Source: Piromyces finnis finn | Lineage: Eukaryota > Fungi > Neocallimastigomycota | Direction of reading: 5' to 3' | Assembly: GCA_002104945.1 (NCBI GenBank) | Contig: MCFH01000019.1 | Span: 124,001-188,000, forward strand | Length of the DNA stretch: 64,000 nt | Part shown: piece after piece, positions 1 through 64,000 of the stretch | Layout: every line of letters starts with the position of its first letter | Position numbering within the stretch: position 1 is the stretch's first letter | Translations under genes and position numbers: made by a program | Notes under the pieces: model-generated | What the model was told of the DNA's origin: nothing | Seen by the model: the letters and a program-made list of their open reading frames with translations, nothing else | Databases searched by the model: none

Positions 1-1441
1 GTCGTAAGGTAGGTACAGTACAATTGGTATTGTTCATTTTGAAAGAACTTATTGTGACAACAGATATTAATAAATTGAAGAATTGAATATATTGATATAA
101 ATAAGATAATGAAATAAAATATTTAGTAGAATATAAATAATATTAGTAATGACGGATATATTATATAGCTAGTGGATTATTTGTCAAACAATATTTTAAA
201 TTTAATAACTGGAAAAGTGGCTAAGTTGTTGACAAACTTAGTTCTAACTCTACTGAAGACTTTAAACGGGAAAATAAATTTTGAATATCTATCACTTTGA
301 ATTTCTGTGTTATAACTGTATTTATATTTTGAAAGCTCTTTATATTTATAAGATTTGTATTATTTATTGAATGATTATTGTATTGTGTTGATTCTGATTG
401 TTGAATTTGAACATTCATTTAGACTATTTATGTTGTAAGGTAGAGAGATAATAAGAGTTAAAAGTTGATAAATCAAAATATAATGAAAAAAAGATGAAGA
501 ATTTTGGGTAAACATAATAAATATTTTTTAAAGATAAAATTGAAACAAGCATAGTATTTATAATATAAAAAATAGAATACTCGATTTTCCAGGATAGAAG
601 CTTTGATAACAAAAAAGGTTAAAAAAAAAGGTTAAAAAAAAGGTGTTAATACTTACCATAATAGTCCATAATAAACATACAAATATATAAATATACATAT
701 AATATAAAGTATAAAATATATATATAGAAAAAGAGATAGAAAAAATATACAAAAGAATGTTAGTAGAAAAGAGATTCCTTGGAAAATCTAGAGTTACAAA
801 AAATAAGAAATAAAAAAGATATTACTAGAATCATATAAAATCATAAAAGAAAAATAAAAAAGCCGCGCCCCTCGAAAAAAATAAAAAATAGAAATAGAAA
901 AAATAAAAAGATTAAATATGATTATAGTAATGAAAGACGCACCCCACAACGAAACTCAAGAATAAATGAAAGGAATAACAAACTAACTGAAAAAAAAAAA
1001 ACTATCTGACTAATCAACATATAAAGAGTAGAAAGGAATAAAAGAACAAAGAGAATAAGTAATAAATTGGGATAACAAAATGTCTATGAAAGCTAAAAAT
1101 AATCACTATATTTTTCAAAAATTGCATTATATAATAGAATTACATTTTTAAAAAAAGCAAAAACAAAAGAAATAAACATTTTAACTATTTTAAAATTCTA
1201 GAGTTTTTTTTTTTTTTTTAAAGGTTTTTTTTTTTTTATTACTTTATTTTTTTTTTATATTTAATTGAATCTTAATTTATAAAGTTTGGAAATATTTAAA
1301 TAACAATATACCATACTTTTTTTTTTTTTGATTTATATATATTGTTATTTATTTACATGAATATAAATTTAAACATTATAAATTTTGAAATTATGAAATT
1401 TAACAAGTGTAGTTTCTTTCCTTTTTTTCTTTCTTAATCAG

Positions 1442-1482
<41 letters not shown>

Positions 1483-1867
1483 AATAATGAATATATACTT
1501 TTATTGCATTTTTTTAAATTTTTTTTTTAATTAGAATAATAGATAGTTCTTTTGTATTAATTATTAACATTAATATTTCATTATCTATTTTTGTATTAAT
1601 TATTATTATAGAGTATATATTTACCATTATTATTATTGTTGTAATTGTAATTATTATTGTATATTATATATTTTCTATTATTATTGTTGTAATTGTTATT
1701 TATTAAATAATCATTATTACTAATTTTATAATTATTATAATTATAATTATTCTAATTATAAAAAAGGCATATTGTTTTATGAATTATTATTAATCTTTTT
1801 TATATTTTAAATTTTTTTTTCAAACTTTTTATATTTTTTGTTTATAGTAAATTTTTTTTATGTTTTA

Positions 1868-4800
1868 TTAATTATTACTACTTTTCTTGGAATCAATTGG
1901 ATGATCTAACTTCATATTACCTTCTGAATATGGTGGAGGACAAGATTGTGGATTATTCACGAGATTTGTATTTACCATATTAATATTTGGCATATTAGCA
2001 TTTTGATAATTTGAAATTAATGATGTATTCATATTTTGGAATCCTTGAGGAGCAAAGTTTAAATTATTCATTAATTGGAAATTTTGAGATAAATTAACTG
2101 GACTATTTAGAGTTTGGAAATTTTGAGATAAACTAGCTGGATTGTTCATAGCTTGGAAATTTTGAGATAAATTAATTGAATTATTTATTCCTTGGAAACT
2201 TTGGGAACCTAAGGATGGTGAATACATGCTTTGTACATCTTGAATTGTACTCATTGAAGTATTTAAGTTTTGGAAACTTTGAGATGGATTGGAAGGACTA
2301 TTGTCGACGACGGATTCTTCATCATTCTTACCATCTTCAGAATTATTTAATTCAGTTTTACCAGAGGAAAAATCAATCTCTTGCTCTTTATCTTTTTTTT
2401 CTTTCTTACTTTTAAATATACACTTTTTGATAAAGATATATATAATTCTTAACAAAATAATGGCACCAATAAATATTAAAACACCTATAATTATTTTCTT
2501 GATTAAATTGTAATTTTTATTAACATAAGTATATACAGAATAATCAATATCATGGATAGTTTTAATTTCATAATCAGAACATTCTTTAGTGAAAGTTGAA
2601 GAATAGCCAAAAACAAAACTACATGTATTTTGTTGATAGCATTGTGGTATAGTATTTTCAAAATTACAAACATTAATTTCACTTCCAAATGTAACAATAG
2701 GAGAATTAAGATTTTGTAAATCTGCAAGGTTTCTATTGATGATTTGCGTGAAAATAATTAAATTAGTTTTATTTACAAATTAATAAAATTTGAAAAATAA
2801 AATAGTATTATTACTTATATGATAATATATTAAATTATAATAACTATTTATCTATCTAAAATACAGCATAATATATTATAATACTTACAAATATTTTAAA
2901 TTAGATAAAGCATACATATTCTTTGGTAATGAACTTATCGAAGTACCGCTGAGATCCCTAGAGAAATATTTAATTATATATTATTTTTCACAAAATCATT
3001 ATATTAATAGACTATTTTTAATATATTGTTTTTCTTTTTAATTATTTAAAAGATTTACTTACAAATTTTCTAGGGTGTTTAATGTATAAATATTCTCAGG
3101 AATATTTTTTATATTTTTATTTGAACCAAGTGTACTATATTTAATTCAATAAAATTTTTACAATTTTATATGATCGATTAATATTATGTTTTGATTTTTT
3201 AGTTTAACTATATATGAATTTTATTAAGAAAACTTTTAATTACAGAGATTTTAATTTCACTTCAGCATCAATAAAAGTTTTAATAATATTATCATTAAAA
3301 TTATTATTTCTTCCTTCACTTTAAATATAGATGAAAATTAATATTACAATATATATTTTTATTTATAATACAATAAAATGATTTAATATTTTAATATATA
3401 AAATTAATAATTAAATAATAATAATAATAATTACAAGCTTTTTAAATTTTTAGAACCACTTAAAGATATTGATGAAACTAAATTATTATTTAAATTACTG
3501 TAATATTATATATATACGAAAAAGGTTTGAAAATTAATACTTTATATATTTACAATTTTAATTTTATATGAAATTAGTTCAATATTACATACATATTTTT
3601 TAAGGATTCTGGAATAACTAAATTTCCATTAATGCTGTTTCCTCCGATTATTCTATTGATATTTTAAATTATATTATGAAAAAAAAAATTAAAAAACCAT
3701 TACTCTCTAAATATATAAAAAAAAAAAAGTATTATCAATATGAATTACTTACAAAGTTTCAATGCTCTTAAAATCTTTAATTTCATTTGTTATTTCACAA
3801 TTAATATTATTACGTGAAATATCTCTTTTAATTTTTAAGAATAAAATATATTAATAAAATATAGTAAAATATTATATTAGTATACATTTTAATTCATTTT
3901 CTTAAAGAATATATTAATAATGTGAAATAATATTAATATTACAATTCAACGAGTTTCTTTAAATTCTTTAATTGATATGGAAATGCAATAAGTTCATTAT
4001 TGTTTAAGTTTCTATTAAAATTTTAAAAAATTATTTTAAAGTATTGTTATTATATTATTATTCATTACAGCATTTTTAATTTTTTTTCTTTTATTAATAT
4101 AGTAAAATTACATTTTAGCAATTTTATTATTTGAACTTAGGTTATTTGGAATAGTGGTAATATTTGCTTTAGAAATTTCTCTATTGATAAATATGCAAAC
4201 AATTAATGTATCGATTTATTAGTTTTCATATTAATTTTTCAAATATATTATAAAAAAATGCCAGTGTTTTTAAAAAGTATATATATATATATTAATTAGG
4301 AAAAAAAATATTTTTTTTATAAAAGTTTTGATATAATGATACTTACAAGATTTCTAAATTTGGTAATTCGAAGAAACGTTCAGGTAAAGACTTATTGAAA
4401 ATAGAGATAAATTTATCTGAACGACTGGTGAATGTTCTAATTGTATTAAATTTAATAAAATATAATTGATATGTATTTATAATATTAATATATTATTACA
4501 GCAGTTGTTATTATTAAAATCATAAATTTTATATTATATGAAAGTCATTACAAATGCTTTAGTTTTTCTAAAATTGGAAAATCAGAAAATGAAATTGATG
4601 TCATGGTGTTTGATATTACATTGTCATCAAGATATCTATTAATTTAAATTAATAATTATTAAATATAATTTTCCAAATATAAAATATATTTTATTAAAAA
4701 AAAAAAAATATTAGTTTAGTTTAATTTCAATATAGTTAGTTTTTATTACTTACATTGATTCGATGCTATCGCTATCATCTTTACATAAAATGTAATGACT

Positions 4801-4929
4801 TTTGCCACAACATTCAACACCATTAATTCCATTTTTTTTTAAAAAACCATTTATATTATCACAATCAGAATTACAAAATACCGATAAACTATTTATCAAG
4901 AATAAACCCAGAGTAATATATTTCTTCAT
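1868..4929 (-). CDS. Multi-exon LRR receptor-like membrane protein (signal peptide, LRR exons, Cys cap, one TM helix, Q/N-rich cytoplasmic tail)
   Basis: Manual splicing. ATG at 4929 gives MKKYITLGLFLINSLSVFCNSDC...VECCGK. About 11 short GT-AG-bounded exons follow, each encoding roughly one LRR (e.g. NLNNNELIAFPYQLKNLKKLVEL, DISRNNINCEITNEIKDFKSIETL, TLGSNKNIKNIPENIYTLNTLENL). The last exon (2732-1868) encodes VCNFENTIPQCY, the TM segment IIIGVLIFIGAIILLRIIYIFI and the tail of track ORF 1868..2455. Confidence 0.85.
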
Positions 4930-7613
4930 TATTTATTTTTTTTTATCTTATTAAGATTCAATTTTAATTAATTAATTATTTCTATTATTATTTTTATTAT
5001 TTTTTTTTTTTTTAAAAGTAAAAGTGGTTCATCCTTCTTTTATTTTTATAATTCCTTATCCGAAGTAATTCTTTGGACATTTTATTTTAAAATCTTTGAC
5101 ATTTTCATCTATATTAATAATATTTATAATAATTAAAGTTTAGATCTTTTTTTACACTTAAAAAAGATAAAATCTAATAAATATCAATAAATTGAAATCT
5201 ATTATATATTAATATATATTGAAATTTAATTTCATTTTTCTGTATAATATATTAATAATGTATTTATTTCATGCATTGTAACATAATAAATATATTTTAC
5301 ATGCAACAATGCATTGTATATAATGTGTACATTATTGTATACATTATAATATGCTAATTTATTTAACCTTTTCTAAAGCATTTTTTATACAATCAAAAAA
5401 GGATTTATGAATACTTTTGAGATGCTTTAAATAAAAAGTATATCAACCGAATTAATTGAACTTTTTTTTTGAAAAGTAATAATTAAAGTTTAATTTAAAA
5501 TTCTTTGGAGATGAAAACCTTTAAAAGTTTTAATTATTAAATATTTATATAATTTATAATAACTAAATAAGATTTTGAATCTTCAAATTTATTTCATTTA
5601 AATATTTCTAAATTATCAAAATAAAAATATTTAAAAAAAATTAAAATACTTTTAAAGAAATACAACAAAATTAGAATAAAGCCAATGCATTTAGATAGTT
5701 GAATATATTAATATAACAAATAAAAACAACAAAAAAAAATAAAATAAAAATATTATATTAATATGCTTTATTCAAATATTTTATATTGATTTCATAAAAG
5801 GTTTTATAGTAATTCTATATCCATCTATATATTTTTTTAATTCAAAAACTTGTCATACTAAAAAAGTTTTGTTGTTTTAGTTTAATAATTAAAAAAAAAA
5901 ACTCATAGAAAATCATTTATATATAATTTAAATTACTATAGAAGAAAAAAAAAGTTTATAATTATGCATAATAGAAATAGATTAAAATTTAACTATTTTT
6001 TTACAAACATCGATGATGTTAACTACTTAATAATAAATAATATGCAATAATAAAAGTTAATTTCATAATAAGAATCTATTAATTTTTATAAAATGAACTG
6101 CATAGAAAAGGTTTTTATAGTTTTTTTTTTTTTTTTTTTCACTCAATACCTAATGCATTTTTTTTTTAATATATATAAAATATATAAAATTAGAAATTAA
6201 TTAATTTTTATTTTAATTAAAAAAATAAAATTGTTTTTTTTGTTATTCATTTATTGAGATAAATAGTAAACTTTAATCACTTTTTTTTTTTCATTTTAAA
6301 ATATAAACTATTACAAAAAAAAAAGAAAAAATAGAATGAATAGTTTTTTATTTACTGTTTGAATTATTCTCCTTATTATATAGATGATATAAATTAAATA
6401 TTTCAAAGGAAAAATAATCAGGAATTATAAAATTATTGATAAAGGTTAATCTCATTATATCATTAAAAATAGTAATATTTAATTTTATTATTGATATTTA
6501 GGAAAAAACTAGTGTATTTCATATAAGTTAATGATATATTTTTTAAAAGTTACAAAATGAATTATTAATGTAGAATTAAAGTAACATTAACAACTTTTTT
6601 TAAAATGTCATATTTTTTTTTTTATTTATTTCCTATATCCTTTTAAATTTAAGGTTACACAAAGTATCAAAAATACAGATTTTAAAAAAAAGAAAGAAAA
6701 AAGTGAAAAAGGTTCATTTCATAATTAAAACTTTTACTACTTGAAAAAGTTTTTAATATTTTATTCCTAAATATCATTTATGCGTTAATTATGTATAAAT
6801 AAAATTTTTTATTTAAAAGTACTATTTTACCATTATATAAGACTTCTCTTCTATTGTAATTTGTAACACTTGATTTGTTATTAACAACTTTTTTATTTAC
6901 CTAATAATTAATTTTAGTATAAAAAAATGTTGTCAATAACAATTTATTATTCTTATTTTTTTGCATAGAGTTGGTACTTTTTTTTTAAGAATTATAATGT
7001 CTTTTTTTTTTATTATTAAAAAGAATAATTAGTAATGCTTTTAATATATAATCCATTTAAAAAAAAAAAAAAGTAAACCAAAGTCTACAGTAAAAAAATA
7101 ACCATATTAATATCATTTATAAATTTTTTGAAATTGAATTTAATAATTTTTTTTATTTCTTTCTTCATCCTTTCAAATTTAATGTTTATAATCCTTTTTT
7201 GAAAAAAAAAAAGTAGTTTTTCATCTATTCAAAATGAAAGCTCTTTTTTTTTTTTTTTTTTGAAAATGTGACATGTGGAGAATTTATTAAATTATTAATT
7301 TTTATTCATTTATTTATTTTATTATAAATTTATCTATTTTAATATAGTATTCATTTAATTAAAAATTGGCTTGTGAAATTTTTTTAATTAAATACTAAAT
7401 TTCCATAGATAGAAATTTATCCTAATAAATCATTAGAATAATAACTTTATTTATAATAATTAAATTAAAATCAAAAATAATATTTTATTAAATAATAAAC
7501 TCATATTTACATTATTAATAGATAATAATATATTATGAATAATATTGATAATATATTATTAATAATAATAACACTACTACAATTACATAATAGTAATAAT
7601 AACAATAAATAAT

Positions 7614-7993
<380 letters not shown>

Positions 7994-10258
7994 GTGGTAG
8001 GCAGTAGTATTAATTTATTTTTTTTAAATTTTAAGCCAGAAAATTCACCAGAACAAAAAAATAGTTGTGCCTATCAAAATTGGTATTTATCATCTTTTTT
8101 TTTTCTTGACAGATTACTCTTTCATACTTCTTTTATAGAAAAAAGCTCGTTTTTATCAATTTCTATGCATTTAAAATGTTTTTATTTTTTATATAATTTA
8201 AATGGATATAATCCCATTTAATGAATGTATAAATAGAATCATAATATATTAATTCAATATCTTATCTATTGTCAACTTATTTATAATAATTTAATATATT
8301 ATTATAATATATTGCATATTGCATCAAACTTTCTAAAGTCAAAATACTTTATGCAGTAGCAAAAAAACTTTTTGAAAGTTGAGAATTCTCAAAGATTACC
8401 ATGAATGAACAAATATTTAAATAGATAAATTCTTTTTTCTTATATGAAAACACCATTTTTTTATTTTTCTTTTTTACTTTTTTGCTTTTTATCTTTTGCC
8501 AATTTTATTTTTATATTTTTAAAAATCTTGTGAAAATTTTAAAATTTAATTATTAATTATTTATTTTTTTATTTTTCATTCATTTACTAATTTATTAATA
8601 GGTTTATTTAAATTCTATTTATTCGTTCATTAATATAAATTTAAAATTTTAATTAATATTTTTTCATATATTAAAAATGTCAAATAGAAAATTAAAAAAT
8701 AATAAAAAATTAATTAAAGTCTATTTTAAAAAAAATAAAAAAAAAACTTTTTTTTTCCCTTTTCATTACTATTCAATAAAAGTAATTCATAGAAAAAATA
8801 CAATAAAAAAAAAGAAATTTGTTGAATACTTGAAAGAATCTTTTTTTTTTACATATAAAATATTATTATTTACATTGTTTATAATATATATTAATAGACC
8901 ATTTCCACTTTATAGAATACTATTCAACAAAAAAACTTTTTTCATTATCATTATTATTACTATTTATTTTTAATATCAACGAAACAAACTAAAGAAAGAG
9001 TCAGTTCTTTGCAGCCTAAAGCTTCATAATTTAAGAAAAGACTTTTTTTATATTACAAGGAAATACTATTATCCAAGGTATATATGTGATATATATATAT
9101 TTTTTAACTATTATATTCATTAACAACAATATATATAGTCAACAGTCAACATAGAAAACATAATATACATAGTATACATAGTATAAATATTAGGAATATT
9201 TTATATATTTTAGTATTAAAGATTAATTTTACAATTAATGATAACACCTTTTTAAACAATAAAATGATGGTTTGCTGGTTGACTTGAAACAAAAACAATT
9301 GTCTATATTTATTAAACTATTTTTGTAAAATTATATATATAAAGGAATAATAACAATAGAAAATACAGTTGAATAAAGTCATTATAAAAATAAAAGAACA
9401 ATAATATTTAAAGATAAATAAAAAAAAGGCACATTAAACCTACTTTTTTTTTTTTAAAAAAAAAAAGTTCAAAGTGAACATAAAAAATTTTTTTAATAAA
9501 AAGTTTAAAAAAAATTTTATTAAAAAAAATTATTTAAAAAAATATTTTTTTATTTTTATTTCATTAAACTATAAAAATCCTTTTTCAATCTACAAAAATA
9601 AAAAAAAAAAAATAAATACATATTATAATATCTTTCCCCCTTCCCATTATTAAAAAATAAACAAAAGAACAGAAATAAAACTTGACAATAAATTCAATTT
9701 ACTTGGTACTAGATTTAATTTATAATTATTTTAATGCTTTTGATATAATAAATATTTATCATTTGAAAAGAAATAACGAAATTATAATATTTATAATAAT
9801 AATAATAACACTATTACTAACAACAATAATAGTAATAGTAATAATAGTAATAGTAATAATAATAATATTAATAATAGTAATAATAATAATAATAGTAGAA
9901 GTAGTAGTAGTATTAATTTATATTTTTAAATCATATAATTTATAAACAATTAAATCAAAAAAATAAAATAATAATACTAATATTTATAAATTATTAATTG
10001 TTTATTTATTTTTTAAATATTCTATATATTTATAGCAATAAAAAAAAAAGATTTAATTTAAGCAATATAAACACCAGATAATAATAACTGGATAAAAAAT
10101 AAAAAAAAAAAAAAAAAGAAAAGAATATATACAATAATAAAAAAACAAATAAAATTTATATTTTTAGAAATTAATTATATTTTATAAAAAAAAATATACA
10201 ACCAAATTACCTTTAATAAACAATCCAAATAATATATATATATTAAGAATAATAAAAA

Positions 10259-11522
10259 ATGGTTGAATCTCATCGTTCTAGTTTCGGTTTTCGTTTAGCT
10301 GTCTTTAATCAAGCTTTCAAGGAACAAGTCAATGCTCAATTTGGTTTCTTCCAACCAGTAAAAACTGTCGACCCAAAAGTTGAAGAAGCTGTTGGTCAAC
10401 TTTCCAAATTAAAAAGATATATTAAACAATCTGAAGAAAGCGTTAGAAAAATGATTTCTGGAATGAGACAAACTATGGATGCTCAAAAACAATTTGCTGT
10501 TGTTTCAAAAGATGCTAAAATAAAAAGAGGTATTTACATCAGAATTTAAATATTTATTGAAAATTTATTATTATTTAAAATTTTAAAAATAAATCAACTA
10601 GTTATTGGGAAAATGTATTATACAACCAACAAATTATAGAAAGGATAAAAAGGAATATTATATAATTACAGTAATGTTATTGTAAACAACAACAACAGTA
10701 ATAATAGTAATAATGATGATAATAATAATGATAATAGTAACAATAAAAACTAATAAAAATAGTAATAATACAATAATAATAATAATAATAATAATAATTA
10801 AAAGAAAACAGGATATTTTGATAATATTCGAAATTATGTTATAATATTATTGATAAAGTTTTATTAGTAAAATATTCCTTTTTAAAATAAATATTTTCAC
10901 CAAATTCTATCTTTTTTCGATTTTTTTTAGTTGACATTATTCTTTTTTCTTTTATAATACTTTTTATTAACATATTATATTTATTCTAATTTTATCTATA
11001 ATTTTAGATGATACCAATTTAAAGAAAAGATTAAGTTTAGTTAGTGATGCCTTAAGTTCCAACTCAAAAGATATTGAATGTTTATATTTACCAGCTATGG
11101 AAAATTTCCACGATTGGTTAAACACTTTCTTAGATAAAGCTATTGGTGATGCTGAAGATTCAGTTAATAACTATAATAATATTCGTACTGAAATGGACAC
11201 TATAAATCAAATTATAAGTCAAACAAAAGAAAGAATAGCAGAAGAAATTGCTGGAAGTCAAGAACAAAGACGTCTTTCTTTATTATTAAAGGAACACGAA
11301 CAAACCTATAAAATTAAAAAGGCTAAATATGATATGTTAGTTGAACAAGTTATTCAAAAGGTTGAATTATTAGAAACTAAACGTAAGGCTGATATGCCAA
11401 ACTATATCCAATCTATGTATGATTCCATGCGTGTCTTTTATAATCAATCATTAAAACATTTTTCTGAAAGTTCCAGCACTACTGAATTAACTATACCAAC
11501 TCCAAGCACTGTTTCTCAATAA
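10259..11522 (+). CDS. Two-exon alpha-helical protein, probably BAR/arfaptin-like (about 261 aa)
   Basis: Exon 1 is 10259-10529 (GT at 10530) and exon 2 is 11008-11522 (AG at 11006-7). They join in frame (KR-D-DTNLKKRL...MENF). The long amphipathic helices and size resemble BAR/AH domains. The domain call is from pattern recognition only. Confidence 0.65.
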
Positions 11523-14507
11523 TTTAATTCTATTCTTTAATTTTTAAAAGTTCATTTTTTTTACAATAATTAATAATAGCCAAAATATATATATAAATAT
11601 TCTTTTTTTCTTTAATTACAAAGAAAAAAAAACAAAGTCAAGTATAATTTAGTTCCGTCCTTTAAAAAACCAAAAAAAAAAATATTGTTTTACATGCACA
11701 ACTTTTTCTTTCTTTTTCTTTCTTTTTTTTTTTTTTTTCTTTACACATAAGGAATTTTTAAACGTAATTCAAAAAAAAAAAAATTATAATTCTTAATTTT
11801 ATATTTTTATTACTACAAGTTATAATATGACATTAAAAATATTTCAACATAATCAGTGATATTAATGACAATTACAATCAAAGATCTTTCAATTATAATA
11901 GCTAACATTATTAAAAAGAAAGAGAGAGAGAGAAAAGGGAAAAAAAAAAAAGATATAATAAAAGCAAATATATTACAAAAAAAAAAAAAACAGCAATTTA
12001 ATGAAAGAAAAATATACATTTAAAAAAAATATATAATAATATGTATTTATAAAATCAATAATATTTTTTTTATATATATATAAACCCCAAATTGATTATA
12101 AAATAATTTTTAATCAGTACAAAAAAAAAAAAAAGCACATATTTTTTTATATATATTTTTTATTTTTAAAAGGTATTTATAAATATTATTTAAAATACGT
12201 ATTAATAAATAAAAATAAAATAAAAAATAACATTATATAAAATATAAAATACATTAGTCTTTTGCATATGTATAATATATAATATATATTATATATATAT
12301 ATATTTTCTTGTTTATATTAAATAGTTAATATTTAAATAAAATTATAAATAGCATTAGAAAAGGAAAAATATAATATGATTATTATTATTATGATAGTGA
12401 TAAATCTAAAATAATATAAAATTTAAATATTTATTTGTGGTAAAGTTAGTTTTTAGATAAATATGATAGATCTTGTAATTATTATTATTATTATTGTTGT
12501 TGTTGTTGTTGTTGTTGTTAGTATTAGTATTAGTATTATTAGTATTATTAATATTTAGTATAGATGATTTTGATATTAATAAACTGGAAATATTTTATAT
12601 TTATTACTTGAAACTGCCTATAAATGCTAAGTAATAAGTAAACTAATTTTTACTTAATAAATATTAATAAATAAAAATTAATATTAATATATATTTTCAA
12701 GTTTTGCTTAATTTAGTATTTAAATTATTTTTATTGGGTCAATATTAAAATAATAATAATGCTTTTAATTTTTCTTTAAATATTAATTTCATTGAAAAGA
12801 ATGTAATAAATAATAAATAAATATCATTTCATTTATTATTAAAGATTATTAAATTTAAAATGTATATTAATAAAGCTTTATTTAGCGTGTTTTTTTTTTA
12901 TCTATAATTAAAAATTATTCTTTAATTTTTCTATAATAGAATAAATAAATGATATTTATATAATTAGAAAAAAAAAATCTATATAAATTAAAATTATTTC
13001 TTTTTCTTTTTCATCTTTCTTTTTTATTATAATTATTATTATTACATTTATTTATTATTTTTTTTAAATTAATTCATTTTCTCCCTGATTTATTAGGTTT
13101 TTATATTGTTATCTACTTTTATAAATATTTATAATTGTTTTTTTAATTTCATATTACTTTTTTTTTTTTCACTTGGTCTTAAATCAATGAAAGGTAGAAA
13201 TATGAATTTTATCCTATCATTTATTGCTACTAGTAAAGTTTCTAATATCTTTTTTATATATGATTATGACTTATAAATAACTGTAAATGTTTTCAATAAT
13301 TTCTATATTTTATTAAAAATAAAATGGTAATATTAAATGATAGTTATTATAACTTAAAATATTTTTATATACAATAATATACAATAATTAATTAATATAT
13401 AAAAATTTTAATGAATATTGTTCATTAAAATAATGAAAAATATTTTAAATAATATTAATGTTTTTTTTAATTCTAATTAATAATTTATTCAATTTTCCCA
13501 TTGGGTTTTGTGATATTTTTAAAAGTTTCATTATTACTTTTGACAACATTTTTATGAATTAAATATTAAAATTTTCCCATTGAATAATTATTATAAAGAT
13601 TGGATGATGATGGTTTAATTATGTACATAATATAATATATAAATTGTACTTTATAATTTTCTTTTTTTATTATACCTTTAAATTCTTTTATTAAATAATA
13701 ATACTTTTTTTGATTGTTTTTTAAATAAAAAAAAATATTTATAAAAAATGCCATTTTTTATTTATATAAATAAAATACTTTTTTATATTTTCTTTTGTTT
13801 CCCTTTATATAAATTAATTCACCGTTAATATTAATAAGATTTTATTAAAAAATAGTTTGTAAAATTATTTTTTAATATTAATGTCTTTTTAATTCAAATA
13901 TTTTATAATAAATAAGATTTATATAAATAGAAAACATAAACTTTAATACTATTATAGTGGAAATAATAATGCCAAGTGTAACAATTAAATATTTTATATT
14001 TTCCGTATTTAATTTATTTTTGAACTTTGTATTTGAAAATTTTAATTAAAAAAATATATTTTATATATTAATTTTGATATATACAAATTTTGTGTCTTAT
14101 TTTTCATTGGTTCTTTATTGTGTAAATTTATTTATAAAACTAAAAATAATATAAAATAATAAAATTTTTTATTATATTTTACTTAATAATAATGTATATA
14201 GATATAAAGAAACAATAACTTTTATATTATTTATTTAAATTATTTTAATATTATTATATTATTTATTTAAATTATTTTAATATTAAACTCATTATTATTT
14301 AATATAAAAAAAGAAACTAAAATGAATGCATTCGGATTTTATTCATATCTATAATAGCAAAATTTTTTTCGTATATAAAAAGGAAAATTTTTATCTTTTT
14401 TTTTTTTATAATTTATTTATCTTTTGTAACATTAAAACTATTAGTATTATTTTATCCCTAAAAAACAAACAAATTTATAATATTTAGATTTCTACTTTAT
14501 CATAAAA

Positions 14508-15575
14508 ATGAAACTTATTAATATTATTGGTATGATGAGTTGTATCACATTAGCATATTCTGCAGATTGTAGTAATGCCTATGGACAATGTGGAGGGTAA
14601 AATAAATAATTAATTAATTTTTTTTATTTAAAAACAAAATCAAAAAAAAAAAAAAAAAAAAAATAATAATTTAAATATAATTTTTTTTAAAAATTTTAAT
14701 AATTTAGTGCTAATTTTAATGGTTCAACTTGCTGTCCTTCTGGATTTACTTGTCAATATGTAAATAATTGGTATTCTCAATGTGTTCCTGGTAGTTCTAC
14801 CAGCAACCCAATCATTAAAACAACAACAACAAAAACAACAAAAATTCAAGCACCTACATCATTTTCTACTTCTAATCAAACCTTTTTCCCAACAGCTCAA
14901 AAGAAAGTTGTTTTAAATAGTCCTATACTTGTAAAGGCTGGTCAAGTATATGATGGTCTTGTTGTTAATGGTGTTTGGACAAGTTATGGAAGAGGGGTCA
15001 CAGGTCAAGGGGATTGCAAAAATGTTGAAGGTGGCTCACAAGATGCTGTTTTTAGATTAGAATCTGGAGCCACTCTTAAAAATGTTATTCTTGGTGCCGA
15101 TTCAATTGAACATGTTCATTGTATTGGCGATGGCTGTACCGTTGAAAATGTTTGGTGGGATGATGTTTGTGAAGATGCTTTATCCTTATTAGGTTCTAAA
15201 AATACTAATGCTAAATTCTATTTAATTGGTGGTGGAGCTAAAGATGGATCTGATAAAATTGTTCAACATAATTCAGCAGGTTCTGTTTATATTAAAGGAT
15301 TTACTGTTAGTAATTCTGGAAAATTATATAGATCTTGTGGTAATTGTAAAAATGGATATCAAGGTCAAAGACATGTTTATATTGAAAATGTTAATGCTAA
15401 TAGCGTTGGTGTATTAGCTGGTATTAATACAAATTATGGAGATACAGCTACTTTTACTAATGTTAATGCAAATGGAGGTAATGTTTGTTATACCTATACT
15501 GGTAATAATAATGGTAAAGAACCATCCAAAACTGGAAGTCAATGTAAAGGACAAAGTAACTGTACATGTAAATAA
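14508..15575 (+). CDS. Secreted pectate lyase family PL3 with N-terminal CBM1 (318 aa, one intron at 14597-14707)
   Basis: Signal peptide; CBM1 CSNAYGQCGG|ANFNGSTCCPSGFTCQYVNNWYSQC; Thr-rich linker; PL3 motifs ATLKNVILG, VHC, ENVWWDDVCEDA, DKIVQHN and GKLYRSCGNC. Splice phase and stop were checked. Confidence 0.95.
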
Positions 15576-16061
15576 AAAAAAAGGGATCATAGTAAAATGA
15601 AAATATACATATATGTATAGGTATATATTAAATAATATTTTTTAATATTTTTTCTAATTTTATTATAATTTATAAAAAATTGAAAAAATGAAAACTTTAT
15701 TTTTTGTAATATAATTGAAATTAAAAAAAAAATAATAATGATAATAAAAAAAAAATCTTATTTTTATTTAACTGATTAATAATGAAATAACATGTAATTA
15801 AATAAAAAACAAATAAAAATAGTAATATTATATAAAAATCAAAGTTAGAAAAAAAATTATAAACTTTAATATATATATATTATCAATTATGATAAATCAT
15901 TAAAAACTTATTCCAATATAAAATCGATAATTAATCATAAATATTTTAATAACGATTTCAAAAAAAAAAAAAAAAATTAAAATTCTATTGTAATTAGTTA
16001 AACACAATATAGTTCAATATCAATTGTTATTTTTTTTATAAAATATTATTTTATATTAAGT

Positions 16062-18643
16062 TAAATAAAATATTCAAAAACTAATTAATATTACCATTAC
16101 TATTCATTTATTTATTTTATTTATAATGATTTTATTTAATATTTGTTTTTTTTTTTTGTTATATTTTTAGATACATTTTATTCAAATATATTGTATTATT
16201 ATATTACATTTTTCTTTATACAAAAAAATATATATATTTTTATTAGAGCTTTTTATTCAGCTAAAAATAAAAATACATATAGACAAACTTTGAATAGGTG
16301 GATAGAAATAAAATAGTTTCAATTCCTTTTATTTTATTGATAATTAAATAATAAATATATCATTACCAATAAATAAAAATGACTTTAAAGTTATTTAATT
16401 TTTTAGCAGTATTGTTATTGAAATTGACAAATACTTTTAAATATTTTTTTCGATTGCTTCAATCTTTAAACTATATTTTTTCTTTAGTTAATTATTGGTT
16501 GTTATTTCAAATATTTAAATTTTGTTCTTCATTTCTTTCTTCTCTTCTTCTTTTATACTTTAAATACTTTTTATACAATTATTTAAAATCCTTTGAGCAT
16601 TTAGCATTTCAATAGGTAAAAAAAAAAAAAAAAGAATCCAATTTAGGTTTTTTTTTTTCCTTTCTTGGCTAAGGAGGAACATCTAAGAGAATACCATTAT
16701 AGCTTTATTGAATTGAATTTATTCAATAATCAAATTTATTAAATGTTTATTAATTAATATAATAATATTAGAATACAAGAATATTTTTATTATATTAATA
16801 ATGTAGAAAAGTTTTTTTTATTTAACTAGACAGCTTTAATTATTTTAGTTATATAGAAAGAAGAAAAGTATAATAATTAAATATTTGCTGCATCTGTCTA
16901 AATAAGTAATTAAAAAAGAATTTTATATATAAATCATAATAAGAAGCATGAAAAATTGCTGTGCATGTCTAATACTAGACATGTTTTTTGCCTTTTTTTT
17001 AGAAAATTTTGTACTTTTTTCTTTTCATCATAAAAATGATGAAGATAAAAACTGATGTTTAAAAAGTTTTCTTAATTCACTTTTCTTCTTTTTATACTAT
17101 TTTTTTTGTTATATATATGTAATATATAAATATCAAAATATTCATAATAACCCATAGTTTACATAAACTTACAACTTATTATCAAATTAAACTACTTAAT
17201 AAAATTATCATTAGCCACTTTTAATATCTTTTATAATTATTTTTATTATTTTTAATGTTTTTAGTGTTTTATTACTTTTAATATTTATTATTGAGAAAGA
17301 TAATTTATCGTATTCTTTTTATCATTTAATTAATAAACTTTTTAAAATTTAAACAATTCAAATTTAATAATATTTTGTGGTTAATTAACAATTTAACAAT
17401 TAAAAATGTGGTAAAATTAAAAATTTTAAATTTTTATTAATTTATAAAATTTTTCATTAATCATTAAAAAGCGCATCCACAAGTAAAATCCGCAAAAAAT
17501 TTAATATTTTAACATTCACCACATTTTGTAATTCATATTATTTTTATTTTTTGTAAAATATAAACTTTCCTTCTGCCAAACTATTTTTATTATTAATATA
17601 AAAAAAGTATAAAAAGAAGAAAAATGAATTAAAAAATTTTTTTTAAACATCAGTTTTTATCTTCATCATTTTTATGATGAAAAGAAAAAAGTACAAAATT
17701 TTCTAAAAAAAAGGCAAAAAACATGTCTAGTATTAGACATGCACAGCAATTTTTCATGCTTCTTATTATGATTTATATATAAAATTCTTTTTTAATTACT
17801 TATTTAGACAGATGCAGCAAATATTTAATTATTATACTTTTCTTCTTTCTATATAACTAAAATAATTAAAGCTGTCTAGTTAAATAAAAAAAACTTTTCT
17901 ACATTATTAATATAATAAAAATATTCTTGTATTCTAATATTATTATATTAATTAATAAACATTTAATAAATTTGATTATTGAATAAATTCAATTCAATAA
18001 AGCTATAATGGTATTCTCTTAGATGTTCCTCCTTAGCCAAGAAAGGAAAAAAAAAAACCTAAATTGGATTCTTTTTTTTTTTTTTTTACCTATTGAAATG
18101 CTAAATGCTCAAAGGATTTTAAATAATTGTATAAAAAGTATTTAAAGTATAAAAGAAGAAGAGAAGAAAGAAATGAAGAACAAAATTTAAATATTTGAAA
18201 TAACAACCAATAATTAACTAAAGAAAAAATATAGTTTAAAGATTGAAGCAATCGAAAAAAATATTTAAAAGTATTTGTCAATTTCAATAACAATACTGCT
18301 AAAAAATTAAATAACTTTAAAGTCATTTTTATTTATTGGTAATGATATATTTATTATTTAATTATCAATAAAATAAAAGGAATTGAAACTATTTTATTTC
18401 TATCCACCTATTCAAAGTTTGTCTATATGTATTTTTATTTTTAGCTGAATAAAAAGCTCTAATAAAAATATATATATTTTTTTGTATAAAGAAAAATGTA
18501 ATATAATAATACAATATATTTGAATAAAATGTATCTAAAAATATAACAAAAAAAAAAAACAAATATTAAATAAAATCATTATAAATAAAATAAATAAATG
18601 AATAGTAATGGTAATATTAATTAGTTTTTGAATATTTTATTTA
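16062..18643. mobile_element. Foldback element copy A (arms 16062-17098 and 17607-18643, core in + orientation)
   Basis: Perfect inverted arms: mirrored coordinates sum to 34705 at the outer end, at the twin 78-aa ORFs and at 17041/17664. No coding content and no clear TSD. Confidence 0.85.
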
Positions 18644-18881
18644 TTGTGTTGTTTTAGTGTTGCTTGTCAAAATTAACAAAAAAGATTGAATAATTAATTT
18701 TAAATATACTTTTATTTTTTTAACTTTACCACATTTCATTTTTAAAAAATCTTAAACAACCAATAAAAAAGCAACCAAGACTATTAAAAATAAAATTTTT
18801 TTTAAAACTAAAAAGAAATTGAAATTGACAATGTAAAAGGTTTTTTTTTTTTTTAAAAAAAAAAGTAAAGTTCAGGGTAAA

Positions 18882-20350
18882 ATGTTTACTCATTTACTTA
18901 ATTGCTTTACTATATTTTATATTCTATTGGGATGGAGTATAGTAATTGTTAATGCAGAAAATTGTTTATTATTTAATAATGCTTTAAATAATTTACTCGG
19001 AAAGACTTTTGAAAATTATAATGCTGGAGCTTGTTGTTCTTCAAAACAAAACATTACAGTTTTTGAAAACAACTTTATAACAAAAATGTAACTATATGAA
19101 AACTATATATATACCAATCTAAACTTTAAAATATATACAGAGATATAGATATACAGATATTAAAATAATATGAATTAATAACAAATTCATTTCTATTTTT
19201 CTGTTAATAGTAAACTTGAAGAAATAAATTGTAACAATATTGAAGAATTTATATCTTCTATTGGTGAAGGCTTATCTCAATTAGTTTCTTTGTAATAAAA
19301 AAATGCTATATAAAGATATTTTATATTTTTTATATATTTTTATATTTTATAAAAATAATTAAAAATAATGTTGTACATTTATATTGTTTTAAAAAAATAG
19401 AGAACTTATTGGAGGCAGTTGTAAAATTCCTAGCAATTTACAAGAATTAAAAACTTAGAAAAATTGTAACGTATAATTTATTTATAATTTATTTTTTTTT
19501 TTAATTTATTATATATCTTATATTTTATTATCTATTATAATAAAATATAAAATATAGTGTTATTAAAATAGATATTTTAATAACACTATAATAACAATAA
19601 TAACTTCTACAATAATAATAATAATAATAATTTTGATAATTTCTATTTCTAGGATTTATAAAAATCATTCCTTTTCTAATATTAATATTTCTATTCCAGA
19701 AAGTATTTCTCAGCTGAAAAATTTAAAAGAATTGTAATTAATTACATTTAATTTACATTTAATATACAGTCAAAAAATATATAATAGAATATTAAATACT
19801 AAATATAATAATTATTATTATCAATTATTGTTAATATTATTATTATTATTATTGGTAATTTTTATTTATAGAGATTTATCTGGAAATGATTTCAATGGTG
19901 AAATTCCAAGTTCTTTTAGTAATTTAATAAACTTAAAAATTATGTAAATTTTATTTAAAAAATAAAGTAAAACAAATAAAATAGTATTTTTGTATTTATA
20001 TATATAATTAACAGTAATTAAAATAACAATATTTGATATATATTTCATAATAAATAATTTATTTTAGGAAATTAAATAATAACAAGTTTTCTGGATATGT
20101 TCCAAACAAATTAGAAAAACTTAGAAATTTAATAGAAATGTATGCATTTCAATGAAAAGTTTTTGTTCAATTTATTTTAATTTATTTATTTTTTTTATTT
20201 ATTTATAAAAAATATATTATAATTAATGAAAATTATTAAATAAAATAATATATAACATATAGAGATTTGAGTTATAATAAAAATTTGAAGGGTCATCTTC
20301 CAGATTTTCCAAATATTAGAATTTATAATTATGAAAATAAAATAAAATAA
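18882..20350 (+). pseudogene. Seven-exon secreted LRR protein, apparently 3'-truncated (no TM or tail)
   Basis: Exons 18882-19087, 19211-19291, 19401-19466, 19653-19733, 19872-19943, 20068-20139 and 20263-20350, with phase-2 GT-AG introns. Plant-type LRRs DLSGNDFNGEIPSSFSNLINL and KLNNNKFSGYVPNKLEKLRNL. The last exon runs into AT-rich sequence and stops. Confidence 0.7.
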
Positions 20351-20989
20351 AATAAATTTAATAATAATGTAATAAAAAAAAGAGAAAAAAACTTTATGTG
20401 TTCATTTTTTATATAAAACTTATATTTGTAATTGTATTGCATTTCTAATTTATTATAACGGAATATTATTAATTATAATAAAAATATAATATGTAAATAA
20501 AGAAACGTAATGTAACATATTTTACTCTTTATTTTTACATTTCAATTATATATAAGTAATATATACAATAAAAATGCATTTCTTTAACAACTCAATAGAT
20601 ACTGCCTAAAATTAATATATATTATATTTGATATAGCTCAGTTTAAATACTGAGCTTTTTTAGAGAGAAGTTTATAAATTTATTATTAAATTATTTATTA
20701 AAATAGTTATTTGTAAAGCAAAGAGTTAAATAAATGAAATAAAATGTAGGTTTATATGTTTCTTCATAAATAAAAATTGTTTTTATAATTGTTTAATAGT
20801 TAAATGCATTACTTATAAAAGTATTAAAATGTAAGATAAATTTATTAAGTATTTAGCGGATTTATTACCGCACATAGTTTAAAAGAACATAATATATAAA
20901 AAATATAATTTATAAAGAAAAAAAAATAATACTTTTATGGTATTTTAAAAAAATTATACTAATACTCTTGAATTAATATTAAATATTCG

Positions 20990-23505
20990 TTAATACTATT
21001 TAATATTATGATACATTTTAAATAATATACACAAAATTAATTATTATTTTCTTATTTATAACTTTTTTTTATTTAGTTTAAAATGGTTTTATTTATTAAT
21101 TTTGATTCAAATACATTGTATTGTTATTTCTTTAGATTATATCATATAAATATTTTTATTAAAGCTTTTTATAAAAATTAAAATAAAAACACATATATAG
21201 ACAAGTTTTGAATTATAGAGTAACAATAACATTTTTAATTATTTTTATTGTATTAATAATAAAACTTTTTCTAATTACTAATAAATGAAAATATAGGTAG
21301 TAAATCATTTTTTATTTATTTTTTGTTATTTCAATCTTTAAATTATTTTTTCTTTAATCTATTATCGATTATTATTTCATAGACTTAATCTTTTTGTATA
21401 TTCCATTTTTCTTATCTTCTTTTTCTTCATTAATATTAAAAATATCTATTTAACAGCTATTTAGAGTAGTATTGCTTCATTATCTTTCTGATAGATTCTC
21501 TAAGTGTTTTGGAATTTAATTTACTTTCATATTTTTTCTTCTTTGGCTAGGTAGTTTGGATAGAACATCTAAGAGAATTCCATAATAACTTTATTGAACT
21601 GATTTATTCAAAATTATTTTATATTTAATAATTAATATAATATATAATAATACTAGAATACTAGAATATTTTTATTATATTAATAATGTAGAAAAGTTTT
21701 TTTTATTTAACTAGACAGCTTTAATTATTTTAGTTATATAGAAAGAAGAAAAGTATAATAATTAAATATTTGCTGCATCTGTCTAAATAAGTAGTTAAAA
21801 AAGTATTTTATATATAAATCATAATAAGTAGCATGAAAAATTGCTGTGCATGTCTAATACTAGACATGTTTTTTGCCTTTTTTTTAGAAAATTTTGTACT
21901 TTTTTCTTTTCATCATAAAAATGATGAAGATAAAAACTGATGTTTAAAAAAATTTTTTTAATTCATTTTTCTTCTTTTTATACTTTTTTTATATTAATAA
22001 TAAAAATAGTTTGGCAGAAGGAAAGTTTATATTTTACAAAAAATAAAAATAATATGAATTACAAAATGTGGTGAATGTTAAAATATTAAATTTTTTGAGG
22101 ATTTTACTTGTGGATGCGCTTTTTAATGATTAATGAAAAATTTTATAAATTAATAAAAATTTAAAATTTTTAATTTTACCACATATTTAATTGTTAAATT
22201 GCTAATTAACCACAAAATATTATTAAATTTGAATTTTTTAAATTTTAAAAAGTTTATTAATGAAATGATAAAAAGAATACAATAAATTATCTTTCTCAAT
22301 AATAAATATTAAAAGTAATAAAACACTAAAAACATTATAAATAATAAAAATAATAAAAATAATTATAAAAGATATTAAAAGTGGCTAATGATAATTTTAT
22401 TAAGTAGTTTAATTTGATTATAAGTTGTAAGTTTATGTAAACTATAGGTTATTATGAATATCTTGATATTTATATTTTATTACATATATATAACAAAAAA
22501 ATAGTATAAAAAGAAGAAAAGTGAATTAAAAATTTTTTAAACATCAGTTTTTATCTTCATCATTTTTATGATGAAAAGAAAAAAATACAAAATTTTCTAA
22601 AAAAAAGGCAAAAAACATGTCTAGTATTAGACATGCACAGCAATTTTTCATGCTACTTATTATGATTTATATATAAAATACTTTTTTAACTACTTATTTA
22701 GACAGATGCAGCAAATATTTAATTATTATACTTTTCTTCTTTCTATATAACTAAAATAATTAAAACTGTCTAGTTAAATAAAAAAAACTTTTCTACTTCT
22801 ACATTATTAATATAATAAAAATATTCTAGTATTCTAGTATTATTATATTAATCTTTAAATATAAAATAATTGTTGAATATATCCAGTTTAATAAAGCTAT
22901 TATGGAATTCTCTTAGATGCTCTGTTCTAACTTGTCAATGAAGAAAAAATGTAAATGTAAATTAAATTCCAAAATACTTATAGAATCTTTCAGAAAGATA
23001 ATGACTCCATACTAGTCTAAATAGTTAATAATAAATTAAAGATTAAATTCTATGAAGACTAAATTAATGAAAAATATTTATAATTATTAAATATTTATTG
23101 ATATTTATTTGTATAATAATACTATAAATAAAATGGTTAAATTTCTATGTATTCATAATATTTTTATTTATTAGTAAATTAGTAAACATTATATTACTAA
23201 TGTAATAAATGAAATTAAAATTCTAATTTATTTTTACTCTATAATACAAAGTTTGTCTATATGTATTTTTATTTTAGTTCATTAAAAAAACTTTAATAAA
23301 ATATATATAATAATTCAGTATAAATAAATATAAATAAATACTTATAACAATACAATGTATTCGAATAACATGTATATAAAAATAAAATAATAAACAATAC
23401 CATTTAAATTAAAAAAAAATAAAAATAAAAAATAGTAATTAATTTTTTCTATTTAATGTGTATAGTATAATAGTATTAAATATAATTAATTTTTAATTTT
23501 TTTTA
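20990..23505. mobile_element. Foldback element copy B (core in - orientation; left outer arm diverged)
   Basis: Same inner-arm motifs and core as copy A, with GTGGATGCGC near 22110. Ends are approximate. Confidence 0.8.
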
Positions 23506-24350
23506 TAAAGCTCAATATTTTGATGATAATAAATTTATTGAAACTAAAGATTTTATTAAATTATGTTATGAGTACCCAGAGTTTGCCTATGGTTTCTACT
23601 GGTTATTGAAAGCAAGAAGCGGATACAAGTTAGATGCTAGAATTGCAAAAGCTGCTTAATTTGTTGATCCAGTTTGTCCTAACTACTGTCCATGTTGCAA
23701 GAGTAGAGATCAAAGTATTAAGCATTGATTATTAGATTGTCCAACATTTAAAGATATCCGTATTAAACATTATAATTCCATAGTCCAGTTATTAAATAAT
23801 AACAATAGTAATAATAACAATAGTAGTAATAGAAATAATAATATTAGTAATGATAGCAATAGTGAAGATAATAATTCTAATTTAGATAGTAATTTAGTTA
23901 ATGATAGTAATAGTTCTAATAATCCGGTGAATATTAATGTGTATGATTATTCTAGTGTGTGCAGTAAAATATTTAAATTCCTTCTTGGGGGAAGAAGTTT
24001 TAACAATATCAATTACAATTCAAGGGAATGGAAAGAACTTTGTAAGCGTCAGATTCAATCTGGTACTAACGAAGGAACACCATTCTTGACGGTAACCGCG
24101 GAACTTCTAACCAAAATCATGCCTTTTGTTATTGGCCAGCAATGGTCAATGTTCATAAGGTTTGTAGCAACATCCAAAAGCGTTAATGCTGAAGAAACAG
24201 TAAGACAGGCCAGGAGGGCTAGTGCAACTAATGGAGATCATAATTTTGTCCTATGATAAAATTTTGATCTTTGCCTCGGTGTCCCATTGGAAGTCATATA
24301 CAATTATTATACGTTAGTATAATAGTGGCTTTCTTATTTTAATTAATAAA
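23506..24350 (+). mobile_element. Decayed 3' fragment of a non-LTR retrotransposon (LINE) ORF2, copy 1
   Basis: Translation FYWLLKARSGYKLDARIAKAA*FVDPVCPNYCPCCKSRDQSIKH*LLDCPTFKDIR matches the C-terminal CCHC zinc-finger region of LINE ORF2, with in-frame stops. It includes track ORF 23927..24256. Confidence 0.75.
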
Positions 24351-24749
24351 ATTACTAGAATACATTATACCCAATTTTTATTCATTTGTATTTATTTAAA
24401 TATATTTATTTTTATTTTTATTTTTATTTTTTATAACATGTATTTTTATTTTAATTTAGTTAATAATAAAGTGTAAAAATATTTAATATATTAAAACTAA
24501 TAAAGTAATTGTTATAAATGAAAATTAATCTCTAATTATTATGTTTATTAATATTCCTTAAATGATTAATAATGTCCATGACTAACGAAATATATTAAAG
24601 AATTTATTTAAGTATTAAATATTATTCTTTTTATACATATTTAAATAGTAAAGATTAATAGGTTTTTATTTAAAAAGAAAAGGTTATGTATGACTATTTA
24701 AAAATTACATATTTTAATATTATTTATTTATTTATTTATTTGAATAATT

Positions 24750-24820
24750 AAACAATAAACAATAAACAATACAAAATACAAAATACACAATGCACAATGC
24801 ACAATGCACAATGCACACTA
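24750..24820. repeat. 7-bp minisatellite (AACAATA x3, CAAAATA x2, CACAATG x4); second copy at about 53495-53562
   Basis: Direct reading of the sequence. Confidence 0.85.
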
Positions 24821-27462
24821 AATAATTTACATAGCACATAACAATTATTTATTTATTTTATCTATAAATTTTTATTTAATTATTTTACAATAGTTTTATT
24901 TATTATTTAAATTTTATTTTATTTTTATATACTTATTATTCAAATACATTGTATTTTTATAAGTATTTATTTATATTTATTTATACTAAATATTATATAT
25001 ATTTTTATTAAAGTTTTTTTATTGAACTAAAATAAAAATACATATAGACAAACTTTGAATTATAGAGTAAAAAAAATAAAACTGTAATTTTATTGTTTTA
25101 TCAGTAATTTTTCAAATTTTTGAATATTTAGTTACTAATTAGTAAAAATAATGATTAAAGTGTTTATAATTCTATTATAGTTGTAGGTTAGAGTATTATT
25201 ATACAAATCAATAAATATTTAATAATTATAAATATTTTTCATTAATTTAGTCTTCATAGAATTTAATCTTTAATTTATTATCAATTATTATTTCATAGAT
25301 TTAATCTTTTTGTTTATTCCTTTTTTCTTATCTTCTTTTTCTTCATTAATACTTAAAATATCTATTTAACAGCTATTTAGAGTAGTATTGGTTCATTATC
25401 TTTCTGAAAGATTCTATAAGTATTTTGGAATTTAATTGACATTTACATTTTTTCTTCTTTGGCTAGGCAGTTAGGATAGAACAACGAGAGGAATACCATA
25501 ATAGCTTTATTGAACTGGATTTATTCAACAATTATTTTATATTTAAAAATTAATATAATAATACTAGAATACTAGAATATTTTTATTATATTAATAATGT
25601 AGAAAAGTTTTTTTTATTTAACTAGACAGCTTTAATTATTTAGTTATATAGAAAGAAGAAAAGTATAATAATTAAATATTTGCTGCATCTGTCTAAATAA
25701 GTAATTAAAAAAGAATTTTATATATAAATCATAATAAGTAGCATGAAAAATTGCTGTGCATGTCTAATACTAGACATGTTTTTTGCTTTTTTTTTAGAAA
25801 ATTTTGTACTTTTTTCTTTTCATCATAAAAATGATGAAGATAAAAACTGATGTTTAAAAAAATTTTTAATTCACTTTTCTTCTTTTTATACTATTTTTTT
25901 TGTTATATATATGTAATATATAAATATCAAGATATTCATAATAACCTATAATTTAAATAAACTTACAGCTTATTATCAAATTGAACTACTTAATAAAATT
26001 ATCATTAGCCACTTTTTAATATCTTTTATAATTATTTTTATTGTTTTTATTATTTATAATGTTTTTAGTGTTTTATTACTTTTAATATTTATTATTGAGA
26101 AAGATAATTCATCGTATTCTTTTTATCATTTCATTAATAAACTTTTTAAAATTTAAAAAACCAAATTTAATAATATTTTGTGGTTAATTAACAATTTTAC
26201 AAATTAAAAATGTGGTAAAATTAAAAATTTTAAATTTTTATTAATTTATAAAATTTTTCATTAATCATTAAAAAGCGCATCCACAAGTAAAATCCTCAAA
26301 AAATTTAATATTTTAACATTCACCACATTTTGTAATTCATATTATTTTTATTTTTTGTAAAATATAAACTTTCCTTCTGCCAAACTATTTTTATTATTAA
26401 TATAAAAAAAGTATAAAAAGAAGAAAAATGAATTAAAAAATTTTTTTTAAACATCAGTTTTTATCTTCATCATTTTTATGATGAAAAGAAAAAAATACAA
26501 AATTTTCTAAAAAAAAAAAGCAAAAAACATGTCTAGTATTAGACATGCACAGCAATTTTTCATGCTGCTTATTATGATTTATATATAAAATACTTTTTTA
26601 ACTACTTATTTAGACAGATGCAGCAAATATTTAATTATTATACTTTTCTTCTTTCTATATAACTAAATAATTAAAGCTGTCTAGTTAAATAAAAAAACTT
26701 TTCTACTTCTACATTATTAATATAATAAAAATATTCTAGTATTCTAGTATTATTATATATTATATTAATTATTAAATATAAAATAATTGTTGAATAAATC
26801 CAATTCAATAAAATTATTATGGTATTCTCATAGATGTTCTATCCTAGATACCTAGCCAAAGAAGAAAAAATATAAATGTAAATTAAATTTCAAAATACTT
26901 ATAGAATCTTTCAGAAAGATAATGAACCAATACTACTCTAAATAGCTGAAAATAGATATTTTAAGTATTAATGAAGAAAAAGAAGATAAGAAAAAAGGAA
27001 TAAACAAAAAGATTAAATCTATGAAATAATAATTGATAATAAATTAAAGATTAAATTTTCTATGAAGACTAAATTAATGAAAAATATTTATAATTATTAA
27101 ATATTTATTAATTTGTATAATAATGCTATGTATTCATAATATTTTTTATTTATTAGTAAAGTAGTAAACGTTATATTACTAATAAAATTGAAAGAATAGA
27201 ATTTAGCTAGAACTTAAATTACTAATAAAAATTTATATTACTAATATTAAACTTTAATTAATAATAAAATTATAATGTAATTACTAATGTAATGTTTCTT
27301 AGAATAATCGTAACATATAGTATTACTAATTTACATTAGCCACATACTTTAGTATAAAAAGGAATTTGTAAATGTATTATTAAAATCTTTGTAATTACCT
27401 TTATTAAATTAAATTTAATAAACATAATAAATAAACTTTATTAAACCTAAATTTACTTTTCA

Positions 27463-27476
27463 GATTAAGAGTCTCA
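27463..27476 (+). promoter_or_regulatory. Primer-binding site complementary to the anticodon arm of tRNA-Lys(CUU)
   Basis: GATTAAGAGTCTCA lies directly after the 5' LTR. Its reverse complement TGAGACTCTTAATC contains GACTCTTAATC, the recalled anticodon stem-loop core of eukaryotic tRNA-Lys(CUU). Confidence 0.7.
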
Positions 27477-30400
27477 ATGGCTACCGAATATATTCTTTCT
27501 AACCACGGACGTCCACTTAACGGTGACAATTTTAGTGCTTGGAAATTAAGAATTACCAGCATCCTCACCGCTTTAAATCTCAAGAATTATTTAGACCAAA
27601 ATATTACTACTAATGAAATTCAAGATCCAGGTGAAATCCTAAGAATACAAAAGGAAAATGCAGCTGCTGTATCTATTATACTTAACAATATTGAAGATAA
27701 AATCTACCCGCTGATAACCGATACTGATACTGCCCACGAACTTATGGAAAACTTAAAAATCCTCTTTGAGCAAGACGAAGATGTAACTTTACAAGAATGG
27801 ATGAACAAATTAAGAGATATGAAGGTCAAAAATCACAAAGAAATACTTAGCGTAACTAGTAAAATGATGTCCATATTTAAACAAATGGAGAAGAAAAAGT
27901 TACCAATTACTGAACAAGAAAAAATAGATTATCTCTTAGGATGTATGCCAAAGGAACTAAAAATCATTTTCATTTCTGGAACCACAACTACTGCAAATGA
28001 CCTTTATGAAGATATTAAAAATAAATACAAATTACTCTACCATATAGGAAAAAATAAAGAAATTAGAAATACAAGAAGCTATGATGAAGATATGATGGAC
28101 ATTGACTTAGTTAACAATATAATGAAATTTAACAAGGGCAACAACAATAACTCTAGAATAAGCAAATACTGTCATATATGCAATATGAAAAATCATAATA
28201 CTAGTGAATGCGGTTATAACACAAAAAACAAGAATAGATACAACAAATACAACAATAACAGCAACAACAACAGAAGGAAACTATATCAAAATAACAAAAG
28301 AAATTATAATAGAAACAACATCAATTATTTAAACAAGAAAGAAATGGATGAAATTTTATCAAATGATGGACTTGCCTATATTAATAACATCAATAATAAA
28401 GAAAATAATGAGAAATCTTCGAACTCTACTACCTGGATATATGACACAGGTGCTTCTGAACACATAACTAATGATAAAAGTATTTTAAGAAATTTTGTTG
28501 AACAAAAATTAAAAATGAAGTGTGCCAACAATACTACTTGTGAATTTCAGGGATTCGGTACATACGAAGGAAAACTAAATAACCATAACATAACATTAAA
28601 AAGGGTTTTATACTCCAAGGATATAGCACAAAATCTAATAAGTGGAATAAAATTAGCACAATCACACATAAATTGTGAAATAATTAATAAAAATTTCAAA
28701 CCACAGTTAATAATCAAATACAATAATAAAAATATATTTAGAACACATGTCAATAAAAGGAATAATTTCAAAATTAAAACACAAAATAATAATTTCAATG
28801 ATAAAAAGATATATTGTATCAATGAAAATTTATCAAATAATATATGGCACAATAGATTAGGACATTACTATAACAAAAATCTAGAAAATTTTTTAAAGTC
28901 ACACAAAATTGAAAATAATGAATGCCTACATTGTAAAATATCAAAATTAAATAGAAAACCACACAATGGAATCCCACCCAAAGCGACTAGAAGAAACGAA
29001 GTTATTCATTCCGATGTTATGGGACCTTTACCACCATCAATAAATCAATATAAATATATTCTAACTTTTATTGACGAAGCTACTAGAAAAGGTTGGGTAT
29101 TTAATCTAAAAAATAAATCAGATGTTACTAGTACGACTATCAATTTTATTAAATTAATCAACAATAACTACCAAAATGAAAAAATTAAAATTTTTAAGTC
29201 TGATAATGGAAAAGAATACAATAATAAAAAATTATTAAATTTTTGTAAACGAAATGGTATTAAGAAAGAATTTTCCCCACCTTACAATCCTCAAAACAAT
29301 GGGATAGCTGAACGTTTCAACAGAACTATTACATCGTGCGTTAAAACAATTCTGTTTTGGGCAAAACTTAGTTTAAACTTTTGGGAATATGCAGTAAAAC
29401 ATGCTGTATATATTTATAATATGATACCACACAGTTGTATTTCCAATAAAATTCCTAATGAAATATACTTCAATAAAAAGATAAATCTAAACTATTTAAA
29501 AACTTTTGGTTGCATTGCATACTATAAGAATTTCAACCAAAACAAAAGAAAATTTGATATAAACTCCAGAAAAGGAATTTACTTAGGATTTAATAATAAT
29601 ACTCACTGTTTTATAATTATGGATTTCTACGATCATAATATACATTTAGTAAGAGAAGCAATTTTCATAGAAGAAAAACCAGGCAATCTCAAAATTGTAT
29701 CCGGCAACAATCCTGGTTACTCTAATATTTTAAAAACAAAAATTTCTAATGGTACAATGGTATATAAACATGATCAGGAATCTAACTATGAGGAGATCGA
29801 TACCAACCACTATCCTACCATAATTAAAATCAAGAATAATTTTGACAATAATTATAATAATATCAGTGAGGATAGTTACACAGAGGAAATTTTTCAACAA
29901 AATAATAATCATGAAAATAGTGATGATGGTTACACAGAAGAAATTTTTCAAGATGAAAATAATCTTAACAATTATGAAAATGATGTAATTATTCAAAATA
30001 AAAAATTAGTTACCGAGAATTCCAACAAAGATAATAATGAAAATATCAGCAATAACAATAATAAAAGACCACTTTCACCTACTGAAGATACACATATTAG
30101 CAAATATAGAATTACAAATACAACTGAAGAAGAAAATATTTCTGAAAATATTGTAAACAACACTATTTATAATATTGACAATAATGATAAAAATTCTGAA
30201 TGTAACACATTATTTTCTATTAATACTGAGGTTCCACTTACTTTCAATGATATATTTAAAAGAGAAGATTGGAAAGAATGGAGACGCGCTATTAGAAATG
30301 AACTTTTTAATCTATACAATAATAAAGTTATGATATTTACCAAAAATATTCCAGAAAATACAAATGTTATCTCTACAAAATGGGTTTTTAACATAAAACG

Positions 30401-31754
30401 TGATTCGAACAATAAAATTTCAACATATAAAGCTAGACTTGTTGCTAGAGGATACAAACAAAAATACGGAATTGATTATGACAATATCTACTCACCTACA
30501 TTAGACATTGTTTGCATTAGACTCATTCTATCTTTAGCTGCAAAATTTAAATGGAACACCTACCAGCTAGATATTAAGGCCGCGTATTTAAATGCTCCAT
30601 TAGACAAAAATGTTTATGTTTCTATTCCCCAAGGTGATAAAAACTACAATAAAGGTTTCTGGCTTCTTAAGAAATCGTTATATGGATTAAAACAATCAGG
30701 CCGTAATTGGAATATCACTATCTCTGAATTTCTCTCAAAAATTGGATTTACTCAATGCAAATCGGAATCTTGTTTATTTTATAAAACTTTTGATAATTCT
30801 TTAACTTGTTTAATAGGTCTATACGTAGATGACATGATTATTTCTGGCACTAATCAGGAACTTATTAGCACTATATTAAAAATTAAAAATAAATTTTCTA
30901 TTTCAAAATGTGAAACTATTAATTTCATTTTAGGCATTCAGGTTGTACAGAAAAACTTCAGTTACACTATTTCCCAAAAATCATATATTGAAAACATTTT
31001 ATCAAAATATAATTTTAACAATATTAAAAAATCTAAAACCCCTTGTACTGGTGAAAATTATGTTTCTAAGAACAATTCTTTATTCGATAAAACTATCTAC
31101 AAATCGGCTATTGGTTCTTTAATTCACTTAGCTAAATGCACTCGCCCTGACATTGCTTATGCTGTTAATAATGCCGCCAGATATTGTGAAAATCCTACTG
31201 TTAGTGACTGGCATAAAATCATTAATATATTTAAATATCTCAATTTTTCTATGGAATACTCTATCACTTATGATGGATCTGGTGAATTTATTGCTTATTC
31301 TGATGCTGATTTTGGGGGAGACAAAAATGATAGAAAATCTACATCAGGCAATCTAATTTGTATGGGAAATAAACCAATCTTTTGGTCATCAAAGAAACAA
31401 AAAGTAGTTGCTCTTTCAACAGCTGAAGCGGAACTTATAAGTACTTCAGAACTAACAAGAAAAATCTTATGGCTAAGAAACATTTTTAAAGAAATTTTGA
31501 ACAAAAATATAACAATAAAAATATATACAGATAATTTATCCAGCAAAAAGACAATTGAAAATGGACAATTCAACAACAATATGAAACACATAGACTTAAG
31601 AGAACACTTTATCTTTGACGCTTTTAAAAATAATAAAATAATTTTAGAATATATAAAATCTGAAAATATGCTTGCTGATACATTAACCAAAAATACTAAT
31701 GGGCCAAAAATGACTAAATTCACAAACTTAATTTTTAATAAACAAAATAAATAA
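27477..31754 (+). CDS. Copia Gag-Pol polyprotein (1425 aa)
   Basis: CCHC knuckle CHICNMKNHNTSEC, protease WIYDTGASEH, integrase (HNRLGH..CLHC, IHSDV, SDNGKEY, NGIAERFNRT), RT (YVDDM) and RNase H (YSDADF), in copia order PR-INT-RT-RH. Confidence 0.98.
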   Translation: MATEYILSNHGRPLNGDNFSAWKLRITSILTALNLKNYLDQNITTNEIQDPGEILRIQKENAAAVSIILNNIEDKIYPLITDTDTAHELMENLKILFEQDEDVTLQEWMNKLRDMKVKNHKEILSVTSKMMSIFKQMEKKKLPITEQEKIDYLLGCMPKELKIIFISGTTTTANDLYEDIKNKYKLLYHIGKNKEIRNTRSYDEDMMDIDLVNNIMKFNKGNNNNSRISKYCHICNMKNHNTSECGYNTKNKNRYNKYNNNSNNNRRKLYQNNKRNYNRNNINYLNKKEMDEILSNDGLAYINNINNKENNEKSSNSTTWIYDTGASEHITNDKSILRNFVEQKLKMKCANNTTCEFQGFGTYEGKLNNHNITLKRVLYSKDIAQNLISGIKLAQSHINCEIINKNFKPQLIIKYNNKNIFRTHVNKRNNFKIKTQNNNFNDKKIYCINENLSNNIWHNRLGHYYNKNLENFLKSHKIENNECLHCKISKLNRKPHNGIPPKATRRNEVIHSDVMGPLPPSINQYKYILTFIDEATRKGWVFNLKNKSDVTSTTINFIKLINNNYQNEKIKIFKSDNGKEYNNKKLLNFCKRNGIKKEFSPPYNPQNNGIAERFNRTITSCVKTILFWAKLSLNFWEYAVKHAVYIYNMIPHSCISNKIPNEIYFNKKINLNYLKTFGCIAYYKNFNQNKRKFDINSRKGIYLGFNNNTHCFIIMDFYDHNIHLVREAIFIEEKPGNLKIVSGNNPGYSNILKTKISNGTMVYKHDQESNYEEIDTNHYPTIIKIKNNFDNNYNNISEDSYTEEIFQQNNNHENSDDGYTEEIFQDENNLNNYENDVIIQNKKLVTENSNKDNNENISNNNNKRPLSPTEDTHISKYRITNTTEEENISENIVNNTIYNIDNNDKNSECNTLFSINTEVPLTFNDIFKREDWKEWRRAIRNELFNLYNNKVMIFTKNIPENTNVISTKWVFNIKRDSNNKISTYKARLVARGYKQKYGIDYDNIYSPTLDIVCIRLILSLAAKFKWNTYQLDIKAAYLNAPLDKNVYVSIPQGDKNYNKGFWLLKKSLYGLKQSGRNWNITISEFLSKIGFTQCKSESCLFYKTFDNSLTCLIGLYVDDMIISGTNQELISTILKIKNKFSISKCETINFILGIQVVQKNFSYTISQKSYIENILSKYNFNNIKKSKTPCTGENYVSKNNSLFDKTIYKSAIGSLIHLAKCTRPDIAYAVNNAARYCENPTVSDWHKIINIFKYLNFSMEYSITYDGSGEFIAYSDADFGGDKNDRKSTSGNLICMGNKPIFWSSKKQKVVALSTAEAELISTSELTRKILWLRNIFKEILNKNITIKIYTDNLSSKKTIENGQFNNNMKHIDLREHFIFDAFKNNKIILEYIKSENMLADTLTKNTNGPKMTKFTNLIFNKQNK

Positions 31755-32255
31755 TTAAGTTTGAGGGGAAGTGAAAGAATAGAATTTAGCTAGAACTTAA
31801 ATTACTAATAAAAATTTATATTACTAATATTAAACTTTAATTAATAATAAAATTATAATGTAATTACTAATGTAATGTTTCTTAGAATAATCGTAACATA
31901 TAGTATTACTAATTTACATTAGCCACATACTTTAGTATAAAAAGGAATTTGTAAATGTATTATTAAAATCTTTGTAATTACCTTTATTAAATTAAATTTA
32001 ATAAACATAATAAATAAACTTTATTAAACCTAAATTTACTTTTCAAAAATAAATGAAATTAAAATTCTAATTTATTTTTATTCCATAATTCAAAGTTTGA
32101 CTATATGTATTTTTATTTTAGTTCAATAAAATAACTTTAATAAAATATATATAATAATTCAGTATAAATAAATATTTATAAAAATATAATGTATTTAAAT
32201 AATAAGTATATGAAAATAAAATAAAATTTAAATAATAAATAAAACTATTTTAAAC

Positions 32256-32288
<33 letters not shown>

Positions 32289-32712
32289 AAATAATATTTT
32301 AATTTATTTGAGTTTATTAATGTGTATATAATTGTAATTACTTGTCCTAAAAATATTACTCTAAAAAATAACTAGTATTAAGATATTTTAAAAATGCGAT
32401 TTAATATTTGAATGAAATATAAAATATAAAAAATATTTAAATAAAATAGTTTAAGATTCTATAAAGAATTTACAAATTTCAACATTTTTTTTTATTAAAA
32501 ACAAATTACGATATTAATACCATCACGTAATTATAGCTCTAAAATGTAATTAGAAAATTAAAAGTATTAAAAATATCATTAAAAGAGATAACATAGGAGC
32601 ATTTTTTACTAGTTATATATATGTAATATTAAACCTTTGAAACTCATCGAGTTTTAAGAAAAAAGTATAATTAAATTCTAATATTGTATAAGTTTTGAAT
32701 ATTAAAAACAGG

Positions 32713-32727
32713 CGGATATTATATCCG
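32713..32727. promoter_or_regulatory. Palindrome CGGATAT-T-ATATCCG (CGG-N9-CCG); also at 56601-56615 and 58020-58034
   Basis: Three exact copies seen. The function is inferred only. Confidence 0.4.
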
Positions 32728-33254
32728 ATATTTTTTATTAATTTAAAGAAAAATTATATATTATTTTAAAATAAATATATAAATTAAAAAACGAATAAAT
32801 AAATAAATGCTAATATTAATATTATTTATTAACATCTTAAGTTTATTATTTATAGGTATATCAGTTGCTGTATAATAAAAATAAACGAAATCATCCTTAA
32901 CATTGAAAATAAATACCAAATACAAATACCACTGTTCTTGTTTTATTATTTTAATGAAAATAATTTAACTAAAGTAAAAGAGAGCCAAATCTTATTTATT
33001 GAGAGAAAAATAGTAAATATTATAAATTGCTTAGAATTATTAATTAAATTAAATTTATATATATTTATTTAAAGGTAATATCTCATCTAAATCCTTAGAC
33101 TTTTCCTAAATATAAAAATAAAAAATAAAAAAAGCTATTACACACTAGAAGATATAAAAGAATTAAAATAAACTTTCGATTTTTCTTTATTATCTTTTGG
33201 AAAAGTTTTCAAGTAAACAAATAAAAAATAATAAAATATATAAAAACACTTCAA

Positions 33255-33905
33255 ATGAATAATTTTCTTTTAATTATTACTTTCATACTTAATATATCTA
33301 ATATTTTAAGTCAAACTATTAGTAAAGAAGAAGTACTAAAATTAAAAATACAAAATTGTACTTCAAGTAATGACTGTCTAAACGGAGATGACTGTTTTGA
33401 TGGTTTTTGTAATACTCAATATGTTTGTCATAACGATAAATGTATGTTAAAAAAAAAAGAAATGACTTTTGAATATTATATCAAGAAAGATGAATATCAA
33501 TATTCTAATACTACAGAACTAATATTGGAATCCTGCCCGGAAGAAGAAAGAAATAACGAAAAATGTTTTACTCGTTACTGTATCGAAAATAATGATTGTT
33601 ATAGTTACAAATGTGTAAACAATACCTGTATTATTAATGAAGACTTTACAACATATCATTGTTTCTTTGATAATTTCGAAAATAAAATGTTATGTGGAAA
33701 AACATTATATGAAAATTGCAAAAATAATGAAGAATGTTACCCTGGCAGCTGTAATGAACAAAATTTCTGTATTGATAAATCAGTACCATATATATCAAAT
33801 GGTATGAAAAAGGATTTTTTTATATTTATTTTTATAATAATTATTATCCTCATTTTAATTGTAATAGTGTGTCATCGTAAAAATAAAAACAAAACCTTTG
33901 ATTAA
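33255..33905 (+). CDS. Cys-rich secreted/single-pass membrane protein (216 aa), intronless
   Basis: Signal peptide, repeated C-x(4-5)-C-x(4-5)-C modules, C-terminal TM helix FFIFIFIIIIILILIVIVC and a basic tail. Confidence 0.85.
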   Translation: MNNFLLIITFILNISNILSQTISKEEVLKLKIQNCTSSNDCLNGDDCFDGFCNTQYVCHNDKCMLKKKEMTFEYYIKKDEYQYSNTTELILESCPEEERNNEKCFTRYCIENNDCYSYKCVNNTCIINEDFTTYHCFFDNFENKMLCGKTLYENCKNNEECYPGSCNEQNFCIDKSVPYISNGMKKDFFIFIFIIIIILILIVIVCHRKNKNKTFD

Positions 33906-35079
33906 TAAGGTAAATACTACTATAAAACAAAATAAAATTTCGGTTCTAAAATAGCTTGAAAAAAAAAAAAAAAAAACTAATAAAAAAAATACGATAATTG
34001 CAATATAAATAAATAGTTATATTAAAAAAAATACATGAATATGAAAGTAAGGAGTGTTAGTGCTACACTCACAACATATATAATGAAACTTTTGAATTCA
34101 AATTTAATAAAAGATTTTATTATATATACATTTAAAAATTAAAAAAATGATCTAATATAGGATATTTCAATTTTAATGAACCTAATATATTATTTTCATT
34201 ATTATATTCATGTATATAATTTAATTATAATTACTAAAAAATAAAAAATACTTGTTGATGTTAAAAAAAAAAAAAAGATTTTCAATAAAAATACTTTAAG
34301 AGTTTTATTATTTTTAAATTATTGATAAGCAAATAGGGTAATATAAAAAATTAATGCTGATTTTTTTATTTTCTATTCTAAAAAACAATGTAACAATTCT
34401 TTAAAAAAAAGTATATATATATATATATTTTGATAGTAAATATCAAATTAATAATCGTATTAATATTCAAAGGCTCTTTATTGATTTTATTAATCCTATA
34501 ATTTAGTAATAAATATGCTATTATTTAGATAAAATTCTTTTTTTTTTTTAATCAACACAATTATATATATATTATAAATAAGTAATAAAAAATGGCTGTA
34601 TATAATAAATCATAACCTTCTTTGAACCTATTATTATATTAGTAATATTAAATTTCTATAATGTATAAGAATGTAAATGTAAATGTATGACGAATGTAAG
34701 AACATGTAATGTAAAAGAATACAATAGATGTATAATCCATATAATTCCAGCCTTATCATTGGACAACTAATTATTAAGTAGGCCTCATTAGAATAAATAG
34801 TTTAAGGAATAAGGAGGCTTCTTGTTTTTAGAAAAAGTTTTAATAGTTTACAGCGACAGAATTAGTTTATTTATAATTTATTATATTAGATGAATATATT
34901 TTTATTATTATAAATTAGTTTCATATCAAAAATATGATTAATACATTAATGTACTAAATAAAGTATATATATAATAATTGTAAATACCATGATTTTTACA
35001 TTCAATGCAATAGTGATTGATCCATTTAAAACCTTTTTCATTACAAAGATTTTATTACTAATTACAATTTTGTTTATTA

Positions 35080-35556
35080 CTAATTACATTTTTTAATTTT
35101 TGTTGTATTCTCATCAGTTTCATCATTTAAAAGCTATTTAATATTATTTACAATAATTTCTAACATTTCATTATTTGAAGGAAGTTTGAAAGAAAAAAAG
35201 AAATTTAACGTTGTTTAGTCCTGATACTTTTTTATTTTAGTATTTATATAATCATCTAAATATTTTCCTTGAAAGACTTTTAAATTTATATTCTTTATTT
35301 TATCAGATATGTCAGGTGGTGTGGGTCTCTAATTATGATTACCTTTTTCAAATCTTAATATTTTAGTTATGAAATCTACACCTAGTGTAGGAATAACATC
35401 AATTACACTAATAGCCTTATTATTAATAGTTCCTAACTCTAAACAATTGTTACTGATAATATTACTATTATTATCTACAACAAATTTAAAATTTCTAATA
35501 TTATTATATGTATCGAAAATATTGTTGGTTAATAAATATCCATCACTATCTGTCTA
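35080..35556 (-). pseudogene. Decayed intronless ORF fragment of unknown function
   Basis: One frame of about 155 codons (TDSDGYLLTNNIFDTYNNIRNFKFVVD...PTLGVDFITKILRFEKGNHN*RPTPPDISDK...), with no frameshift and only TAG/TAA interruptions. Confidence 0.6.
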
Positions 35557-36974
35557 CACTTAAAGATGCTAATTTCTAGGCATCATGCTTATGAGCGGAA
35601 ATTAAAGATGCTAATTATTCGTCATTATGATTATTAGCGGATGAATAAACTTTTGTTACTACTACTAATAATAATGTAACAAAAGTTACAAATAACATAA
35701 TGATTTTTGAAATTAGTATTAATGATATCCAATATTATAACATTAGGAGGAGAATTTGTAAAATTCTTATTCATACAATAAAATAGAAAAAAGTTTAAAT
35801 AAAAAGATTTGTGATAAGAACGATTTATCTATAATAATAAATTCAATCTTGTCAAAAGAAATAATAATGAAAATAATACGGATATATGTATTAAAGAATA
35901 ATTTACTGAATATTATTAAAATCTCTTAAAATGTATTCCATTGACTTATATTAATCCCTCTTATAAACCATAAGTAATGACTTTTTAGAAATCAAAATGT
36001 AAACATTATTACTCATGTTGGAAGATCAATTAGTGGAAGTGATACAAAATATACATTTAATTATCCATTTGAATTTGAATGATATAAAACTTAAAAAAAA
36101 ATAGAATTAAATAATAAATGAATCTATAGTAAATTAAATATTTACTATATATATATGAAAATTTTACTAATTACAAAATAATTAAATAGCTATTTAATAT
36201 TTAGTAATAATAAATTCGTAAATTTAATTGATTCTGTTTAAATAATTATTTAATAATTTTAATAATTTAGTAAATATTATTGAATTGCGTAACCCTAGAT
36301 TGAAGAAAAAAAATTGGTTAAGATCTAATAAATGGAAAAAATAATAATAGTATTGATATAGAGAATTCTATATATACAAAAATTAAAATAAATATTTATT
36401 ATGGGGTACCATTCTTGATGATCATTATGTTTCATATAAACAAAATTAGTCCATTTTGAAATCATTCACTAAATATCCAACACTATTACAAAGCTAATTT
36501 AATTTTTTTAAATTAGCTTTATTATTAGTGCGGAAATAAATCCGTAAATTTTTGAAAATTATAATAGTAGATAGTAAAAGAAGTTGTAAATTATCAGGAA
36601 TAAAATGAAAAAATGTTGATATCAACATAACAATATATTATACAAAAATAAATACAAAAATATAAAATAAAGATGGAAAAGCTATTTCAGTTTCATAACA
36701 GTTAGATGAACTCTATAATTACGTTGATCTTGAATAATATAACTATTGTTTGTATATCTAAAGGCTTTATTTCTATTGTTGAAATTACTATTTTCCATAT
36801 TTAGGGTATAATAGAGTTTAAGATACTTTTTTCAAGTCAAATAATACTTATTATTTAATATATTTGAATATTAATTATATTCAATTTCAAATAATTAAAC
36901 TTAAATAATAAACACAAACAAATCAAGATTAATATCTTAATTTTTTATTGCTTATTTCTTTTTTTTTTTTTTTT

Positions 36975-39467
36975 AATTTATAATTGTTATATTTATTTAA
37001 TTTTATTTTATTTTTAGATACATATTATTCAAATACATTGTATTTTTATAAGTATTTATTTATATTTATTTATACTAAATTATTATATATATTTTTATTA
37101 AAGTTTTTTTATTGATCTAAAATAAAAATACATATTGACAAACTTTGAATTACAGAGTATAAATAAATTAGAATTTTAATTTCTTTTATTTTATTAGTAA
37201 TAAAATGTTTGCTAATTAACTAATAAATAAAAGTAATGAATATAAAGGTATTTATCTTTATTAGAGTATTGTTATATATATATAATAATTTTAAGCACTT
37301 TTAGATTACTTTAATCATCATACTTTTTTCTCATAAATTTATTAGTTATACAAAGTTATTAATTTTGTTCTTTTTTTATTATTAATTTTTAAGATACTTT
37401 TTTTATATTATTGTAATTCCAAATAGTATTCAATTTATAATCTTTTAAAATATCAATTGTCAAAAAAAGATTCTAACCTAAGTTTTTTCTTCTTCTTTGG
37501 CAAGGTAGTTAGTATAGAACATCTAAGAGAATACCATAATAACTTTATTGAACTGGATTTATTCAACAATTATTTTATATTTAAAGATTAATATAACAAT
37601 ACTAGAATACTAGAATATTTTTATTATATTAATAATGTAGAAAAGTTTTTTTTTATTTAACTAGACAGCTTTAATTATTTTAGTTATATAGAAAGAAGAA
37701 AAGTATAATAATTAAATATTTGCTGCATCTGTCTAAATAAGTAGTTAAAAAAGTATTTTATATATAAATCATAATAAGTAGCATGAAAAATTGCTGTACA
37801 TGTCTAATACTAGACATGTTTTTTGCTTTTTTTTTTAGAAAATTTTGTATTTTTTTCTTTTCATCATAAAAATGATGAAGATAAAAACTGATGTTTAAAA
37901 AAAATTTTTTAATTCATTTTTCTTCTTTTTATACTTTTTTTATATTAATAATAAAAATAGTTTGGCAGAAGGAAAGTTTATATTTTACAAAAAATAAAAA
38001 TAATATGAATTACAAAATGTGGTGAATGTTAAAATATTAAATTTTTTGCGGATTTTACTTGTGGATGCGCTTTTTAATGATTAATTTAAAATTTTATAAA
38101 TTAATAAAAATTTTAAATTTTTAATTTTACCACATTTTTAATTGTTAAATTGTTAATTAACCACAAAATATTATTAAATTTGAATTGTTTAAATTTTAAA
38201 AAGTTTATTAATTAAATGATAAAAAGAATACGATGAATTATCTTTCTCAATAATAAATATTAAAAGTAATAAAACACTAAAAACATTAAAAATAATAAAA
38301 ATAATAAAAATAATTATAAAAGATATTATAAAGTGGCTAATGATAATTTTATTAAGTAGTTTAATTTGATAATAAGTTGTAAGTTTATGTAAACTATGGG
38401 TTATTATGAATATTTTGATATTTATATATTACATATATATAACAAAAAAAATAGTATAAAAAGGAGAAAAGTGAATTAAGAAAACTTTTTAAACATCAGT
38501 TTTTATCTTCATCATTTTTATGATGAAAAGAAAAAAGTACAAAATTTTCTAAAAAAATAAAGCAAAAAACATGTCTAGTATTAGACATGCACAGCAATTT
38601 TTCATGCTACTTATTATGATTTATATATAAAATTCTTTTTTAATTACTTATTTAGACAGATACAGCAAATATTTAATTATTATACTTTTCTTCTTTCTAT
38701 ATAACTAAAATAATTAAAGCTGTCTAGTTAAATAAAAAAAACTTTTCTACTTCTACATTGTTAATATAATAAAAATAATCTAGTATTCTAGTATTATTAT
38801 ATTAATTAATAAACATTTAATAAATTTGATTATTGAATAAATTCAATTCAATAAAGCTATTATGGTATTCTCTTAGATGTTCTATCCTAACTACCTAGCC
38901 AATGAAGAAAAAAATGTAAATGTAAATTAAACTTCAAAACATTTATAGAATCTTCCAAAAAGATAATGACCCCATACTACTCTAAATAGTTGAAAATATA
39001 TATTTTAAGTATTAATGAAGAAAAAGAAGATAAGAAAAATGGAATAAACAAAAAGATTAAATCTATGAAATAATAATTGATAATAAATTAAAGATTAAAT
39101 TCTATGAAAACTAAATTACTGAAAAATATTTATAATTATTAAATATTTATTGATATTTATTTATATAATAATACTATAAATATAATGGTTAAATTTCTAT
39201 GTATTCATAATATTTTTTATTTATTAGTAAATTAGTAAACATTATATTACTAATGTAATAAATGAAATTAAAATTCTAATTTATTTTTACTCTATAATAC
39301 AAAGTGTGTCTATATGTGTTTTTATTTTAGTTTAATAAAATAACTTTAATAAAAATATATATAATAATTCAGTATAAATAAATATAAATAAATACTTATA
39401 ACAATACAATGTATTTGAATAATATGTATCTGAAAATAAAATAAGATTTAAATAATAAATAAAACTA
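36975..39467. mobile_element. Foldback element copy D (core -)
   Basis: Same motifs and core, with GTGGATGCGC at 38061. Its right end abuts and truncates the ORF on the - strand. Confidence 0.85.
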
Positions 39468-41133
39468 GCATACATTGAATTTAATTTATCTAAATCTACT
39501 TTAGCATTATTAAGCTTATTCAAAAGATTATGTGTATCTACATATAGTTTTCCTAAATTATTTTGCAAATGGTTTAATAACCAATGATTTGGATTACTTA
39601 ATGGAATATCTACCAACTTTTCATTTTCAATAGTATTAGCTAATTCTTCTAAATGAGTGTTTAAGTTTAGATTCTTACCTGGATTTAATATGTTTAATTT
39701 TCCTGAAACTGTTAAATCATTCTGTGCTAAATTTTTAGCAATTCCTCGTCTGTTATTTTCTGAATTTGTAAAACGATATCCTTCAATATCATTTAATTTC
39801 CCTGAATTTCCAAATTCAATTTTATTTACTTGAGGTACATGAATTTCTTCATCTCTATTTCTTAAAACAAATTCGCATTTAACTAATAAATCTATATTAT
39901 CAACCTTAACATATCCATTATTATTAAGTTTATCAGAAAATGGAAAATGTGATTCTCTATTGTAAAACTTATTATCATGTATTGCTTCGTAATTTAATTT
40001 TCGATTATTTATAACTTTATGGATTTTATTTTTTATATCATTATCTAAAGAATCGTTATTGTCAATTAAAATTAAAACTCTATCAATATCATCATTATCA
40101 AGAATTTCATTCTGTGTTTGCAGATAATTATACAAAGTAGTTTTCTCATCATCTGATATTTTTTCCTTATTTGAATGTTTATTTATTACTTTCACTAATA
40201 TTTTTCCTATTTCATCACTGTTATTTTGTTTCTTAAATTTTGTTTGCTTAGATTCTAAAACACTCATGATTTCCTTTTTAATACTTTTCTCAATATCCGC
40301 ATTATTGTTTAAGCCAGATTTTGCTTCATCCATTAACACATTTACAGAATTTTAAAAAAAATAGCTAGATTATCTCTGAATTTGTTGTTCTGTTAAATGA
40401 TCTATATTTTTATCTTTTAAGTATCCTCTAATTTCATCTTCAATTGGAATATATATATCATCGTAAAAAGCACTTCCGTTGGGATTTTCCTTAATTTCTT
40501 TACGTTTCTTATCATTAATATTTCTTGCATCATCTATTTTACGCTCTGCTATTTTATAAATTTTATTAGAAAAATCATCAATTTGAAAATTATAATCTTT
40601 ATATAAAGTAATATGATTGTAATAATATAATACTTTTTCACTATAACTTTCATCATGTTCATAAATACTGTTAACTTCTTTCACTGTAATTGCTCTTATT
40701 ACTTTATCATTCTTTACATTATTTACAATTAAATGATATCTCGGATTATGATCTAATGAACCAATATCATCACTGGTAGTTTTATCTATTGAAATTTGAA
40801 TTTCTTTATAAATTCTAGAGTTAAGTTTATCTTCTTTAACATCATCAAAAATACTTTTATAACTTTGTTCATTTCTACAAAATTCAATAAAATCATTTAT
40901 TAAATCTTTACTAACATTTGGATAATTATCAATATCAGGATTTTTGCTTTTATCATATTGATTTGCTGTTGGTAAATCTATTTCCATATAATCTTCACTC
41001 TTAACAGCCGCAACAAAATCAGTAATAAAATTGTTTAATTCATTTTTATCAGATGTAATAATTATTGGATATACATATATATCGTTATTATTCTCATTAT
41101 TAATTCCTAATATTTTTACAAATATCAGGAATT
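39468..41133 (-). pseudogene. Disrupted intronless Asn/Lys/Asp-rich ORF (about 550 codons), 3'-truncated by foldback D
   Basis: Track ORFs 40370..40987 and 39332..40339 are in the same frame, separated by two TAA codons (QR*SSYFF*NSVNVLMDE). The frame is open upstream to about 41133. The last ~45 aa of the track ORF are foldback sequence. Confidence 0.65.
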
Positions 41134-41800
41134 AACGATAACTATGATATCATTCAAGTATGAAGTCACTAAACCTGTTTTATATATACTGAAATATATT
41201 AAATACAAAAATAATTTAAATATTCATAACTATTTTGATTAGAACGCACCAATATAATATTAATATATTCCATAATTCTATATTTAATGTGAAATATATG
41301 TATATAACTATTTCTTATAGTTATATTATTTATACTCTTCTTTTAATATATATATTATAATACTTTCTTTTTGAAATATTACTTTTACATTTAAATATTT
41401 CTTTAACATATATATCTATCCTTTAGATATTTGCATTTATTTACAACAAAGTTTAAATATCTGTTTCATATTATTTCTTCAATATATATATCAATTATTT
41501 AATAATCATAATTATCCTTAATTTCTGTTTCTCTTTTAAATCTTTTTAATAGCAGCAAGTACTTTATCATTTTTATTTTAATAAAAGTTTAATTTGCTAT
41601 ATAGTTTTATATACTTAATAGTATTTTAATCAGTCATGATTTATACTTCTTCATTATAGATAAATAAAATAAATGTTGAAGAATAGTTATTTTATTGATA
41701 TTAATATACTTGTTAAAATTTTTCTTTTCAATATAATATTTATATTTATTAAATAATAATAATAATAATAATTAATAATATTTACAAAATATTAGAAATT

Positions 41801-42570
41801 TTAATCTTTTATTTTTCTATTTTTATTTTTTATTATTAATTTAATACAAAAACCTAAACATAAAATAATAAAAATAAATATAATTGCAATAGTTAAGAAA
41901 AGTAATTTAGCAAAAACTGTAACAAAATCACTATCTGAAGGTCTACTTGGTATTCCACAATAACTATATCCTAAATACTTTAAACATTCTTTTGACGCAC
42001 ATTCTCTTTTCCTTTTACATACATCACCTATTGCTTTACCACAATGTCTATATGAACGTCTACCAAAAATTGAATTAATATAAACATCAGTACAAAATTC
42101 AGTTGGATTTTCTTCATTATAAATACACATACCATCAATACACTTATTAGTTAAACATTGCGAATCTGAATTACATTTATATGAAATAAAAATCTTACAT
42201 TCTTCTTTTTCATTGTTATAAGAAACACATATTCTATTTGAACATTCATTTAATTTTAATTTTTGATAAGTACAAGCACTACTAATATATCTTTTTATAT
42301 TACCTTTATCATCTGGAATTTCAACAAATTGCTTTAAAAAATTAGTATTTACTTCGGTACAAATATCATTTTTACAAAAATAGCTAATATAAAAATTTTT
42401 AAGTTTTAAAACCTCAGTTTTATTTAAAACTTTATTTTTATCAATATATATATATAACTTGAATGTTTATTATAATCAGTAATATTATTATATGTGTAAA
42501 TTAAATTACAATAAATGATCTGAATATTAATAATACTATAAATAAAATAAATTAATGATTTTTGATACAT
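41801..42570 (-). pseudogene. Cys-rich single-pass membrane protein (same family as 33255..33905) with a 2-nt frameshift in an (AT)n tract
   Basis: ATG at 42570 gives MYQKSLIYFIYSIINIQIIYC... The downstream frame reads IDKNKVLNKTEVLKLK...YFCKNDIC...CNSDSQCLTNKCIDG and joins track ORF 41801..42130. The offset of 440 nt is 2 mod 3, and the shift lies in TATATATATATA near 42445-42456. Confidence 0.8.
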
Positions 42571-43618
42571 TGTTCAAATATTTATTAAGAAAATCCTTTT
42601 TTTTTTTTTAATAATTATTTTTCTACTTATTTAACTTAAAATAATATAACAAACTAATTCTAATTATTTAATATATTTTATTTATCAAGTTTAGTTTTCG
42701 ACCTCCACTTCGGGCCCTCACTACTAAATACTTTATTCCAACAGTGGGTTAGAATGGTGATATTTCTTTAATAGCTGCCGGAAGCGCTCTACTCTCCTAA
42801 TGAATATTTAAGAACTGATATGGTAGCTACCAACTCTTAAATAACCTTAATAAATAACTGGAGTAAATGTACTAAACTTTTATAATTTATACGCAAGCGT
42901 TGTAGCTGTCTAGTATAAACTACTTAATTATATTATATTATTAAAAGAATAATAACTTTTTATATCCTTTTTCTACTTCTAAGTAGTAAAGGAGGAAAAT
43001 AACAATAAAACTTCTTAAAAAAATCGAAAAACACTATTCTTTCAATCCCCGATATCTCCACCAAGTTGATACGGGTTAATTTTATGTAGAAAGAATTAAA
43101 CTTTAAATAATATATATTTTATTAATAACTTTATTTATAACGTTCCAATATTTCTATTCTGTCTAAATACTAAAAAGTTCTGTCGTTGTCAAATATTAAA
43201 ATTCTAACTAAAACAAGAAGCCCTTTTTAATAATATTTATTCTAATCTATTTATACTAATGAGGCTTACTTAATAATTAATTGTCCAATTATAAGGCTGG
43301 AACTATATGGATCATTCATTTACAATACTCTTTTACATTACATGATATTACATTTGTCATACATTTAGATTATATTCTTATACATTGTAGAAATAATTAA
43401 TATTATAATAAATAAAACTATATAAATTTAATATTAGAAAATATTACTAATATAATAATATGTTCAAGTCACATATTATTTTTATATCATGTCATTTTTC
43501 ACATATTCTAACAATTATATATAAATTATTAATATAAAAAATTTTAACTAATTATATACAATTATATTTTGACAATAACCCTTTAAAAATTTATTTTCTT
43601 ATTATATAAATTTTTTAA

Positions 43619-45337
43619 ATGAATAGTAGCAAAGAAAGGAATACCGAGTTATTCTATAAAGAATTAGAGAAAAAAGACTGTGATCCTGATTATTTATTGG
43701 AACTATCTCAAAAAGGAATTTTTTTAATAAAGCCATTATTCGAATATGAATCAATAAAATATCATGAAAACGTTGTAGATATAAGTTTAATAAGTCAACT
43801 ATTTTTTATTATTTTTAACGATAATCAATATGAGAGATTTATGCAAATTTCTTTTACTGATAAATACAAAAAATATGTAATATTGGGTATTTATCATATG
43901 TATACCTATGATTTCTTAATAATTAACGAATTTTTTATTAATAAATTACTGAAAGAATCAAGAAGAGACATATTAGTAAAATTTATAAAAAATATCAATA
44001 TAGTATTCTACATTTATTTTTTGTATAAATATAATATCATTACAGATATTAAAATACCTTTATCTATCAGAAATGGAACACATAGATATAAATTATATCC
44101 AAGTATTTTATTTGTACTATTCGAAGATTACTTTTATTTGAATGGAAAACATAAAATAAAAAATGTTACTAAATATATTTCCGAAGAAAAATTAATTAAT
44201 AATATATTTGTAGTATTTGGAAGAGATACTAATGTTTTAGATTATTTAATACAAAATTTTAACTGTATAAATAATATTAACTGCGATTGTTACTATAGAA
44301 TGCATTTAAATTTTTCTATGAAAATAATTTCAAAATATTCCAAAAAAATATTTAAACCTAATTTATTAAAATTTAAATGTGAAAATAAAGTAATTGAAAA
44401 TTATGTAAATGATTTATATTCTGATCGTTCGTTACATAATGTTAAAAATTGTAAGTTATATTTAGAGTTTTATGATTATTTTGATAATATTGATATTAAA
44501 AAAACACCAATTAATTATACTGTTGAAAATTTTGATAAATTTAAAAATGATATTTCGGTTGGTAGTTATAAATATAACGAAAATATCAATTTTAATAATA
44601 AAGATATATTTATATTTGAAAATAAAAAGGAAACGAAAATTCAAGAAATAATAAATTTAAATGACTATGTTATTAAAGAAGAATCTGATTTTGATGACTT
44701 TTATTATGACAGTGAAGATTCTTGTTATTATATCAATATTAAAAATGAAAATGAAAAAGAGGAAAATAATGAACCTGATAATAGACTTGTGAAAATTAAT
44801 GAAATATTAACTTATGAATATGATGGACTTAGTGAGTTTTACGAAAATTTTTATGAATCCATGTCTTGTTTATTATTTTATTATTTAATTATTTGTGATA
44901 ATGATAGGGTAGAAAAAATATTAAAAGATCCTAACTATATATTACATTTGAAAGTTGAAGAATTAATAGAAGATCCAAATCATTATTATAATTCAGAGTT
45001 TGATAAAACTTCACAATATAATTTTGAAATAATGAAAAAAATTTGTTATATAGCTTCCTTAGTATATAATAATGCACCGGACTTTGTAATACATTTACTA
45101 TGTTATGAATTAAATTCAACATTCGTAGAATATAAAGATAATAAAATCAATATTGTTTATTTTTGTAATCATGAATTTATATCATCACGTTTTTTATCTG
45201 ATAATTTTCATATTTACGCTCTTATACAAATAATTATAAATAGAACTTCAAATGAAAATTTTAATAATCTTTTTGTTACATTTAAAAATGATCTCCTTTT
45301 TCATAAAAGAGCTGATGATTATGTAAAGATATTTTAG
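43619..45337 (+). CDS. Intronless 572-aa protein of unknown function (Tyr/Ile/Asn/Phe-rich, virus-like composition)
   Basis: Long open frame in very AT-rich DNA; no motif recognised. Confidence 0.75.
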   Translation: MNSSKERNTELFYKELEKKDCDPDYLLELSQKGIFLIKPLFEYESIKYHENVVDISLISQLFFIIFNDNQYERFMQISFTDKYKKYVILGIYHMYTYDFLIINEFFINKLLKESRRDILVKFIKNINIVFYIYFLYKYNIITDIKIPLSIRNGTHRYKLYPSILFVLFEDYFYLNGKHKIKNVTKYISEEKLINNIFVVFGRDTNVLDYLIQNFNCINNINCDCYYRMHLNFSMKIISKYSKKIFKPNLLKFKCENKVIENYVNDLYSDRSLHNVKNCKLYLEFYDYFDNIDIKKTPINYTVENFDKFKNDISVGSYKYNENINFNNKDIFIFENKKETKIQEIINLNDYVIKEESDFDDFYYDSEDSCYYINIKNENEKEENNEPDNRLVKINEILTYEYDGLSEFYENFYESMSCLLFYYLIICDNDRVEKILKDPNYILHLKVEELIEDPNHYYNSEFDKTSQYNFEIMKKICYIASLVYNNAPDFVIHLLCYELNSTFVEYKDNKINIVYFCNHEFISSRFLSDNFHIYALIQIIINRTSNENFNNLFVTFKNDLLFHKRADDYVKIF

Positions 45338-45455
45338 AAACTTGCTCTATTTATTATATATTACGAAAAATATAATTTCTTAACTAGTTTAATAAAAAAA
45401 GGTAAATTATATAGACTTTTATACTTGTTTATAATATAAACCATAATTAATTCAT

Positions 45456-46088
45456 TTAAATAAAATATGAAATAATTTTACATCCTTTACCACAATAAGC
45501 ATCAGTTGTACCACAGTAACCGTATTTACTACAACATTTGTTATTTTTACATTTGTAAATACCATCAGATAGACTTCCACATTTATCATTAGATAATATG
45601 GTTGGAGTTGAAGGGTTTTTTTGGGTTGTAACATCTTTAGCATAAAATGTTTTAGTGCCAACAATATAAGTTTTCTCAGGAACAGTAAAAGTGTTAGAAT
45701 AAGTAACTACTTTATTAGTATTAGAATTGATAGAAGTGCTCTTTTTAGTTTTAGCTAATGTAGTAGTTTTAACTGTATTTGATTTTGATTTTGTGGTGGT
45801 TTCGGAATTAGCATTGAAAGCATTATTACTATTTATTTCATTTTTTAATTTATCAAAAACTTCGGAATTATTCATCTCATCTTGCAATTTGTCGAATACA
45901 TCAGAGTTGTCCATTTCATTTTTTAATTTGTCGAATACATCAGAGTTGTCCATTTCATTTTGTAATTTATCAAAAATATTAGAATTGTCCATTTCATACT
46001 TTAATTTATCAAAAATATCAGAATCAAATGAACCATTTGAAGTTACCATAGTTATTAGTAATAATGAAAGTATGCTAATAAGTAACAT
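45456..46088 (-). CDS. Secreted protein with five 13-aa helical repeats, a Thr/Ser/Lys linker and a C-terminal chitin-binding (CBM18/hevein) domain
   Basis: Signal peptide; 39-bp repeats (NSDVFDKLKNEMD-type); CGSLSDGIYKCKNNKCCSKYGYCGTTDAYCGKGC. The last hevein Cys pair appears missing. Confidence 0.85.
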   Translation of the reverse strand: MLLISILSLLLITMVTSNGSFDSDIFDKLKYEMDNSNIFDKLQNEMDNSDVFDKLKNEMDNSDVFDKLQDEMNNSEVFDKLKNEINSNNAFNANSETTTKSKSNTVKTTTLAKTKKSTSINSNTNKVVTYSNTFTVPEKTYIVGTKTFYAKDVTTQKNPSTPTILSNDKCGSLSDGIYKCKNNKCCSKYGYCGTTDAYCGKGCKIISYFI

Positions 46089-46279
46089 TTTTTATTATCG
46101 AATTCTAGTTAATTCTATTTATTTCTGTTTTTATTTAATTATTAATATTTAATTAATATTTTATTAAATTTATTACTTTTAATTTTTTTTTTTAAAAAAA
46201 ATATCAAAAATAATCAATTTAAATATGTATTACTTTAATAATAATGAATATATGTACAGATATTAATTTATTTATCTAT

Positions 46280-46888
46280 TCACCACGTAATAGTAAATCC
46301 TAACTCACAAGCCAGTTCACGAGCTTTACAAAAACAATTTGATTTTTTAAATTCATTATATTCATAAATAGGATGTGGAACCTCCACAACCGATGATTTA
46401 GTTTCGTTGATGGACTTAAACAACATTAAAACAAGAGGATGGTCATTCGAAATATATTGTACTAAATTGTTAATGAAAGATTCCCACAATAAATAATAAT
46501 GATAGGGTAATGGATCAGCAATAGTTCGAGTAAAGCAAAAGTTGCACAAAAATATTCCATTATTTAACCATCTATCTAAATGATGATTTAATGGTCGCTG
46601 AAAAGAAGTTACTGTATTTTCTAAATTCGTATAAATACGCTCCAATAATAATGGTGGTTTATTATTAGAAATTTTCGTTCCGAAAGCGATGTCACTAATA
46701 TCGCGTGTATTTTTATAAGGCATATCTCCTACCATCACAACTTTGATATCCTGTAATTGGACATATTTAAAAATTCCAAATACATCTTCCAATGGTGGAG
46801 TACAATATGAATTTCTCAATTGATTGTATATATGTAATACTAATTTAGAATTTTTTATAAAGAAATCGTCCCAAGACATGTGTACCAC
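46280..46888 (-). CDS. ung: Divergent family-1 uracil-DNA glycosylase, virus-like
   Basis: PPLEDVFGIF, IKVVMVGDMPY (cf. VKVVILGQDPY), LDRWLNNGIFLCN (cf. LERWARQGVLLLN) and VPHP. Intronless. Confidence 0.85.
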   Translation of the reverse strand: MVHMSWDDFFIKNSKLVLHIYNQLRNSYCTPPLEDVFGIFKYVQLQDIKVVMVGDMPYKNTRDISDIAFGTKISNNKPPLLLERIYTNLENTVTSFQRPLNHHLDRWLNNGIFLCNFCFTRTIADPLPYHYYLLWESFINNLVQYISNDHPLVLMLFKSINETKSSVVEVPHPIYEYNEFKKSNCFCKARELACELGFTITW

Positions 46889-47543
46889 TACTACTTTTAT
46901 TTCTACTTTTTACTTTTTTATTTTCTTTTTAATAAGTATAATTATTTAGTAAATTCTATTAATAGAAATAGTATTCTTTTAATTGTTTATAAATTTTATA
47001 TGAAAAAAAAATTAAGTATATAAAAATATTATTTAAATAAAATTTTTCCAAAATTAAAATCCTTTGACTATTTCAATACCAACTATTAATTTTAATCATT
47101 TGATAGTTAAAAAGGAATTTCATTATATATCCTTGATTTATGCTTATTATCCTAAAATTGGAAAATTTATTATCTGAAGAAATATTTATATTGAAATGAT
47201 TTAAAAATTATTCAATATAATATATATATATATATGTACTAAATAAAAAAATATTATATAAAAATGTTTAAAAAAGTAATAAAACAATAAAATATATCAA
47301 GTTTTAAAATATATATAAATTTAATATTTCAAAATTTATTTACGAATAAAGATTTTCAAATTTATATATATTAATTATTAATAATTTTTATTAATTTTTT
47401 TTATTAGTTTGCTTTAGTATTTATAATATTTATATATTACATTTATTAATTATTTATTATTAATTATTTATTATTAATTATTTATTATATTATATTTATT
47501 ATTATTACTTTTTATTACTTATTATTATTATTATTACTTATTA

Positions 47544-48871
47544 TTATTTATTATTTGTTAATGACATAGCAAAAGCATATTCCAAAAATGAATCATTTAT
47601 ATCAGGAATATTTGTGGAAAAAGGATAATAATAAATTTCATCATCATTATAATCATAAACTACACCTGTTTTGTCTGTAATAAGATCTTCCATACTTTTG
47701 GCAGGTTCTCTTTGCAAATAGCCTGTAGAAGAGGTATTAAGAGAAGTTGAAATAATCCCAACACGATCTGATTTGGAATGCACAAATAGCTCTTTTGCAA
47801 TAAGTCCTATAAAATAAGAACTCTTAATGTAACATTTTGGCAAAACAGCTTGAACTCCTACTGACATTAAAATTTGAATTATGTTATCGATTTTACCTTT
47901 CGAACCACTATTAACAATATTGGTTAAATGATTGTTTATAGATTCAGATAATTTTTCTAATAATTTATAATCACTGTAACGACGATTTTTTAATCTATTG
48001 TTGCTGATAGATTTACTTTGATTTAGAATGGAAGAGTCCAAATTTGATAATGATAGTGTCGGTAAAAATAAATCTGGAATATTTTCCAAAATACATTTAA
48101 ATTTATTTTCAATGCTAGGGGTATGCAATCCGAAATAGAAATACTTATGATATGAAATAAATTATATTCATGAGCCGTACGTTGAACATCCCGCATAAAT
48201 TTTAAATAAAAATCATTACCGTAATGAGTAATGGAATTCAATAAAATCTTTTGATTTTCACCACTAATAGTGTGGAGTAGAATGCCACGGTCAACCAAAA
48301 TCTCATTTCCATTTTTTAATGTTAATGTTTTTGGAAGCAACAATGAAAGTAAATGTTTATACGGTATTTTATTGGTCTTCATTCGAGACTTGTAAAATTT
48401 ACAAAATATATTCCATTCCTTTTTTGATATTTTTAATTTTTCACATATGTTTTCGATAATATGAGGTTCAACAATGTGTTGATCGTTTGTCATATTGTAT
48501 AAGCCAGTCAAGGTATCTTGAATAAAACTAATCATGAGTGATCCATCCTTGAAAGAACGGATATTATTTGAAATGTTTAATTTAGTAGCTAATTCCTTTT
48601 TGGACTCTTTTCCCGGTAGCCAAAAAATATTCATTTCATCCCCATCAAAATCAGCTTGAAAAACATTGGCTATTAGAGGATTAATTTGGATGATTTGACT
48701 GCTGCTGGGAAAGGAACGAACTGATAAAATGGAAGTAATTTGAAGTGTAGGCTGTCTATTAATAATTACATAGTCATTTGGTTTATATCCATATGGAATT
48801 AATTGATCTGTAAATACCTTTGGTATCAAAATTTTATCTAGTGGTACATTTATATTTGGTACAATGAATAT
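47544..48871 (-). pseudogene. Divergent multisubunit RNA polymerase largest subunit (Rpb1/beta-prime-like), partial, with a -1 frameshift near 48120
   Basis: VIINRQPTL, QADFDGDEMN (catalytic DxDxD) and QDTLTG in ORF 48023..48829; GSKG, SSYFIGL and TSSTGYLQR..KSMEDL in ORF 47544..48128. The frames join at a C4 run (ATA CCCC TAGC). The frame is open upstream to 48871. Confidence 0.9.
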
Positions 48872-49524
48872 TTAAACAAGTGAATATTTAAATAAAAATG
48901 GTATCTTTCATGAAAATAAAATTGATACTTTTATATATAAGAAATTTAAATTGAACCAATATAGACAGGCATCATCAAGTGATATTTATAAATCTTTAAA
49001 TTTAAATAGCGATGATGAAGTAATTAACGAACTATCATTTAAACAATTTAGAACCCTATAAAAGTAAGAAAGATAAAATAGATACTTGTGTAATTGTTAA
49101 GAGCTTATTAAAGGATGTTGATAATATAAAAATGAACAAGAAGATTTGAAAAATAAACCTAAATGGGCAATTAAAAGATCTGAGAATAAAAGAGAAACGT
49201 TTTTAATTGAAAAATGGGTTTTCGAAAATAATCTAAACTTTTACATAGTATGCATCCTTCAAAGAGGAAACACAATATTTAAAATTTTAAACATTAAGTT
49301 GGGGAAAGAAGGCAATTAATTAATAATTATATCTTTCAACCTTCTTTTTAACACTTTTTCTCTTGTACTCTAATTTTTTTAAGTTTTTGGAATTTTTGTT
49401 AATGTTATATCTATTGTGATTTAGATCCTTTTCATATTGATCGATTTTTAAAAGTATCTTTTGTACAAATTTTATATAATAAAAATAAATATATAAATTT
49501 TCTTTTTTAATTAGATTTAAAAAA

Positions 49525-52205
49525 AAAAATAAAAATTAATTGTATTTTAATACCATTATACTATACACATTAAATAAAAAAATTAATTACTACTTTTTAT
49601 TTTTATTTTTTTTAATTTAAATGGTATTGTTTATTATTTTATTTTTATATACATATTATTCGAATACATTGTATTGTTATAAGTATTTATTTATACTAAA
49701 TATTATATATATTTTATTAAAGTTATTTTATTGAACTAAAATAAAAATACATATAGACAAACTTTGAATTATAGAGTAAAAATAAATTAGAATTTTAATT
49801 TCATTTATTATATTAGTAATATAACGTTTACTACTTTACTAATAAATAAAAAATATTATTAATACATAGCATTATTATACAAGTTAATAAATATTTAATA
49901 ATTATAAATATTTTTCAGTAATTTAGTCTTCATAGAATTTAATCTTTAATTTATTATCAATTATTATTTCATAGATTTAATCTTTTTGTTTATTCCATTT
50001 TTCTTATCTTCTTTTTCTTCATTAATACTTAAAATATCTATTTTCAGCTATTTAGAGTAGTATTGGTTCATTATCTTTCTGAAAGATTCTATAAGTATTT
50101 TGAAATTTAATTTACATTTATATTTTTTCTTCTTTGGCTAGGTATCTAGGATAGAACATCTATGAGAATACCATAATAATTTTATTGAATTGGATTTATT
50201 CAAAATTATTTTATATTTAATAATTAATATAATATATAATAATACTAGAATACTAGAATATTTTTATTATATTAATAATGTAGAAGTAGAAAAGTTTTTT
50301 TATTTAACTAGACAGCTTTAATTATTTAGTTATATAGAAAGAAGAAAAGTATAATAATTAAATATTTGCTGCATCTGTCTAAATAAGTAGTTAAAAAAGT
50401 ATTTTATATATAAATCATAATAAGTAGCATGAAAAATTGCTGTGCATGTCTAATACTAGACATGTTTTTTGCTTTTTTTTTTAGAAAATTTTGTATTTTT
50501 TTCTTTTCATCATAAAAATGATGAAGATAAAAACTGATGTTTAAAAAAAATTTTTTAATTCATTTTTCTTCTTTTTATACTTTTTTTATATTAATAATAA
50601 AAATAGTTTGGCAGAAGGAAAGTTTATATTTTACAAAAAATAAAAATAATATGAATTACAAAATGTGGTGAATGTTAAAATATTAAATTTTTTGCGGATT
50701 TTACTTGTGGATGCGCTTTTTAATGATTAATGAAAAATTTTATATATTAATAAAAATTTAAAATTTTTAATTTTACCACATTTTTAATTTGTAAAATTGT
50801 TAATTAACCACAAAATATTATTAAATTTGGTTTTTTAAATTTTAAAAAGTTTATTAATGAAATGATAAAAAGAATACGATGAATTATCTTTCTCAATAAT
50901 AAATATTAAAAGTAATAAAACACTAAAAACATTATAAATAATAAAAACAATAAAAATAATTATAAAAGATATTAAAAAGTGGCTAATGATAATTTTATTA
51001 AGTAGTTTAATTTGATAATAAGCTGTAAGTTTATGTAAACTATGGGTTATTATGAATATCTTGATATTTATATATTACATATATATAACAAAAAAATAGT
51101 ATAAAAAGGAGAAAAGTGAATTAAGAAAACTTTTTAAACATCAGTTTTTATCTTCATCATTTTTATGATGAAAAGAAAAAAGTACAAAATTTTCTAAAAA
51201 AAAAAAGCAAAAAACATGTCTAGTATTAGACATGCACAGCAATTTTTCATGCTGCTTATTATGATTTATATATAAAATACTTTTTTAATTACTTATTTAG
51301 ACAGATGCAGCAAATATTTAATTATTATACTTTTCTTCTTTCTATATAACTAAAATAATTAAAGCTGTCTAGTTAAATAAAAAAAACTTTTCTACTTCTA
51401 CATTATTAATATAATAAAAATATTCTAGTATTCTAGTATTATTATATATTATATTAATTATTAAATATAAAATAATTGTTGAATAAATCCAGTTCAATAA
51501 AGCTACTATGATATTCTCTTAGATGTTCTATCCTAACTGCCTTGCCAAAGAAGAAAAAATGTAAATGCCAATTAAATTTCAAAATACTTATAGAATCTTT
51601 CAGAAAGATAATGACCCCATACTACTCTAAATAGTTGAAAATAGATATTTTAAGTATTAATGAAGAAAAAGAAGATAAGAAAAAAGGAATAAACAAAAAG
51701 ATTAAATCTATGAAATAATAATTGATAATAAATTAAAGATTAAATTCTATGAAGACTAAATTAATGAAAAATATTTATAATTATTAAATATTTATTGATA
51801 TTTATTTGTATAATAATACTATAAATAAAATGGTTAAATTTCTATGTATTCATAATATTTTTATTTATTAGTAAATTAGTAAACATTATATTACTAATGT
51901 AATAAATGAAATTAAAATTCTAATTTATTTTTACTCTATAATACAAAGTTTGTCTATATGTATTTTTATTTTAGTTCATTAAAAAAACTTTAATAAAATA
52001 TATATAATAATTCAGTATAAATAAATATAAATAAATACTTATAACAATACAATGTATTCGAATAACATGTATATAAAAATAAAATAATAAACAATACCAT
52101 TTAAATTAAAAAAAAATAAAAATAAAAAATAGTAATTAATTTTTTCTATTTAATGTGTATAGTATAATAGTATTAAATATAATTAATTTTTTAATTTTTT
52201 TTATA
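49525..52205. mobile_element. Foldback element copy E (core -)
   Basis: 49525-49700 is the inverse of 52020-52205; same core and motifs as the other copies. Confidence 0.85.
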
Positions 52206-53090
52206 AAGCTCAATATTTTGATGATAATAAATTTATTGAAACTAAAGATTTTATTAAATTATGTTATGAGTACCCAGAGTTTGCCTATGGTTTCTACTGG
52301 TTATTGAAAACAAGAAGCGGATACAAGTTAGATGCTAGAATTGCAAAAGCTGCTTAATTTGTTGATCCAGTTTGTCCTAACTACTGTCCATGTTGCAAGA
52401 GTAGAGATCAAAGTATTAAGCATTGATTATTAGATTGTCCAACATTTAAAGATATCCGTATTAAACATTGTAATTCTATAGTCCAGTTATTAAATTTTTT
52501 CAGTCAACGTAATTCCAACACTCCTATCAATAATAATAAAATTGTTTATATAAATAGAGATAGCAATAATAATAATAATAATAATATTAGTAATGATAGC
52601 AATAGTGAAGATAATAATTATAATTTAGATTGTAATATAGTCAATAATAGTGATAATATTAATAATCAGGTGAATATTAATGTATATGATTATTCTAGTG
52701 GGTGTATTAAAATGTTTAAATTCCTTCTTGGGAGAAGAAGTTTAAAAAATATCAATTATAAAACAAGGGAATAGAGAAAACTTTGCAAGTGTCAGATTCA
52801 ATTGGGCACTTACGAAGGAACACCATTCTTGATGGTAACAGCGGAACTTCTAACGAAAATCATGCCTTTTGTTATTGGCCAGCAATGGTCAATGTTCAAA
52901 AGGTTTGAAGCAACATCCAAAAGCGTTAATGCTGAAGAAACAGTAAGACAGGCCAGGAGGGCTAGTGCAACTAATGGAGATCATAATTTTGTCCTATGAT
53001 AAAATTTTGATCTTTGCCTCGGTGTCCCATTGGAAGTCAAATACAATTATTATACTTTAGTATAATAGTGGCTTTCTTATTTTAATTAAT
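52206..53090 (+). mobile_element. Decayed LINE ORF2 3' fragment, copy 2
   Basis: Same CCHC region and same stops as 23506-24350; includes track ORF 52802..52999. Confidence 0.75.
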
Positions 53091-53631
53091 AAAATTACTA
53101 GAATACATTATACCCAATTTTTATTCATTTGTATTTATTTAAATATATTTATTTTTATTTTTATTTTTATTTTTTATAACATGTATTTTTATTTTAATTT
53201 AGTTAATAATAAAGTGTAAAAATATTTAATATATTAAAACTAATAAAGTAATTGTTATAAATGAAAATTAATCTCTAATTATTATGTTTATTAATATTCA
53301 ATAAATGATTAATAATGTCCATGATTAACGAAATATATTAAAAGATTTATTTAAGTATTAAATATTATTCTTTTTATATATATTTAAATAGTAAAGATTA
53401 ATAGGTTTTTATTTAAAAAGAAATGGTTATGTATGACTATTTAAAAATTACATATTTTAATATTATTTATTTATTTATTTATTTGAATAATTAAACAATA
53501 AACAATAAACAATACAAAATACAAAATACACAATGCACAATGCACAATGCACAATGCACACTAAATAATTTACATAGCACATAACAATTATTTATTTATT
53601 TTATCTATAAATTTTTATTTAATTATTTTAC

Positions 53632-56139
53632 AATAGTTTTATTTATTATTTAAATTTTATTTTATTTTTATATACTTATTATTCAAATACATTGTATTTT
53701 TATAAGTATTTATTTATATTTATTTATACTAAATATTATATATATTTTTATTAAAGTTTTTTTATTGAACTAAAATAAAAATACATATAGACAAACTTTG
53801 AATTATAGAGTAAAAAAAATAAAACTGTAATTTTATTGTTTTATCAGTAATTTTTCAAATTTTTGAATATTTAGTTACTAATTAGTAAAAATAATGATTA
53901 AAGTGTTTATAATTCTATTATAGTTGTAGGTTAGAGTATTATTATACAAATCAATAAATATTTAATAATTATAAATATTTTTCATTAATTTAGTCTTCAT
54001 AGAATTTAATCTTTAATTTATTATCAATTATTATTTCATAGATTTAATCTTTTTGTTCATTCCTTTTTTCTTATCTTCTTTTTCTTCATTAATACTTAAA
54101 ATATCTATTTTCAGCTATTTAGAGTAGTATTGCTTCATTATCTTTCTGAAAGATTCTATAAGTATTTTGAAATTTAATTTACATTTATATTTTTTCTTCT
54201 TTGGCTAGGTAGTTTGGATAGAACATCTAAGAGAATTCCATAATAACTTTATTGAACTGATTTATTCAACAATTATTTTATATTTAATAATTAATATAAT
54301 ATATAATAATACTAGAATACTAGAATATTTTTATTATATTAATAATGTAGAAGTAGAAAAGTTTTTTTTATTTAACTAGACAGCTTTAATTATTTAGTTA
54401 TATAGAAAGAAGAAAAGTATAATAATTAAATATTTGCTGCATCTGTCTAAATAAGTAATTAAAAAAGAATTTTATATATAAATCATAATAAGTAGCATGA
54501 AAAATTGCTGTGCATGTCTAATACTAGACATGTTTTTTGCTTTTTTTTTAGAAAATTTTGTACTTTTTTCTTTTCATCATAAAAATGATGAAGATAAAAA
54601 CTGATGTTTAAAAAAATTTTTAATTCACTTTTCTTCTTTTTATACTATTTTTTTGTTATATATATGTAATATATAAATATCAAGATATTCATAATAACCT
54701 ATAATTTAAATAAACTTACAGCTTATTATCAAATTAAACTACTTAATAAAATTATCATTAGCCACTTTTAATATCTTTTATAATTAATTTTATTATTTTT
54801 ATTATTTTTAATGTTTTTAGTGTTTTATTACTTTTAATATTTATTATTGAGAAAGATAATTCATCGTATTCTTTTTATCATTTCATTAATAAACTTTTTA
54901 AAATTTAAAAAACCAAATTTAATAATATTTTGTGGTTAATTAACAATTTTACAAATTAAAAATGTGGTAAAACTAAAAATTTTAAATTTTTATTAATTTA
55001 TAAAATTTTTCATTAATCATTAAAAAGCGCATCCACAAGTAAAATCCTCAAAAAATTTAATATTTTAACATTCACCACATTTTGTAATTCATATTATTTT
55101 TATTTTTTGTAAAATATAAACTTTCCTTCTGCCAAACTATTTTTATTATTAATATAAAAAAAGTATAAAAAGAAGAAAAATGAATTAAAAAATTTTTTTT
55201 AAACATCAGTTTTTATCTTCATCATTTTTATGATGAAAAGAAAAAAATACAAAATTTTCTAAAAAAAAAAAGCAAAAAACATGTCTAGTATTAGACATGC
55301 ACAGCAATTTTTCATGCTGCTTATTATGATTTATATATAAAATACTTTTTTAACTACTTATTTAGACAGATGCAGCAAATATTTAATTATTATACTTTTC
55401 TTCTTTCTATATAACTAAATAATTAAAGCTGTCTAGTTAAATAAAAAAACTTTTCTACTTCTACATTATTAATATAATAAAAATATTCTAGTATTCTAGT
55501 ATTATTATATATTATATTAATTATTAAATATAAAATAATTGTTGAATAAATCAGTTCAATAAAGTTATTATGGTATTCTCATAGATGTTCTATCCTAGAT
55601 ACCTAGCCAAAGAAGAAAAAATATAAATGTAAATTAAATTTCAAAATACTTATAGAATCTTTCAGAAAGATAATGAACCAATACTACTCTAAATAGCTGA
55701 AAATAGATATTTTAAGTATTAATGAAGAAAAAGAAGATAAGAAAAAAGGAATAAACAAAAAGATTAAATCTATGAAATAATAATTGATAATAAATTAAAG
55801 ATTAAATTTTCTATGAAGACTAAATTAATGAAAAATATTTATAATTATTAAATATTTATTAATTTGTATAATAATGCTATGTATTCATAATATTTTTTAT
55901 TTATTAGTAAAGTAGTAAACGTTATATTACTAATAAAATAAATGAAATTAAAATTCTAATTTATTTTTATTCCATAATTCAAAGTTTGTCTATATGTATT
56001 TTTATTTTAGTTCAATAAAATAACTTTAATAAAAATATATATAATAATTCAGTATAAATAAATATTTATAAAAATATAATGTATTTAAATAATAAGTATA
56101 TGAAAATAAAATAAAATTTAAATAATAAATAAAACTATT
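53632..56139. mobile_element. Foldback element copy F (core +), uninterrupted twin of copy C
   Basis: Same termini as copy C; 2508 bp. Confidence 0.87.
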
Positions 56140-56145
56140 TTAAAC

Positions 56146-56177
<32 letters not shown>

Positions 56178-56929
56178 AAATAATATTTTAATTTATTTGA
56201 GTTTATTAATGTGTATATAATTGTAATTACTTGTCCTAAAAATATTACTCTAAAAAATAACTAGTATTAAGATATTTTAAAAATGCGATTTAATATTTGA
56301 ATGAAATATAAAATATAAAAAATATTTAAATAAAATAGTTTAAGATTCTATAAAGAATTTACAAATTTCAACATTTTTTTTTATTAAAAACAAATTACGA
56401 TATTAATACCATCACGTAATTATAGCTCTAAAATGTAATTAGAAAATTAAAAGTATTAAAAATATCATTAAAAGAGATAACATAGGTGCATTTTTACTAG
56501 TTATATATATGTAATATTAAACCTTTGAAACTCATCGAGTTTTAAGAAAAAAGTATAATTAAATTCTAATATTGTATAAGTTTTGAATATTAAAAACAGG
56601 CGGATATTATATCCGATATTTTTTATAAAAATTTAATAATATTCAAATTTAAAATGAAATAATTAATTTAAAGAATATTATATTATTAAATAGAGTTTAT
56701 TATTAATTTAATATAATTTCAAATTTAAATATAATAAGGTTTTTATTTAATAACTATATTAATATAAAATTAATTAAAATTAACTAAAATTATTTATTAT
56801 ATAAAATTTTAGTATTGTGTAATATATTATGTTTAAAATAAATTAATATATTTTAAAAAAATTTTTTAATATAAATTTCATATCAATATCTGTTCATTAA
56901 AAAAAAGAAAAATTATTAGAAATTGAATT

Positions 56930-57085
56930 TAATCAAAAGAAATTCAAAAGTAGATTCTGCCACTGCTACTAAAAGAATGGAGCCTCTTCATCAGATGAAG
57001 AATATGATTCTAAAGAAAAAATCATTGATGTTAACGAACCAATTTCTACTGATTAATGATGATGAAAGTGATTTTGAAAAAAAGT
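56930..57085 (+). pseudogene. Relic of the 3' end of a CotH paralogue
   Basis: GATGTTAACGAACCAATTTCTACTGAT(T)AATGATGATGAAAGTGATTTTGAA matches 60518-60568 of the intact CotH gene. AAAGAAATTCAA..TCTGCCACTGCTA matches the region near 60328-60357. Confidence 0.75.
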
Positions 57086-57919
57086 CAATTTTAAAATTTA
57101 TCATAAATAAATATTTTATTATCGAACTATATACGATATCAATTCATATTTTAATTATTTTTAAAAAAAAGTAATTATAAAATAATATTAAAAAATATTC
57201 TAAAAATACTTTTAATTATAAATCTTTTAATTTTTGGTAAAAATCCGCTAAAATTAATTAGAGGTTTAAAAAAAAATTAAATAAAATTTATCTATATTAC
57301 TGTGTTATTTCAAGTATTCTTTTTCTTCTTGATATGTTCTAAAGATATGAACTAATTGATGATAATATTAACTAAATCTGGTAAGGAAAATGAAAGTTAA
57401 GAATACAGTCTAAAATATAAAGGATAAATTATAAATTTTATACTTTTTAGGTTTATATTTTTAATTATCGAGAAAGTCTTTTAAGAGTTTTATACAGTAA
57501 CAATAGTATAGTATATAAAACTTATCCAACTATTATTAATAGTTAAACCTATCTATTATATATTTGATTAATATTAGCAAGCGTTGGGATTACATATAAC
57601 AAATTTCTTTTGAGCCATTTAATAAAGAAAATTAATTTAAATTTAAATAAAATATTGGTACTTGGATTATTTATTGTTGCGCTACTGCTGTTATTTTCAA
57701 ATGATTTTTTCAAAATAAATATTGTAAAAAAAAAACTATTTGTTTATTTCTCTTGCTTAAATTTTAATTAAAATTATCTTCATAATTATCTTTAAATTGG
57801 AAAAATGGAAACTTCATTCTAATAAATATTTTTATTTATCAATGTATATCCATACTTTTTTTGTCATGGATAAATTATTTAATAAAAAAATTTGATAAAT
57901 GAATTTTATGGATTTAAAA

Positions 57920-58012
57920 TACATATAACCATGTATATAATAATGCATATAACATTGTATATAACTATGTATAAAATAGTGTATATAATCTTGTATATAA
58001 CCATGTATATAA
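57920..58012. repeat. 12-bp tandem repeat (TATATAACCATG-like, about 8 units)
   Basis: Direct reading; immediately precedes the third CGG-N9-CCG palindrome. Confidence 0.8.
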
Positions 58013-58898
58013 AAATAAGCGGATATTATATCCGATGTATTTTTAAAGTAAACATATCAAATCTTAAAGATGTAAAAGTTTTAAAGTATTACAACATCAA
58101 TTTTTGAGTTATATTATATTATTAAATAGAGTTAATTATTAATTTAATATAATTTCAAATTTAAATATAATAAGGTTTTTATTTAATAACTATATTAATA
58201 TAAAATTAATTAAAATTAACTAAAATTATTTATTATATAAAATTTTAGTATTGTGTAATATATTATGTTTAAAATAAATTAATATATTTTAAAATACTTT
58301 AATACAACTCTGGCTTTGTGGGATGACTTATATACTGATATATGTTTCTTTTGTGTTGTAATAACTAAATATTAGTTTATTTATGATTTATTATATTAGG
58401 TGAATATATTTTTATTATTATAATTAATTCTTCTTTCTAATAATTACACTTCTTTAATTAATTATAAACAAAAACCTCTTCTAATTATTAATTATTTTTA
58501 CATGAATATCTTTATATTATAAAATTCCTATAATATAATTGAATATCGATTATATAATGTAATTTATTCATAATATATGAATAATAATTAAATAGAATAT
58601 AATATAATATATTTTACAATACATACTTAATATTATAGGATTGTAAAAAATATCTCATTTTATATCATTTTTTAATATAAATTTAAACCAATATATTTAA
58701 TATATTTGTTTATTAAAAGGTAAATGGAATATGCGGAAATTCAATGAAAAAAATTTAAAGATAATTTTAAATTTATTATTAAATAAAGTTTATATTATAT
58801 ATGGTAAAATATAAAAAAAAAAAAGTATTTAAAAATGCTTGAAAAAAATCAAAATTTTAATATAAAAAAAAAGTAAAGAAAATTTGAATATTTTATAT

Positions 58899-58930
<32 letters not shown>

Positions 58931-59012
58931 AAAAATAAAATAAAATAGAAAAAAAAAGTTCAAGTAATTACTTTAAAAAACTATTTAAGAAAGATAAAAT
59001 AAGTCTTTAAAA

Positions 59013-60617
59013 ATGAAGGGTTTATTTAAAATCTCTACTTTATTATTAGCTTTAGGTTCAAGAGCATTTGGAAATTTCATTGAAAATCTTGGAAGAGATT
59101 TTGAAATCTTTGATAATACAGTTATAAACATTGATGTTAAATTCCCAGAAGATAAATATGAAGAATTAATGAAAGCTGTCCAAATTAATGCTGACAGTAC
59201 AGAAGTTGAAAATGTTCAATCTCTTACCGATTATGAAATTAAAAATGCCACTATTACTTTTACCTATGGAGACAAAACTGAAGTTTTTGAAAACTCCATC
59301 TTTAAAACTGGTGGAATGTTCTCAAGATCTAACCAAAAGGTTGGTTATAACCTTAAGCTTAGCCGTGACTTTTTAGGAAGAAAAAGTTATAAGGTTAGAG
59401 CTGAATTCAATGATTACACTCGTATGCGTCAAAAGCTTTCTTATGATATTTTAAATAGAAGTGGTGAACCATCTGTTCAAGCTGCTTTCTCTAAGCTTAC
59501 TATCAATGATAAATTCTTTGGATTCTACACATTTACTGATGTTTTTAAACCACACATGCTTAAAACTCTTTTCAACCTTGAAAGCACTAAAAATATGATT
59601 CTTTATCAAAACAAAGTTGAAGGTTTCTTTTTCAATGAACCAGCCGCTCCATTCTTTGTCGATTCCACTGCCAATGATGAAGAAGAAGGTGACTTTGAAG
59701 AATTAGAAAAAATCAATAAAATTATATCAGAATCAAAATCCATTGAAGATCTTGAACCATACATTGATGTCGATAACTTCTTAAGACATTTAGCTTTTGA
59801 TTGGTTATTCGGCTCTTTTGATTCTCTTATTATTACTGGTCACAACTTCTATTTATACAAAAGACCAAGTGACAACAAATGGCAAATATTCTATTATGAC
59901 TTTGATTTTACTTTTGGTCATGGTGTTGAAGAAAGTTTTGGAGTAACATCTATTGATTTTTCATACTTCCCATTCGAGTTTTACAATGCCAATAGTAATG
60001 TTCTTGTTAACTCTTTAGTAATGAATGACAATACTCGTTTCAAAAAGATTTTAAAAGAAATTTTAATTAATTGTTTCAATCCAACTATCTTAAATAAGAG
60101 AATTGATGAAATCAAAGCATTCATTGATCCATACATTAAGGAAGATTATACTCCAATTGATGGAGCTTTACCAGGTAGAGTTAATCTTGTTGGTAAGAAA
60201 GAAACTGCAACTTATGAATTATTCCAAGCCAGTACTGAAAGACACATTGATGACTACCATGCTGGTTTAAAGCCATTCATTGAATCTATATTTAATGTTG
60301 CTTGTGAAGAATTCGGATTAGATCCAAAAGAAATTCAAGAAGCTTCTGCTACTGCTAAACCAATTTCTTTCTTCCAAAAAATGAAAGGTTTACCATCAGA
60401 AGATTTAACTGATAATGAAGAAGAAGAAGAATGTGATTCTGAAGAAGAAATCGTTGATGTTAACGAACCATCTAATGTTGATGATGAAGAAGAATGTGAT
60501 TCTGAAGAAGAAATCGTTGATGTTAACGAACCAATTTCTACTGATAATGATGATGAAAGTGATTTTGAAGAAGAAGAAGAAGTCAATTATAAAAATTATC
60601 ACAAAAATCATTATTAA
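59013..60617 (+). CDS. cotH: Secreted CotH-family atypical protein kinase with an acidic repeat tail (534 aa)
   Basis: Signal peptide; FKTGGMFSR, KVRAEFNDYTRMRQKLSYDIL, DWLFGSFDS..HNFYLY and WQIFYYDFDFTFG; tail repeats EEEECDSEEEIVDVNEP x2. Intronless. Confidence 0.9.
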   Translation: MKGLFKISTLLLALGSRAFGNFIENLGRDFEIFDNTVINIDVKFPEDKYEELMKAVQINADSTEVENVQSLTDYEIKNATITFTYGDKTEVFENSIFKTGGMFSRSNQKVGYNLKLSRDFLGRKSYKVRAEFNDYTRMRQKLSYDILNRSGEPSVQAAFSKLTINDKFFGFYTFTDVFKPHMLKTLFNLESTKNMILYQNKVEGFFFNEPAAPFFVDSTANDEEEGDFEELEKINKIISESKSIEDLEPYIDVDNFLRHLAFDWLFGSFDSLIITGHNFYLYKRPSDNKWQIFYYDFDFTFGHGVEESFGVTSIDFSYFPFEFYNANSNVLVNSLVMNDNTRFKKILKEILINCFNPTILNKRIDEIKAFIDPYIKEDYTPIDGALPGRVNLVGKKETATYELFQASTERHIDDYHAGLKPFIESIFNVACEEFGLDPKEIQEASATAKPISFFQKMKGLPSEDLTDNEEEEECDSEEEIVDVNEPSNVDDEEECDSEEEIVDVNEPISTDNDDESDFEEEEEVNYKNYHKNHY

Positions 60618-61479
60618 ATTAAATAATATTTGAACTAGTAATTACTTAAATTATAAATAATACCTATTTCTAATGAAAATAGAAATTATATAAAAATTTA
60701 AATCTACATAACGATATTACGAATAGAATTATATTTTGAGAATATAACGTTTCTTATTATCCTGATAATATTTTCTTTTTTTTTTATTAACTTTATCAAA
60801 TAAAATACATAAGTAAATAATTATAACTATTATAATTAGTAATTAAAAGAAAGAAAAAAAGAAATGAAATTAAAAGAAAAAAAAATAGTATAATATAATT
60901 ATTATTATTAAATAAAGTAATAAAAAAATTATATTATTAATAACACTTTTTAAACTTTTATTAATTTATTATATATATATATGTTACAATTATCTAATTG
61001 ATATTTAAAATAAATAATTAAAATTATAACAATATATAAAATAATTAAAATAAAAAAACAATTATACCAAAAGTATGAATTTATAGTTTATATTATTAAT
61101 TTCATCATAATTTTTTAATACTACTACATTATTATTTTAGGACTTCTTACATTATTATTAAATAATACTTCTAATCATTGTATTATAATTGAATTTCTTA
61201 AATTTCATTATACTTTTTGGTCTTTGTCTATTAAAATTCAATAATATCTTCATTCAAATGTATTTTTATTATAAATAAATATGCTTTATTATTAAAATAT
61301 AATAATACTGAATGAATAATATTTAAAAAAAAAATAAATAATAATTATACTTTTTATGTCTATGAATCTATAATATTCGTAATATCTTATATAATAAAAT
61401 TTTAATTGTGCATTATTTAATTAATTATAAAAAGTATATATAATATCTGTTAAATAAAAAAAAATTTTCATTTTGTAAA

Positions 61480-62700
61480 TAACGAATTTAAATTTTGTGG
61501 TTAATAAAAATTAGTGAGGTGGTAGAGTTAAAATTTTAAATTTAAATTTTAAATTGTAATATTATTTTATAGTAAAAATTAAAACAAAAAGAGAAATTAT
61601 CTACGAAAGGGTGGTAAATGTTATAAATGTAATATTATCAAGGTCAAGTAATTTAATTATTATTAAATAAATAAAATTTTTTTAAGATAATTTAAAATTT
61701 TATTAAAATAAAAAAAAAAGTATAAAAGAAAAAAAAAAGAATCAAATAAATTTAAAAAATCATGTTATCCATGAAAAGAAAGAAATATAAAAAGAATTTA
61801 ACAAAAAACAAAAAAACAAAAAAAGATAATTCAAATGAATTTATTTCATAATTATCATTTTATATAGTATTGTTATAGCTTTATAATATTTTAATATTCA
61901 TTCAAATATTATAATATTATATCGTTATAATGATTTTAAACTTATCAACAACGAGAACCCACACGTCTAGTATTAGACATGCACTGCAATCACTTTATCT
62001 CTTTTACTTTTTGTTAGCTAACTTGGATAACTTTTAATGTAGACAGATGCAGCAAATGCAGCAAATGCATGCAAATGCAAGCAAATGCAGCCAGCTAATA
62101 ATTTAGCTAAATATGAAAAAAAAAGCTGTCTAGTTTTTATGCAAAACAACATGTCTAGTATTAGACATGTACAGCAATCTTTCTTGCAACTCTATTTTAT
62201 AAATTAATAATATGATAATAATAATACAATAATAATAATACAATAATAATAATGAATATATTTCTACAATATATAGACAGATGCAGCAAATAATTAATCA
62301 CTATGAATGCTCTATTTTATATATATATTATTATATATAAATTATTATATATAAATTATTTATTTAAAGCTGTCTAGTTTTGTTTAAATATATAATCAAT
62401 TAATCATTGATAACAATATAATGAAATTGTAATATTTGTTAAAATTTATAAATATTTAATAATTTGCCCTTCTAATATTCAGTAACTCGAACTCTAAGAA
62501 ATTCTTTTCTAATCTAGTCAAAAAAAGAAGAAAAAATAAATCTGAATTCCTATATGGCAAATGGCTCATTAAAATAATCTCAAAAGCATACTCTCATGGA
62601 TATACTAAAGATATACAATCAAAGATTTATGAATATGACTTTAAAACTACCTTAAAATAAAAAGTACATCGGCAAGATAAATCATGAAATGGACAACGCC
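61480..62700 (+). repeat. Distant half-copy of the foldback family (core + one arm) with a duplicated motif triad
   Basis: TTTTGTGGTTAAT (61492), two M1-M2-M3 triads (61964-62133 and 62150-62380), and CTAGTCAAAAAAAGAAGAAAAAATAAA (cf. CTAGCCAAAGAAGAAAAAATATAAA in the arms), all in the same order as in the foldback right half. Confidence 0.7.
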
Positions 62701-63475
62701 TTAACTAAACAATTAAAAAATGTTTATTATTATATAATTATATAATTATAATAATACTATTATTACATTGTATGTTATTGAATTTTCTAATTTTATTAAT
62801 TTTACTGAATTTTTACATTTAATTCATATAATCTAATAAATGGAAATAGTCGATCGACCTAGTTAATTTCTATTTTAATAATTAAATATGAATTGATTTA
62901 AAAATATATTCATATTTTTGTTTCTATATCACAATCTCACTTGGATGTTTATAAGTATTTTTAATTAACTTGGAAAAAGTACTAATTAAAATATTTATAA
63001 CAAAAAACAATGTAATTGAATAATTAAAAAAATGAATATCAATAAAAATATACAAATTTAAAAAAAATCATTAGAATATTAGTAATATTTTTTTATTTAT
63101 AAATAAATTGAATACTTCTTTTGTTTTGTGTGTGTGTAGGTGTGGTGTGTATTAATATTTTATATTTTAATTTTTATTTTTGTTGTTATTTAAAATATTT
63201 TATAATTATAATATTTCATTTATATATAGAAATAATTTTTTAATAATATTTATATAACAAAAAAAAATAGTTTAAAATACTTTCTTAAAGTTATTTATAT
63301 TCGTTATTGTTATTATTATTGATGTTATTATTGATATTATTATTATTTCCATTTTTTTTCTTTCTACTTTTTCCTTTCATTTTTTAATTATTAGAAAATA
63401 AAGGTATAATCTTGCTTTTATACCAATATTCACTTATGAATCTATAGGTATTTTAAATTGACTTGAAAAAAAGTA

Positions 63476-63812
63476 CCCTCTTGGGAACGTGCCTTCATTT
63501 ATTTAATAAATGTAGTTTCTCAAGGGGGTCTACTCATGCTCATGGTACTGAGAGAGTAGAAAGAATTAAATCCAAGTATTGCGCAATGGATGCTTGGTGC
63601 CCTCTTAGGAACGTGCCTTCATTTATTTAATAATGGAGTTTATCAAGGGGGTCTACTCATGCTCATGGTACTGAGAGAGTAGAAAGAATTAAATCTAAGC
63701 ATTGCGCAATGGATGCTTGGTTAGTCTTTAAGGGAAAATTATTAGGACTAAGCTCATGGTACTGAGCGATTAAAAAACATTTTATTCATCGAATTAAGTA
63801 TTTGATGAATAA
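63476..63812. repeat. Two ~122-bp GC-richer tandem units plus a partial third, each forming several hairpins
   Basis: Units at 63476-63597 and 63600-63720; conserved GCTCA-TGGTAC-TGAG(C) again at 63752-63767. Confidence 0.85.
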
Positions 63813-64000
63813 GTTGAATGTTTGATATTCAGGTAAGTTTGTATAGTATTTAATTAGAAGAGTAATACATTTTGTTGCTGTATTTTTTCTTTTATTCATG
63901 TATTCATGTAGTACTACTCTTCTCTTGTAAGAATCCAATGTAGTCAACTTTAGCATTTGCATTGTATTTTTATATTCATGTAGCTATTGTTGTATTGTTT

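What the first reader, a model, noticed from the sequence alone, without database searches (positions are those of the whole stretch)
16062..56139. Six copies of a 2.5 kb non-coding foldback element within 40 kb
Seen in the sequence: copies A 16062-18643, B ~20990-23505, C 24889-32249, D ~36975-39467, E ~49525-52205 and F 53632-56139 share ~1 kb inverted arms around a ~0.5 kb core whose orientation is +,-,+,-,-,+. The inner ~350 bp of the arms is strongly conserved, the outer arms fall into several variants, and there is no ORF and no convincing TSD. They cover about 15 kb of the window and sit against truncated genes (LRR at 20 kb, LINE relics, the 39.5 kb ORF). Inference: a non-autonomous foldback-type transposon family. 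Alternatives are an origin/enhancer-like repeat (analogous to baculovirus hr regions) associated with the viral block, a centromere-associated repeat, or an invertible cassette.
Basis: partly seen in the sequence, partly recalled or inferred. Interest (0 to 1): 0.8.

Follow-up and report, generated by a model that had tools for sequence, protein, structure and literature searches.

The report
Foldback-like repeat family in gut fungus
Six copies of a 2.6 kb non-coding DNA repeat, each two 1 kb mirror-image arms around a 0.5 kb core, sit within 40 kb of the genome of the horse-gut fungus Piromyces finnis; they look like an unclassified foldback-type mobile repeat that keeps swapping sequence between its copies, not like a viral or centromeric device.

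Summary
The window is Piromyces finnis contig MCFH01000019.1. It holds six 2.5-2.7 kb units, each with about 1.0 kb inverted arms around a roughly 495 bp asymmetric core. Core orientation is +,-,+,-,-,+.

- **No coding signal:** the units have no ORF, no Pfam or Rfam hit and no tandem sub-repeats.
- **Independent placements:** there are four to five, not six. E-end/spacer/F is a recent ~5 kb duplicate of B-end/spacer/C, and its left breakpoint lies inside an arm.
- **Copy C:** split by an intact Ty1/copia element with a 5 bp target duplication. F is the empty site.
- **Conservation runs the unusual way:** the central 1.2 kb is ~98% identical in all copies. Arms beyond ~350 bp are mosaics of at least six classes (median ~63% identity) in recombinant combinations. 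Copy A's arms are identical over ~1 kb.
- **Ends:** no target duplication or shared terminus was found.
- **Seventh locus (61.95-62.47 kb):** a degenerate relic that keeps only three short inner-arm motifs.
- **Viral link:** intact relatives of the neighbouring virus-like block lack these repeats, so an hr-like origin is rejected.

Best reading (confidence 0.5): an unclassified non-autonomous foldback-type repeat whose copies recombine and convert each other. No genome-wide census was possible.

The parts
16062..18643 (+). Copy A: left arm 16062-17104, core 17105-17599, right arm 17600-18643. The arms differ at only 6 positions, all within 45 bp of the core. The outer ~1000 bp are identical. 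The outer arm belongs to a class seen only in A.
20990..23505 (-). Copy B: left arm 20990-21996, core 21997-22490 (minus orientation), right arm 22491-~23505. The arms are 78% alike. From about 23020 outward the right arm is identical to that of E, because the duplication starts there.
24869..27185 (+). Copy C, left piece: left arm 24869-25898, core 25899-26403, first 782 bp of the right arm 26404-27185. The piece ends at the copia insertion. The two pieces of C were compared apart and were not joined.
32046..32276 (+). Copy C, right piece: the outer end of the right arm, beyond the copia insertion.
36960..39466 (-). Copy D: left arm ~36960-37941 (its ACAC landmark is at 36912), core 37942-38446 (minus orientation), right arm 38447-39466. 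The arms are 80% alike. The right end abuts the truncated virus-like ORF exactly.
49513..52210 (-). Copy E: left arm 49513-50593, core 50594-51085 (minus orientation), right arm 51086-52210. The arms are 91% alike.
53612..56165 (+). Copy F: left arm 53612-54658, core 54659-55149, right arm 55150-56165. The arms are 90% alike. F is the recent duplicate of C and is the empty site for the copia insertion.
16826..16983 (+). Motif module of the inner arm, as it stands in copy A. The three motifs are CTAGACAGC (16826), GCATCTGTCTA (16890), and the palindrome CATGTCTAATACTAGACATG followed by a T run (16964). The module is mirrored at 17722-17879 and is present in 11-12 of the 12 arms.
61949..62470 (-). 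Seventh, degenerate locus: two tandem motif modules. All three motifs are kept and the spacers between them are unalignable. There is no recognisable outer arm and no opposite arm.
51717..56627 (.). Recent segmental duplicate of 23020-27185 plus 32046-~32741. Most 150-column windows carry 0-2 substitutions. The left breakpoint lies inside the B/E right arm, about 650 bp from the core.
27186..32045 (+). Neighbour nested in copy C: a full-length Ty1/copia LTR retrotransposon. LTRs are 27186-27462 and 31769-32045, with 1 mismatch in 277. The ORF 27477-31754 is open (1425 aa: gag, integrase, RVT_2). The target duplication is 5 bp, AAAAT.
39467..48829 (-). Neighbour between D and E: a decayed virus-like gene block.
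- Remnant of a 1753-aa ORFan, 39467-40987.
- 572-aa ORFan, 43619-45337 (+).
- Chitin-binding protein, 45456-46088.
- Uracil-DNA glycosylase, 46280-46888.
- Remnant of an RNA polymerase largest subunit, 47544-48829.

Best explanation
The six units belong to one non-coding long-inverted-repeat (foldback-type) repeat family of Piromyces finnis. Each unit has two arms of about 1.0-1.08 kb in inverted orientation around an asymmetric ~495 bp core.

**Shown:**
- The unit is discrete. It lies in unrelated flanking DNA in four to five independent placements.
- One further pair of copies arose by a recent ~5 kb segmental duplication that starts inside an arm.
- The central ~1.2 kb is about 98% identical in every copy.
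- Arms further out are mosaics of at least six old sequence classes. These are combined differently in different copies.
- Variable sites in the centre give mutually incompatible groupings of copies.

**Inferred:**
- The unit spread as a non-autonomous DNA element.
- It was served in trans by a protein that recognises the three GTCTA/TAGAC-containing motifs in each inner arm. These are the only parts still conserved in the degenerate seventh locus.
- After insertion the copies exchange sequence by ectopic recombination and gene conversion, starting in the shared centre.
- That exchange would account for five observations:
  - it homogenises the centre;
  - it shuffles arm classes;
  - it made A's two arms identical;
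  - it produced the B-C/E-F duplication;
  - it removed neighbouring DNA, leaving the virus-like genes cut off at the edges of D and E.
- Core orientation is then simply the orientation of each copy.
For: - **Structure and significance:**
- **Non-coding:**
- **Unrelated flanks:** apart from the one duplication, the spacers share nothing.
- **Arm ends:** the scan found an ACAC-type landmark 970-1085 bp from the core in seven of the 12 arms; F_L is the recent duplicate of C_L, and C_R and F_R show a similar end in the alignment.
- **Centre versus arms:**
  - Pairwise divergence in the centre is 0.4-2.7%, with incompatible site patterns such as {C,E,F} against {B,C,F}.
  - Arms 350-1050 bp from the core have a median identity of 62-65% between copies.
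- **Recombinant arm combinations:** relative to the core, the left-arm classes are d (B, D, E), f (C, F) and a (A). The right-arm classes are b (B), u (D), g (C, E, F) and a (A).
- **Duplication:** its breakpoint lies inside an arm.
- **Possible conversion tract:** a 15-site patch is private to C_L inside an otherwise ~99.5% identical duplicate.
- **Copy A:** its arms are identical over ~1 kb.
- **Seventh locus:** motif islands are conserved there and nothing else is.
- **Truncated neighbour:** homology to the Neocallimastix 1753-aa protein stops exactly at D's edge. The rest of that gene is nowhere in the window.
- **Comparable behaviour in a known family:** foldback-like Galileo elements show sequence exchange between copies, chimeric copies and ectopic recombination (PMC3573991, PMC2775673).
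Against: - No target-site duplication and no shared terminal sequence could be defined.
- The outermost ~100 bp differ between copies.
- The centre is more conserved than the ends. This is the reverse of what cut-and-paste elements usually show.
- No longer copy with a transposase or recombinase, and no transposase-like ORF, lies in the window.
- No copy was seen outside this stretch:
  - none in 22 kb of another P. finnis contig;
  - no exact core or motif 20-21-mers in the metagenome or viral contig collections, apart from one chance bacterial hit.
- Dispersal has therefore not been shown.
- The uniform 98% identity of the centre could also reflect a function rather than conversion.
Confidence: 0.5

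Rival explanations
1. This is a locally amplified palindromic low-copy repeat, not a mobile element. One ancestral inverted duplication was copied a few times within this region by unequal recombination or break-induced replication. It then diverged and was partly re-homogenised.
For: - All copies seen lie within 46 kb.
- One copy pair demonstrably arose by segmental duplication.
- There is no target duplication and the ends are fuzzy.
- No copy lies in the other P. finnis locus sampled.
Against: - Apart from the one duplication, the flanks and spacers of the copies are unrelated.
- The arms nevertheless end in the same ~110 bp zone, with a shared landmark. Segmental copying would carry variable amounts of flank.
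- Arm classes differ by 35-50%. That implies a long history, which is hard to confine to 40 kb.
Confidence: 0.2
2. This is a functional chromosomal cis-element, for example a centromere-associated inverted repeat, a replication origin or a boundary element. Its conserved centre is bound by a host protein at the three motifs per arm.
For: - The centre is ~98% conserved while the arms drift.
- Only the motif islands are conserved in the seventh locus.
- The architecture resembles small inverted-repeat centromeres of budding yeasts, which have 0.5-4.3 kb repeats around a mid region, in some species homogenised between chromosomes (PMC12711049).
- The surroundings are gene-poor and rich in relics, and hold a nested retrotransposon.
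Against: - Six units within 40 kb is not the one-per-chromosome pattern of inverted-repeat centromeres.
- The conservation of the centre is uniform across AT-rich spacers, not motif-specific. That fits homogenisation better than selection.
- The exact core or motif words are absent from gut metagenomes that do contain other anaerobic fungi.
Confidence: 0.1
3. This is a hairpin-RNA (small-RNA) locus. Transcription through a unit gives a ~1 kb double-stranded stem that feeds RNA interference.
For: - The geometry is right: a 1 kb stem and a 0.5 kb loop.
- Anaerobic gut fungi respond to RNAi (title and abstract of PMC5796279, listed).
Against: - The arms show no homology to any gene or element in the window, or to the virus-like relatives, that could be a target.
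- In B and D the arms are only 78-80% alike.
- No expression data were available.
Confidence: 0.07
4. This is an hr-like origin or enhancer repeat, or a terminal repeat, belonging to the virus-like block that lies between D and E.
For: - D and E bracket the virus-like block.
- The block's outermost genes are cut exactly at, or close to, the repeat edges.
Against: - Intact syntenic relatives of the block carry none of the motifs and no inverted repeat of 150 bp or more. The relatives checked were N. californiae (21 kb), eight metagenome contigs, A. robustus and Neocallimastix sp. 'constans'.
- Four of the six copies are not next to viral genes.
- The viral genes are truncated mid-gene at the junctions, which is not a natural genome end.
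Confidence: 0.03
5. This is an invertible cassette. The core flips between the arms by recombination, which would explain the mixed orientations.
For: - Both core orientations occur.
- Some exchange between arms next to the core is visible.
Against: - With near-symmetric arms, core orientation is just copy orientation.
- Arm class d is always on the same side of the core (B/E and D), and so is class g (C/F and E).
- No recombinase gene is nearby.
Confidence: 0.03
6. The structure is an assembly artefact of a long-read assembly.
For: Copy A's arms are perfectly identical over ~1 kb.
Against: - The six copies all differ from one another.
- They have unique flanks on both sides.
- One carries a nested retrotransposon with a clean target duplication, and its duplicate shows the empty site.
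Confidence: 0.01

Closest known systems
Galileo (foldback-like member of the P superfamily, Drosophila)
   Same: - Inverted arms up to ~1.2 kb make up most of the non-autonomous copies.
- Copies exchange sequence, form chimeric elements and cause rearrangements by ectopic recombination (PMC3573991, PMC2775673).
   Different: - Galileo has internally repetitive arms, a 7 bp target duplication (my recollection) and a P-type transposase in its longest copies.
- None of these was found here.
- Here the centre is the conserved part, not the ends.
Drosophila Foldback (FB) elements and other foldback families (e.g. Tetris, PMC4079207; Tm1 Mutator/Foldback of root-knot nematodes, PMC3169594)
   Same: - Long inverted arms and little or no coding capacity.
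- Association with rearrangements.
- Pairs of elements can bracket foreign DNA, as D and E bracket the virus-like block.
   Different: - FB arms are built of tandem sub-repeats and give 9 bp target duplications (textbook knowledge, not tested against a reference here).
- The arms here are unique sequence without tandem structure, and no duplication is detectable.
Inverted-repeat centromeres of budding yeasts (Candida tropicalis, Komagataella phaffii, Pichia kudriavzevii, Barnettozyma spp.)
   Same: - A unique mid region flanked by an inverted pair 0.5-4.3 kb long and often 99-100% identical.
- In some species the repeats are homogenised between chromosomes (PMC12711049).
   Different: - Those occur once per chromosome, in long gene-free intervals.
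- Here six units lie within 40 kb, and most arm pairs are only 78-91% alike.
- Kinetochore occupancy is unknown.
Baculovirus homologous regions (hrs)
   Same: Repeated, palindrome-containing non-coding units scattered among viral genes.
   Different: - hrs are arrays of short imperfect palindromes (about 30 bp, from my own knowledge) and are part of every genome copy.
- These units are 2.6 kb single palindromes and are absent from intact relatives of the neighbouring virus-like block.

Membership tests
Foldback (FB)-type transposons | Long inverted arms make up most of the element, with a short middle region | tested here: met
   Arms of 1.0-1.08 kb surround a ~495 bp core in all six copies.
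Foldback (FB)-type transposons | Arms are built of tandem sub-repeats | tested here: not met
   Tandem Repeats Finder reports only short, low-scoring AT-rich arrays inside the arms.
Foldback (FB)-type transposons | Target-site duplication flanks the element | tested here: not met
   - No direct repeat common to the copies was found.
- The only candidates are palindromic words inside the inverted repeat itself.
- AT-richness and decayed ends limit the power of this test.
Galileo / P superfamily | The longest copies encode a P-type (THAP-domain) transposase | tested here: not met
   - No copy carries an ORF.
- No Pfam hit was found in the stop-free segments tested (the ten longest distinct ones, 51-80 codons) or in neighbouring ORFs.
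- Only this window could be examined.
Galileo / P superfamily | Copies exchange sequence, giving chimeric arms | tested here: met
   The arm classes are mosaic, occur in recombinant combinations, and site patterns in the centre are incompatible.
Non-autonomous TIR transposon (MITE-like, long-TIR) | Discrete unit with the same ends in unrelated flanking DNA | tested here: inconclusive
   - The flanks are unrelated.
- The arms end in one ~110 bp zone, with an ACAC-type landmark detected in seven of the 12 arms.
- The outermost ~100 bp differ between copies, so no exact terminus can be defined.
Non-autonomous TIR transposon (MITE-like, long-TIR) | The termini are the best-conserved part, because the transposase binds there | tested here: not met
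   The centre is ~98% identical. The terminal ~170 bp are less conserved than that, and the mid-arm is about 60%.
Non-autonomous TIR transposon (MITE-like, long-TIR) | Dispersed copies and insertion polymorphism | not testable with these tools
   - No DNA-searchable copy of the fungal genome is on hand.
- One other 22 kb P. finnis locus has no copy.
Viral hr-type repeats | Present in the genomes of related viruses or virus-like elements | tested here: not met
   Thirteen related loci from three other anaerobic fungi and from metagenomes lack the motifs. The five that were scanned for inverted repeats (L002, L003, L006, L021, L022) have none of 150 bp or more.
Inverted-repeat centromere | One inverted-repeat unit per chromosome | tested here: not met
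   Six units lie within 40 kb of one contig.
Inverted-repeat centromere | Kinetochore-protein occupancy or Hi-C centromere clustering at the locus | not testable with these tools
   No such data can be reached. No paper on centromeres of this phylum was found.
Described repeat libraries (Repbase/Dfam) | Sequence match to a curated family | not testable with these tools
Literature searches gave nothing for this phylum.

The most novel reading that the evidence does not exclude
The 1.2 kb centre is not just the homogenised middle of a selfish repeat. It is a functional module recognised by a dedicated sequence-specific protein at its three motifs per arm. Two forms are possible:
- a centromere- or origin-type chromosomal element of an early-diverging fungal phylum whose centromeres are unknown;
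- the target of a homing-like, break-and-copy process that spreads the centre from palindrome to palindrome.
Probability: 0.12. Interest if true: 0.7.

Novelty: new variant of a known kind. Interest (0 to 1): 0.35.

Why it matters
- Repeats of anaerobic gut fungi (Neocallimastigomycota) are almost uncharacterised.
- This family gives a compact, well-resolved example of concerted evolution inside palindromic repeats. The centre is kept uniform, the arms are shuffled, one copy has freshly identical arms, and a segmental duplication starts inside an arm.
- It also shows how such repeats erode neighbouring DNA. Here that neighbour is an endogenous virus-like block.
- If a genome-wide census showed one cluster per chromosome, the family would become the first candidate centromere sequence for the phylum.
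- Otherwise it is an ordinary, if unclassified, foldback-type repeat.

Tried and rejected
1. **Search for relatives elsewhere.** Exact core and motif 20-21-mers were searched in IMG/VR and in the metagenome contigs. There was nothing except one chance hit in a bacterial-looking contig, L014.
2. **Sampling more of the P. finnis genome through proteins.**
   - The copia polyprotein has no annotated P. finnis paralogues.
   - No gene models lie inside the repeats.
   - One other P. finnis locus has no copy.
3. **Orthologous empty site.** I looked through the CotH gene. The Anaeromyces robustus ortholog sits in a different, non-syntenic neighbourhood.
4. **Weak BLASTN matches of arm ends.** Matches to N. 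californiae and to CotH 3' flanks turned out to be AT-rich low complexity.
5. **Core as a structured or known RNA.** The single-strand fold has z = 0.23, and there is no Rfam hit even at E = 1.
6. **Nested origin.** I considered a younger element inserted into the centre of an older palindrome. I rejected it because inverted symmetry runs unbroken across the boundary between the conserved and variable parts, and no centre-less copy exists in the window.
7. **A retracted inference of my own.** I first read the duplicated spacer's 4.4% divergence against 0.5% in the centre as constraint. The sliding-window count showed the duplication is uniformly recent, with a few divergent patches, so I withdrew that argument.
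8. **The 572-aa virus-like ORFan.** It gives a confident helical model (pLDDT 78, pTM 0.84) but has no structural neighbour in the PDB or BFVD.

- The copia insertion was not cut out of copy C.
- No Repbase or Dfam comparison was possible.

Full report
**Source.** The CotH ORF at 59013-60617 is encoded exactly on NCBI contig MCFH01000019.1 of assembly GCA_002104945.1. MCFH is Piromyces finnis Pirfi3, an anaerobic gut fungus from a horse (PMC6712302; taxonomy). The window corresponds to about 124001-188000 of that 857 kb contig. It is 18.7% G+C. It is not human, and nothing in it is a virus of animals, people or crops.

**The observation.** Self-comparison confirms six units.

| Copy | Coordinates | Arm-to-arm identity |
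|---|---|---|
| A | 16062-18643 | 99.4% |
| B | 20990-~23505 | 78% |
| C | 24869-27185 plus 32046-~32276 | 94% over the inner 725 bp |
| D | ~36960-39466 | 80% |
| E | 49513-52210 | 91% |
| F | 53612-56165 | 90% |

- A 21-nt word from the core occurs once per copy, in orientation +,-,+,-,-,+. None is expected by chance.
- The units hold no ORF of 60 codons or more, apart from a mirrored junk ORF in A's arms.
- No stop-free segment of 45 codons or more has a credible Pfam hit.
- There is no tRNA or Rfam match.
- There are no tandem sub-repeats.
- The core does not fold better than shuffled sequence.

**Anatomy.** Aligning the copies in core orientation shows a near-invariant centre of about 1.22 kb. 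It comprises the inner ~350 bp of each arm plus the core.
- Pairwise substitution in the centre is 0.4-2.7%.
- Further out the arms become mosaics. Between copies, median identity is 65% at 350-700 bp from the core and 62% at 700-1050 bp.
- At least six sequence classes can be told apart.
- Relative to the core, class d lies on one side in B, D and E. Class g lies on the other side in C, E and F. Classes f, b and u fill the remaining places. Copies are therefore recombinant combinations of arm classes.
- Copy A has its own class on both sides. Its arms differ at six positions, all within 45 bp of the core, and are identical over the outer ~1 kb.
- Parsimony-informative sites in the centre support incompatible groupings, for example {C,E,F}, {B,C,F} and {C,D,E,F}. 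That means exchange between copies.
- Each inner arm carries three short motifs that share a GTCTA/TAGAC half-site. In copy A they start at 16826, 16890 and 16964. The third is an 8+8 palindrome followed by a T run.
- The core carries three TGTGGT-type words. A near-perfect copy of one 20-mer lies 75 bp outside A.

**Ends.** The scan found an ACAC-type landmark 970-1085 bp from the core in seven of the 12 arms; F_L duplicates C_L, and C_R and F_R show a similar end in the alignment. D's right arm stops at 1020 bp against a coding sequence. The unit is therefore discrete to within about 100 bp.
- The outermost stretch differs between copies.
- The inverted symmetry stops at a different point in each copy.
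- A systematic scan found no direct repeat other than palindromic words inside the arms.
- 'No convincing target duplication' therefore stands, with the caveat that 83% A+T leaves little power.

**History that can be read directly.**
1. 23020-27185 plus 32046-~32741 and 51717-~56627 are a recent duplicate pair. Most 150-column windows have 0-2 substitutions. The left breakpoint lies inside the B/E right arm, about 650 bp from the core, as expected for homology-driven copying between two units.
2. After that duplication, an intact Ty1/copia element entered C (27186-32045; LTRs with 1 mismatch in 277; 1425-aa ORF). It made a 5 bp duplication. F shows the empty site.
3. Inside the duplicate pair, a ~190 bp patch of C's left arm carries 15 private differences, while F agrees with the other arms. 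This is either a conversion tract from a copy not in the window or local hypermutation.
4. Apart from this duplication, the spacers and flanks of the copies are unrelated. That leaves four to five independent placements.

My first reading of 'spacer 4.4% against centre 0.5%' as evidence of constraint was wrong. The 4.4% comes from a few divergent patches.

**A seventh locus.** Single-copy nhmmer and BLASTN find only one other relative in the window, at 61949-62470 on the minus strand. It consists of two tandem modules. The three inner-arm motifs are almost intact, while the spacers between them are unalignable and of different length. No outer arm or opposite arm is recognisable. Motif islands in diverged background are what protein-binding sites look like. 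The protein could be an element-specific enzyme or a host factor.

**The neighbourhood.**

Between D and E lies a decayed virus-like block.
- The 572-aa ORFan (43619-45337) has relatives only in anaerobic fungi and gut metagenomes.
- In Neocallimastix californiae (L002) and in metagenome contigs (L003-L013), the relatives sit in a conserved set of genes:
  - ORFans of 1245, 1753, 1257 and 1848 aa without Pfam domains;
  - chitin-binding proteins;
  - a 936-aa protein with a ligase/capping-type nucleotidyltransferase domain and a methyltransferase domain;
  - a uracil-DNA glycosylase;
  - an Rpb2-like RNA polymerase subunit.

In the window the genes stand as follows.

| Gene | State |
|---|---|
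| Uracil-DNA glycosylase | Open; 64% identical to the N. californiae protein |
| Chitin-binding gene | Open |
| 572-aa ORF | Open, but homologous only over its first half |
| Rpb1-like gene | Truncated at both ends and split once by a frameshift |
| 1753-aa homologue | Truncated at both ends and interrupted once |

- Homology to the 1753-aa protein ends exactly at D's right edge. The missing two-thirds of the gene is nowhere in the window. D therefore marks a deletion or rearrangement junction, not a simple insertion.

None of the related loci contains the motifs, and none of the five scanned for inverted repeats has one of 150 bp or more. This includes integrated copies in Anaeromyces robustus and Neocallimastix sp. 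'constans'. That rejects the hr-like or terminal-repeat idea.

**Interpretation.** The discrete unit in unrelated flanks, the absence of coding capacity and the exchange between copies fit a non-autonomous foldback-type repeat. In behaviour it is closest to Galileo, whose copies exchange arm sequence, form chimeras and cause rearrangements by ectopic recombination (PMC3573991, PMC2775673).
- It fails the defining tests of the described families. It has no target duplication, no tandem sub-repeats and no transposase. The centre, not the ends, is most conserved.
- I therefore describe what it works like and do not file it in a family.
- The reversed gradient is most simply explained by conversion nucleated in the shared centre and limited by arm divergence. 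A break at the centre of a long palindrome, repaired from another copy, would give exactly this. That mechanism is inference.
- A functional centre, whether a centromere-like inverted repeat (compare PMC12711049), an origin or a boundary, is not excluded. It is the most interesting reading left.

**Limits.**
- No tool here searches fungal genomes by DNA. Copy number and distribution outside the window are therefore unknown, and this is the main uncertainty.
- No repeat library (Repbase, Dfam) was available.
- I compared the two pieces of copy C apart and proposed no test of mobility.

- the heptamer terminus associated with recombination signals and one transposon superfamily;
- a giant-virus promoter word;
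- a glycosylase active-site motif;
- part of an Atg8 sequence.

I also wrote short degenerate descriptions of arm-end landmarks in my reasoning. No consensus of the element was built, saved or used.

**Verdict.** This is a real, unclassified foldback-type repeat family with unusually clear signs of concerted evolution and of repeat-mediated rearrangement. It is of moderate interest (0.35) unless a genome-wide census shows a chromosome-scale pattern.

Noticed in passing
window 39467-48829; loci L002-L013, L021, L022: A decayed block of virus-like genes: an RNA polymerase large-subunit remnant, a uracil-DNA glycosylase, a chitin-binding protein and ORFans.
- Intact syntenic relatives occur in N. 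californiae and in many herbivore-gut metagenome contigs. They also carry an Rpb2-like subunit, a capping-enzyme-like 936-aa protein, and ORFans of 1250-1850 aa without any Pfam domain.
- The 487/572-aa ORFan family has only ~70 representatives among 1.8 billion proteins. The named ones are all from anaerobic gut fungi.
- It gives a confident all-helical model with no PDB or BFVD neighbour.
- This may be an undescribed endogenous virus-like element of Neocallimastigomycota.
   Followed up: partly
window 27186-32045: A full-length, apparently intact Ty1/copia LTR retrotransposon. Its ORF is 1425 aa, its LTRs are 277 bp with one mismatch, and its target duplication is 5 bp. It is nested in copy C, and copy F preserves the empty site. 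The closest relatives in the protein collection are only 62% identical.
   Followed up: yes
window 23797-24201 versus ~52540-52950: Inside an otherwise ~99.5% identical recent duplication, a ~400 bp patch carries 48 substitutions. It covers a 109-aa ORF (23927-24256; 84% amino-acid identity to its twin at 52685-52996; no Pfam hit). The cause could be conversion from a third copy elsewhere, or rapid divergence.
   Followed up: partly
window 34631-34861 and 43178-43415: A separate ~240 bp repeat, 81% identical and in inverted orientation. One copy lies in the C-D spacer and the other just upstream of the 572-aa virus-like ORF. Its type is unknown.
   Followed up: no
window 24766-24817 and 53509-53560: A seven-unit heptamer microsatellite lies directly outside the left arm of C and of F. 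It abuts the ACAC-type landmark at the arm end and looks like an expansion of the terminal sequence.
   Followed up: no
window 18717-18736: A 19/20 match to a 20-nt core word lies 75 bp outside copy A and about 150 bp upstream of the LRR-like ORF that starts at 18882. It could be a trace of an older copy or a shared regulatory word.
   Followed up: no
window 56994-57107 versus 60486-60605; locus L021 8910-9929: A fragment of the acidic-repeat 3' end of the CotH gene lies just right of copy F. In A. robustus a short CotH gene sits directly next to a member of the virus-like ORFan family. The P. finnis CotH ortholog in A. robustus is in a different, ordinary gene neighbourhood.
   Followed up: partly
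window 33255-33905 and 41801-42130: Two ORFs encode small secreted cysteine-rich proteins with a C-terminal membrane span and a basic tail. They are weakly similar to each other. One lies in the C-D spacer and one inside the virus-like block.
   Followed up: no

What the first reader, a model, noticed from the sequence alone, without database searches (positions are those of the whole stretch)
61960..62385. Conserved motif grammar TAGACA-N4-CAGCAA shared by the foldback arms and a distant relative
Seen in the sequence: each arm carries M1 (CATGTCTA-GTAT-TAGACATG hairpin, then CACAGCAAT), M2 (TAGACAGATGCAGCAAAT) and M3 (AAAGCTGTCTAGTT), and, on the core side of M1, the hairpin TTCATCAT-AAAA-ATGATGAA. 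M1 and M2 both reduce to TAGACA-N4-CAGCAA. Most variants I found fall in N4 (GATA near 38660, TGTA near 37797 and 62170), with one CTGCAA at 61984. At 62 kb the M1-M2-M3 triad occurs twice with unrelated spacers of different length (66-112 nt). Inference: short sites under selection in non-coding DNA, either iterated binding sites for a transposase, initiator or TF, or pairing elements of a structured RNA (M2 TAGACAG pairs with M3 CTGTCTA).
Basis: partly seen in the sequence, partly recalled or inferred. Interest (0 to 1): 0.75.

Follow-up and report, generated by a model that had tools for sequence, protein, structure and literature searches.

The report
Phage-type Y-RNA handles in a gut fungus
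The repeated TAGACA…CAGCAA…CTGTCTAG motifs in this anaerobic gut fungus match the protein-binding "handle" of small Y-type RNAs that gut phages encode beside a Ro60-like protein, and the fungus also carries phage-derived genes for that protein, so it probably took over a whole phage RNA-protein particle.

Summary
TAGACA-N4-CAGCAA occurs 28 times in the window against 0.09 expected. It occurs 43 times in the 56-Mb Piromyces finnis genome, almost all in one 65-kb cluster.

The grammar is not fungus-specific. Gut and Bacillus phages carry hundreds of units of the form TAG-N5-N-ACAGCAA, then 25-120 nt, then the complement plus CTAG. Their stems covary. The units sit in tRNA arrays, and 55 of 121 loci hold a DUF2828/vWA gene. 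Long units enclose a permuted tRNA-like domain that hits Rfam YrlA (Y RNA-like).

A covariance model built only from phage units hits the fungal M2-M3 units at E about 1e-7, and nothing else in the genome. M1 is the same handle closed as a hairpin, as in phage tRNA-like genes.

P. finnis has intact DUF2828 genes. Their predicted fold is Ro60, and in my sample they nest among phage sequences. An inverted AAATGTGGT pair occurs at 9 places in the genome: five foldback cores, three DUF2828 upstream regions and one other.

Best reading: the arms encode Y-RNA-like transcripts for a phage-derived Ro60-like protein. Transcription and binding are not shown.

The parts
61962..61989 (+). Type-2 arm, first M1: a handle closed as a hairpin (CACGTCTA-GTAT-TAGACATG) followed by the box CACTGCAA. 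This copy is degenerate, with one stem mismatch and CTGCAA in place of CAGCAA.
62040..62133 (+). Type-2 arm, first closed unit. TAGACAG + ATGCAGCAA is the 5' strand and box; the interior holds a slipped (ATGCAGCAA)n run (62047-62095) and an inner hairpin AGCTAA-TAAT-TTAGCT (62093-62108); CTGTCTAG closes the stem.
   Evidence: R1 match over 62038-62135: 23.9 bits, E 0.004; the minimum-energy fold keeps the closing stem and inner hairpin
62150..62177 (+). Type-2 arm, second M1: perfect 8-bp hairpin handle plus TACAGCAA.
62274..62377 (+). Type-2 arm, second closed unit (TAGACAG ATGCAGCAA ... CTGTCTAG) with an 80-nt AT-rich interior.
   Evidence: It is not among R1's full-length matches, probably because of the long interior.
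16824..17881 (.). Type-1 foldback 1. Order: M3-M2-M1-HP-TATA-like box (minus strand), core, TATA-like box-HP-M1-M2-M3 (plus strand). The sense of the units points outward on both arms. Closed units lie at 16824-16902 (-) and 17803-17881 (+). The core holds an inverted AATGTGGT pair at 17405-17412 (+) and 17518-17525 (-). GTATAAAAAG lies at 17088 (-) and 17607 (+).
   Evidence: (40.6 bits, E 4.5e-7)
21709..22775 (.). Type-1 foldback 2, same layout; its core is inverted relative to foldback 1.
25620..26686 (.). Type-1 foldback 3.
   Evidence: 42.7 bits
37659..38729 (.). Type-1 foldback 4. The unit at 38651-38729 has ACAGCAA, the phage consensus, and scores best.
   Evidence: 44.3 bits, E 5.8e-8
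50306..51374 (.). Type-1 foldback 5.
54374..55438 (.). Type-1 foldback 6.

Best explanation
The motif grammar is the handle of a Y-RNA-like non-coding RNA.

The handle is a 7-8 bp helix (UAGACNN paired with NNGUCUA) followed on its 5' strand by the single-stranded box (A/G)CAGCAA. It appears in two topologies:
- M2 + M3: the helix closes a unit of 75-105 nt.
- M1: the same helix is capped by a 4-nt loop.

Each fungal arm would be transcribed outward from the foldback core. A TATA-like GTATAAAAAG sits about 115 nt upstream of each type-1 M1. The transcript would carry two handles.

By analogy with Ro60 and Y RNAs, the handles would be bound by the Ro60-like DUF2828/vWA proteins of P. finnis (ORX42160.1 and paralogues). 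Those genes sit among gut-phage sequences in my sample. I infer that the RNA modules came from the same kind of phage locus, which reads tRNA-like gene with a handle, then unit(s), then the DUF2828 gene. They would then have been copied as inverted pairs.

Shown here:
- the match of the motif to the phage units;
- covariation of the phage stems;
- the phage units' link to tRNA arrays, YrlA and DUF2828;
- the Ro60 fold of the fungal protein;
- an upstream palindrome shared by foldback cores and DUF2828 genes.

Inferred, not shown: transcription in the fungus, binding of the protein to the handle, and joint transfer of RNA and protein genes.

The confidence of 0.6 is for the full statement, including that the fungal copies still work. 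That the grammar is homologous to the phage Y-like RNA handle I rate at about 0.85.
For: 1. A metagenome scan with two copies of the bare TAGACA-N4-CAGCAA motif returned phage-like contigs L007 and L008. These also have the unrequested M1 hairpin and M3 CTGTCTAG in the same order and spacing, directly upstream of a DUF2828 gene.
2. In 121 phage loci, 212 of 240 TAG-N6-ACAGCAA sites have a perfect 7-bp partner plus CTA downstream. With stems swapped between units the number is 5.5. Five of the 8 stem pairs show changes on both sides.
3. The units lie on the tRNA strand, often 0-10 nt from a tRNA. Long units hit Rfam YrlA at 32-50 bits, E 2e-8 to 3e-3. 55 of 121 loci hold a DUF2828 homologue.
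4. In Bacillus phage Tsamsa, a 12/12 sigma-70-type promoter ends 9 nt before the first unit, next to gp247, annotated 'RNA-binding protein'.
5. Model R1, built from phage units only, scores the fungal units at 40-44 bits. That is E about 1e-7 in the window and 5e-5 to 4e-3 genome-wide. Nothing else in 56 Mb reached E 0.01.
6. The hairpin form of the handle sits in the anticodon region of phage tRNA-like genes in L007, L008, L074 and L082. L082 reads tRNA(handle)-unit-unit-tRNA(handle)-unit-unit-DUF2828. That resembles the fungal double triad, and L082's protein is the closest to the fungal one in my sample, at 61%.
7. The model of the fungal protein (pLDDT 85.8) has only Ro60/TROVE structures as its top 12 listed hits. 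The genome has no canonical TROVE gene.
8. The inverted pair AAATGTGGT...ACCACATTT occurs at 9 places in the genome: 5 foldback cores, 3 DUF2828 upstream regions and 1 other. The reversed-pattern control gives 0.
9. The motifs are conserved while the type-1 and type-2 spacers are at shuffled level.
Against: - There is no expression data; transcription, its direction and the RNA ends are inferred.
- The fungal modules are not next to any DUF2828 gene. None was found within 10 kb of DUF2828 genes in Anaeromyces, Piromyces sp. E2 or Neocallimastix either.
- The fungal units have no tRNA-like domain and no Rfam hit.
- Their folding energies barely beat shuffles for the closed units (z -0.4 to -2.3).
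- The fungal stems do not vary, so there is no covariation within the fungus.
- T-runs inside the units argue against RNA polymerase III, the polymerase that makes eukaryotic Y RNAs.
- The box is ACAGCAA, not the published Ro60 motif GNCGAA/GGUCCGA.
- AT-rich spacers can diverge fast by slippage, so 'motif-only conservation' may overstate how strong the constraint is.
- The shared upstream palindrome is absent from the type-2 cores and from the Neocallimastix DUF2828 arrays.
Confidence: 0.6

Rival explanations
1. Dead relic. A piece of phage DNA carrying Y-RNA units entered the fungal lineage, lost its function, and was later copied as part of local palindromic duplications. The motifs look conserved only because the copies are young or homogenised by gene conversion.
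For: The copies are confined to one 65-kb cluster plus one other locus. Type-1 arms are 92-98% identical. The first M1 of type 2 is already degenerate, and its unit carries a slipped microsatellite. No modules lie beside DUF2828 genes in four fungi.
Against: Four paralogous module classes keep 90-98% of the 52 motif bases, while type-1 and type-2 spacers are at shuffled level and differ in length. The protein partner is intact, multi-copy and kept across at least four genera. Foldback cores share a rare palindrome with DUF2828 upstream regions.
Confidence: 0.2
2. DNA-level sites. TAGACA half-sites in both orientations bind a transposase, recombinase or transcription factor, and the foldbacks are non-autonomous foldback transposons or a recombination hotspot.
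For: The loci are long inverted repeats. Cores are flipped between neighbouring copies (I2). TAGACA occurs four times per arm, in both orientations.
Against: The copies are not dispersed. I saw no transposase and did not look for target-site duplications. The same grammar in phages is strand-specific, co-oriented with tRNAs, and has covarying stems that no sequence-specific DNA binder would tolerate. The unit order relative to the TATA-like box is fixed.
Confidence: 0.07
3. Chance resemblance. The fungal motifs and the phage units are unrelated.
For: The shared core is short (about 25 specified bases), and the AT-rich interior helps the model score.
Against: At E 0.01, R1 hits no other place in 56 Mb of the same AT-rich genome. 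The hairpin variant and the order M1 then unit also match. The fungus holds the phage-type partner protein.
Confidence: 0.03

Closest known systems
Bacterial and phage Y RNAs (YrlA/YrlB; Rfam RF02553), partners of Ro60/Rsr (Chen et al. 2014, PMC4201824; Thermus phage phiLo Yrl1/Yrl2, PMC12135203)
   Same: The 5' and 3' ends pair into a stem. A short conserved single-stranded box follows the 5' strand. In phages the RNAs are encoded just upstream of, and on the same strand as, a Ro60-type ring + vWA protein. The long phage units carry the permuted T arm, closed acceptor stem and D arm of YrlA.
   Different: The box is ACAGCAA, not GNCGAA/CGAA. The partner is Pfam DUF2828 + DUF7788, not TROVE. 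Most units are short and replace the tRNA-like domain with an anticodon-arm-like hairpin. Some are true tRNA-like genes with the handle in the anticodon position. The fungal copies have no tRNA-like part, lie far from the protein genes and are arranged as inverted pairs.
Eukaryotic Y RNAs (vertebrate hY1-5, nematode and insect Y RNAs) with Ro60
   Same: A eukaryote with a Ro60-fold protein and small stem-plus-box RNA modules.
   Different: Those are made by RNA polymerase III, end in a U-run and bind canonical TROVE Ro60 through GGUCCGA. Here the units hold internal T-runs, TATA-like boxes lie upstream, and the protein is nearest to phage proteins in my sample.
Foldback (long inverted repeat) transposons
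   Same: Arms of 0.2-1 kb in inverted orientation around a short core.
   Different: The copies are clustered rather than dispersed. No transposase was seen. The conserved blocks are an RNA handle shared with phages.

Membership tests
   M1b TAGACATG-C-ACAGCAA fits exactly. M2 has G in place of the first A, except the copy at 38653, which has A.
   TAGACAG pairs with CTGTCTA + G in all type-1, type-2 and type-3 units. R1 scores are 36-44 bits for types 1 and 3 and 23.9 bits for one type-2 unit.
   There are no tRNA genes in the window. This is expected for a eukaryotic locus; the feature is context, not structure.
Y RNA (YrlA/YrlB type) | Stem formed by the RNA's 5' and 3' ends | tested here: met
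Y RNA (YrlA/YrlB type) | Ro60-binding box GNCGAA (bacteria) or GGUCCGA (animals) on the 5' strand | tested here: not met
   The box is (A/G)CAGCAA. One phage Tsamsa unit reads ACAGCGAA, which hints that the two boxes are variants of each other; this rests on a single case.
Y RNA (YrlA/YrlB type) | tRNA-like domain (YrlA) | tested here: not met
   The fungal arms give no tRNA or YrlA hit even at E 5. The long phage units do, below Rfam's gathering score.
Y RNA (YrlA/YrlB type) | Encoded near a Ro60 orthologue on the same strand | tested here: not met
   The fungal DUF2828 genes are on other contigs. The feature is met in phages, at 55 of 121 loci.
Y RNA (YrlA/YrlB type) | Bound by the Ro60-type protein | not testable with these tools
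   Needs a gel-shift or pull-down experiment.
Ro60/TROVE-vWA proteins (the fungal DUF2828 partner) | HEAT-repeat ring plus vWA domain fold | tested here: met
   Foldseek's top 12 listed hits are all Ro60/TROVE structures, aligned over about 500 columns, E 1.8e-9 to 3.6e-5. Pfam TROVE itself does not match.
Foldback transposon | Dispersed copies with target-site duplications | tested here: not met
   39 of the 43 exact motif sites lie in C101:140-204 kb. Target-site duplications were not examined.

The most novel reading that the evidence does not exclude
Anaerobic gut fungi domesticated a complete phage ribonucleoprotein. The Ro60-like DUF2828 protein and its Y-type RNA partner were both taken from a gut phage. 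The RNA genes were rebuilt as divergent units with TATA-like promoters and are co-regulated with the protein genes through a shared AAATGTGGT palindrome. This would be a rare case of a non-coding RNA partner crossing from a virus of bacteria into a eukaryote and staying in use.
Probability: 0.45. Interest if true: 0.8.

Novelty: new variant of a known kind. Interest (0 to 1): 0.7.

Why it matters
Ro60-Y RNA particles are known in animals, some bacteria and a few phages. I found no report of one in fungi: no paper in the searched library holds both 'Neocallimastigomycota' and 'Ro60'.

If the reading holds, it gives three things:
- A defined RNA partner and binding handle for the large, uncharacterised DUF2828 protein family. 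That family matches 710 cultured-phage records and more than 7,000 database proteins.
- A widespread, uncatalogued class of short phage RNAs embedded in tRNA arrays.
- An example of horizontal transfer into a eukaryote in which the non-coding RNA component, not only the protein gene, was kept.

It also explains what the conspicuous palindromes of this region carry.

Tried and rejected
- tRNA and Rfam scans of the window and of one foldback: nothing.
- Protein homology between window ORFs and the phage loci: none. The region is therefore not an integrated phage.
- Handles next to DUF2828 genes in P. finnis, and in Anaeromyces robustus, Piromyces sp. E2 and Neocallimastix: none.
- Extra hidden handles in the 104-kb region: every CAGCAA with a TAGACA context was already known.
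- blastn of DUF2828 upstream regions against the foldbacks: only low-complexity AT matches.
- ACAGCGAA as a regular variant of the box at the same register: not seen.
- Literature searches for DUF2828, for ACAGCAA with phage and tRNA, and for Ro60 in Neocallimastigomycota: no description of this handle or of a fungal case.
- Foldback-transposon and transcription-factor-site readings: rejected for the reasons given under the rival explanations.
- A covariance model for the hairpin (M1) form: not built, because there are too few independent phage examples.

Full report
**What is there**

The window is 18% GC. It belongs to Piromyces finnis: the DUF2828 proteins found in the same genome are ORX42160.1 and ORX59368.1 of that species.

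TAGACA-N4-CAGCAA occurs 28 times against 0.09 expected. AAAGCTGTCTAGTT occurs 14 times against 0.49. The M1 palindrome occurs at 14 sites against 0.

Six 'type-1' foldbacks lie at about 16.8, 21.7, 25.6, 37.7, 50.3 and 54.4 kb. Each reads M3-M2-M1-HP, core, HP-M1-M2-M3, so the sense strand of the motifs points away from the core on both arms.

The reported locus at 61960-62385 is one 'type-2' arm with two triads in tandem. Four more such arms lie just beyond the window as two divergent pairs.

Genome-wide there are 43 exact sites, with 3 in the reversed-pattern control. Thirty-nine lie in C101:140-204 kb. The other four belong to a diverged 'type-3' foldback on C115 and at the end of C190, which are reverse complements of each other.

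**Motif against spacer**

Among the four paralogous triad classes, the 52 motif bases are 90-98% identical. The spacers of type 1 against type 2 are at the level of shuffled sequence and differ in length.

Within the type-1 arms, 2 of 52 motif columns vary against 64 of 340 others.

One caveat: AT-rich spacers also diverge fast by slippage.

**The same grammar in phages**

I scanned metagenome contigs for two copies of the bare motif 35-65 nt apart. Among repeats unrelated to this, the scan returned two phage-like contigs, L007 and L008.

Both also have what I had not asked for. One is a hairpin xxxGTCTA-N4-TAGACxxx in front of the first box. The other is CTGTCTAG after the second box. The order and spacing match the fungus, and the block ends at the ribosome-binding site of a DUF2828 + DUF7788 (vWA) gene.

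Neighbouring units on those contigs have other stems, always complementary. Examples are TAGACACC with GGTGTCTAG, TAGGCGCT with AGCGCCTAG, and TAGATGCC with GGCATCTAG.

A viral-contig scan gave 118 loci:
- Of 240 TAG-N6-ACAGCAA sites, 212 have a perfect 7-bp partner ending in CTA within 15-130 nt. With stems swapped between units the number is 5.5.
- On an alignment of 83 units, five of the eight stem pairs show changes on both sides. That alignment was selected for pairing, so one search is the fair test.
- The loci hold 715 tRNA genes. The units are on the tRNA strand. Thirty-nine start 0-7 nt after a tRNA and 54 end 4-10 nt before one.

**What the phage units are**

Short units (interior 25-50 nt) usually enclose a small hairpin with a 7-nt anticodon-like loop.

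Long units (interior 90-120 nt) enclose a T arm, a closed acceptor-like stem and a D arm, in that order. That is the permuted tRNA-like domain of YrlA. They hit Rfam YrlA (RF02553, 'Y RNA-like') at 32-50 bits, E 2e-8 to 3e-3, below the gathering score of 69.

In L007, L008, L074 and L082 the handle appears instead as a capped hairpin plus ACAGCAA. It sits inside the anticodon region of an otherwise normal tRNA-like gene, as an insert of 51-55 nt.

A DUF2828 homologue lies in 55 of 121 loci, even though the flanks are cut short. PHROGs calls the family 'RNA-binding protein'.

The cultured Bacillus phage Tsamsa has four units between its tRNA array and gp247. A 12/12 sigma-70-type promoter ends 9 nt before the first unit.

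I conclude that the units are small RNAs of the Y-RNA kind. Their handle (stem plus ACAGCAA) differs from the published GNCGAA or CGAA box (PMC4201824, PMC12135203). The units themselves gave no Rfam hit; only the tRNA-like core of the long ones weakly matches YrlA.

**Do the fungal motifs belong to that family?**

Model R1 was built only from 83 phage units, with the 8-bp closing stem as its structure.
- It scores the twelve type-1 M2-M3 units at 40.6-44.3 bits, E 6e-8 to 5e-7 in the window. One type-2 unit scores 23.9 bits.
- Over the whole 56-Mb genome, the only matches at E 0.01 or better are 11 type-1 units and the four type-3 units. Only the 150 best candidates were scored.
- M1 has exactly the register TAG-N5-N-ACAGCAA, with its partner strand upstream, as in the phage tRNA-like genes.
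- L082 reads tRNA(handle)-unit-unit-tRNA(handle)-unit-unit-DUF2828 gene. The fungal double triad resembles this.

**The protein partner in the fungus**

P. finnis has intact, intronless DUF2828 genes on C180, C201 (two copies) and C156, plus a fragment. One is 46% identical to the L007 protein over its full length, and 61% identical to that of L082.

An AlphaFold model (pLDDT 85.8) has Ro60/TROVE structures as its top 12 listed Foldseek hits. These include phage phiLo, Deinococcus Rsr, and Xenopus and human Ro60. The genome has no canonical TROVE gene.

In a tree of 27 sequences the two fungal paralogues are sisters (support 100/96). They sit next to L082 (97/94) inside a phage clade (100/100). 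No other eukaryotic sequences were included, and the root is a midpoint root.

Homologues at 67-85% identity exist in Piromyces sp. E2, Anaeromyces, Neocallimastix and Orpinomyces. The next best, at about 62%, are gut phages and Lachnospiraceae. The gene therefore predates the split of these genera.

**An independent link**

The type-1 core holds an inverted pair of AAATGTGGT. The same pair lies about 500 nt upstream of DUF2828 start codons.

Genome-wide, the pattern AAATGTGGT-N20-120-ACCACATTT occurs at nine places: five type-1 cores, three DUF2828 upstream regions and one other. The reversed-pattern control gives none. The three DUF2828 regions are duplicates of one another, so they count as roughly one independent event.

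One exact ACCACATTT also lies about 370 nt upstream of the Anaeromyces DUF2828 gene. The Neocallimastix arrays have none.

GTATAAAAAG sits about 115 nt upstream of every type-1 M1, pointing outward; these account for 12 of its 17 occurrences in 104 kb.

This fits divergent, TATA-driven transcription units that share an upstream element with the protein genes. It is an inference.

**Limits**

- Transcription, RNA ends and protein binding are not shown.
- The fungal modules are not beside DUF2828 genes in any of the four fungi I could look at. I could not scan other fungal genomes as wholes.
- The fungal closed units fold only slightly better than shuffles (z -0.4 to -2.3), although the M1 hairpin region reaches z -3.2.
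- The fungal stems are invariant, so the fungus itself supplies no covariation.

**Verdict**

The grammar is the handle of a phage-type Y-like RNA, and its likely partner is a phage-derived Ro60-like protein. Whether the fungal copies still work is probable but unproven.

Noticed in passing
window:27477-31754 (+): Intact 1425-aa copia-type gag-pol ORF (RVT_2, rve, Retrotran_gag_2) lying between the foldbacks.
   Followed up: partly
window:47544-48829 (-), 45456-46088 (-): Two adjacent ORFs carry RNA polymerase Rpb1 domains 2-3 and 4-5. A nearby 210-aa ORF has a chitin-binding domain. Other first readers flagged this block as virus-like. It sits inside the foldback cluster, but its ORFs have no homologue in the phage loci fetched here.
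   Followed up: partly
window:59013-60617 (+): 534-aa CotH-domain gene immediately upstream of the type-2 arm.
   Followed up: no
window:62047-62095; also about 72.0k, 73.5k, 77.8k and 79.2k in window coordinates (L001-L002): The box of the first type-2 unit has expanded by slippage into (ATGCAGCAA)n with decayed copies. Copy number differs between arms: 2 at most arms and 3 at 79.2k.
   Followed up: partly
window:24137, 52880; also -6455, -3279 and 68767 in window coordinates; L031:3186-3366: A repeated coding-like fragment (109-aa ORF at 23927-24256) recurs through the region. A related stretch lies upstream of the C156 DUF2828 paralogue. It is probably another repeat family.
   Followed up: no
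L156 and L157 (Neocallimastix lanati and N. californiae): DUF2828 genes form head-to-tail arrays of at least six copies, with a period of about 3.6 kb.
   Followed up: no
L007:3030-3164 (-): A phage tRNA gene with a 66-nt insert in the anticodon loop. The insert has no handle but contains a T-arm-like hairpin.
   Followed up: no
L149:6950-7020 (-): A phage tRNA with a CTA anticodon (an amber suppressor) in the same arrays as the units. The unit boundaries are themselves TAG and CTAG.
   Followed up: no
L153:3690-3825 (Bacillus phage Tsamsa): A large unit whose box reads ACAGCGAA. This contains the CGAA motif reported for Ro60-binding Y RNAs, so it is a possible bridge between the two boxes.
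   Followed up: partly
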